From: Chlorokybus atmophyticus
Taxonomy: Eukaryota; Plantae; Mesostigma and Chlorokybus algae
Assembly: GCA_009103225.1 (NCBI GenBank)
Contig: RHPI01002836.1
Location: 301,515-358,349, forward strand
DNA length: 56,835 bases
Direction of reading: 5' to 3'
Shown: positions 1 to 56,835 of the stretch, piece by piece
How positions within the stretch are numbered: the stretch's first letter is position 1
Layout of the letters: every line of letters begins with the position of its first letter
Program-made: the position numbers and the translations under genes
The notes under the pieces: generated by a model
What the model was told of the DNA's origin: nothing
Seen by the model: the letters and a program-made list of their open reading frames with translations, nothing else
Database searches by the model: none

Positions 1-469
1 TGTTGAGGATATTCTTGTATCCGGTCAGCTTGCCCTGTGGATAAGAATAGCCGCGAGAAGATTCAGGCGCGAGAAGGTTCCAGTCGAGAAAGGTCCAGGC
101 GAGGACTTCAGTCGAGAAGGTTCCAGGCGCGGAGTCGAGTCCGGAGTCTGGAGACTTCCAGGCGCTGTAGAAGAAACGTTGTAGCTCGGTGGTTACGTTA
201 TTGTATGGTGCGTGTCATAGCTTGTTGGAAAGCTCTTAAAAGTAGCTACGTGGTGCAACTTAGAGCGCAGGAATCGGTTGAGTGTAGAAGTCGTGGTGGC
301 TTCTAGAGTAGACAGGTGCAGAACTGGCGGGTATAAAAGCCCGCGGTATGACTTTGTTGTAATCCTTAGAAAGCCTTTTGGATCAGCCTTGTGTGTATGC
401 TCTGGTAGAGTGTGTGTACTTGTGCTTGCACCAACTCCATGCATGGTCGGTAGTGTCCGAATCTCAACA
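1..469 (+). mobile_element. LTR of Copia-derived family A, inserted into a family B Copia between integrase and RT
   Basis: TGTTGA...TCAACA termini; near-identical to 24103-24571 and 32549-33017(-). Followed by CAGCC and family B internal sequence that is uninterrupted at this site in the second B copy (about 22030-22080). Confidence 0.9.
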
Positions 470-651
470 CAGCCGGGGCATCCTGAAACAGTGGAGGCTA
501 CAGGCAAAGCCATCATCAACAACAAGGGTGAGTAGGACTCAGCTGTAGCAGGCCAAGAGGAGCCGTACCAACAGCAGGAGCACGCAGCTCGGAGATACCC
601 AGTGAGGGAGAGAAAGGCACCTGATTCTTACACAAGGCACACGTCGCCAGT

Positions 652-2190
652 GTGCAGAATGAGGAGCCAAGCACCTACGAGGAGGCATTGTTAGCACCGG
701 ATGCGGAGCAATGGCAGCGTGCTATGGACGAGGAGATTACGTCACTCCATGCCACAGCACTTGGTCACTGGAGCAGATTCCGCAAAGAGTGAAGACCGTT
801 CCAGTGAAATGGGTCTTCAAGGTGAAGCGTGATGGTCAGGGCAACATTAAGCGCTACAAGGCAAGACTGGTGGCAAAAGGCTTCTTGCAGCAGGAAGGTG
901 TGAACTTCAACAAAGTGTCTGCACCTGCAAGTAAGCATACCACCTTCCGTGCACTGCTAGCTGTGGTTGCTGCTGAGGACCTCAAGCTGCATCACCTCGA
1001 CGTGAAGACTGCCTTCCTCTACAGAGAGCTAGAGGAGGAGATCTTCATCGAGCAACCACCTGGATATGAGGAAGGGGAGAGAGGCACAGCGTGCAAGCTG
1101 ATCAAGGCACTGTACGGGCTGCGACAGGCACCGCGTACGTGGCACATCAAGCTCACCAAGGAGCTGGAGGCACTTGACTTCACCGCATCCTCTGTAGACC
1201 CTGGGCTTTTCATCCATGCAGACAACAAGGTCTGGCTGCTCGTGTATGTTGATGATATCATCATCACCGCCAGGCAAGTGCTCCATCTGCAGGAGACGAA
1301 ACTTGCTCTACATCAAGCATTCTCAGTCCGTGATCTTGGAGAGGCCAAGTGGTTCCTTGGCATGGTGATTGAGCGCGACAGGGCTGCTCGCACAATCAAG
1401 ATCAGTCAGAAGCAGATGGTGAGCAGACTCGTCACCAAGTTCGGGCTCACTGAAGCGAAGACCAAGACCACATTGTTGGCACTTGGCACTGCCCTTATCA
1501 AGGCAAAGGATGAGGACGTACTCGACAAGGCTCTGTATCCATATGGTGAGCTAGTAGGCAGCATGCTCTATCTGGCAGTGTGCACACGTCACGATGTTGC
1601 ACATTCTGTGGGAGTACTTGCTCGCTACATGTCTGCAACGAGCATGGAGCACTAGAGAGCAGCAAAGAGAGTACTACGCTATGTTGCTGGGAGCGCAACA
1701 GTTGGCATCAAGTTTGAGAGCGGGAGCATTGAGTTGGAGGGCTACTGCGACTCGGATTTTGCTGGTGACCTCAATAGCAGGAGGTCCACTACAGGCTACG
1801 TCTTCAAGCTGAACGGAGGCGTGGTGAGCTGGAATAGCAGGCTGCAGCCAACAACAGCAGCATCTACATCAGAGGCTGAGTACATGGCAGCGGCAGCAGC
1901 AGTGAAGGAGGCACTCTGGCTTCGCAAGCTCATGGCAGACTTAGAGCACCCCATGTTGTGCATCGTCATCAACTGTGACAACCAAGGAGCCATCAAGTTA
2001 TTGAAGCACCCTATTGCCTCATCAAGGACGAAGCACATTGATGTCATGCATCACTTTGTGCGTGACAGAGTCACAAGGAAGGAGGTGGAGTTCTAGTATT
2101 GCAATACTGAGGGCATGCTGGCGGACTTCATGACAAAGCCATTGTCACCGCTCAAGTTCAAGACTTGTAGCGCATGACTTGGCATCTGTG
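652..2190 (+). pseudogene. Copia RT-RNase H with frameshifts and stops
   Basis: Split into ORFs 711-1655 and 1734-2096; homologous to 20698-21911(-). Confidence 0.9.
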
Positions 2191-2236
2191 TTTACTACAG
2201 GAGCAAGCGTTGGAGGTCAAGCTGCTTGCGTGGGAG

Positions 2237-2700
2237 TGTTGGGAGTCATTCCTACATACGATCAGCATCGACCCTCCACACATGAGTAGAAGGTCGTAAG
2301 GATGAGCACTAGGTCCGGACTTAGCAAGATGGCGTCGTCGGACCAGACTCCGGACTCCAGACTGGAGCCTTACTAACTGCTTCATATCTCCGCATATACT
2401 TACTCATATTAGGCGTGTTACAACCAGAGCTTGTTGGAAAGCTCTGGTTGTAAAGATTAGAGCTTTCCAACAAGCTCTGGTTGTAAAGAAGACAACGCAG
2501 CTTAGAGCGCGTAACAAGGCTGAGTATAGCTTACTCAGTGCTTGAAAACGTAGACGTGTGTGTAACTGGCTGGTATAAGAACCAGCGGACAACTTGTAAT
2601 AGATGAATGTGATGTGACTTGTGTATGCTCTGGTGGCGGTAGCTCTGTCTCTGTGTGTCTATGCTTGCCTCAACTACATATGCATGCTAGTCCTTCAACA
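2237..2700 (+). repeat. Family B 3' LTR (464 bp)
   Basis: TGTTG...CAACA; homologous to 33107-33530(-). Confidence 0.9.
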
Positions 2701-3107
2701 CTTAATTTACAGTCTGATATGCACTTGTACTAGGAGACATTGGCACTAGGTGTGCACTGCATGAGTTCATGCAGTGCCATCATATCATGTGCTGTAGGTA
2801 TCAGCCTTGGGGTAGATATCTGCAGTAGGCTGGGAGCATTCTCCTGTATGGGGCTGCCTAGGCTATATAGGCCGCGGGACAGCCGCCAAAGACTAGACCG
2901 GACAGATCAGACTAGACAGACCTAGAGTTTGCAGTATATGCACTTACGAGAGTCTTGGTCTCCCTGTTGCTGTGTGTGACTTGTACCCTTGTGCATACTT
3001 TGTGTGTGCATGCATACATGCAGTAGAAGGTCTGCATCTGTGTGAGCAGCTTTGTGCTTGTTAGCTACTGCATAGCTACACTGTGTGTGTAGAGTCTCAA
3101 CTCAACA
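2701..3107 (+). repeat. Partial LTR-like sequence (family D), probably interrupted by B and itself inserted in gag of element C
   Basis: Ends CTCAACA, composition like the other Copia LTRs, no PBS after it; no second copy in the window. Confidence 0.45.
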
Positions 3108-3130
3108 CCCTGCTCTCTATACAGCACTGA

Positions 3131-4939
3131 TTGGCAGCAGTCTCTGTCAACAATCATTGCCATAAGAAAGGCCACCTCTTGAGAAACTGTCCTGAGACAA
3201 ACAAAGGTCAAAAAGGCAAGGAGTTTGCAGATGAGAAGGTGGTTTTCACTGCATCGGCTGAGTCAGAGGCTTGTACCTATGGCTGGGTGCTGGACTCTGG
3301 GTGTACTCAGCACATGACTCCATGCAAAGACTATCTGGAAGAGTATAAACCTCTGGCAAAACCCATCGTTGTCTCTGCTTTTTGGAAAGGTCTGACTTCG
3401 CACGCAATTAGCTTTGGCACAGTCAATCTGAGCTGCGTGGTGGGTGGCGACATCAAGCATGTGACACTACAGAGAGTTCCGTATGTTCCTGAGGCAGACG
3501 CAAGTCTTTTCAGTGTTCGTGCTGCTGCGCGAGTTGGGGCGAAGACTATCTTTGAGGAGGAACATGCAGTTGTCATGCGTGGTGGCAAGACGCACGTGTT
3601 CGCGAGAAATGTGAGAGGACTATACATAATGGACCTCAGTCCTGGGTCACACTCTGCGTTGCTGGCTGCTCCAAAGGAAAGTGCTACTCTATGGCACAGA
3701 AGGTTTGGGCACCTAGATTTTGACAACCTGGCTAAGCTGGTCAGGGAGGGCATGGTCAAAGGAGTGAAGGTGTCACCTGAGGAGTTTACAGCACAGAAGA
3801 CCAAGTTGTGTGAGCCCTGTGTTCTAGCCAAGCAGACTAGGACACCATTTCCTGAGTCTTCACGTGTGAGCAAGAGACAGCTGAAGTTAGTCCACATGAA
3901 TGTCTGTGGACCCGTCTCTGTGCCTGCAAAGGGAGGTTTCAAGTATTTTTGTACCTTCCTGGACGATTTCAGCAAGATGAGCGTGGTGGTACCGCTGGTT
4001 TTAAAGTCAGATGTTGCTGAGACTGCAAAGAAGATCCTAACCTTCGTGGGAAACCAGTCTGGGTTAAAGGTTGCTACAGTTGGGTCTGACAGGGGAGGCA
4101 AGTACTACCAGCACTTGAAGGGCTGGTTTGCTAACAAGGGAGTCAAGAATGAAACCACAGCACCATATACGCCTGAACAGAATGGTGCGGCTGAACGTCT
4201 GAACAGGACTCTTATGGAGAAGGCGCGTTCCATGCTTGAAGATGCCAAGCTGGGAAAGGAGTTCTGGTATGATGCTGTCCTGACTGCACACTATGTCAGG
4301 GACAGATCACCTGTGGAGGCATCTGATTTCGAAACACCGTGGGAGCTGTTCTTTTTAGATCAGCCTAATGTTTCGGCACTGAGGGTGTTTGGAAGTACTG
4401 CCTATGTCCATGTGCCAAAAGCACAAAGAAAGAAGATGGACGCTGTAAGCCAGAAGGGAGTTTTCATTGGGTATGAGGCAAACTCCAAGGCTTGGCGCAT
4501 TGTGGTGGACAACAAGGTGGTGGTCAGCTTAGATATGGTGTTTGTTGAGGGAGGGAATGAAGAACATGCTGGAGGGTCTGATTTTCTCCAGAACTTGCTG
4601 GTCCTCCTGGGTTTAAGTCTGCGCCTCATTCTGGGTTTGGATCTGAAGGCGGCAGCAAACCTAACACCACTGCTGATAGGTTTAAGCAGAAGTCTTGGTC
4701 TTCTGCTGGCTCTGGGCATAAAACCTCAGAAAGGGAGCATTGTTGCTGTGATAGGGAGCAAGGATCCGTTTCGCCTGAAGGTCTGCAAGATCGCCGGTGT
4801 CCATGGAGGGAAAGGAAGGAACCTGACAGGTTGCCACCCTCATACCAGGCACTTGCTGCACATTTTGAGGAGCCTGAGCCAAGTACCTTTGAAGAAGCTT
4901 TGCGTGGTCCCGATGCGGAGCTGTGACAACAAGCGATGA
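3131..4939 (+). pseudogene. Copia C gag C-terminus, protease and integrase (frameshifted at the 3' end)
   Basis: CHKKGHLLRNC, WVLDSGCTQHM, YTPEQNGAAERLNRTL. Confidence 0.9.
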
Positions 4940-6320
4940 ACGAGTACAAGCGGAAGCGTGATGGTTTTGGAAACATTGAGCGGTACAAGGCGCGACTGGT
5001 TGCGAAGGGCTTCTTACAGCAAGAGGGGGTGGACTACAATGAAGTCTTCGCTCCTGCAGGGAAGCTAGTAACTTTTCGGACTTTGCTGGCTGTAGTTGCT
5101 GCACATGATGTGGAACTTCACCACCTGGACATCAAGACTGCTTTCTTGTATGGAGAGCTTGAAGAGGAGATTTTCTGTGAACAACTCAAGGGTTTTGAAG
5201 AAGGAGGTCCAGAGTTTGCTTGCAGACTGAAGAAGGCCCTGTATGGTCTGAAGCAGGCGCCTAGAGTCTGGCACATAAGACTGTGCAAAGAACTTGACAA
5301 GTTGGAGTATGTGGCATCTACTGCAGTTGCTGGACTGTTCTGGAACAAGACCAAGGAGGTCTGGCTATTGGTCTATGTGGATGACATCCTGATCGCTGGA
5401 AGACAGCTTGAAGATCTGGAAGAAGTCAAGACCAAGCTTGGAGCTGAGTTTGATGTCAGAGATCTTGGCGAGGCTAAGCTGTTCTTGGGGATTGTCATTG
5501 AAAGAAACAGAGCTAATAAGACTATGAAGATCAGTCAACCACTGATGGCTGCTGAGCTGGTTGAGAAGTTTGGGCAAGCTGAGGCTAAGCCTAGAACCGT
5601 GCCCATGGCTGTAGGTCTGCACTTACAGAAGGCTGCTCTTGGAGCTGAGCCTTTAGACAGGTTGAAGTACCCTTACAACCGCCTGGTTGGAAGTCTGCTG
5701 TACTTGTCGATAGCAACGAGGCCTGACATATCCTATGCAGTGGGAGTACTAGCAAGGTTTATGTACAGTCCTACCATGGAGCACTGGAAAGCTGCAGTTG
5801 GAGTCCTAAGATACATTGGAGGGACTACATCAGTTGGGGTCTTTTTCGCTGGAGAAAAGTCTGAGCTTGAGGGCTTTTGTGATGCTGATTTTGCTGGAGA
5901 TTTGGACAACCGCAAGTCTACATCTGGGTTTGCCTTCATGCTGAATGGAAGTCTGGTGAGCTGGAGTTATAAACTTCAAGCTACTGTGGCAATCTCGACT
6001 GCTGAGGCTAAGTACATTGCTGCGTCCCATGCTGTGAAGGAAGCGATGTGGCTGAGAGTTTTGATGGCAGACCTGGGGTATGAGCCAAGATGTGTGAGGT
6101 TGCACTGTGACAATCAAAGCGCCATCAAACTGACGAAGCACTAGGTTGCTTCAGTTCGAGCTAAGCACATTGATGTTCATCACTTTGTGCGTGGGAGAGC
6201 TGCAAGGAAGGAAGTGCAGTTTGACTACTGCAAGACTGAAGACATGCTGGCGGACGTCTTCACCAAGGCCCTTCCTCTGCCCCAGTTCAAGACGTGCTGC
6301 TCTGGACTTGGCGTTTCCTG
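4936..6320 (+). pseudogene. Copia C RT-RNase H; N-terminal RT segment deleted, frameshift near the C-terminus
   Basis: QQAMNE joins directly to YKRKRDG, skipping the ..VKWV segment present in family B. Confidence 0.9.
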
Positions 6321-6336
6321 ACTGCCTGCGTGGGAG

Positions 6337-6803
6337 TGTTAGAATATAGACCGCCTGGTCTTATTCTGCTGAATTAGACCTAGTTTGGGGTTTATTCAGT
6401 CAGTCATGAAACTGCCTGGTCTGGAACTCGGTTTATGTAATACTCAGACTGACTGTGGTTAGTCTATGTTGGATATCACTTGTATGCATGCCTTGTACAG
6501 CAAATATCGAGCCTCGATTGCTTAAGTATAAATAGCTGCTGTACTGAGTTCGTAACTGGAGAGAGAGCCCACTTTGAGTCTGGGATCTGGATTGCCACAC
6601 TGGCGGCTAGGGTTTGTATGCTGTGCTTGGGTGCATACAGAGCTGGCACTGGATGTGTATGAGCTAGCACGTTTTAGTAGCCGCCTCTCTGAGCTGCATA
6701 CAGAAGTTAAACCCGTCAGAGTCTGCCGTGCTAGCCTGAAAGTTTTCAGGCTGTTCTAGAGAAGGTTTCGACCTCAGACTGCTCCACCTACTCCAAGTCA
6801 ACA
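6337..6803 (+). repeat. Family C 3' LTR (467 bp)
   Basis: TGTTAG directly after the PPT; ends TCAACA. Confidence 0.8.
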
Positions 6804-7090
6804 TTCACAACTTGCTGGCTCCGAGTATCGTACAGCACAACACTCGCAGCATGCAATAGCAAACTCCAGGCTTCACAACATCAATTGCTTTTACACTTTC
6901 TCAAGTCCATGCGCTCATACTCACTCAAAGTTTCACCAAGTGTACAAGTACACAGTTTGTGTACTTATGCTATCGTATGAACACATGTGAGCCACAGTTC
7001 AGCAAGCTTAACCGATCTAATCACGGCTATTTGTTAGCTGTTTACTACTGAAGTGTCTAGTCTAAACGTGCAGAAAGCGAGTTCGTCCAC

Positions 7091-7115
7091 CACATGAAAA
7101 AGTCAGCGCGAACCA
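7091..7115 (+). repeat. Left TIR of the giant CMC element
   Basis: CACATGAAAAAGTCAGCGCGAACCA. Confidence 0.85.
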
Positions 7116-7524
7116 TGCTCTAGTGGATGACACCAGTGTGGTCGTGAATGGTCAGACCACATGTGGCACACTGTCAGGACCACCTATGGCCTACATAACA
7201 GTTACAACCACATGTGGCCAGCCGTCATGACTATTCAGACCATACTGTATGTGGTCCGAATGCATACCATATATGGCCTGAATGTGGGTACCATATATGG
7301 TGATGGACTCACCACCACATGCATGTGGTCAGCAATCACGACCATACATGGTCAATCCATGAAATGAAAAGAATAGATTGTCACCGCCATGTGTGTTTGT
7401 GATGTTGTGACCATGCTGTCCTAGCGGTGAATCACACCATACTTGCAGGTTCATACCATGCATGGTCGGCCATGTGCTCCATGCAAGCGACCACCATCAA
7501 TGGTTGTGATGTTGTGACCTGATG
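7116..7524. repeat. Left subterminal repeats (ACCATG/CATGGT, TGTTGTGACC)
   Basis: Dense short motifs in both orientations; they resume after 9584 and recur at 33880-34580. Confidence 0.7.
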
Positions 7525-8093
7525 CACACGGATTGACGTTCGGGGACCATGCATGGTCCTTCCACGGACCCCGCGGGCCATACATGGTCCGTCCCCGCGG
7601 ACCACGAGTGTATGGTCCGCGAGGGACGGACCGTCCATGGTCCTTTTGGGGCCCCGATACCTGGCGCGCAAACGCGGACCACACATGGTCCGTGCCGCAC
7701 CTTGTGTGGTGCGGCACGGACCAGTACTCTACGCTGGTTCCTGGATGCGGACCAGGAGTGGGCCCGCGGTTCAGCGGCCCGGCAGCCGCGCACCGTACAT
7801 GGTCCGTGCCGCACCATGTATGGGGCGGCATGGACCAGCAATGTTGCTGGTTGGCGGCCCTGCAGGGCGCGCTACACGTGTACCATGACTGAAGTATCGT
7901 TTTTGCATGTACGAGTACATAGGTACATTGTGTATCATCATTTAATAAATGACAGGCCGCACCGACTGTCGCCGCTTACCATAAAGTGGACAGTCGCAGA
8001 TGGTCGGCGGCTGTCAATGTATATTGACAGCCGGCTGTCCATGTACAATTTAACTTGACAGCCGCCGACCAGTTGCGGCTGTCCACTTGTGGT

Positions 8094-8215
8094 CTATATA
8101 TGTATATATGGATATGTGTATACATATAAATATATGTGTATATATACACATATATATATATATATGCATATATATACATATGTATATATATATATATGTG
8201 TGTGTGTGTGTGCAT
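8094..8215. repeat. (TA)n/(TG)n microsatellite
   Basis: Directly visible. Confidence 0.9.
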
Positions 8216-9072
8216 GTGTTTAGGCTTAAGGCATTTACAAGAAAAAGTTGTCGACGTGTTGCGGCCGCAATTTGCAGCCGTGCAATTACTTCATATCTAT
8301 AATTTTATGTACATACATCGTTGTAAGTATATTGATGCGCGTACACATGTGCATTTAGACCTTTCATACGCAAAATTGTGTACATCTGAAGTAATGTATA
8401 ACAACATATATACACATATAGGAAGTATTAAAATTATTTACAATAAACATGGTTTAAACAAATTTATCAAATTTACATCAATGCGTAGCGTATGTTTATT
8501 ACATTACATATAGTTTGTTAGTAATTACATTATCATAATGTTCACAATCGTTAATATCATATCATGAATACATATGTTGATGATGTTCGTATGTTGCATT
8601 GCTAGGCGTAGTTTATGGTATGATTGGTTTTAATAATTTGTATGAAACGAAAGCGCAAGCAATGTCAGATGTTATGACTTAGCCTTACTTGTATAACCTC
8701 ACTAATGGCCTATAAAAGCCTCATGCGACCACAAAATCATCGACAGCCCGATAAGGTACACTGGCTGCATTGACAGTCGCAATTTGGCGACTATCACTAA
8801 GCATTGTCACAATGACAGCCCCTAACAAGTCTACAAATTGTACTGGCGTATTGACAACCGCCGAGTTCGCGGCTACCGATATGTAGTTTACCACCGTCCA
8901 TGTAACTGGTACAGCCTATGAATGCTACAGTTGCATGGGCTCAGCCTATGGGCCTATCAAAGTGACAATCTCCGACTGTCCATCGGCAATTACTGCCGCC
9001 GGCCAACAGTCGCCAAGCGGCGCATGCAATACACTATATGATATAGGTTGCCATGCGACCCTACCGGTACGT

Positions 9073-9144
9073 GCACTTGTAGCTTAGTGGTTAGGGTGTC
9101 GTCTTTGATATGCTAAAGGTGCTGGGTTCCAATCCGGTCGATGC
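9073..9144 (+). tRNA. Degenerate tRNA-like sequence (pseudogene or SINE head); anticodon unresolved
   Basis: 72 nt; A box TAGCTTAGTGG, B box GGTTCCAATCC; GCA...TGC ends; stems imperfect. Confidence 0.55.
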
Positions 9145-9450
9145 GTGTGTTCTTGACTAATCATTCCACTAACGCCGCGGAGCTGGCCGCGGCCTCGTGC
9201 GCCGCAGGTTGGGCGTGGCCGGTGCCGCCGGCAAAGATGTCTCAACTTTTACTGCATTTGCACTCATATGTACATTGGTCCATAATAAAATTCGGTCCAT
9301 GGTCCGCTGGCCGGACCAGTTATGATTGAAGTATTGCAATGATATGATTTAGTCCCTGGTCCGATGGCCGGACCATACCTGGTCCTGATGCAACAGTAAT
9401 CGGCCGGACTTTCAGTGGTCCGTACCAAGCGAGAATGGTACCATGCACGT

Positions 9451-10027
9451 GAAACTTGGACCATGAATGGTCCGACTGTCGATGAAAAACAGACCATGCA
9501 AGGTCCACCGATTTCATTTAGCAGGGGGAAATCCCGGTCCTGCGTCACGGACCATTCATGGTCCTTGAACGTCAATCCGTGTGATGGTGGTGGTGGTGAA
9601 AATTACAACCACAGTGCCAGTCCGCACCATGCATGGTCGTGATGTATGCTGGCGATGCCATGCTCACTCTGCAGAGGGGTTCGTGTTAGGTATTGGCAAA
9701 TCGCAGCACTGCAGTGATGCTCAGCTGTGTTATAAAAGCTGAAACTTGGACCATGAATGGTCCGACTGTCGATGAAAACAGACCATGCAAGGTCCACCGA
9801 TTTCATTTAGCAGGGGGAAATCCCGGTCCTGCGTCACGGACCATTCATGGTCCTTGAACGTCAATCCGTGTGATGGTGGTGGTGGTGAAAATTACAACCA
9901 CAGTGCCAGTCCGCACCATGCATGGTCGTGATGTATGCTTGCGATGCCATGCTCACTCTGCAGAGGGGTTCGTGTTAGGTATTGGCAAATCGCAGCACTG
10001 CAGTGATGCTCAGCTGTGTTATAAAAG
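9451..10027 (+). repeat. Tandem duplication (about 290-bp unit) containing the right TIR of the nested element
   Basis: 9451-9740 is repeated at 9741-10027. Confidence 0.95.
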
Positions 10028-10492
10028 TTGCAAACAGCAAAATGACCGGAGGGAGTTGATCTTGAGACCTAGGGATGCTAGCTTTAGTTCTGACCAGTAG
10101 ACTACCAATGCTAACACGCTAGTTTTGTAAAGTAACTCAAGTTATATTTAATGTTAAAGTCGGTTCTGATTGAGTGGCGGTGCACTCAGCGCAGTTAGGG
10201 TGACAGGTTCAAGGAGGTGGAAGCTGTCAAGCCCGTCGTCAGGTAGGTTGTTGATAGCTGTGGCAGGTGTCACCTGCTGTCTACATCCCATCATGCTCAG
10301 GGGTGAGAGGTTTGATGCCAGACGGCTGAAAGGTGGTCCTGCTTATGGTGTTTGTTGTTTAGCAAAGGCGTAGGGGCGGCCTGGGGTGTGGTTGTTGTGG
10401 CGTGTACCTGCAGTGTGGTTGTTGTTAGGCGGGGGCATAGGGGCGGCCAGGTATTGATTGTGGAGGGCCAGGGTAGGGGTGTCCTTGCCACC

Positions 10493-11264
10493 ATGCAAGG
10501 AGGCAGTATGTCGTCGGCGGCTGCGGCGGCGGCAGGGCCTGATGACGACATCAAGGGGATGATGAAGAAGTGGCAGCAGAAATGTGAGTTTATGTGGTTG
10601 TGCACCACATGTAGAGGGGTTTGTGCCAATGCTGCATGCATTCGTGCGAATGTTGCCTCAAGAAGGCCTAATCCAAGGCATAGTGCTGGCTGTCTGTTGC
10701 ATGCTGGCGTGCATGCACCGTGTATAACTGTGTATTGCTTGATCGTGTGCGTCAATGTGAGCACTGACTCCGTGCTGAGCTTTGCAGGTTACCGCCTAAC
10801 TCAACAGGTGTCAGCTTAGAACAAGGAGATTGCCAAGCTGGTCAGGGAGGTAAGCATGTACGGGCATTGAGTCTGACATGTGCATACAACAGGGCATGGT
10901 CGACATTGGTTGCAACAGGTGAGAGCGCTGAAGGAACAAAACAGAGAGCTGGTGAAGGCGTGCGACGAAGAGGGAGGCAGCTACGAGATGGCCATTAATG
11001 AGGTAAGTGCATTATAGCTCTGCAATGGGTATTCCATACAGGCATTTGATAGCATTGCTAGCACGCAGAAAGTGGAAGTCAGTATTCGCAAGTCCAAATA
11101 CAAAACAACAACATGAAGCGCATGCGCCTATACTCTGAAAAGCTTCAGCACAAGTTGAACAAAGCATGGGAGAAGCAGGCGGAGAGCGACAGCACACTTC
11201 TGATGATGCGGAGTGCGGCATGGCAGTCTCGGACAGCTCGGACAGCTCTGAAGCCGCAGATTAG
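10493..11264 (+). pseudogene. Spliced coiled-coil-like cargo gene, disrupted
   Basis: Exons 10493-10583, 10788-10849, 10919-11002, 11042-11264 bounded by GT..AG. Joined frame reads KWQQKCYRLTQQVSA*NKEIAKLVREVRALKEQNRELVK; in-frame TAG at 10817. Confidence 0.55.
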
Positions 11265-11702
11265 GTAGCCATGCACGTGTTGCTAAGCTTGACTGTACAT
11301 AAGTTTGTAGGCTTCGCAATATGAGCGAGGCAGCACGCGAGGTGTTTTTATACTTGTTTGTCATTGTATAGTGTAACATGACGGATGTGGCAGATGTGGT
11401 TTGTGCAACTGCGGACAGTGTTGAGTGCATGTTATCTCGGCACATCGCTGTGTGTTGTATGTTTCTGTGTGTGTCTGTGCAGAGGTCAATTCAGAGGTTG
11501 TGTCAAATGAGAGGTTGCCCACACCCTTGCAAAGCACGCACTGCATATTTCCATGTGCTCTAGTGCGTTGATAGTCAATGCACATTGTCGTTTGATGTGC
11601 AGATACAGTGTGTACAGTGTGTTCAATCAGCAGGCACATGCAAAGCACAACAAAAAGGCCACTTGACAACGGAACATATAACACACAGTGGTCATGCTGC
11701 CC

Positions 11703-11922
11703 NNNNNNNNNNNNNNNNNNNNNNNNNNNNNNNNNNNNNNNNNNNNNNNNNNNNNNNNNNNNNNNNNNNNNNNNNNNNNNNNNNNNNNNNNNNNNNNNNN
11801 NNNNNNNNNNNNNNNNNNNNNNNNNNNNNNNNNNNNNNNNNNNNNNNNNNNNNNNNNNNNNNNNNNNNNNNNNNNNNNNNNNNNNNNNNNNNNNNNNNNN
11901 NNNNNNNNNNNNNNNNNNNNNN
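11703..11922. other. Assembly gap (N run)
   Basis: 220 N. Confidence 1.
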
Positions 11923-11953
11923 CACCTCCTGTACACACCGCCCGTATACACGC

Positions 11954-13950
11954 CTAGCGGTAGCTGCCCAGACCTTTGTCATCGATGCGTCGCACCAGCT
12001 GCATGTCCTTGGGCATGATGGTGATGCGCTTGGCGTGGATGGCGCAAATGTTGCTGCAAGGAATACAGTGGGTAAGCTGCCACAACCAGAGTGCGGGTGT
12101 GAGGAGGCACTGACCTCCTCTGAAAAAGCTCCACAAGGCATGCCTCCGCTGCCTCTTAAAGCGCCGACATGGCTGAAGCCTGGTAGTTGTATTGCCCTCT
12201 ATCCCCGGTAAAGCCCGTGCTCACCTCTCGGACCAGGCGGCAGAATGGAAGCTGCACGCGATGGACTCAAAAAGTCATGCATCATGTGACGCGCAGCTGT
12301 TGGACATTGGCAAGGGCAGCATGCACTCACGCACCTTGGGAAGCAAGGTGTCACATGATGTCTTATACTTTCTGATTTCACGCAGCGCCACCGTACCGGG
12401 CCGGTATTTATGCGGCTTGCTGCTTTTGCGCATGCCCGTAGTCTGCTCCTCTTGCTGCGCCTGCTGCGCCGGCTCCCCATTCGCATGCTGTTGCTGCGAC
12501 TCGGTCTACCCCTGCTGCGCTGTTGCATTTTTAGGCAATGACTTCTTGCCGGTGCGTGAAAGCGCCTGCTGTGCTCCCTTTTTGGCCAACTTGCGTTGCT
12601 TCTTGGGGGTCCCCCTTGTGGCCATGCGCTCCTTCGGTGAGCCGCTTGCACCTAAGCTCCGGATCTTGCGCTTCTTGCCTTTGGCCGAGGGAGATGCGAT
12701 GTCCTGTTGTTGGCGCAGGGCTACTTTCGCCCGGTTAATCTCGAGGTCGCTTCCTTGCGTGCTGCGACTGCCTGCAAATACAACTTGCGGTTTGCCAACA
12801 CACGCTGTGCACCCCCAATGTAGCGCTCAATGGCAATTCGCAATGCAACCGAATTGATAGTTGGCGGGTGTGGCAACAGGTGACATACACCACCATTGCG
12901 TTGCTACAGCAGAGCGGAGTAAAGTGGTACATGATATTCGCACCTGGTGTTGGGCTTTTTTGGCAGCCATTAGGGACTCCTGGAATTCCTTGATTTTGAG
13001 CTTGATTGGGTCTTGTTTGCGTTTAGCCTCTCCCTTTTTTGACGGCCCAACACTCTTCAGGTCTGCCTGCGCCTTCTCAAGCATCTTCTTCAGCTTGTTG
13101 ACTTGATCAATGCACCTGCTCTTTGCGTTGTAGGCGGTGCTACTTTTCTTTTAATTGCTGCAGACGTGTGGCGAGTGTTGTGTCCACATCCGGATGCGTC
13201 GCTACATTGGCAGCTGGTTGAGGCTGCTCCACAACCCCTCCGAGGGCAGTCCGAGGGGAGTCCCTCGCCAATGTTCGCAGTCGGCGTGTCGTTGTTGCCA
13301 GAGGATCGTTGTGCAAGAGTGCGGCCTTGGAGTATGGTGTCAGCATCGACCGCGGCTGCATCCGCCGCTTCCTCCAGTGTCTTCCCCTCGGCCAGTAGTT
13401 CAAGGAAGGTCTGCCAGTAATTCGGATCGGTCTCCCCAGGCGCACTCTCTTTGCGGAGCTCCGCCAATGTGACAGTCCTGTGGGGGCGAAGTGGTGCCTG
13501 CGGTAGGGTGTTATCTGTACTGCCTGTGCAACCACCACTGCGTGCGCGTATGCCTCCGTGCATAAGCAGTGATGCATATGCGCAACTGCTGTTGCGGATG
13601 CATCAACAGGGATCCACACACATACACTTGACAAGAGTTGTGCATACCATGTTGGAGGTATTGTGGCTGTCCCCACGTGCAGTGTCGCCCAGGACCCTTC
13701 CTGCACCTTCCTCTGGCGGCTCCGCATCAACGTTGGTGGTGGCTTGGAGAGGCAACGCCTGCATGGCAACTACTGTGACTTACAACGGATTTGGACATGG
13801 CACATGCATTACAAGTGCACAATGGCAATTTCGACCAATGTGCATGACAGCAGCAGCATGGATAAGAGTCCGAACTCACGTCGTTGGTCAAGTCTGATGG
13901 GGCAGGTGGCTGGACCACATCTGCGTCCACCTGTTATCACGCAAGAGAGT
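11954..13950 (-). pseudogene. Multi-exon gene ending in a divergent histone H3 fold (H3 variant/CENH3-like) with a long N-terminal extension; disrupted
   Basis: Exons 12771-12335, 12251-12115 and 12053-11954 splice to [96 protein letters not shown]. Stops at 12508-12506 and 12158-12156. The 5' limit is uncertain. Confidence 0.85.
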
Positions 13951-14369
13951 GCTGCAACATTGTGATGAAATATGCAAACACTGTGCCACTATCTGGTAGA
14001 GACAGAAGGCATGCAAATGCGTATCAACTCACCGCGTGGTTCACTGATTGTGGGTAAGCTGCCTGGCCCACCAAGACCGCACCCTGTGATAGAACAAGAT
14101 ACACACCGCCCGATTGTGTGCCACGAACAAACAACAACAAACAAACAACAAACAACAACCCAATTAGGCTGGCACTCTGTTAACAGCTTGCATGCAGAAC
14201 ACCGAGGCTGTGTGTGCTGCGCCTTACCTGCTGGTTTACCTCCATGTCGCCTTCCGTCGCTGCATCCGCAAAGAGGCGGCGAATGGTTATGTGCCAATCG
14301 CCAACACCCGCCATAGCTGCCGTCCGCAGCCTGTGATTTGACAGGTTTGATAGCCAGTCAAGGTTTGCT

Positions 14370-16800
14370 GCTAGAGTTGGCAGATGGCGGCTTGAACGAG
14401 GCATAATCCCTTTGCACTCACAGCAAGAAAGGCGGCAAGAAGGGCGGCACACACCTGGACCATCTGAACAACAGCCGCTGCACGCAATGCCGCTGCTAAG
14501 CAAGAGCCGGGTGAGTCATGTTGGCTGCTTGTGTGCGTTCCTATGGCTGAATTGTAAAGGTAGCGTGCATGTGGCTGCTGTGAAGGCACACTGTGTGACT
14601 GTGAGGCCTACCTGGTGTTGAATGCTGTGTTGTATCTGTGCGGTTGTTTGTTAGGCGACTCACGCATGTTGAATGGAAGGTGTCTGTGCTGTTTGCTTGG
14701 AAGTCGTTGGTTAGGCTGTGTGGCGTGGGCTGCGATTGCTGTTGGAGGGGCTGCTTGTGTGTGCTGCTGTGCTGTGTTCTGGCATTTGCGTGCGCAATCA
14801 TCTGTGCGTGTGTATGCTCATCAGTATGCGTGAGTCTGCTTAGTTCTGTGCATGCTCGTGCGCCCGATTTCATGCAGAGTGTGAGTTGGTTTGTGTGTGC
14901 GCGTTGCGTGCGTGCGTGTGCGTGCGTGCGTGCGTGCGTGCGTGTGTGTGTGTGTGTGTGCGTGTGTGTGCGTGTGTGTGCGTTGTCTTGTGTGTCTCTT
15001 GTAATGCTGGCAATGCACCATCTCGCACCCTGATGGCCGCTGTGCAGATGACACCGTGCGAACTTGGGGGGCTGCAACTCTGGGAGTTTCCAATTCCGGA
15101 ACCGATTTGGGAGGAGGAGGACTTGCTCCTTGACATCACGGACGTGCCGGAGTTGAAGGACATAGCGGGACAGGCAGACACAACATGGTGGATTGATGAG
15201 GTCCACTCCCTGCACCAAATCCGTGCTTTGGCATTTCCTTCGGTGATGCGCGGGTTGCAGCAATTTGACGGACTACTCCAGAAGTTAGAACCTGTGGAGA
15301 ACAAGGACTGCATGCTGCTTTGGAAAGATGTGTACGATGTCGCCAAGACCATGGCATGAGCATCCGCCAAGCGTCTATGCGACCTGCGAGTGTTGCGCGA
15401 CGCGATATCTCGCATGGTGGAGTTCCATAACAACACACGCATACACGCATACTTCGCACAGTATGCAGTGCTCTACGCTTCGCACTTCCACCGATGAGTG
15501 TGCGTTCCGGATGATGTCGGGGACTATGATGCATTGAAAGCACAGATGCTCTTGGTGACGCTGTTCTGACTACCTGCCTCGCATGAGGAAGTCCTCCGCC
15601 CCACTGCGTTGCGCAGTCAACACCCGTGAAGAGAGGTCGCGGAACATGGGCCTACTTCCCTTCTTCATTGTCAGCTGGGATACGGTGGTTTTGTGGATGA
15701 ATTTATTGCTAGCGGTCTCATTGGCACGCAACTGTCTATGCCTAACAGTTCTACATCGCGCAGATGACACCGAGAGAGCATACGTGCGTCAGCGCGACTT
15801 CACCTGGTGGCAGGAAGGAGATTCATCTCGCGCGTCTCGAGTCTTGCAGGCTATCGGCCGCCTGCTGTGGAATGTTAGGAATATTGATCTCATAGCCTCT
15901 GCCCATGTGCGCATGCCGGACTTCCAGGCCTCGGTCAATCACGCACGTGCGAAACTCCGACTGCCGAGACTTAGCTTCACGGGCTACGAGGTGGTTGAGG
16001 AGCCGCCGCCGCTAGACCTGACACCGCTGATGCAGACTTAGCGCCGTGCTGTACTCACACCAATTACGCAGGCACTCGAGAGGGCGGATGAAGAGGAGGG
16101 ACCAAGGGACCCCTGCGTAAGCGACGCGTTGGAGTCAGCGGTGCCTGCTGGTCAAGGAAGCCCTGTGCTTCATCTCGTTGGGATGATTAACACGGGCATC
16201 CTGTGTGTGCACAACAAATTGAGCCCGCGACATCGGTGGAGGCGGTTCGCTCTGCGGGCTCTCACGTGGGCGAATCCCGAGTGTGTGGCAAGCGACATCC
16301 ACTCCCTACGAAGTGCTGGTGCATCAAGGCCTCTTGGAGCACCTGTTTGGTGTGCATGTGGTCAACACGCCAGGTGAGCATTGTTTGAAAGTCCTCTCAT
16401 CTTGCGGATTGCCAATCGCCTGCCATTGCAACTGTTTCAACACAACTTGGGCAATTCGTGTGACCTTTTAGCGATGCTGGAGGTCGTGCTGGAGGATGTG
16501 ATGGACATGCCGGAGGGCGAGCGCAAGGGTGCGTGGCCGCTTACAGGTGTCGTCCTACCAGCCTCTTTTACGCCACTACACCTAGCAGCGGACATCAAAG
16601 CAAGAGCCCACAAAGCAATGCACATGAGCCCGCACGTCAGCATGAGGCTGGGAATGAGCAGCGAACATGGCGACTCACCGGTGCAGGTGAAGGAAGAAAG
16701 AGCTGAAGACCCCGACACACCCATCGCTGGCTTTGAAGGGCCCCCAGAGACGCTTCAATACTGCCATGTAACGACAAGATATCTGCCTAATATACATTCC
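14370..16800 (+). pseudogene. Unidentified multi-exon cargo gene (gene X), disrupted
   Basis: Protein-like frames 15048-15359, 15583-16041 and 16381-16890 linked across stops/frameshifts, with GT..AG junctions; no recognisable domain. Confidence 0.45.
14900..14990. repeat. (GCGT)n/(GT)n microsatellite in a putative intron
   Basis: Directly visible. Confidence 0.85.
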
Positions 16801-16989
16801 CTCTCCCCTGCCCTGTCTACTGCCTGCCTGCTGCTGCAATGCATGTCTAGGTCATTATCCTATATCTTGGTGGTTGTGGGCTGTGTATAGGTAGGTCCTA
16901 GCACTGCTCTGGGCCCCCCCAAATCTGTGTGGCTAATACATTTCTGCGTGTGGCCTGCTAGCACACTACTTTGCACCCTCTTTGCTTTA

Positions 16990-17740
16990 CATTCCCACTT
17001 GTACTATAGTGTATACTACGCCAGTTGCACTTGTAGCACACTCCCACACTACTCTTATAGTGCCACTTCTACAACACTCTACTACACTTCAACACTTCAC
17101 AACACTTGTATAGTGTACTTGTGCAAAGAGGGTGTATGTTAACATACACACTCTAGAGATCTGTGCACAATTATGAACGTTCCTTTGCACTGTAGTGATA
17201 TAAGTACATATATTGAAGTACACTACACTAATATATTGAGGGTTGTGCCACTTCTACAACACTCTCCTTTGCATTGTAGTGATATAAGTGCATATATTGA
17301 AGTACACTACACCAATATATTGAGCGTTGTGCCACTTCTACAACACTCTACTACACTTCAACACTCCACACTTGTATAGTGTACTTGTGCACAGATGGTG
17401 TATGTTAACATACACCCTCTGTGCACAAGTATGAACGTTCCTTACATTGTACATTAGAAGTACATATATTAAAGTACACCAATGCTATAGTGCCACTTCT
17501 ACAACACTCTACTACACTTCAACACTCCACTACAATTGTATGTACATATTGTGCATATAGGTGCACGTCACGGTGTACGTTCTTATAAACCTACGTGTGA
17601 TAGTACATATATGGCTATTAGTAGTTCGTGCTTGCACCAATCGTATACTACTTTAGTTGCACCTATTAGGTACTACACTACTGCTGTAGTGCCACTTCTA
17701 CAACACTCTACTACACTTTGACACTCCACTACCCTGTATG
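16990..17740 (+). repeat. AT-rich degenerate repeat block (GTGCCACTTCTACAACACTCTACTACACTT units; one 84-bp tandem pair)
   Basis: Unit recurs near 17060, 17245, 17330, 17490 and 17690. Confidence 0.8.
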
Positions 17741-18226
17741 GCTATATTGCAATATACAAACGTACATGACTAATATAGTTGTGCTTGAACTGTGCATATG
17801 GTGTATACCGCTATAGTTACGTGTGTAATACACTTCTACATTAATATACACAGTTCACGTAGGTCGTAATTCCTCTCCTACACTACATTTGTAGTGTTGT
17901 ATACTATACATGTATGCATATAGTTTGTGTATACACGATTATGAGTCTGCTTCAACAGCACGATACTCCACTTTTATTCCCTACTTAAGTTGACTGTTCA
18001 ACCATCCTGGAAGGTTATATTATGATTAATATATGTTCCTCGTGTTGTACAAGGAGTTTAAACTGGCTGCATCTTTGGTTCAAAGTGATCAATCCATTGC
18101 ATTTGCACAGGTCACTCATTTGCATGTGGTCACTGTACACATAATGGTTATAATGGCTGCGGGCTTTGTGAAAGGTTTTGCGGTGTGGTTAAGGGGAAGG
18201 GTTAAGGATAGGGCTAGGGGCATACA

Positions 18227-18295
18227 GTTAGGGTTAGGGTTAGGGCTAGGGTTAGGGTTAGGGTTAGGGCTAGGGCTAGGGTTAGGGTTAGGGCT
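18227..18295 (+). repeat. Interstitial telomere-like (TTAGGG/CTAGGG)n
   Basis: About 11 hexamer units; a short tract also at about 18728-18740. Confidence 0.9.
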
Positions 18296-18483
18296 GGCAC
18301 AATCGTTTGCACGGGTAGTATCAACATGCGAATGCGCACACATGAGACAACATGACGAGACTGCAGTTGGAGTAGCTGGGTTGCATTGAGACGCTCGCAT
18401 GTAAGCCAACATTTAATGATGCTAAGGGTTAATCCGTGCTATGTAAAACCTCTCTCTACAAGTACATCTGGTGGGTCCGCCAG

Positions 18484-20697
18484 TCAGAAAGAGGCTGCAA
18501 ACCAGATGGTCGTCTTACGTAGTGCTTCACTCCACTTCGGATTACCTCCCGGCAGCGAATGACGCGCCGCATAGCCGCGTACTTGACCTTGCTCCGCACC
18601 ACGGTGGAGTCCTTGAGACTGTGTGCGAACTCCGGCGCACTCTCCAGCACATCGTCCGTGTTCAAGATACGCGCATACACAACGTCGTTCCATCGTTTCG
18701 TCCCACATGGTGTTGTCCCCGTCCAAGATTAGGGTTAGGGTAAGTTCTCGCAGCTCAACTATATCACTGCTGACCGGATGCACCGGGCCATCCACACCTG
18801 ACAATGGCAACCTCACCGCAGTGCGATGCACGTCGTATGCAAGGCGCACGGTATCCGGCGCACTCCCAAAGGGCACGAGTAAGAGCATTGCCTTGCGTAG
18901 CACATCTTGAGCAGGAACATACAATGGAGTGCTGTGGTCCTTGTCAACAGGGATCGCTGCCATGTCACCGACAACATTTCCTGGCATACCACCGTGGAAA
19001 ATGGAGTACACCCTCAGGCGCAATATGCATCGACAGTACACATGCTCGTGCAACAGCATGCCGAACAATTGCGCGATGCCCATTTCACGTTCGCTGACGC
19101 GAAAGACCACGTTCTCTTGCTTCCCGCAAACGCACAATGTCATCCGTGGAACCCGCGATATGCCATTGCAATCACAGGTTGTATGCACTTCCTACCCACT
19201 GGGCAAACGCACGCATATCATTCAATTTGAATTGAAACTGCGAATTGCTACCCTCGAGCACAATTGCATACATGATGGCTAACATGGCAAATTGCAGCAT
19301 CAGCCCACAATGACAAACTGTATATAACCCCGCGTATGCTGATGGCCCTGAAGTGAGTCGCCACTTGTAACGCTGTTTTCTGGCTTGTTGCAGTTCATGG
19401 ACTGCAGCACGCCAACTACTCCACTGTGGTCCCTAACGGACAGCGGTTTCATTGAACCTTCTCCAATGAGAACGCAATCTCGTGCCTCTTCAGCGATAGA
19501 GAAACACGGATGCAACTCAATTACACGCCACAGAGCACGAGCCGCATCCATGCTGCGCGCTTGGAACCAACCCTTGCGGTTGAGGGGCTGCACTTCAGTC
19601 ACCTTCTCCAGGGTAGAAGGCCTGTAGTGCGTCATGTTGTGTGCTAACGCTCGCTCGCTGTCGCGAAGACCAGTGATGTGGTCCAGCTTGATCTGCTCCA
19701 CCATGCACACAAACCACTCCCACGCATTGTGATGGATGTACGTGAACTCGTATTCCTTCTTGTTCGTGTGCAACTCCAGGTGCTCGTGTACTTTGCGCTC
19801 GTATACATAGCACCAGTAGATCTCATGCGTGCCATGATTGACGATGTCCTCCAGCAAGTGCCCAGCCCCTGCCGCGTGCTCCAGCGCCTTGCTGTTCGTC
19901 CCCAAATACTCTTCAGACATGACTCGCCAGTGCCGCAGCAGGGCATCAACGTAGTTCATGTGGCCCCTGGTCCATCCGTCAACCCGTGTCACGTGATAGA
20001 ACATGCGGAATATCTCGTGCGCAGTCATGCATAGATCGCGCTCGACAGGGTGAGCAGGTCTGTAAGATACGGGATGACCAGCTGCACGAACTTCTAGTAC
20101 TCCTCCGCCTTCCACCAGCCAAGCCTGCAAGGTCGTTGCATAACTGGTCACGAACTGCCACCGTCAACACATGTGTGCTGGAAACGCGCTCATCTGGCAA
20201 TTCGTGCACATGATTATCGTATTTCAAACCACCAACCCTTCTACCAACAACACCTCACAAGACTTGCCTGGATGTAATTCCGTAAGGAAAACGACCAGCC
20301 TTTAGCTCGGTGGTAAGTGACTTTTGAAACGCCTCGAGACGGTCATGGACCCTCTTCCTGTCCGCTGGAGCCATTGCACTAGATCCACCTGTCTCTCCCC
20401 CCCCGAGCCAATTAAGCGCTTGCACAGCGACTTGGCCATGTTCTCAGCCAAGACATGCATAGTGTCAAACACCAGGTCAAGAACCGGGTCGAACTCGTAC
20501 AAGTGATACAAGCGCCACAGGGGACTGTATCCCTTCACGCTAGTGTTGAATCCAATTTCCTTGCGCACGGCCCATTCAGGCGCGATGCCCGAAGCGTCGG
20601 GTTCATGGCGGAGCGCAACCTCATGCATCTCCGCTGCATTCCGTGCAGGTGGGGGGTGACGGTTCAGCTCACGATTGAGTGAATACACGTAACGCTT
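18484..20697 (-). pseudogene. Divergent CACTA/EnSpm (Tnp2-related) transposase, C-terminal portion, frameshifted and 5'-truncated
   Basis: FDTMHVL (DxMH motif), HLLEDIVNHGTHEIYWCYVYER (H..I..G..W.Y.ER motif); ORFs 20302-20688, 19300-20151, 18484-19188. Confidence 0.7.
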
Positions 20698-23600
20698 GAT
20701 GCTGCTGTTGTTGGCTGCAGCCTGCTATTCCAGCTCATCACGCCTCCGTTCAGCTTAAAGACGTAGCCTGTAGTGGACCTCCTGCTATTGAGGTCACCAG
20801 CAAAATCCGAGTTGCAGTAGCGCTCCAACGCAATGCTCCCGCTCCCAAACTTGATGCCAACTGTTGCGCTCCCAGCAACATAGCGTAGTACTCCCTTTGC
20901 TGCTCTCCAGTGCTCCATGCTCGGTGCAGACATGTAGCGAGCAAGTACTCCCACAGCATGTGCAACATCGGGACGCGTGCACACTGCCAGATAGAGCATG
21001 CTGCCTACCAGCTCACCATATGGATACAGAGCCTTGTCGAGTACGTCCTCATCCTTTGCCTTGATAAGGGCAGTGCCAAGTGCCAACGGTGTGGTCGTGG
21101 TCTTCGCTTCAGTGAGCCCAAACTTGGTGACGAGTCTGCTCACCATTTGCTCCTGACTGATCTTGATTGTGCGAGCAGCCCTGTCGCGCTCAATCACCAT
21201 GCCAAGGAACCACTTGGCCTCTCCAAGATCATGGACTGAGAATGCTTGCTGTAGAGCAAGTTTCGTCCCCTGCAGGTGGTGCACCTGCCTGGCGGTGATG
21301 ATAATATCATCAACATACACGAGCAGCCAGACCTTGTTGTCTGCATAGATGAAGAGCCCAGGGTCTGCAGAGGATGCGGTGAAGCCAAGTGCCTCCAGCT
21401 CCTTGGTGAGCTTGATGTGCCACGTACGCGGTGCCTGTCGCAGCCCGTACAGTGCCTTGATCAGCTTGCACGCTGTGCCTCTCTCCCCTTCCTCATATCC
21501 AGGTGGTTGCTCGATGAAGATCTCCTCCTCCAGCTCTCCGTAGAGGAAGGCAGTCTTCACGTCGAGGTGATGCAGCTTGAGGTCCTCAGCAGCAACCGCA
21601 GCTAGCAGTGCACGGAAGGTGGTATGCTTACTTGCAGGTGCAGACACTTCGTTGAAGTCCACACCTTCCTGCTGCAAGAAGCCTTTTGCCACCAGTCTTG
21701 CCTTGTAGCGCTCAATGTTGCCCTGACCATCACGCTTCACCTTGAAGACCCATTTCACTGGAATGGTCTTCACTCCTTGCGGTAGCTGCTCCGGTGACCA
21801 AGTGTTGTTGGCATGGAGTGACGTAATCTCCTCGTCCATAGCACGCTGCCATTGCTCCGCATCCAGTGCTAACAATGCCTCCTCGTAGGTGCTTGGCTCC
21901 TCATTCTGCACACTGGCGACGTGTGCCTTGTGTAAGAATCAGGTGCCTTTCTCTCCCTCACTGGGTATTTCCGAGCTGCGTGCTCCTGCTGTTGGTACGG
22001 CTCCTCTTGGCCTGCTACAGCTGAGTCCTACTCACCCTTGTTGTTGATGATGGCTTTGCCTGTNTCCGGCTGTGCATCATCTTCAGGAAAGAAGCCTGCT
22101 TTTGGTTGTGATAATCCCTCGTGGAAAACCACCTCTCTGCTCACAATGATCTTCTGAGTGTCCTCGAGCAAGATCCTGTAAGCACTAGTCCATATGCCGT
22201 GCATCCAAACACACGCATACCACTCACATCTGGTGTTGCTCCATAGAAGTGCTCCCACGGAGTCTTCTGCTCTGAGCTCACCGGAGACCTGTTGCGATTA
22301 TAGTTGGCAGTGAGTACCGCCTCCTTCCACAAACTGTCTTCCATCTTTGTGTCGTTGAGCATGGCTCGAACACGCTCCAGGAGTGTCCTGTTGAGGCGTT
22401 CAGCTGCTCCATTCTGCTGCGGGGTGTAGGGTGCCGTTGTCTCGTGGCGTATGCCCTTGCTGGCGAAGAACTCCTTCAACTCCTTGTNCCGGTCACTCCT
22501 CATTGCCTTCATCTTGTTGCTAGACTGCGTCTCCAACAAGGCCGTAACTGTGCGCACAGCTCCAGCAACTTCTGACTTGAGCGTTAATGGAAAGATAATG
22601 GACAGCTTGCTGTAGTCGTCGAGGAATGTAGCAAAGTACCTGGCCCCTCCCTTCGCCACAATGCGCATAGGGCCACAGACATCCATGTGCACAAGCCCGC
22701 AAGGATGCTGACTGCTAGAAGAGGATGATGGGAATGGCATAGCATGCTGCTTTGCAACCAGGCATTGTTCACAAAGTGCACCTGACGCATTCTTGAGTTC
22801 TTCTGTGCTGAGATGGATGCCCTTGACCATCTTCTCAGCGACAAGGCGAGTGAGGTTGACGTAGCTGAGATGCCCGAACCTTCAATGCCACAATGTTGGC
22901 GACTCCTTGTCCTTCACCACCATGGCTTGAATGTCAATGTCTTTAGGGTGCTGCTCCACGTGGTAGAGCCCTCCCGGATCAGCGATTCCAACCATGTGCA
23001 CAACCCCATCAAGGATGACTGTGCAGCCACCCTTCCGAAATAGGATCTCCGCGCTTAAGCGCTCCGCAACCCTCACAGAGAATAGACTCGCAATAGCCTT
23101 AGGAACATGCAGGACGTTGCGTAACAACACCTCGCGTAGTGTGTTACCAACCTTGCACTGGAGTCGTACGTTGCCAACTCCCTCAGCCACCAGTACTTCG
23201 CCACCGAAGCCCGCCACCTTAATTGTGGACGTCAGCTTCCTGTAGCCCTCCATCACCTCCTTGTTTGGTGTGAGATGACGATCGCAGCCAGAGTCCACCA
23301 CCCAGAAAGCTGTGCCCGCCCTCGAACTGGATGCAGTGAAGGCGACATGTTTCTCCTTGTGTTGGTGCTCGTTGCCGCTGTTGCTGGTGCTTGCTCTAGG
23401 TTGCCCCTGTTGTTTCTTCCTACACTCTTTCACAATGTGCCCCGTCCAACCACACCAGTGGCATGTGAGGTCTTTATGACGAGGATTGCCTGGCTTGTGG
23501 CCCTTGTACTTCTCTTCATGGTTGCTCTTCTTTGCGTGCTTGCCGGTCTAGAAGGCAACGGCATCCACTTGCTCGTCCTTCTTCACAACCCTCTCCTCCA

Positions 23601-23701
23601 CGGTGAGCAGCTTCGGTAGCACATCGTCCAACGTCAACTCCGATGATGACATCTCCAGCAGGGTTGCGACGACCTCATACTCTGCTGGTAGCCCTGCAAC
23701 A
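20698..23701 (-). mobile_element. Copia family B copy 2: gag C-terminus, protease, integrase, RT, partial RNase H; 3' end deleted
   Basis: CHWCGWTGHIVKEC, WVVDSG, WH..FGH, YTPQQNGAAER, YVDD. Homology to copy 1 stops at GCAGCATC (20698). Confidence 0.95.
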
Positions 23702-24102
23702 ACTCAGCTCAAGAGAAGGTGACGAAGAGCGTGTCACATGCGAGTGGTGGAGTGATTCCATGTGTGGAGGTTGCTGGTGGTGTTAAGAAGGCTGAAGGTG
23801 CAGTTCCGGAGCCCGTGGGAGCCAAAGGAGGCGTTGGCATCAGCAAGGACAAGAAGGAGAAGCATGGTGGTGGTGGTGTGCAGGACGTTGCCGAGAGTGA
23901 GCACGTGGGAGCACATGCAAATGACCATGAGAGTTGCAATAAGGGTGTGCAAGTGAAGAGCTTCAAGGAGGCGCTCATGAGAGGTGCGGGAAGTGTTTTT
24001 AAGATGGTTGGAAGAGCAAAGGATGGCGTGGGAGTTCGTCGCACAGAAGTACGCAAGGAGTTGGCATCGAAGGTGTCAAAGGCCAAGCTGCCCGCGTGGG
24101 AG

Positions 24103-24571
24103 TGTTGAGGATATTCTTGTATCCGGTCAGCTTGCCTTGTGGATAAGAATAGCCGCGAGAAGATTCAGGCGCAAGAAGGTTCAAGTCGAGAAAGGTCCAG
24201 GCGAGGACTTCAGTCGAGAAGGTTCCAGGCGCGGAGTCGAGTCCGGAGTCTGGAGACTTCCAGGCGCTGTAGAAGAAACGTTGTAGCTCGGTGGTTACGT
24301 CATTGTATGGCGCGTGTTGTAGCTTGTTGAAAAGCTCTTGAAAGTAGCTACGTGTTGCAACTTGGAGCGCAGAAATCGGTTGAGTGTAGAAGTCGTGGTG
24401 GCTTCTAGAGTAGACAGGTGCAGAACTGGCGGGTATAAAAGCCCGCGGTGTGACTTTGTTGTAATCCTTAGAAAGCCTTTTGGATCAGCCTTGTGTGTAT
24501 GCTCTGGTAGAGTGTGTGTACTTGTGCTTGCACCAACTCCATGCATGGTCAGTAGTGTCCGAATCTCAACA
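24103..24571 (+). repeat. Family A 3' LTR (in the inverted segment)
   Basis: Preceded by PPT GCGTGGGAG and followed by TSD AGCCT. Confidence 0.95.
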
Positions 24572-24613
24572 AGCCTTGGGTGTCAACTGCAAGTGAAGGC
24601 AGGCACGACAAAG

Positions 24614-25058
24614 ATGGAGGCGACCTATGACAAGGGGCAGATTGCAAAGCTGGACACCGACAACTACAACACATGGTGCGTGGAGATGAAGGCCTTGCTC
24701 ATCCATAAGAAGGTGTGGAAGTATGTTGATCCGAAGGCACCACCACCAACACCAGGAGCGAACACTGTGTGGTCAGAGCATTCAGTAGAAGCACACTCTT
24801 TGCTTGTGTTGAACTGCAAACCGCATCACTTTCCCATGCTCACTGCATGTGATGATGGTAGACAAGCTTGGGAAAAGCTATCAGCCGTTTTCAGAGCCAA
24901 GAACAAGCCAGAAAATTGCAGCTACGCAAGCAGCTGAGCGCACTCAGGAAGAAGGCAGCAGAACCCATCACAAAGTATGTTGCACGCGCGAGAGAGCTGT
25001 GGGCGGACCTTATCAACGTCGGCCACGACATGGGGGAGACGGAGGTTGTGCTGGCGCT
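24614..25058 (+). pseudogene. Family B gag N-terminus (in the inverted segment)
   Basis: MEATYDKGQIAKLDTDNYNTWCVEMKALL, typical Copia gag start; one frameshift. Confidence 0.85.
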
Positions 25059-25829
25059 CCCTTATGAGTAACAGGCTCGACCTTGGCCTTCTTCTTCATT
25101 CTCTTTACAACCGGTGCTGACTTGGACACCTCCACCTTCGTCTTCTTGTGCACGTCCGCACCTGTGACGGTGCTCGTGCCTTGTCACCTGTGAGTTGGTC
25201 CAATCCACAACCCTCTCACCAAGACACGGTATTCACACCGGAACCTTGCCCCCTCTGCCAAGCACACACGCGCGCCCCGCCACTCGCGTACGCACGCGCA
25301 TGCGCTTGAAGCTACACACCGACTTGTGTAGCGCCTTGGATCGTCACACAAGCAAGCACACACCAGTGGACACACGCTAGCAACCTCTTCTAGCCACCAC
25401 CAAGCTTGCACACAAGAAACTAGGGAGCTAAAGGTTGTATTGCAAGTTGTAGAATGTCACTTTTATACCTACCAGTCTGCACATGCTACTGTCTAGACGA
25501 TTCTAGCGCTAGACGGAACTAGAAGCTAAGATATTCTTGCATAATCTTGTAGTAAACTTTTAGACCTTTCCAACGCACCAAAGATCTCCTAATTTGCTGC
25601 TCATATGGTCAAGTTATACTACTTGGCGCCAGGCCCTTCCAGAAATCTGGTCGAGCCCTTCTCGACTGGCCCTCCGTTTTCTGGCACCTTCCGGACTGGT
25701 CTTGGGGCCCCGGTCGATATCCGCGGCAGACTCATAACTCGCCGATATCCGCCACAAGTCATTAAAAACATGTACCTTACAAATAAGGCCTAAAACGGCC
25801 ATGAAAATCACAGAATTTGGCCTTGACTG

Positions 25830-28800
25830 TTACACTCCTCCCCCCCCAGGTGAGCTTCGTCCTCGAAGCTCGCGAGGTTGTCGTCGAGCAAGATAGGCAC
25901 GCACAACGTCTTGAGCATTAGTCAAGTGTGCCTCTGGCTCCCAGGATGCTTCATGCAACGGATAGCCCTTCCATTTCACTAAGAACTTGCGTACGCCATG
26001 CACAAACTTCTCACCAAGGATGTCTTCTACCTCCCACTCGGGTTCACCGTCTGTGCCAACTTCGGGGGGCGGCCTTTCTGGTGGTTGTCCTCGATATGCT
26101 TTTAGAAGGGAGACGTGAAAAACGGGGTGCACACGCATGGTGTCGGGTAGCTCCAACTTGTACGCCACGTCCGAGATAACTTTGCTGACCTTAAATGGTC
26201 CCAACCAGCGTTCATTCAGCTTGCGAACTCCCGTACGCACCTGGACGTGCTTCGCGGAGAGTAACACAATGTCGCCTTCCTGAAACGTGAGGTGTCGGCG
26301 ATGCGCGTCCGCGTACTGCTTCTGCCGATTTTGTGCCACCAATAACGCATCCCTAGCTGCCTTGTTAATGTCCGCGCACTTTGTAAGGAAGTCATTAGCT
26401 GCCTCCACACGCACGTCATGTCGTCGCGGTGTCCATGCCGTCAACGGTGTCAATGGATGTTGCCCGTAGTTCATAAGGAAGGGAGTGACACCTGTGCTTG
26501 CATTGTGGTGGTTGTTGATCGCAAACTCAACCAACTCAAGCAGCTCCTCCCAATTGTCTTGTCGCGCGTTAACGTAGCAACGCAGCATGTCCTCGATCAC
26601 ACGGTTGGCCCGCTCCGTTTGCCCATCAGTTTGCGGGTGGAATGCCGTGCTAAACTTCAGTGTGGTACCCAGTGCACTATGCAGCGCCTCCCAAAACTTA
26701 CTTGTAAAGCGCGGGTCGCGATCACTCACAATGCTTCGTGGTAATCCATGAGAACGAAATACATGCTTCACGAACAAGCGTGCTGCCTCCGGTGCCGTGC
26801 AAGACTCACTACACGGTGCCAAGCGTACCATTTTGCTGGTTTTATCGACGAACACAAGTATAGCGTCGTACCCTTCTTTTGTCTTTGGTAGCCCCGTGAT
26901 AAAGTCCATGGTAACTTGCTCCCACTTGGACAATGGCACAGGGAGAGGTTGCAGCAACCCACCTGGCTTTTGGTTGCTTGCCTTCACCCTTTGGCATGCG
27001 TCGCACAACGCCACGTAGTCGCGCACATCGCGATGCATCTCTCGCCAGTAAAAACGCTGTTTTAAGCTTGCCAAAGTCCTTTCCAACCCTTGGTGACCAG
27101 CAATGGGCACATCATGAGCTTCCTTCAGCAACTTCACACGGATATGCGCGACGTTGGGGATGTACAAGCGCCCATGGTGCCACAGCAGCCCGTCGCGCAT
27201 TGACCAGTGCCCACTTGTGTCCGTAGCTGTATTTTCCAGCTCTTGCAACACTTTCATACCCTCCGTGTCTTCACGAAGCACTTGCCGAATCTGGTCGGTC
27301 CACTCGGGCTGCACTTGAGCGAGTGCCTCAATTGCATTAAGCCGGCTCAGCGCGTCAGCAACACCATTTGACGTACCGGGCTTGTACTTGATATCGAAGT
27401 CAAAAAGTTGAAAGAACTCAAGCCATCGAGCTTGTCTGCGACTCAGATGAGGTTGTGTTTGTAAGTACCTCAGTGGAGAGTGATCCGTCTCAAGCACGAA
27501 CTTTTTGCCTTCCAAAAAACAACGCCATTGTCGTAGCGCCATGACTTGCGCTAAAAGTTCCTTCTCGTGCACGGGGTAATTCAGCTCCGCACCACGCATC
27601 TTCTTGCTGAAGAATGCTACTGGTTGAAGGCCGTTGCCATGGTCTTGCTGCAAAACAGCTCCTACGGCTGTGTCGGATGCGTCGCAAGCCAAAATAAATG
27701 TCTTTTCCATGTTGGGGTGAGCCAGGACTGGTGCCTCCGTCAGCGCCTTCTTCAACGCAGCAAATGCATGTTCCTCTGTTGCTGACCAGCTCCAATGCTT
27801 TCCCTTCTTGAGTAGGGTAGTCAAGGGAGCAGCTATGCGCGAAAACCCCATGATAAACTTGCGATAATACCCCGCAAGGCCTAAAAAGGACATCACCTCC
27901 TTTACATTGGTCGGGGCAGCCCACTCGCGCACCACCTGCACTTTGTTGGGGTCCGGCTTGATGCCTTCATGCGACACAATGTGGCCTAGGTACTCCACCT
28001 CTCGAAGCAAGAATTTGCACTTTTGTAGCTGGGCGTACAACTTGTGTTCGCGCAAACGCTGCAACACGCGCCGTAGAAGTGCCACGTGCTCCTCCTTTGT
28101 TGTCGCGTACACCAAAATGTCGTCGAGGTACACGAGGACTCCCTTACCAATCAAGTCAGCAAAAACGCTGTTCATAAGCGTTTGAAATGTTGCCGGTGCG
28201 TTCGTAAGTCCGAAGGACATGACCAACCACTCGTAGTGCCCATAACGTGTGTTAAAAGCTGTTTTCTCCACATCCTCGGGCGCGATGCGAATTTGGTGAT
28301 AACCTCCAGCAAGATCAAGTGTTGTGAAGTACTGCGCACCTTGCAATTGCTCCAGCAACTCGTCGATACGTGGGAGTGGAAAGCAATTCCTCTTCGTGAT
28401 GTTGTTGAGAGCTCGGTAGTCGACGCACATGCGCAAGCTCCCGTTCTTCTTTCGTACAAACAAAATAGGTGCACCATAGGGGGACTTACTAGGCCTGATG
28501 TAGCCTCTTTTCAGCAAGTCCGCCACCTGCCTCTCGGCCTCTTCCAGTTCCAAAGGTGACAACTTGTATACGGGTCGATACGGTGGCTTGTGCACGCCCT
28601 CAATCAGCTCCACACGGTGGTCTACGCTCCGTGGAGGTGGTAGACCAGATGGAAGTCCGTCCACCATGATATCTTGGTATTCTTTAACAAGTTTACACAC
28701 CTCGGGGTCCATAGTAGCCGTCTGAACATCGTCACTCAGCTCCGGTGCTGACTTTGCAGTGTTTTCGCGCACCACGCACAACCATGCAGCCTTTGCCTTC

Positions 28801-29363
28801 CGTGGAGACAATAACTTCCTCGATTGCACATAAGAGATCTGGGCAATTGTCGTACCACCTAATTGTGCGTGCCGCGCCTCGATGACGTCCGATGCAGCTT
28901 GAATGGACTCTCCACCGTTTCGCTCGATGGTGAGCACGCGCTTCCTCCAATTGATGGCTGGATTATGTTGCCATAGCCACGGTAGTCCCAAAATCCCATC
29001 AAACCCGTTCCGTAGGGTGATGCAGCAAAACCGCATGCTCTCCTTCATCTTCCCAATGCAAACGCACAACTCTTTGGTCATAAACGCAGCGCCATCACCT
29101 TCAGAGGGTGGCTCTCCATCAGCGAGCTTCACTTCACCTCCTCGTAATGACGAAAGCCAACCGTAACGCCGCGCAATATCAATACTCATAAAGTTGCTGT
29201 TGGCACCGCTATCAATCATGAGCTTACACTCTCTCCATCGTCCTTGGTCATCGCAAATGTGTGCTCGAAGCCCGAAGTACTTTGTTGTCTCCTCGTTTGC
29301 ATAACTCACAACCATTGGCGCGTTCAAAGCCATCTCTTCTTGCTTGTTTAATGGAAATGTCAC
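25830..29363 (-). CDS. pol: Chromovirus Pol: protease, RT, RNase H, integrase, chromodomain
   Basis: 1177-aa ORF: MIDSGA, YLDD, CDAS, H-H-C-C zinc finger, FHPQTDGQTER, GPF, WEVEDIL..FLVKWKGY..SWEP. Confidence 0.97.
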   Translation of the reverse strand: MTFPLNKQEEMALNAPMVVSYANEETTKYFGLRAHICDDQGRWRECKLMIDSGANSNFMSIDIARRYGWLSSLRGGEVKLADGEPPSEGDGAAFMTKELCVCIGKMKESMRFCCITLRNGFDGILGLPWLWQHNPAINWRKRVLTIERNGGESIQAASDVIEARHAQLGGTTIAQISYVQSRKLLSPRKAKAAWLCVVRENTAKSAPELSDDVQTATMDPEVCKLVKEYQDIMVDGLPSGLPPPRSVDHRVELIEGVHKPPYRPVYKLSPLELEEAERQVADLLKRGYIRPSKSPYGAPILFVRKKNGSLRMCVDYRALNNITKRNCFPLPRIDELLEQLQGAQYFTTLDLAGGYHQIRIAPEDVEKTAFNTRYGHYEWLVMSFGLTNAPATFQTLMNSVFADLIGKGVLVYLDDILVYATTKEEHVALLRRVLQRLREHKLYAQLQKCKFLLREVEYLGHIVSHEGIKPDPNKVQVVREWAAPTNVKEVMSFLGLAGYYRKFIMGFSRIAAPLTTLLKKGKHWSWSATEEHAFAALKKALTEAPVLAHPNMEKTFILACDASDTAVGAVLQQDHGNGLQPVAFFSKKMRGAELNYPVHEKELLAQVMALRQWRCFLEGKKFVLETDHSPLRYLQTQPHLSRRQARWLEFFQLFDFDIKYKPGTSNGVADALSRLNAIEALAQVQPEWTDQIRQVLREDTEGMKVLQELENTATDTSGHWSMRDGLLWHHGRLYIPNVAHIRVKLLKEAHDVPIAGHQGLERTLASLKQRFYWREMHRDVRDYVALCDACQRVKASNQKPGGLLQPLPVPLSKWEQVTMDFITGLPKTKEGYDAILVFVDKTSKMVRLAPCSESCTAPEAARLFVKHVFRSHGLPRSIVSDRDPRFTSKFWEALHSALGTTLKFSTAFHPQTDGQTERANRVIEDMLRCYVNARQDNWEELLELVEFAINNHHNASTGVTPFLMNYGQHPLTPLTAWTPRRHDVRVEAANDFLTKCADINKAARDALLVAQNRQKQYADAHRRHLTFQEGDIVLLSAKHVQVRTGVRKLNERWLGPFKVSKVISDVAYKLELPDTMRVHPVFHVSLLKAYRGQPPERPPPEVGTDGEPEWEVEDILGEKFVHGVRKFLVKWKGYPLHEASWEPEAHLTNAQDVVRAYLARRQPRELRGRSSPGGGGV

Positions 29364-29416
29364 AGCATCCGTCCGTGCATGAGGCTCCTTCCTATCCCCA
29401 GCAGTAGCCTCCTCAC

Positions 29417-30493
29417 CTACTGGGGGAAGTCGTTTTCCTGCTCCACGCCATTTTGCTCCATGGTGTTGACGCGACGATCACGGCGAGGGTTGCCATCCGG
29501 TGTTGGCCTTTGCGTGCTTCGTTTGGGGCATCCGTACGCCAAATGCTCCGTCGACCCACACGCATAACACTTGCGCACACCTTTACCTCTTTCACCACGT
29601 CCGCCGTGCTTCGCCTCACTTCCATGCGTGTGTATAGCACCCACCTCCATTGGTGCAGGCCCAGAGTCAGCTCCACCTCCATTGGCAAGTGCTGGACTTG
29701 GTTCTCCTCGTCTCCATGCATGTTGAAAGCCTCCCCGGGGCTGATCACCATGCCTTTGCCTCCAGTCAGTGTTTCTTGTGGTGGACTTGAAGTACAACGC
29801 GTCGAGACGCTCCGCGATGCGTATAGCCTCCGCGAGTGTCTTCGGGTCCCGTAGCTCCACTTCTTTACGCCCCAAAGGTTTTAAACCACGTGTATACCTG
29901 TCCAACTGCTCCTCCTCGGTCATATTGGGTATGGACATCACCAATCGCTGAAACGCGGCCGTGTACGCCATCACCGACCCCATTTGCACAAGGGCTGCAA
30001 GTTTGTCGCGTGCGGCCTTCACGCTCTCAACGGGAACAAATTGATGCCTGACCTCCAGTGCCAACTCTTCCATGGTGGTCAATGGTAGCGCCAACCCGTT
30101 TGCAACACGCGTACATCGATGCCTCCACCACACAAGTGCTGCACCTTCAAGCAATGTCGCTGCAACCTCCACGTGCAGATGCGTGGGCACCTCCGTGAGC
30201 TTCAACCAAGACGATACTTGAAAAATCCATTCATCCACTGCATCTCCATCACGTTGACCCCTGAATGGCTTGGGCTTTGGCACCTTCACATGCACGCGCG
30301 AGCTTGATGCCATGGGAATTTGTACACGCGCCATCGCATGCTCATACGCCTCGCGTTGTGCTTGTGCCGCCGCTTGAGTGTGATGAAGCTCTTCCCTCAG
30401 TGCCAAGATGGCAGCTTGAAGCTCTTCCATGCGAGCATCCTCCATCTCCACTAACACACTACACTCCGCTTCCGAGTGTAAACGCCCACACAC
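29417..30493 (-). CDS. gag: Chromovirus Gag with CCHC zinc knuckle
   Basis: 358-aa ORF; capsid-like region; CYACGSTEHLAYGC. Confidence 0.95.
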   Translation of the reverse strand: MCGRLHSEAECSVLVEMEDARMEELQAAILALREELHHTQAAAQAQREAYEHAMARVQIPMASSSRVHVKVPKPKPFRGQRDGDAVDEWIFQVSSWLKLTEVPTHLHVEVAATLLEGAALVWWRHRCTRVANGLALPLTTMEELALEVRHQFVPVESVKAARDKLAALVQMGSVMAYTAAFQRLVMSIPNMTEEEQLDRYTRGLKPLGRKEVELRDPKTLAEAIRIAERLDALYFKSTTRNTDWRQRHGDQPRGGFQHAWRRGEPSPALANGGGADSGPAPMEVGAIHTHGSEAKHGGRGERGKGVRKCYACGSTEHLAYGCPKRSTQRPTPDGNPRRDRRVNTMEQNGVEQENDFPQ

Positions 30494-31204
30494 TTCCTAT
30501 CTCACCTTCGTAAACCGTGCTCCGATACCAGTTGTGACGGTGCTCGTGCCTTGTCACCTGTGAGTTGGTCCAATCCACAACCCTCTCACCAAGACACGGT
30601 ATTCACACCGGAACCTTGCCCCCTCTGCCAAGCACACACGCGCGCCCCGCCACTCGCGTACGCACGCGCTTGCGCTCGAAGCTACACACCGACTTGTGTA
30701 GCGCCTTGGATCGTCACACAAGCAAGCACACACCAGTGGACACACGCTAGCAACCTCTTCTAGCCACCACCAAGCTTGCACACAAGAAACTAGTGAGCTA
30801 AAGGTTGTATTGCAAGTTGTAGAATGTCACTTTTATACCTACCAGTCTGCACATGCTACTGTCTAGACGATTCTAGCGCTAGACGGAACTAGAAGCTAAG
30901 ATATTCTTGCATAATCTTGTAGTAAACTTTTAGACCTTTCCAACGCACCAAAGATCTCCTAATTTGCTGCTCATATGGTCAAGTTATACTACTTGGCGCC
31001 AGGCCCTTCCAGAAATCTGGTCGAGCCCTTCTCGACTGGCCCTCCGTTTTCTGGCACCTTCCGGACTGGTCTTGGGGCCCCGGTCGATATCCGCGGCAGA
31101 CTCATAACTCGCCGATATCCGCCACAAGTCATTAAAAACATGTACCTTACAAATAAGGCCTAAAACGGCCATGAAAATCACAGAATTCGGCCTTGACTGT
31201 TACA

Positions 31205-33017
31205 GCACCCTTGACCTCCTTAATAATGTAGAGCCCTCCAACGTTGATGCCAACCAACTCTGTGACACCACGCAGCACTACCCTTCCTATGTCCCCACTA
31301 AACACTGTAACAGCACCAACTCTCGCCGCGATGCGCACAGAGAATAGGCTAACCTCTAGCCCTGGGACATACAAAACCTCTCTCAACAACATTTGCCTCG
31401 TCCTTCCTCCAACCGAGGACAGGATTTTGGCTTCTCCTACACCAATCGCGAAGACCTCCGTCTTGCCGAACTTCACCTTCATAGGTTTTTCCAAGACCTT
31501 GTACTTCCCCAACTTCTCACGATCACCCGTCATATGCCTCGTGCAACCCGAGTCCAGCACCCAACCAGCTGCCTCACCATCCGTTGTTGCATGAAAGGCA
31601 ATAGGCGTTTCTCGAACACGTCCCGTCATGGCATGATGCTTCTCTTCACCACGCTCCTCTTCGTGCTGCTTCCTCATCGAGCAATGCACCCTGATGTGAC
31701 CCTTCTTCCCGCAATAGTAGCAGACCCTGTCACTCCTTGACGCTCCTCTACCACCACCACTAGAACCGCCACCATCACCACTGAACGCCCAGACCCATGC
31801 TGAAAACGATCAGTACCTCTTCCTGAAGTCGCTGACAAAGCCAACGCCTCTGGGCCTTCCTCATGCTTCTTCGCCAGCCTCGACTCCACCTGCAGCAATC
31901 TTGGAACCACCTTGTCCACCGTGGGTTCTGCCTCCAAGCCCTCCAAGACCGTGATTATCGTGTCATAGTCTTCAGGCAACCCAGACAGTACTTGCCACAC
32001 CAATTCGGACTCTTTCACCTCATAGCCAACGCCTTGAAGGTCCTTCTGCAACTCTCGTGCACGCGACACATACTTGGTAAGAGGCTCCGCTGCGCCTTGC
32101 TTCTTCAACCAGCGAGCTCTCTCTTTAGCTGCACCTTCCTCGCGCTATTCTTCGCCTTGAAGTGCGATGCCAATTTCTCCCAAGCTTCTCGTGCAGTCTT
32201 GCAGCCATCCACCATCACCAAGTGATGATCCTTCATGTTGAGACCGATCAGGGCAAGCGCTCTCCCACTTTGCTGCTTAAACACCGAACTCTGCCTTGTA
32301 GACATAGGGTCAGCCTCCTCCGGGTCCACCCACTCCCACAAGTCTTTGTGTACCAGCAACATCTTCATGCGCACGCTCCATGTGTTGTAGTTGTCCATGT
32401 CCAAAGGCTCCACGGTCACCTTGTCGTAGTTGGTTGCCATCTTCCAGGACTCAACCTCACAAGATTTAGCTAGAACTCCTTACCTAGCCTACTGCCGTTA
32501 TCACGCCTCTTGACACTGGCTAGACCAGCGTAGTGTGGGCCCATAACCTGTCGAGATTCGGACACTACTGACCATGCATGGAGTTGGTGCAAGCACAAGT
32601 ACACACACTCTACCAGAGCATACACACAAGGCTGATCCAAAAGGCTTTCTAAGGATTACAACAAAGTCACACCGCGGGCTTTTATACCCGCCAGTTCTGC
32701 ACCTGTCTACTCTAGAAGCCACCACGACTTCTACACTCAACCGATTTCTGCGCTCCAAGTTGCAACACGTAGCTACTTTTGAGAGCTTTCCAACAAGCTA
32801 CAACACGCGCCATACAATGACGTAACCACCGAGCTACAACGTTTCTTCTACAGCGCCTGGAAGTCTCCAGACTCCGGACTCGACTCCGCGCCTGGAACCT
32901 TCTCGACTGAAGTCCTCGCCTGGACCTTTCTCGACTGGAACCTTCTCGCGCCTGAATCTTCTCGCGGCTATTCTTATCCACAAGGCAAGCTGACCGGATA
33001 CAAGAATATCCTCAACA
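31205..33017 (-). mobile_element. Family A element 5' part: LTR, PBS, gag, zinc knuckle, protease
   Basis: LTR 33017-32549; gag from 32440 (MATNYDKVTVEPLD); CYYCGKKGHIRVHC; WVLDSGCTRHM; frameshifted. Confidence 0.9.
32527..32548 (-). promoter_or_regulatory. Copia-type PBS complementary to the tRNAiMet anticodon arm
   Basis: GGTTATGGGCCCAC directly after the LTR; same motif at 33106-33085 for family B. Confidence 0.85.
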
Positions 33018-33106
33018 AGGCTCTGCTACCAACAAGCTACCGTAGTGTAACTACTATGCACACAAGCTAGTCTCACACTCCTCAAGCGTAGTGTGGGCCC
33101 ATAACC

Positions 33107-33530
33107 TGTTGAAGTACTAGCATGCACATGTAGTTGAGGCAAGCATGGACACACAGAGACAGAGCTACCACCACCAGAGCATACACAAGTCACATCACAT
33201 TCATCTATTACAAGTTGTCCGCTGGTTCTTATACCAGCCAGTTACACACACGTCTACGTTTGCAAGCACTGCGTAAGCTATACTTTGCCTTTTAACGCGC
33301 TCTAAGCTGCGTTGTTTTGCTTACAACCATAACTTCTCAACAAGCTCTTACACGCCTGATATGAGTAAATATACGCGGACATATGAAGCAGTTAGTAAGG
33401 CTCCAGTCTGGAGTCCGGAGTCTGGTCCGACGACGCCATCTTGCTAAGTCCGGACCTAGTGCTCGTCCTTACGACCTTCTACTCCTGTGTGGAGGGTCGA
33501 TGCTGATCGTATGTAGGAATACTCTCAACA
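33107..33530 (-). repeat. Family B copy 2 5' LTR (424 bp)
   Basis: Homologous to 2237-2700; followed by the PBS. Confidence 0.9.
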
Positions 33531-33758
33531 AAGGACCCTAAGCTGCTGTTTACCACTTGTGAGCGAGTCGACGAGTTGCTGAGGGTTGCATTTGACAAGC
33601 GCTGGGTCAAGTGGGAGGGAGACCACGAGGTCGTGTGGTGGTCAACGAAGAAGAAGCCAGGAGTGCAGTGGCGTGCTGAGTATCTGATGCCTGGCAAGGC
33701 AGCGCGCAGGGTTGCTTTGTGCGTGTTGCCTCAAGCTAATGCTGTAGTGGGGCTATAA
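33531..33758 (+). pseudogene. 3' remnant of an unidentified cargo ORF truncated by the B insertion/deletion
   Basis: Open frame from the LTR edge: KDPKLLFTTCERVDELLRVAFDKRWVKWEG... Confidence 0.35.
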
Positions 33759-33879
33759 GCAGCAAATTTGGCTAGCAGATTGTACATACATAATGTACTT
33801 GCACCGATAAACCATATCTTGGCCTTCTGCAAGTTTCTCTCCGGTTGCATTGCGAGTTGCCAACTGGCGTTGTTGTGCG

Positions 33880-34580
33880 GTTCTTGTGCATGCTTTTGAC
33901 AATTCGCATGACGATGAAACCATGCATGGTATAACTGCCACAAACAATAACGGTTTCTCGTGGTGATGCATCTTCCCAACACTGGCACAACAGTTGTGCC
34001 ATACTCGTCGCGAAAGTATGCACCATGCATGTCGTGATGGTTGGACCATGGTGGTAATGAATGTTGTGACCAACACTGGTGATGGCGTTCATGCCATACT
34101 GGTGATCGCGGTTTCCACCACACATGGCGTGATGGTTAGGCCGCCATGGTGACAACCGTCATGACCATGACTGGTATGAATGTAATGTCACAATGGTGTC
34201 TATCGGCATAACCATTAATGGTGTGACGGTCATGCCGCAGTGGCCATGGATACCAGTTACAGCCATACCAGTGTCGTCCGCGGACCAGCAACGAGGTGGT
34301 AACACACCATGCATGGTATGAAGATCACAGCCCATGGTGGTCTTAACCGTTTGCACCACAGCTGGTGTAACCTCACCACCATGACTGGTGCGGATTTATT
34401 TGCCACCATACTGTCGGTGAATCTTGGTTATAATCACACCAGTATGGTCCGCGAAGCAGCAACGAGGTGATAACATTGCACCATTAATGGTCGTCGGACG
34501 TTGCCACCATACTGTAGGCACATGGTCGTGAGTCTGGTCCTGACCCGTAATCTGGTGGTCACAACAGTTGTAACCACCTG
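33880..34580. repeat. Right subterminal repeats of the giant CMC element
   Basis: ACCATG/CATGGT and TGTTGTGACC motifs as on the left end. Confidence 0.7.
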
Positions 34581-34605
34581 TGGTTCGCGCTGACTTTTCC
34601 ATGTG
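34581..34605 (-). repeat. Right TIR of the giant CMC element
   Basis: Reverse complement CACATGGAAAAGTCAGCGCGAACCA; followed by CAC. Confidence 0.85.
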
Positions 34606-34863
34606 CACGGGCAGCGAGGTAGACTCACAACGGATCAGCTAGGTTCGAGGGACCTCATGGTCGGAAGTTCCAAGGTCTGGACTGGACCGCGAGGTTGGGT
34701 GGTCGTGACTTCCAACGTATGGCTAGGAAGTTGTGGGTGTAGGGTCGGACCTCCAACGTATCAGCTACGCGGGGTACCTACGAGGACTGTCCCGGAAATG
34801 TCCAGTCGTTAGGAGGGACTGATGCATGTAGCGCGGGAGAGTCGGATTTGTTGAAGAGGACTG

Positions 34864-36187
34864 CTATGCTGGTAGCCCGGGAGGTGGGCTGGATGTAGGC
34901 ATACTCGAGAAGGATAAGCCCTCTTCGACGGTTAACATGACAGCATGTGTATAAGTTGCAGGCTGCGCGGCGGTGTTCGCCTCTTTGGCAGCACCTGGCC
35001 TGGCTGGTCTCCTCTCCGGGTGTTTTCCCAAACAGCCTTGCTCGGTGTGCCCCCTCTTCCCACAGTGTTGACATTCCACCTTGCCTTCCTTCAATTATGG
35101 ACACTCTTCTCTTCTCTTCGGTGTCCACCAGAGCCGCAACAGAAACAACTTGTTGGGGTTTTGAAGGCAGGTGATGGTTCCTTCTGTGGCTCTGAAGCAT
35201 GAGCTTGTTTCGCAAAGGGCTTCTTCCTGCTTTCTTCTTGTGGTTTGGCTTGGTTGCTGGTGGAGCTGGAGGCAGAGCTGGTCTTCATCACCAACTCTAT
35301 CTTCTTGCTCTCCCGCTTTTTCCTTTCAGCAACCTCCCCCAGGAAGTCGAAGTCCCACTCTTCCATCTCCTCATACTTCCGCTCCATCTCAGTACAGACT
35401 GCGAGCTGATGCTTGTAGGGCAGTTCTCGGAGGAACTGTCCACACACTTGCATCTCTGTATGCACTCGGTTGCCAGCGTCATCCCACAAGGTGCGCAACC
35501 TGTAGTGCATCTTGCCGGTGCTCTCACCAGCCTTCCTCTGAAATTGCTGCAAGTCCTCATAGGTGCATGCAGTGTCTCGCCGGTACTTCTTTTCAAGTCT
35601 TTTCAAGAAGTCCGTTGTAGGCTTCCTCAGAGCCCATACCCTCTCCAGGTTCTCCTGTGCCTCTTTCTGAGCCTGCAAAAACATTGCCTTGGCCTGCCTG
35701 GTTGCTGCCCGAATTTGCTCTTGGTTAGGGTCCTTCACGCCAGACAAGTCAGGTAAGAATGCTTCCTCGCTGACTTTATATCTCGGTTCCATGCTCAGCT
35801 TCTCCTTCTCAAGTTCGTCCTTGAACATCTGGTAGTCTTTGTAAGGCCTGCTGTCTAGGAACTGAGGAAGCTGAATGAACTGTTCTTGTTTTGTCAACGG
35901 GTTTCCCCTCCTCCCTTGCTTCTGCATCTCGGCGATGAAGGAGTCCCTCCATCGGTCAAACTCGTGGCCTTGGCACTAGCCATTGAAGGCCTTCAAGGAT
36001 GACATTGTGATATCCATATTGAGCATATTGTCTTCCTCTGGTTCACTGCCGGATGGTGCGACTTGAGGGTGGGTTCCTCAGCTTCTCTCTGCTGCCACGC
36101 ACTACTCTTGCGCTTCCTCGGCTTCCTGGTTGGCGGCTCCAGCCAATCAGAGTCGATGCTGGCCTTGCTTTGAGACCGCAACAACAT
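34864..36187 (-). pseudogene. Gag-like retroelement remnant with two zinc knuckles
   Basis: ORFs 35091-35927 and 34864-35094; CFCCGSGGH and CQHCGKRGHTEQGC; LQQFQRKAGES-type capsid segment. Confidence 0.7.
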
Positions 36188-36808
36188 TCACACCTGCTCA
36201 CTCCTGTATAGACTAGGGCAAGCCGAGATAACAACAACCAGCATATATGCCACTGTGCAGTTGGTAATGCAACTGAATCTTGCCCAGCATAGCTCGCTTC
36301 CCTACTGTCAAGCTGACAGGGGAGTAGACTTGTGGGCAAAGATGATACAAGGCACAGTGGCTGTTCTACTGATAGTTGCTAGAACTCAATGCGCATGGAG
36401 CTTTATCATGCAAGCATGCACATACACAATACGGTGAGCCCGTGAATGCAAAGAGCAGATCACTCGGAGTTGGTGCTAAGTCGCTTTCGATGCTCACTAC
36501 ATGCAGTGCAACAACGACACTGTGTGTGTATGCAAACAGTACCGTACAAGTTGTAGTGTGCAGGGAGTGGGTGAATCCCCGGTAGTATGGGTATGCTGAG
36601 CGGTTGCAGAGCTTGCGGCAGTGATAGCAATCTCCTCGAAGGCATGCACTATCGCCTCAACACCAACACACTCGTACAGCAATCACAACACTTAAGCAAG
36701 AAAGTATATAACAATGGTTACTCAGGAAGGTCTCTCCTCAAGAAAGGCTAGAAAGGAAAGAGTTTAAACGAAAGACTACGCCGAAAGGAAAGGACTTGCA
36801 TTACCAAC

Positions 36809-37021
36809 TGACTAGTTGAGAATGCTAGCAAGGTACTTCTACTACTGTTAGGTCACGGCAATTGTAACTGCCGTAACTGTTCGTCTTTCAGTGTCTGATC
36901 CGTCGGTTCGCGCGGGAAACTCTCGAGTCTTTAGAGCCGTCGATGATGACCGCGACTAATCTCGACGTGAATCCGGTTCGAAGACTGTTCTCTCATAGCT
37001 GAGGTGGCAGTCTTTAAGACA
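36809..37021 (-). repeat. Possible short LTR of the Gag-like element
   Basis: TG...CA bounded, followed by GT-TGG; no partner copy. Confidence 0.3.
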
Positions 37022-37046
37022 ACACTCGCCTTAACTTGCATGCACA

Positions 37047-37990
37047 GTGTTGCATGTGGGCGTCGTTGTTGTAGACAGCCTTGTTTACGGCGTCAACGGT
37101 GGGTGTGTTTCTGCAAGCTCTCACTCAGACACACTGGTGAGAACGTCACAGCGGCAGCGCAGGGCTGCTGAGGAGGCGCGTCGGCAAGCGCAAGTTGCCC
37201 AGTGGCGCCAGGAAGATCGGGAGAAGAAAAAAGCGAAAGAGGCGAAGGAGGCGGCCATTGCCGCCTGGGAGGCTAAAGAAGTTGGTCTCCCTGTGTCGTT
37301 AGCTAGGCATTACATTTGGCCTAGGGTAGGTGGGACCTCTGCTAGTAGAGGTCTTGTAGTTGATGAGGTGGACGTGCACCTTGCAAGCGTGGGTGGCCCT
37401 GCCGACACCTTCCTTGCACACGAGCTCACACGTCATGCGAACCAGCCGACGCGCTGGTTTGCGCGGGAGTCCGACTATGGCACATGTTATCCGACGCGCT
37501 GGACTCCTCTTTATAAAGGGAGGAAGCTTGTCCAGATCCACTGCCCAATGACGTATGTGCTAGCGTGGTGTTGCTCTAACTGCGTGAAGTTGTACATGCT
37601 GCATGATGTGAATAACGAGTGTAATCACAGGTTCTTCAGGGACAAGCCCACCGTCCTTCATAACCCTGTGATATGGCTGGGGGGCGCTGACCGTCGTTGG
37701 GGTCGACCGTGCACAATAATGTTCCCCGACTGTTCACCACCATGTGCACCATGGCCAAACGCACCTACCGCGTGACCACTTCAGAAGCTGCTAGCCTCCC
37801 TAGGCGGTGCCCCAGGTGCGGACGCTACAGGTGCGTGAGGCGCTGCCTTGCCCTCCAGGAAGCAGACATTGCCCGGACATGTGGCCCTTGGGCAGAGCCA
37901 GAGCCCCGCGTGCTGGAGCGCTTTATTCCGCAGGAAGAGGTGCAGGTGTTGGCAGACAGGGGCCACTACACAATGCGTGTAGTGAAGTAG
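37047..37990 (+). pseudogene. Unidentified coding-like region (charged helix followed by a Cys/Trp-rich part)
   Basis: 242-aa ORF continuing in a shifted frame to 37990. Confidence 0.4.
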
Positions 37991-38146
37991 CAGCAGTTGT
38001 ACATATGTGTATATGTATAGAGTAGCCTTCTGTTGGTGCATGGGTGTAAGACTGTATGTGTCGAGTGCTTACAGCAGCGAGTACTCATGGCACGACAGGA
38101 GGCGGTATGTTGTTGGGTCCAAGTCAGGGGGCAGAAGTAAAGAGCG

Positions 38147-38743
38147 NNNNNNNNNNNNNNNNNNNNNNNNNNNNNNNNNNNNNNNNNNNNNNNNNNNNNN
38201 NNNNNNNNNNNNNNNNNNNNNNNNNNNNNNNNNNNNNNNNNNNNNNNNNNNNNNNNNNNNNNNNNNNNNNNNNNNNNNNNNNNNNNNNNNNNNNNNNNNN
38301 NNNNNNNNNNNNNNNNNNNNNNNNNNNNNNNNNNNNNNNNNNNNNNNNNNNNNNNNNNNNNNNNNNNNNNNNNNNNNNNNNNNNNNNNNNNNNNNNNNNN
38401 NNNNNNNNNNNNNNNNNNNNNNNNNNNNNNNNNNNNNNNNNNNNNNNNNNNNNNNNNNNNNNNNNNNNNNNNNNNNNNNNNNNNNNNNNNNNNNNNNNNN
38501 NNNNNNNNNNNNNNNNNNNNNNNNNNNNNNNNNNNNNNNNNNNNNNNNNNNNNNNNNNNNNNNNNNNNNNNNNNNNNNNNNNNNNNNNNNNNNNNNNNNN
38601 NNNNNNNNNNNNNNNNNNNNNNNNNNNNNNNNNNNNNNNNNNNNNNNNNNNNNNNNNNNNNNNNNNNNNNNNNNNNNNNNNNNNNNNNNNNNNNNNNNNN
38701 NNNNNNNNNNNNNNNNNNNNNNNNNNNNNNNNNNNNNNNNNNN
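38147..38743. other. Assembly gap (N run)
   Basis: 597 N. Confidence 1.
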
Positions 38744-39825
38744 GGGGGGGGGGGTGGGGGGGGTAATGGTACATAGCAATGGCACTTGCTAAGTCAACCT
38801 CAATCAGCACAACAAAGGTCGTGCCCCGCAGTCCTCCCTTTCTAGGGGTAACTCATCAATGGTCTCACAATGATTGTCAGTAGGGTGTGCGTACCAGCTC
38901 ACTGCCACATAACGATGATAAATATATGATGCATTGCTGTCACAAACATCCATGCCCGGGCTACTACAACCACGGTTTTTTATGCTTTGACCTTGCTAAT
39001 ACAGGTGTCCGAGGCGGAGTATGTTGCGCTAAATATGGTATAGCGAGTGATGTATGAATGTGTCGTATAAGCGTAACAAAACACTATTACCATACATTTT
39101 ATGATGGAGTGGTTAGACTACAAGAAGCAACAGGTGATAAAAGTTCAAGATGTGTTTTGTGGTCATTGTGGCGTTAGTAAATCGTCCCCACTTCTATTGA
39201 CATTTCCCTCATTTCAGCATCATATTGGGATATTATAGTATATATATTATGATTTCAATACGGTACGCGACCTAGGGTATTATCACTAGGTAGCAATGAA
39301 ACCATTTGTTGTACTCAATGGTGTGCGGTTTCCTTGCGCAACGCATCGGTCATCCGACTGTCATTGCTGTTGTTGGGCAAGTTGTCTACTGTCAGCGGAC
39401 ACATGCGCGCGACTCTATGTATTCTTGGAACAGAAACAACAACATACGACACTCTCAATTTTCCCCTTGGCTGGATGGGTTGTTATCACCTCTCAATCTC
39501 AAGTCTCAATGACCATAACAAATCATGACTGTAGCAAACCACTGAGGCACATAAGCACGAACTGTATTGTGCGGTTGTTATGATGATATCTGTTTGTCTT
39601 CTGGTAAACACTTGTGCACACATTGAGAAGCGCAAATCCATCGCATTGGCACAAATACGGAGGCAGCATGTTGAGCACGCGATTGCGGTACATGCTAAAA
39701 CGCACACATATGTAAAGTGGTCATTGTCAAGCACAATTACCAAACATCAAACACTCGTGTATAATATGATGTACAAGCTTGGCTAGTGCAGCAAGTCAAG
39801 CGCGTGCACTGTCTCCGTACATCTA

Positions 39826-41090
39826 CTACTCGAAAACATCAACATAGTGAGCGCCAGCGTTGGGCAACTGCACAAATACCGGAGTCACCACTCGCTGCCG
39901 ATCCTTGATCTGTGCCATCCGTGCCAAAACTGATGGCAGCTGTATGTCATGCATGCACGCCTGAACATACGGGTCGCGCTCTACATCCACAATGCGGTAC
40001 AGCGCGCGAGAATTAAGCTCAGAGGTGGGCGAAGCAACTAGTAAGCTCTCAAATCGCTTACCCCCCGCCTGCGCAACATACGCCACCACGTCGGACATCA
40101 ATGTCTCCATGGTCATGCCTCCAACTGCGCTCGACACCCATTGTGGGAGTGGCAGGTGGTCATGCGCATTGGCTACAAATACGAATCGCCGCAAAGCGCG
40201 ATGATCCCAGCAGAATAGTAATGCCGGGTCAGACTCGTCCACGCATGACAGATACTGCAACAACTGATATCACACAAACAAACCCTTAGCTTATATATAT
40301 AGATATATATGTCATACGCTTATGTGTCTATAAGCAAAGCGCACCTGAGGCACTAGGTGCCGATCCTCTGGAGCAACGACGTCCACAAGCAGAGCGACCT
40401 CTTCAGTGATCATGCTTGGTAGCGGTCACCGATGCCTGCCTGAGCAATACAGTACCAATGTTGCTTGTCACTCAACTTGTTGAAGCATTATTAAATCTTC
40501 AACAAGCTTACCGTGCGCCGCCACTACACACCACAGCCTGAACGAAGACCAGAAAGATGTTTGCATGCATGTGACGAATTTGGATGTTTAGTACTGCTGC
40601 ATATGGTCCTGGACACTAGTGTTGATGCTACGCAGGTGCATGTGTTTTTTACCACTTGTCAACTCGCGCCCAGTCAGATGACGAACGCAACGACCGTTGT
40701 TGCACAACTTGAACAAGAAGCACTCGCTCAGCACTTGACGGTGAAAAGTACTGTGCACAAGCACAAGTCTATTGCATGCAGTCATTGGTTTGCGGCTCAC
40801 CTTGGCGCGTGTCAGCGGCGTGGAGTTTGTCTGTGAGGGCTTCCAGGCAGTCTTTGCGGCAGGCAGGCAGTTCCACACGTGGGCGCCCTATGTGGCGAGG
40901 TACATTGCAGTGACGGCGTCGATGCCGCTACTGGCGCCAGCCACCAGAAACGCCTTGCCCTCAAACCTGTCAGGTACATGACATGACTAGTCAGTTCGGC
41001 CATGGCTATGAACTCGGTTGATGGCCAATTCATGTTGTGTGCAACGTAACAACTCCAAGATACCCACACAGTTGACTCATTGGACAAAGA
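39826..41090 (-). pseudogene. Unidentified spliced, disrupted gene
   Basis: Exon ...DRHLVPQ|GT intron AG|LLQYLSCVDESD... in phase; further upstream exons with stops. Confidence 0.45.
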
Positions 41091-41676
41091 CTAGGTGGCG
41101 CTTGACCATGAGTGGCTTGCAGTAACAATCAGGTGTGCAACGGAGGAATGCAACTGTGACATGGGTGATGTTCATGCACGAGAAGGCTGTGATCTATTGT
41201 GCAGTATGACTGTTGGCGGTCTTTGCGTGATCATGCAAGCATGATGCAGAATTTCGCATGCAACGGAGGCAAGCTGACAGACTGTGAGCTGACACGTACA
41301 CAAGCAGGCACGTAAAGAAGCGGGGGGAAGAAGGAGGCAAGAAAGCAATGCCAGCAGACCAAACAAGCATCAACTTGCCAACAAGGAGAAGCTTGTTGGC
41401 AAGTCAATCCAGCATCTTGCCATCGGTGTTACTTAACAAGCATTGGTTCATCAAACCAAGCAAAGCAAGCCTCGAAGTAACCAAACCGGCAAGCGAACAG
41501 CTGAGAAATCAATGCAGACATACCGCAATCAAGCACAGCTGGGTTGCTTGCTTGACTTCCTGCCAATTCTTGTTGGTACCCACTCTTTCATAAACAGCGG
41601 GCGTGCATGTGAACATACGTACGCGCGCAGGCAGGCACGGTCACGGTCACGGTCACGGGCACACGCACGCACGCAC

Positions 41677-41678
<2 letters not shown>

Positions 41679-41713
<35 letters not shown>

Positions 41714-41714
41714 N

Positions 41715-41790
<76 letters not shown>
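41679..41790. repeat. (GA)n microsatellite
   Basis: Directly visible; contains one N. Confidence 0.95.
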
Positions 41791-41793
<3 letters not shown>

Positions 41794-42945
41794 ACCGAAC
41801 CTGCAGCTGCCCAGGCTGACGTTGTTTGGCAGGTCAAGGCAAGCACCGCAACCGGCCGGAGGCAGAAGCAAGCAACGGCGTCGACAAGGCAACGCAAGCA
41901 GCCGCACCACCACGCTTCTCTGTCCAGCTGGGGAGGGGGCACAACAGACCACTTACTTACTTCCGCCTTCCCCGCCGCCGCAGACGAGGCTGCAGACTTT
42001 GTTCCGAACGAAGTCCCGAGGATGCGTGACTCAGCGTGTCAGAACCTCCCTTGCTTTGCTGACTGCATTCTCGTCCAACTTGCGTCCTGGAGCGTATGCA
42101 TGCCGCCGCCAAGCCGGCGGCGGCGCACGACGGCAGGAACGGGAGGCGTACGGCGACGGAGGAGTTCCGCTGCCTGGAGCAGAGTGAAGAGTCGCAAGGT
42201 GCCAAGCAGCCTTTGCAGGCGCATAAGTGGCGTCGCAAAGGCGCTACGTTTGGAATGTTGGCATGGTCTCGCTTGCATGCTCCGCAAGCGTGCACTTGCG
42301 AGAGGAACTGCGTTTCCGAGCTTCATCAGCACTGCCCATGAGGGCTGGATGACAATAACACAACGCACTCTGATTGAGGTGGTGGTGTCGTGTTGCTTTG
42401 GTGCACTGGCATGCCCATATGCGCGATTGATGCTCAGACGAACTCTGCGTGCCGTGCATGTCTGGCACATTGTGCGACTGGTTGTCTTGTACATGCCGGT
42501 CGTATGCCTGCTGCTGCATCACCGCATCGCACGCGTATTGAGAGTGGCCATCGCTCTTCAGGGTGCCGCAAGCATATGGTTGGTTCACACATCTAACAGC
42601 TATGTGCGGTGGTGATGTTGGGTATGGGAGATGCGCATGCAACACTCGTCTCGGGGCGCTGCCGCTGATTGCAAGCAAAGGTGATGTAGAAGTTACTTTC
42701 GGGATGTGACGATCTTCAGAGCAGCGCCACCGCTGAGTCACTCGTTGCAACGACGCATGGGATGAATTTCCCAGTAAAGGGTGTGGTTTTGGCTATTTGA
42801 TCTGCGCTTGCACTAGCATGTTATTCGCCAGTTGCGGTCAATGCGAGGGAAGACAAGCAGCATGCACGCGATGCTGGGAGTGACAGAGATCAGCTTGCCT
42901 CATTGATCTCGTGATCCATGCAAGTTGCATATATGATAAGTTCAG

Positions 42946-45900
42946 TCACTTGGCCAAAATTGGTGCATGTCATGAAGTTGACTGAGCTTCAGGCGTAGCC
43001 ATCACCACTGCTTATGATTGGTTGACAATTGCCACATATGTCACAGTGGTAATGTATACGAACCATGGTGTGCATTGGTTTATTCTTGTATGAGCAGCTG
43101 CAGCTTCGACAACACTCTGTGACGCAGTGTACCACTTATGGTATGTTGTGTAGCACATCTCCCATTAACGCAAGGCTGGCGCTAATGGGAGATTGAGACA
43201 GATCCCATTTACTGCCCAACTTGTGCAGTGCACCTTGGCTTGCAAACATCCCAGCAACGGTTTCAACTACATATATAATGCCAATCAAAGAGCATGCAAG
43301 ACACGGCAATCTATTGTCGTATCGTCCTTCTGGCCACCAATTGGTCGGTCATTCACTCAGTCTTACGTTCGTATATGATGTATGTATTGTTGATGAGTAG
43401 TGGTTGTGGTGGTATTGTATGTATTCATGAATAGTAGCGGTGGTAGCACATGCCAAGAATCGAGGTGCACAGCCATATCTTTTTACTAGAGCCTAAGAAA
43501 ATTACATGAAATAAGAGAAAACAATGCAAGGGTGCAATGTCCTACCATCGGCTGCATAACTTATTGTTAGCAATGCTGCGTATGCGTGCAACCACCTCTA
43601 GTGCGGTTAAAACCTGCTCTGCCTCTCTCAAGGTTGGGGTTGCTTCTTAATGGCGGCCGTGCTTTGCTGCATTCACCATTGGAGGCATAGTGTAAACAAC
43701 CATGGTTGCTTGTAATCACATGGCAGTTGGTAAAGCACTTAGTTTGCGTGCGACGGTCATAAAATTGCTGCTTGCCTTTACTAATGTTGCAGTGCATCAA
43801 TGGCATTGAGGCTATGTAGCCCGTCTGGTCGCGGTGGTTTTACATGTTGCTGTTGCACAACACATGGTGATTACACACATGCACTCGCACACAGGGTTGC
43901 ACACACATATTGCGCAAAGCGTATATGCATTGTTCAGGCATTTGCGTATACAATTGCACGAAAGTGATGTCAAATGTTGTCATTGTATGTTTGCACCTAC
44001 ACTGGCCGCAGCCGCTAAGCAGGCCACGTGCACAATTGTATACCATTAGCAGTAGCATGCACAACAGTCAATCTGCATTGATAGACGCGCAGTGCATACT
44101 CCAAGTCGTGCATAAACCAACAACTTATGCCATGCATCAAGCTGTAGTGCAGCCGGCTGGCCGTCGTTAATATGGCTATCCGTTCCCTTCAATAGCTTTA
44201 TGGTTAGTGCGCAATTGTGCATGCACATTAAGAAGTCAGCGCTTACATGACAGAGCTGTTCAAAAAGCCTTGAAGGATGAGTGACACGCATGCAGGAATT
44301 GTAGAGTCTCAGCTTGACATTCGTGATGTGAGTGGCGTTGGCATAGCTTGCACTGAACGTGTTTTTCAACCATTAACACGTGTGACATGTAATGGGACAC
44401 ATCTTCAATACTCTTAACTTCATGTAGTTACATATTATAGCTTATAAGAACGCACATTGACATGCGTTCTGCATGTGATGCATGCAGGGCCGAGCGCAGT
44501 GTTGTGGCCTGCGTGCACTACCCTCTCATGTCACGTTTGCCCCTCACTTACCGTAAGTGAGGGCCTGCTGATGAGGGTCTCAAAATTCTGCACAAACACA
44601 TAAACTTTACAAACACATCCTGCCGTAGTCCCCTGCTACCAGCAACACGCCACAAGGGAGTAGATGGGGAGAGCCCCTTCAACAGCTTTGGGACAGGCAG
44701 CTTTGGAACAGGCATCACTTGGCCAAAATTGGTGCATGTCATGAAGTTGACTGAGCTTCAGGCGTAGCCATCACCACTGCTTATGATTGGTTGACAATTG
44801 CCACATATGTCACAGTGGTAATGTATACGAACCATGGTGTGCATTGGTTTATTCTTGTATGAGCAGCTGCAGCTTCGACAACACTCTGTGACGCAGTGTA
44901 CCACTTATGGTATGTTGTGTAGCACATCTCCCATTAACGCAAGGCTGGCGCTAATGGGAGATTGAGACAGATCCCATTTACTGCCCAACTTGTGCAGTGC
45001 ACCTTGGCTTGCAAACATCCCAGCAACGGTTTCAACTACATATATAATGCCAATCAAAGAGCATGCAAGACACGGCAATCTATTGTCGTATCGTCCTTCT
45101 GGCCACCAATTGGTCGGTCATTCACTCAGTCTTACGTTCGTATATGATGTATGTATTGTTGATGAGTAGTGGTTGTGGTGGTATTGTATGTATTCATGAA
45201 TAGTAGCGGTGGTAGCACATGCCAAGAATCGAGGTGCACAGCCATATCTTTTTACTAGAGCCTAAGAAAATTACATGAAATAAGAGAAAACAATGCAAGG
45301 GTGCAATGTCCTACCATCGGCTGCATAACTTATTGTTAGCAATGCTGCGTATGCGTGCAACCACCTCTAGTGCGGTTAAAACCTGCTCTGCCTCTCTCAA
45401 GGTTGGGGTTGCTTCTTAATGGCGGCCGTGCTTTGCTGCATTCACCATTGGAGGCATAGTGTAAACAACCATGGTTGCTTGTAATCACATGGCAGTTGGT
45501 AAAGCACTTAGTTTGCGTGCGACGGTCATAAAATTGCTGCTTGCCTTTACTAATGTTGCAGTGCATCAATGGCATTGAGGCTATGTAGCCCGTCTGGTCG
45601 CGGTGGTTTTACATGTTGCTGTTGCACAACACATGGTGATTACACACATGCACTCGCACACAGGGTTGCACACACATATTGCGCAAAGCGTATATGCATT
45701 GTTCAGGCATTTGCGTATACAATTGCACGAAAGTGATGTCAAATGTTGTCATTGTATGTTTGCACCTACACTGGCCGCAGCCGCTAAGCAGGCCACGTGC
45801 ACAATTGTATACCATTAGCAGTAGCATGCACAACAGTCAATCTGCATTGATAGACGCGCAGTGCATACTCCAAGTCGTGCATAAACCAACAACTTATGCC

Positions 45901-46470
45901 ATGCATCAAGCTGTAGTGCAGCCGGCTGGCCGTCGTTAATATGGCTATCCGTTCCCTTCAATAGCTTTATGGTTAGTGCGCAATTGTGCATGCACATTAA
46001 GAAGTCAGCGCTTACATGACAGAGCTGTTCAAAAAGCCTTGAAGGATGAGTGACACGCATGCAGGAATTGTAGAGTCTCAGCTTGACATTCGTGATGTGA
46101 GTGGCGTTGGCATAGCTTGCACTGAACGTGTTTTTCAACCATTAACACGTGTGACATGTAATGGGACACATCTTCAATACTCTTAACTTCATGTAGTTAC
46201 ATATTATAGCTTATAAGAACGCACATTGACATGCGTTCTGCATGTGATGCATGCAGGGCCGAGCGCAGTGTTGTGGCCTGCGTGCACTACCCTCTCATGT
46301 CACGTTTGCCCCTCACTTACCGTAAGTGAGGGCCTGCTGGTGAGGGTCTCAAAATTCTGCACAAACACATAAACTTTACAAACACATCCTGCCGTAGTCC
46401 CCTGCTACCAGCAACACGCCACAAGGGAGTAGATGGGGAGAGCCCCTTCAACAGCTTTGGGACAGGCAGC
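42946..46470 (+). repeat. Tandem duplication, period 1769 bp
   Basis: 42946-44701 matches 44715-46470; the ORF track is duplicated with offset 1769; one substitution seen. Confidence 0.95.
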
Positions 46471-47329
46471 CTACACACAAGTAGCTCTTGCAAGGCCAGC
46501 AACTGATTGCCACCACAAGGTGCCACCTAGTAGTATAAAGGCATCACTACGGTAGTCATGCCTTTATACTACTTGCTGCTCTCCAACCTTGCACATAGGA
46601 TGTCCAAGGCCAACAAGGCCTTGCCAGCTATGCGCTGACCTGTAAGCACATATTGACCTCGTCCACTCTCGGACACATCAACATAAGCACCACTCTTATT
46701 GCCTTCGACTCGACGCTTGACACTGACTGGTCATGTACTGAGTGGTAGACATCGCCTCGTGTAGCTGCTAGGTCCTTATATACTGAGTGCATAGGAATTG
46801 GAGTTTTTATGCACTCAGATGCTCATGAGGTCAACCTCATGAGCACGTGCCAAGTGCTACACAAACCATGGCTATATGGAATCCTCACTTCGTCCTTCTC
46901 ACTTATCTCATAAGCAAGGAACTACTTACTTAAGCCAGCCCTTTTGGCGTGACAGGCCTCCCCACTTGCGTTGCAATTTCCACGCTGCAAGCACATCGAA
47001 CACAAGTCATGCACGACCGTCATTGAATTGCCAGCAAGGGTGGCAAGCCCCTGTCAACCATTGCACACTATGCGTAAAATACAATGCAAGTTGCGGGAGT
47101 TACAACTAATTCTATCACTAAGTAACACATGTTGGCCCAAGTTGGCAATGGCATGTCACCAAAGAGACAGTTGCTCGTGTTTGTGTTGCAATCAAGCACA
47201 AGCTCATAATAGTGTCACCTGTGGAGTTTAGCTCACTCTCAAACTCCTCCAACTTAGCAGCACAGTTTGTTAAATGCAATCTACTTGGACGGTCGATAGC
47301 CCAATGCTATCGGGGAGGTAGTCATCTCA

Positions 47330-47560
47330 GGTGCGCTTCTCGGCCTCCATGGCGTACTTCCCAAGGGCCTTCTTGATGGTTTGGACAGTGCACTCTGCCT
47401 CTTTTGGCAACACTTGTGGCTAGTACTCGGCGACGTTTACACCGAGTACTGCGAGCGAGTTCTATTGCGGGGGAATTGGCACTACGCAACGCAAAGGGGT
47501 GATTGTATTTCTACACAAGAAAGGCGAGGTCTCAGACCTTCCCAATTGGAGACCCATCAC
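47330..47560 (-). pseudogene. Degenerate Gypsy integrase fragment
   Basis: AECTVQTIKKALGKY resembles the integrase AER.VQT.K.AL motif. Confidence 0.45.
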
Positions 47561-47587
47561 CCTTCCCACGCATTATAAGATAGTTGC

Positions 47588-49380
47588 TGTAACGACGCTA
47601 GTACGTACTAGCGTCGTTACAGCAACTATCTTATAACTTATAAGTATACTAGGTGTTATGCATTCTAGATTAGTGAACCAATGGGTTGATTGATAATGGT
47701 AATTATTATGTTAATAATTGTAACGGGTTTTATGCATGTGAAATACGCTAAGTGTTTGTCACGAAAAAGCACACGCGAGTGGGTTTTAAGACGCCACATA
47801 TAAGCGAACTCATGTATGACGGCGGAAGCCGTCAAGGACATAATTAACCCTTATGGCTCGACAGCCCAGCTACCACATAACTCATGAACGCGATACCAGT
47901 GCCGAAGCAAGCATTATCGCGGGGCTAAGAAATTAGACCATAGTTGGTCGAAGCCCAGAAGACGGTTGACCTAAGTACCAAATATGGGATAAGTACTTGG
48001 AAGAATGAATGCTTAGTATAATTGTAGTAATACTATTGCTGGAATTAAGAGTGGGGCTCTACTCGGACGTGTATCGCTATGAAAATACAAAGATTCATGT
48101 ACCGCGAATAGTATGAACCCAAGATAAATACTACCGCGATGGTGAACGCCGCGCCAACTACTTAGTAGTTTGAGGCGCTGTGGTTATGCTTAACGAGATA
48201 AGGTCTATCTCGGAGGATGAGTCGCAAATGAGAAGCAGCAGCTTGAACTTGCGGATTGGAGAGTTGAATTGCGGAAATAAATTCCACATGATAACTCGGT
48301 CATTAGTTTCCCGGCGAGTCCGTTGAGAATAATATATCGGAGAAACAACTCTTCGGAGCAAGGACAGGCTTGCGAAGGATAAAGCCTTTTAACGAAGTCG
48401 TTTTGTGGACGCAGCTATTCCTTGCTAATTCCGATAGGTACTAAGGGGTACTTAACGTGAGTGATTGGTTCTCAGCGTGTGTGGTTGGTTGTGGCATCTA
48501 CACTTGGGGCAACCTTCTGAGTGCCAAAGGTTCATGAATATCATTGCGGCGAAGTAAGTTCTTCGTCCTCATTGATGCATCGGAACTATTCAAAGCCTAA
48601 GTCAAGCTTTGAGGGTAGCGAAAGAATAATCACTACCTAGGTTCCAAGGTTTTCGGGGATCCGAATCCCCGTGCGGTCGTGGGGAACCGCGGGGGAAGGT
48701 TAGAGCGCAAGGGCAAATAGGTATGGACCTAATTACTCTTGGCGGCTAATCCGATTCGGAAAAAGGATACCCCTAAAACCCGAACAGAAAAGGGATCAAG
48801 CGAAGTCGCTATTATCCTATGGCCCCGCGTTGAACAAACAATCGCGAAAATCTCTAAGGCATTGGCTAGAGTTTTAGCGGCGCACGCTAGCACATATTTA
48901 GCGCACCTCCCACGACGGCGAGAGGTTTGCGCCTGTTAGGAAAATCATCGGTGAATTGGCGAGTAGCCAAGACGCCCAAAAAAGTTGGATTCAACCTAAG
49001 TGAGGTTGGGGAAATAATTGTAACTTGGATAGGGTTCTTTATCTCCCTCCCCTCTCACAGTCTCGGGTGGCAAAGTGCCGCCCCGCACTTGGAAAATTCT
49101 GAGGCGTAGCCCTTCTCAAAATTCCGGTCGTTAGTTCACTAGTAAATTAAAGTGAACCAAAAAGTTGAGTCGGTCAGTGAAGCATTGGCCGAATTCGCGA
49201 GGTTGCGAATTCTGTGAGTCGCGAAGTGAAGTCACTTTGCTTTTGAATCAAATTGCGCTAAGTCCGTGTTAGGATAACAGAGGTCGGATTCACTGGGTGA
49301 AGAACTTAGTGAATCAAAGAAAAAGGCCCCCGTTACAGTTGCCAACGTGCTGGCTCTTAAATTAGCAACGCTGCTCTTTA
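47588..49380 (+). repeat. Diverged LTR-like sequence related to the LTR at 54806
   Basis: TGTAACGACGCTAGT vs TGTCACGAAGCTAGT; shared ATGCATTCTA..GTGAACCAAT.GGTTGATTGATA. The 3' limit is uncertain. Confidence 0.5.
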
Positions 49381-49389
49381 AGGTGCTCT

Positions 49390-49772
49390 CTAAAAAACGG
49401 GGTTTGTGAAACACCGTTACATCTTGAATAACGTGCTCACGGCATTGGATGCCATCTCTCATGCTCGTGCAACCAAGCAATGTGCTGCACTTCTCCTCCT
49501 TGACTTTAAGAAGCGCGTTGATTGTATAGATTGAGACTTTCTGGATGCCATCATGTGTGCTCAAGGCTTTGGGGCGCTCTTTCGTGGTTGGATTCGCTGC
49601 CGGAATGATGGGGGAGTCAGCTCGGTGCTTTTCAATTGTCGAATTTCCCAGCCCTTCCATCTCCAGCGCAGCGTCCGGCAGAGCTGCCCTGTGGCCCCCG
49701 CTCTCTTTGTACTAGCCACCGAAGCCTCGAGGGCTCTCCTCCGGGCCAACCTTTACGTGAGAGGCCTGCTGT
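49390..49772 (+). pseudogene. L1/Tx1-like LINE reverse transcriptase fragment
   Basis: TGFVKHRYILNNVL, LLLDFKK, SVRQSCPVAPALFVL. Confidence 0.85.
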
Positions 49773-52700
49773 AACATCGGCGCCTTAACCACTAGGCCAT
49801 GGCAGCAAAAGTCCATGCCATAGGGGCGCCACACTGTGACATGTGACATGTGGCGTGTCGCGCGATCTGAGGGGACAACTCGTGGACGGAGTTGTTTCAA
49901 AACAGATGTAGCTATCTGGTCAGCAAGTTGCCATACCATACCAAGTTACTAGTGCAATGACATGCCATGACGTTACATGTACATGTTACATAAACGTTAC
50001 ATGCCATGGCGACATTAACCTATTTGCACGCTTTATCTTTTGGCTGCGACTTCCTATGGTCGCAAGGGGACTTGGTAATTCTAACTACTCGGCCCTTGGA
50101 TAATGATCATTGCTAAGGGCGGCGCGGTGAGGCACCCAAGAGTGCTAGGGAAAAAGAAAACTATCAGCCAACTCGGCTTTTAATTCCCCCAACCTCACAA
50201 TAGATTGAAGTCACTTGACCTAATCAAGCGAGGTGGCGTGTTTTAAGCTGGTCGCCAAACCCGCATGCATTGAAAAAGTCATATGACTTTTACAATTCGC
50301 TTAATCTACTTGCGGCCTTGGGAGTCGGCGACCAACCTACGTGCAATTAGAATTTAGCCGATCATTCAATTACGATTTGTCTACGACGTCGTAAGTGAGT
50401 GCTCTTACGTGCGTGCAAAGTGGGAGTCAAGGACTTGAATTTTCGCGACTTCGCAACAGTAGCCTTACTCGCACGCTTTATCTTTTAGCCGCGGGTTCCT
50501 ATGGTCGCAAGGGGACTCGGTAATTATAACTACTCGGCCCTTAAATAATAAGCATTGATTGATTCACTTTGAATCAACATGCGATGCAATTCAACTTGCG
50601 CCCTTAGGGGGATCCTTTGATGGCTCCCTTCCAACAATTCGCACCATTAAAGCTTGCACATATGAGCTATGCTCGGGGGAGCGTGTCCGCAAAAATGAGA
50701 CTTGAGAGTCTCACCTGATGCAGCTTTGACACCTCCAACACCGTGCACCTTCTTGGTTCCCAATTGAGGTCCTAGGAAAGACCTTCTCTGTCACGAGTAA
50801 CCAAGGCACTGATGCAACTGCGTGCCCCAGCTTTTTAAAAGAAGAGTTTAATTACATCAATCGCAACCGAACTATGTCCACCTTAGGTTGACCCTAACTA
50901 CAATTCAAAAATGCTCAATTGATCATAGTAGAGGACCGCCCGAGATGAGCCCACACTCAATAATCCGGTCAAGTGCCTTCACACAATCAATAGCTTTTTT
51001 GTCACCTATAATAGATATTTGGATTCAACGACCTGTTTTATGGATATTTTGCGCTTGGTTCACTACTATATTCATTGGTGGCAGTTGTAGCAGGTTGGTA
51101 CATACTTAGGTTAATTTCGCAGAAAGTGTTTCTGCCACCATGCGTGAGTTCACTCACGTGTGGTGTCTCATTTTCCACTCTCGGTTGCAAGTCCCCACTA
51201 TCGACTTTGGTGATTACACTCGCAAACCACATAATTATTAACTGTATAATTATAATATCAATCAACCAATTGGTTCACTACATTTATAGAATGCATACAG
51301 CTTAAAACTAGCTTCGTGACATTCCTCCCCGTTCTACTTTGCGTCCTCGCAAGGACTTCACACCTGGAAAAAAACACGTCGCATGATCAGTATGGCGACA
51401 AGTGCATTTCCATGAAGTAAGTTGGCTCGGGGATTGGAGGGCTTTTTGAACGGAGCATAACTTATCTTCATCGACCTGAGGAATTTCCGCAACAACAGTG
51501 GACAGTTCAAGTTGTTGTGCGGTTCTTACATATTATGTTTCGGACCATCACCCTTCCACTTTCTGAGGTACTTGAGAGAGCGTTTCTTCCGAGGTTGGCT
51601 CGCCAATATGGCCTCTACCTCATAGTACATTCCGAGGTCCGATTCAACCGTAGGAAGAGGCGGTGGTTGGACCCTTCCACTCAAACGGTAATCCTTCAAA
51701 AGCGAAACATGAAACACGTCATGTATTTCCATGTTTGGCGGCAGTTGCAATTGGTACGCCGCGGGCCCAATCCGTTGCAACACCTTACATAGGCCAAGCC
51801 ATTGGGGTGTGAATTTTAATGTGCCCTTTTGTTTAAGCCCAATGTGCTGGCATTAAGTAGAACGTTTTGCCCCACTTCAAATGCTAAGTCACTTCGCATT
51901 TTATCCGCATAGAGTTTATGACGGTTTTGAGCTTCACCAAGGGCTTCCTTCGCTAGCTTCATAATCCGTTGCATTTCTTGCTTTGTTACGCAAAGGTTAC
52001 CGCTCCGGCATTCCTTTGTGACCTCGGCTTGGACAACTCTGTTTCCGCCGGGCTCATTGGAATTTCCCCATAATTCAAATAGAGTGGGGTGTAATTGGTT
52101 GACTCACTAACCGAATTATTCACTGTGAATCTCATTAAGGGCAAAAATTGGTCCCAATCGTCTTGCACACTAGTCACATAGTGCCAAATGGTTTGTTCAA
52201 TAATTTGATTCTTGCGTTCGGTTTGGCCATCGGTTTGAGGATGATACGCGGTTCATAGAGAGTACGTCACTCCCATCAAGTCCTTTAGTTCACTCCAAAA
52301 TGAACTAGTAAATCGCGAATCCCTATCGGAAACAATCTGTTTCGGCCAACCATGCGTGCTATGTCATGCCGGTGAAGGACTTGAGCTAGATGGTCTCGGG
52401 ATATGACTACATGCAGGGGAATAACAGACTGTGGGCTGGTTGTAGGCATACGGTAGTTGGATTTGCTTGTAGAAACATATATAGACAATAACATCTGTTG
52501 GGTTTTATGATGGGAAGGTAGATAACGAAGTTATTGAGTGAGGAGAAGTGTATTTGGTGAGCTACAGTCAGGGTAACCGGACACCAGCGTAACCCAGATC
52601 TGATGGGTGTAATCGGGGTTATTTTGGGAGTTGTGAGTAAAGAAGGTCTGGTGGAAGGAGTGGGCAAACATCGTGGCAGTCAAGAGCTGGTCATGGAGAC

Positions 52701-53826
52701 GGTCTACTCATCATTGGAGGCGTGGATTGGAGCTGGAGCTGGAGGAGAGCAAGTCCAAGTAGCTTTGACTATGGTCTAGTGCATTCTTGGTTGGTTGTGC
52801 TAGATTAAGACATGTGTCATTGACTTGTTCATTGTATAAGCAGTGTGACTGAACAGGTGTAGCTATCTGGTCAGCAAGTTGCCATACCATACCAAGTTAC
52901 TAGTGCAATACATCCTCGTGTGTTGTATGCAATTGGTGCCTTAGCTGAGATTGTTGTTGTGCGAGTGTGTGACATTGGCACATCCCATCGAACCCTGCTC
53001 AGCAAGTACATCTACAAGGAGGAGGTCATCATCCTCACCCTCGTGTAGACTGTACACTTGCTGTGTACAGTGAACAGTCTACACGAGGGTGAGGATGATG
53101 ACCTCCTCCTTGTAGATGTACTTGCTGAGCAGGGTTCGATGGGATGTGCCAATGTCACACACTCGCACAACAACAATCTCAGCTAAGGCACCAATTGCAT
53201 ACAACACACGAGGATGTATTGCACTAGTAACTTGGTATGGTATGGCAACTTGCTGACCAGATAGCTACACCTGTTCAGTCACACTGCTTATACAATGAAC
53301 AAGTCAATGACACATGTCTTAATCTAGCACAACCAACCAAGAATGCACTAGACCATAGTCAAAGCTACTTGGACTTGCTCTCCTCCAGCTCCAGCTCCAA
53401 TCCACGCCTCCAATGATGAGTAGACCGTCTCCATGACCAGCTCTTGACTGCCACGATGTTTGCCCACTCCTTCCACCAGACCTTCTTTACTCACAACTCC
53501 CAAAATAACCCCGATTACACCCATCAGATCTGGGTTACGCTGGTGTCCGGTTACCCTGACTGTAGCTCACCAAATACACTTCTCCTCACTCAATAACTTC
53601 GTTATCTACCTTCCCATCATAAAACCCAACAGATGTTATTGTCTATATATGTTTCTACAAGCAAATCCAACTACCGTATGCCTACAACCAGCCCACAGTC
53701 TGTTATTCCCCTGCATGTAGTCATATCCCGAGACCATCTAGCTCAAGTCCTTCACCGGCATGACATAGCACGCATGGTTGGCCGAAACAGATTGTTTCCG
53801 ATAGGGATTCGCGATTTACTAGTTCA

Positions 53827-54805
53827 TTTTGGAGTGAACTAAAGGACTTGATGGGAGTGACGTACTCTCTATGAACCGCGTATCATCCTCAAACCGATGG
53901 CCAAACCGAACGCAAGAATCAAATTATTGAACAAACCATTTGGCACTATGTGACTAGTGTGCAAGACGATTGGGACCAATTTTTGCCCTTAATGAGATTC
54001 ACAGTGAATAATTCGGTTAGTGAGTCAACCAATTACACCCCACTCTATTTGAATTATGGGGAAATTCCAATGAGCCCGGCGGAAACAGAGTTGTCCAAGC
54101 CGAGGTCACAAAGGAATGCCGGAGCGGTAACCTTTGCGTAACAAAGCAAGAAATGCAACGGATTATGAAGCTAGCGAAGGAAGCCCTTGGTGAAGCTCAA
54201 AACCGTCATAAACTCTATGCGGATAAAATGCGAAGTGACTTAGCATTTGAAGTGGGGCAAAACGTTCTACTTAATGCCAGCACATTGGGCTTAAACAAAA
54301 GGGCACATTAAAATTCACACCCCAATGGCTTGGCCTATGTAAGGTGTTGCAACGGATTGGGCCCGCGGCGTACCAATTGCAACTGCCGCCAAACATGGAA
54401 ATACATGACGTGTTTCATGTTTCGCTTTTGAAGGATTACCGTTTGAGTGGAAGGGTCCAACCACCGCCTCTTCCTACGGTTGAATCGGACCTCGGAATGT
54501 ACTATGAGGTAGAGGCCATATTGGCGAGCCAACCTCGGAAGAAACGCTCTCTCAAGTACCTCAGAAAGTGGAAGGGTGATGGTCCGAAACATAATATGTA
54601 AGAACCGCACAACAACTTGAACTGTCCACTGTTGTTGCGGAAATTCCTCAGGTCGATGAAGATAAGTTATGCTCCGTTCAAAAAGCCCTCCAATCCCCGA
54701 GCCAACTTACTTCATGGAAATGCACTTGTCGCCATACTGATCATGCGACGTGTTTTTTTCCAGGTGTGAAGTCCTTGCGAGGACGCAAAGTAGAACGGGG
54801 AGGAA
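53827..54805 (+). pseudogene. Degenerate chromovirus integrase C-terminus and chromodomain (mirror at 51322-52300, minus strand)
   Basis: YHPQTDGQTER-like segment, HDVFHVSLLK, YEVEAIL..KW; PPT AAAGTAGAACGGGGAGGAA. Confidence 0.85.
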
Positions 54806-55629
54806 TGTCACGAAGCTAGTTTTAAGCTGTATGCATTCTATAAATGTAGTGAACCAATTGGTTGATTGATATTATAATTATACAGTTAATAATTATGTGG
54901 TTTGCGAGTGTAATCACCAAAGTCGATAGTGGGGACTTGCAACCGAGAGTGGAAAATGAGACACCACACGTGAGTGAACTCACGCATGGTGGCAGAAACA
55001 CTTTCTGCGAAATTAACCTAAGTATGTACCAACCTGCTACAACTGCCACCAATGAATATAGTAGTGAACCAAGCGCAAAATATCCATAAAACAGGTCGTT
55101 GAATCCAAATATCTATTATAGGTGACAAAAAAGCTATTGATTGTGTGAAGGCACTTGACCGGATTATTGAGTGTGGGCTCATCTCGGGCGGTCCTCTACT
55201 ATGATCAATTGAGCATTTTTGAATTGTAGTTAGGGTCAACCTAAGGTGGACATAGTTCGGTTGCGATTGATGTAATTAAACTCTTCTTTTAAAAAGCTGG
55301 GGCACGCAGTTGCATCAGTGCCTTGGTTACTCGTGACAGAGAAGGTCTTTCCTAGGACCTCAATTGGGAACCAAGAAGGTGCACGGTGTTGGAGGTGTCA
55401 AAGCTGCATCAGGTGAGACTCTCAAGTCTCATTTTTGCGGACACGCTCCCCCGAGCATAGCTCATATGTGCAAGCTTTAATGGTGCGAATTGTTGGAAGG
55501 GAGCCAGCAAAGGATCCCCCTAAGGGCGCAAGTTGAATTGCATCGCATGTTGATTCAAAGTGAATCAATCAATGCCTATTATTTAAGGGCCGAGTAGTTA
55601 TAATTACCGAGTCCCCTTGCGACCATAGG
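54806..55629 (+). repeat. Truncated Gypsy LTR (mirror starts at 51321, minus strand)
   Basis: TGTCACG directly after the PPT. Confidence 0.7.
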
Positions 55630-56089
55630 GCAATCACAGTCATCTGGAAATAGTCAAGGTGTTAGAAAACTGTTTTTTAACGCTGTAAAAACACATGTGA
55701 TTTCAAACAACCTACAACGCTTTTAAAACAATTGTGTTTATAAACAGTGTGTAAACAGACTTGTTGTTGGGCGTTTATTAACATTAGTGTTGCAACAACA
55801 CGGTACTGATGTTCGTGCAACACTTACTACATGTATCACATTCGTTGCAACATTGAAAGCTTGCAGTTGACCAGTCAACATGCAGCATACATGTATGCAT
55901 TGTCAAATAAACGGTCGCAAACAATCAGGTCTTTGTATAGCATGAGACAAGTGTGCAACCATATCAATTGCTACTCATCTACAAGCAATAATGTGCACCT
56001 CGGCGGAAGCTACTTCTAACTACTGAAACTACTTGACTACCTACCAACTACTAATTTGCTAGTAACAACTGCTAGTAGCTATCACAACA

Positions 56090-56330
56090 GCTACCTATGC
56101 TAGCCAGCCCTACTGCAACTACTACTACCAGCACCAGCGCCAGCACCGCCCCTAATGCCGCCCAGCAGCACCAAGGGCACAACACCACCACTAGCGCCAG
56201 CCACCGCCGCCGGCGCTTCCAAGCAGCGCCACCAGCGCCGCCCAGGCCCAGGCGCAGCGCCAGCGCCAGCGCCGCCGCCGCCGCCAACCACGGCCACGTC
56301 GCCGCCCGATGCTGCGTGCAGCCTGCAACG
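56090..56330. repeat. GC-rich low-complexity repeat (CCAGCG/CCG)
   Basis: Directly visible. Confidence 0.6.
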
Positions 56331-56539
56331 ACGGCGGCCCGATACATTTGAAATTTTTCAAAGCCCTTCTGTTACCAACCGTTGGATATCGAATCCAACA
56401 GTTGTAACTGCAAGCAATCAATAAGTCGCTGCCCTCTGGAAATGTACCATATTTATAAATGGAAAGGGTAGTCAACTCTTACCTACCCGGTACTCATATT
56501 GAACAATCAATGTCGGATATACAGCATCATAAAATACAC

Positions 56540-56678
56540 AAATATGTATATATTTATATACATATATATATTTACATACATATATAAATACACATATATA
56601 TATATATATGTATACACCTATACATGTATACCTGTAGTTACGTGTATATGTATACCTGTAGTTACGAGTGTATATATA

Positions 56679-56733
<55 letters not shown>

Positions 56734-56754
56734 ATATATATGTATGTATATATA

Positions 56755-56809
<55 letters not shown>

Positions 56810-56835
56810 ATATATATGTATGTATATATATATAT
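56540..56835. repeat. (TA)n/(TATATG)n microsatellite
   Basis: Directly visible. Confidence 0.95.

Follow-up and report, generated by a model that had tools for sequence, protein, structure and literature searches.

The DNA between positions 7091 and 34605 of the window, i.e., the whole stretch of 56,835 nucleotides from Chlorokybus atmophyticus that was analyzed, probably represents a single old copy, now dead, of a CACTA/En-Spm-like (CMC) cut-and-paste transposon of low copy number, whose family would have captured a host gene of the histone H3 type. The original prediction had described a giant, cargo-carrying CMC/CACTA-like transposon. Its main outline held: the element is bounded by terminal inverted repeats (TIRs), carries subterminal repeats and a transposase remnant, and was invaded by retroelements. 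The cargo count was overstated. The element's own DNA amounted to 14,682 bp (a gap of 220 N included), which was close to the ~12 kb predicted to remain after removal of the inserts, and the retroelement cluster represented an additional 12,833 bp. Within these ~14.7 kb, the left end is followed by the H3-like gene and gene X, on the minus and plus strands, respectively, and then by the transposase gene (minus strand) and the right end. The features are listed in Table 1.

Table 1. Features of the element, its flanks and its inserts (positions in the window)
Feature	Position	Strand	Remarks
Left putative 3-bp target site duplication, CAC	7088–7090		Identical to 34606–34608
Left TIR	7091–7115	+	Begins with CACATG; 24/25 complementary to right TIR
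Left subterminal region	7116–7900		Palindromic ACCA-N4-TGGT / CCA-N4-TGG words
Motif-free stretch	7900–9300		GACAGTC/GACAGCC words; (TA)n array 8095–8197; tRNA-like piece near 9075–9150
Second left subterminal motif block	9372–10035		Includes 289-bp tandem duplication 9450–10035, 98%
Assembly gap	11703–11922		220 N
Long-headed histone H3-like pseudogene	11954–13085	-	Pfam Histone on two exons; translations
21-nt word in H3-like intron	12831–12851	-	20/21 repeat at 33842–33862, other strand
Gene X	14990–16887	+	First open stretch to 15356, then 443-codon frame 15559–16887
84-bp repeats and GTTAAC-centred hairpins	17020–17740		Between gene X and transposase
Transposase remnant	18487–20697	-	Truncated pseudogene with nonsense codon and frameshift
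Copia X pol fragment	20698–23454	-	Protease barrel, integrase, RT, part of RNase H
Copia LTR-like 'A' repeat and gag N-terminal part	24103–24934	+	Begins TGTTGAGG
Ty3/Gypsy chromovirus, intact-looking	25163–31204	-	672-bp LTRs 99.4% alike; 5-bp TSD GCACC
Copia Z	31205–33530	-	LTR 33530–33107, 'A' repeat 33017–32540, gag, protease barrel
'Remnant'	33531–33755	+	75-codon open stretch
Right subterminal region	33919–34580		Nine ACCA-N4-TGGT words
Right TIR	34581–34605	-	24/25 complementary to left TIR
Right putative 3-bp target site duplication, CAC	34606–34608		Identical to 7088–7090

Termini, subterminal repeats and the assembly gap

Elements of the CMC superfamily have TIRs that begin with 5'-CAC, target site duplications (TSDs) of 2–4 bp (3 bp for CACTA proper) and subterminal arrays of short repeats. 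The predicted 25-bp TIRs with one mismatch were recovered as a unique pair, and their pattern occurred at only two places in the window, compared with 0.00 expected by chance. The CACAT terminus had been considered unusual, yet it fits the CAC rule of the superfamily. TIR-like words matching at 19 of 25 positions were also observed at 44224 and 45993. The CAC flanks were found on both sides as predicted; flanks of 2, 4, and 5 bp were mismatched, and thus only a 3-bp duplication fits. This flank match comes from a single copy of the element, and an identity of 3 bp has a chance probability of 1/64. No second copy of the element was found within the window.

The shared subterminal motifs that had been proposed were also present. 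The palindromic word ACCA-N4-TGGT matched 25 times versus 1.29 expected, and 22 of these matches fell within the end regions (7290–7689, 9372–9926, and 33919–34584). The left and right ends had nothing in common beyond the 25-bp TIR and this short motif. In a functional element, the CAC termini would be bound by a DDE transposase, which would excise the element and insert it elsewhere, duplicating 3 bp of the target; a second protein may assist by recognizing the palindromic words under both ends. The motif-free stretch between the two left motif blocks is possibly a small foreign insert of a family with GACAGTC words. The family of the element is distinct from a neighboring transposon family, whose word GACWGTC was not enriched across the window (9 matches versus 8.15 expected). 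The tRNA (ARAGORN) and Rfam scans gave no match, including at the tRNA-like piece.

The assembly gap divides the left 4.6 kb, which contains the left TIR, from everything else. It was located 31 nt past the stop codon of the H3-like gene, in non-coding DNA. No credible frame spans it, and the two contigs that meet there share no overlapping sequence. As the gap is unbridged, a scaffold join alone connects the left end with the interior. This bears on an alternative explanation, which we consider unlikely: that the terminal pieces at 7091 to about 10035 (left) and 33531–34605 (right) are unrelated fragments from separate copies or events that were rearranged or mis-scaffolded together, and that the H3-like gene and gene X between them were never carried by one transposon. 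The unbridged gap, at least two breakpoints without TSD inside the pair, the restriction of the common sequence to TIR and short motif, and the weakness of a 3-bp flank match as evidence would all agree with it. However, the termini are correctly inverted with matching flanks, they enclose the remnant of a transposase whose superfamily matches, and the 21-nt word common to an H3-like intron and the right-end region ties the interior to the right end. Under the preferred explanation of one transposon, we infer that it inserted in a single event, that this CACTA-like family captured the H3-like gene, what the motif and gene X do, and how the later events followed one another, as given below.

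Transposase remnant and retroelement cluster

The internal transposase announced by the original prediction was identified on the minus strand (20697–19435), truncated and broken. Its homology was distributed over three segments: 20697–20392, which includes the DTMH motif; 20114–20052, in another frame; and 20016–19435, with the conserved D, W, and E of 'YWCYVYER'. The nonsense codon was a TAG at 20096–20094. The ORF at 19191–18487 may be the C-terminal end of the protein. The transposase piece matched 108 proteins from Adiantum (fern) and Riccia (liverwort), with a best E value of 2e-23 at 35% identity, and one of the matches bears the name 'Transposase'. Weak, sub-threshold matches to Pfam Transposase_21 (tnp2) were detected in 8 of 43 relatives (best E value 3e-06), and they sit N-terminal of the part that aligned to the window fragment. 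Among the relatives, D102, W113, and E118 were near-invariant. The DTMH and YER regions, which we take to be D2 and E of the CACTA enzymes, were present in the fragment, and the region of the first D was missing from the window. In tblastn, only residues ~404–769 of a 996-aa relative could be placed in the window. About 400 N-terminal residues were absent, in agreement with the internal loss that had been claimed.

The transposase fragment itself had no match in Pfam, and its 283-aa piece had none in a word-indexed protein search, within the length limits of that search. The AlphaFold model of the piece was all-helical with a moderate pLDDT of 64.5, and Foldseek found no match to it in the PDB with an E value ≤0.001. 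At the loci of the nearest fern and liverwort transposases, neither gene X nor the H3-like gene had a homologue, and inverted pairs starting with CAC were absent up to 10 kb from the transposase gene.

Nested retroelements had been predicted inside the element. This was correct for the Gypsy chromovirus, which encodes gag and a 1177-aa PR-RT-RH-INT pol with a C-terminal chromodomain, and which, with its LTRs and TSD, is the only clean insertion. Elsewhere in the 12.8-kb cluster, the retroelement sequence connects to the element through breakpoints, which implies a large rearrangement inside the TIR pair. Copia X belongs to the same family as the sequence at 500–1864 of the window and has no LTRs; its boundary with the transposase is abrupt (20698/20697) and shows neither LTR nor TSD. 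The 'A' repeat within 24103–24934 has a PPT-like run upstream and is the inverted twin of that in Copia Z. The Copia Z ORF resumes to the left of the Gypsy element, where a Lys-rich tail leads to its stop at 25015, and it lacks integrase and RT. The Copia Y/Z part was rearranged. The inverted 'A' repeats in this Copia Y/Z cluster measured 478 bp. Besides the assembly gap, single Ns were located at 22064 and 22488 of the window.

The decay would have followed the insertion of the transposon. Nonsense codons would have arisen in all three genes, and retroelements would have entered the transposase region. At least one deletion or rearrangement may then have taken away the first ~400 residues of the transposase together with the Copia ends, and the Gypsy chromovirus was presumably the last insertion.

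Histone H3-like gene and gene X

The H3-like gene comprises a Lys-rich, coiled-coil head, an alphaN exon ending at 12335, an alpha2 exon (12179–12115), and a last exon (12053–11954) with the stop codon at 11954–11956 on the minus strand. Its introns show GT..AG borders. The upper limit of the gene is uncertain, with the ORF extending to 13563. Pfam PF00125 matched 12220–11957 above the cut-off (E value 1.1e-07), and matched 12505–12278 with 24.9 bits (E value 2.6e-05), just below the cut-off of 26.4 bits. At least two nonsense codons were found (TAG at 12508–12506 and TAA at 12158–12156), the exon following ...LLPK had a frame problem, and there was no open reading frame for the full protein.

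At least four non-transposase coding units had been predicted, and only two could be verified, the H3-like gene and gene X, both of which are pseudogenes. The supposed separate coiled-coil gene turned out to be the head of the H3-like gene, joined to it via a GT..AG intron. The remnant at 33531 belonged to no Pfam family and had no similarity to anything in the window. It was also considered as kin of the Gypsy chromodomain, and no similarity was found. Pfam detected nothing in the ORFs to the left of the gap or in the flanking ORFs.

Gene X had two in-frame stops, at 16039–16041 (TAG) and 16375–16377, in its frame of 443 codons, compared with about 21 expected at random. Its pieces belonged to no Pfam family and had no known relatives, and a search of the ESM Atlas with two of them gave no usable match and low recognition values. 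Gene X and the transposase gene are arranged tail-to-tail. Gene X is either an accessory ORF that belongs to the transposon family, perhaps as its second ORF, or a second passenger.

One small public run (X1, kind unrecorded, contigs of at most 311 nt) was compared over the interior only. Contigs identical to the window occurred beside diverged ones (87–95%) across 12170–17213, intergenic DNA included. One diverged contig joined 14304 to 15000, and thus the linkage between the H3 side and the gene X side also holds for another copy. At the level of sequence, this shows that the H3-gene X block is present in at least one other copy, and it bears only indirectly on whether the passengers move together with the TIRs. 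At 16039, where gene X carries a stop, a paralogous contig has GAG. The paralogous contigs also differ by frameshifting indels of 1 and 5 nt. The listed differences between gene X paralogues showed no excess at third codon positions, and these sites were too few to show selection. Contigs of canonical H3 in the same run matched 11997–12053 only, departing at the exon border.

Two further explanations were proposed for this block. The first is that the H3-like gene, perhaps together with gene X, is the cargo of another mobile element, e.g., a Helitron, that inserted into a CACTA-like landing site. The block recurs elsewhere, and a small insert of the GACAGTC family may already be present at 7900–9300. 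However, no second pair of termini, Rep/helicase ORF or TSD was found around the block, and the tail-to-tail layout of gene X and transposase also argues against a separate carrier, which we regard as improbable. In the simplest view, the transposon family itself would have captured the H3-like gene from the host (transduplication), and the gene would then have been copied along.

The second is that intact master copies rely on an H3 variant of their own, together with gene X, for element chromatin or for the choice of target, and that the window holds a decayed example. The retained introns and histone fold, and the copying of the block together with intergenic DNA, are in keeping with this idea. 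But every gene in the window is broken, and the paralogous contigs carry the frameshifting indels and lack the third-position excess described above, so we hold it to be very improbable. Also very improbable is a reading in which a long-headed, CENH3-like H3 gene and gene X are conserved and expressed in the intact members of the family, as accessory genes. If that were true, a cut-and-paste transposon would provide a nucleosome variant of its own and might thereby, for example, mark its own chromatin or home to centromeric regions.

Relation to known elements

The element resembles En/Spm (CACTA) in its CAC termini, its putative 3-bp target duplication and its long subterminal arrays of a short word. 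A large transposase, putatively of the DDE type and distantly related to Transposase_21/tnp2, with an adjoining second ORF would be a further likeness. It differs in that the terminus is CACATG instead of CACTA, and in the palindromic nature of the subterminal word. With its nearest relatives, from fern and liverwort, the transposase shares only ~35% identity, and it falls below the Pfam threshold; the second ORF (gene X) resembles neither TnpA nor any other sequence.

Multi-ORF En/Spm elements of 16–20 kb have already been described in a red alga, according to the 2013 work as cited in PMC6431247. By that account, the cargo load looks less unusual than the original prediction had supposed. 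Likened by description only, both are outsized algal CACTA-type elements with extra ORFs; in comparison with the red-algal elements as summarized in that source, only two extra units were verifiable here, both of them broken.

The element is of an ordinary kind with a mildly interesting passenger. It adds, from an alga that is among the earliest-branching of the streptophyte algae, a CACTA-type example with a distinctive palindromic subterminal word, a transposase lineage that also occurs in ferns and liverworts, and a divergent histone H3 gene. Dead and rearranged as it is, this copy serves chiefly as a seed (TIR, motif, and gene order) for a genome-wide census.

In Dothideomycete fungi, histone H3 was captured and amplified by hAT DNA transposons, and most copies were inactivated (PMC6710886). 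The likeness is that an H3 coding sequence lies inside a cut-and-paste transposon and, in the present case, would have been multiplied with it. The carrier was a hAT element in the fungi and is CACTA-like here. To our knowledge, no RIP process is known in C. atmophyticus. The H3 gene found here is a divergent, intron-bearing, long-headed variant, and its copy number looks low, unlike that of the hAT-borne H3 of the Dothideomycetes.

Termini and class of the element

The original prediction of a giant cargo-carrying CMC/CACTA-like transposon (7091-34605) with at least four non-transposase coding units was confirmed in what it had observed at the ends, but its interpretation was borne out only in part. 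The two 25-bp terminal inverted repeats (TIRs), predicted with one mismatch, were complementary at 24 of 25 positions, and no further copy of the 25-mer was found in the window even when three mismatches were allowed (chance expectation, none). The proposed CAC flanks were present at 7088-7090 and 34606-34608; the flanks did not match at 2, 4 or 5 bp, and thus only a 3-bp duplication fits. The palindromic word ACCA-N4-TGGT (typical form GACCATGCATGGTC) occurred 25 times in the window vs. 1.29 expected, and 22 of these occurrences lay within 7290-7689, 9372-9926 and 33919-34584, as the claim of shared subterminal motifs had implied. Beyond the TIR and this word, the left and right ends had no sequence in common. 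The stretch 7900-9300 of the left end was free of the word and contained a (TA)n array in addition to words of the GACAGTC type. At 12831-12851 (minus strand), an H3-like intron contained a 21-nt word that recurred (20/21) in the right subterminal region, at 33842-33862 on the plus strand, with no third occurrence in the window.

The CAC-initiated TIRs, 3-bp duplication, subterminal arrays and tnp2-related transposase resembled those of En/Spm (CACTA) and would place the element with that group, the Pfam tnp2 matches being those of relatives only. For a red alga, enlarged En/Spm elements of 16-20 kb with 4-5 ORFs are reported (PMC6431247). In the C. atmophyticus genome paper, repeats made up 31.3%, and CACTA is unmentioned in the main text (PMC7027972). 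The locus could be a seed for a genome-wide census.

At 9075-9150, where the left end lacks the motif, a stretch resembling a tRNA contained a T-loop-like GGTTCCAATCC motif. ARAGORN and Rfam gave no call there; a SINE head or a decayed tRNA is a possible identity. Outside the element, a 1756-bp direct repeat (42946-44701 and 44715-46470; 99.9% alike, 13-bp spacer) contained in each copy one ACCA-N4-TGGT word and a word 19/25 identical to the TIR (44224; 45993).

Coordinates of features in the window
Feature	Position	Strand	Remarks
Left TIR	7091-7115		begins CACATG
Right TIR	34581-34605		begins CACATG
Assembly gap	11703-11922		220 N
Second gap	38147-38743		597 N
Single Ns	22064, 22488, 41714		first two inside Copia X fragment
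Pfam Histone, alphaN	12505-12278	-	E 2.6e-05, 24.9 bits, slightly below 26.4-bit cut-off
Pfam Histone, alpha3	12220-11957	-	E 1.1e-07, above cut-off
H3-like alpha2 exon	12179-12115	-
H3-like last exon	12053-11954	-
Gene X, open stretch	to 15356	+
Gene X, 443-codon frame	15559-16887	+
996-aa relative, residues 404-500	20697-20392	-	tblastn
996-aa relative, residues 537-557	20114-20052	-	tblastn, other frame
996-aa relative, residues 573-769	20016-19435	-	tblastn
Retroelement cluster	20698-33530		12,833 bp
Copia X pol fragment	23454-20698	-
Inverted 'A' repeat + gag N-terminus	24103-24934	+	left of Copia Z
Gypsy	25163-31204		672-bp LTRs 99.4% alike, TG..CA ends
Copia Z 'A' repeat	33017-32540	-	LTR-like
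Copia Z LTR	33530-33107	-
X1 contigs identical to window	12265-12501, 16311-16606, 16726-17036
X1 diverged contig	12170-12352		11 differences + indels
X1 diverged contig	14507-14658		9 differences
X1 diverged contig	15561-15735		22 differences
X1 diverged contig	15894-16088		9 differences, one 5-nt + one 3-nt indel
X1 diverged contig	16988-17213		25 differences

Transposase remnant

The predicted internal transposase was found by homology, but only as a truncated pseudogene. Pfam gave no transposase match on the long ORFs of the window. The minus-strand translation of 20640-19300 contained the CACTA-type motifs ..FDTMHVLAEN.. and ..YWCYVYERKV.., which we take as the sites of the second D and of the E in these enzymes. 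HMMER with a 283-aa piece of the remnant matched 108 proteins (27 at E <= 1e-10). The best was a 996-aa protein with 35% identity across ~190 residues, and the top matches, hypothetical proteins, came from the fern Adiantum nelumboides and the liverwort Riccia sorocarpa; UniRef names one of these 'Transposase'. D102, W113 and E118 of the piece were near-invariant among the aligned relatives. Pfam Transposase_21 (tnp2) was touched by relatives only, in weak sub-threshold matches (8 of 43 aligned), always N-terminal to the part corresponding to the window. When all 108 proteins were compared with the window by tblastn, homology was confined to 20718-19435 on the minus strand; the first ~400 residues, with the first catalytic D, were absent. 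A TAG interrupted the frame at 20096-20094, where the 996-aa relative has Q.

Between gene X and the end of this gene, an interstitial telomere-like array (18187-18295) comprised ~11 GTTAGG (= TTAGGG) units mixed with a 24-bp variant.

The H3-like gene, gene X and their further copy

The coiled-coil gene and the H3-like gene, predicted separately, were a single long-headed H3 gene, since a GTATGT..CAG intron connected the Lys-rich and coiled-coil stretch (13085-12509) in frame to the histone fold. Its introns were GT..AG in minus-strand reading. Canonical H3 contigs from public runs matched only 11997-12053, the match ending exactly at the border of the last exon. The gene is broken here: the head had a TAG at 12508-12506, alpha2 had a TAA at 12158-12156 at the position of a Q in H3, and the frame was disturbed after ..LLPK. 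This TAA and the transposase TAG, both at Q positions of relatives, would fit C-to-T decay. A working transposon-encoded chromatin system is a very improbable reading of the locus. In fungi, histone H3 was captured and amplified by hAT transposons (PMC6710886).

Gene X, arranged tail-to-tail with the transposase gene, had two stops in its 443-codon frame (16039-16041 TAG; 16375-16377) vs. ~21 expected at random, which indicated that it was coding until recently. It had no relatives in Pfam or Atlas and may be the transposon family's own accessory ORF. The predicted remnant at 33531, a 75-codon open stretch, had no detectable relative.

The interior stretch 11923-17900 (5978 letters) was compared with Logan contigs (<=311 nt) of a small public run, X1 (355 M letters, kind unrecorded). 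This was the sole public run with such DNA, and 13% of the words of the stretch were present in it. Identical and diverged contigs had similar depth (~3-5), and the same organism thus has at least one further H3-gene X copy, 87-95% similar. One diverged contig (15894-16088) had G for T at 16039, turning the window's TAG into GAG. Contig joints (14304->15000 and 16792->16988) were also found; in the further copy, which includes intergenic DNA, the H3 and gene X sides are joined. Such a copy, seen in interior contigs only, would be expected from the inside of a transposon. The block could instead be part of another nested mobile element, which we consider unlikely. The locus is probably one old copy of a CACTA/En-Spm-like transposon with low copy number. 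This copy would have contained a long-headed H3-like gene acquired by capture, together with a second ORF; it would then have decayed, and retroelements would have invaded it, with part of its interior lost.

Scaffold join, retroelements and element length

The left 4.6 kb, including the left TIR, is joined to the remainder through the scaffold only. The 220-N gap is located 31 nt past the H3-like stop codon (11954-11956, minus strand) and thus outside coding sequence; it was crossed by no credible reading frame, and its flanking contig ends did not overlap. The termini are correctly oriented and the CAC flanks match, which argues for the join. A pair of unrelated end fragments, or an erroneous scaffold join, is an improbable explanation. 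Taken as one transposon copy, the element's own DNA was 14,682 bp, gap included, and its true length is an estimate; with 7900-9300 excluded as a possible foreign insert, this figure would be ~13.3 kb.

The nested inserts of the original prediction held for Gypsy, a clean insertion with a 5-bp duplication (GCACC), gag and a 1177-aa pol with chromodomain, but not for the Copia X junction. Copia X belonged to the same family as window 500-1864, with 96.7% nucleotide identity ending exactly at 20698, and the transposase homology began at 20697, directly abutting it. The junction had neither LTR nor TSD, which indicated a deletion or rearrangement breakpoint.

Once Gypsy was removed, the DNA around it formed a minus-strand Copia derivative (Copia Z) with gag and a protease barrel after its 'A' repeat. 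Its ORF resumed left of Gypsy as a Lys-rich tail with a stop at 25015, and no integrase or RT was found in it. The 478-bp 'A' repeat, with a Copia LTR-like start (TGTTGAGG), also occurred at window 1-474; its inverted arms (24103-24580 and 32540-33017) were 98.7% alike. One copy was preceded by a PPT-like run and the other by a different LTR plus 90 bp, and the adjoining gag parts had only 60% protein identity. Inversion, tandem elements with a common LTR, and recombination are candidate origins.

A second Copia (3131-6803; pol ORFs 3131-4939 and 4936-6144, probable 3' LTR from 6337) terminated ~290 bp before the left TIR and had 55-60% protein identity to the family of Copia X and window 1-2700. 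The 597-N gap explains the seemingly low GC of the bin at 38-40 kb. A large palindrome, or inverted duplication, occupies 50498-55629: these 5.1 kb matched their reverse complement at 99.7%.
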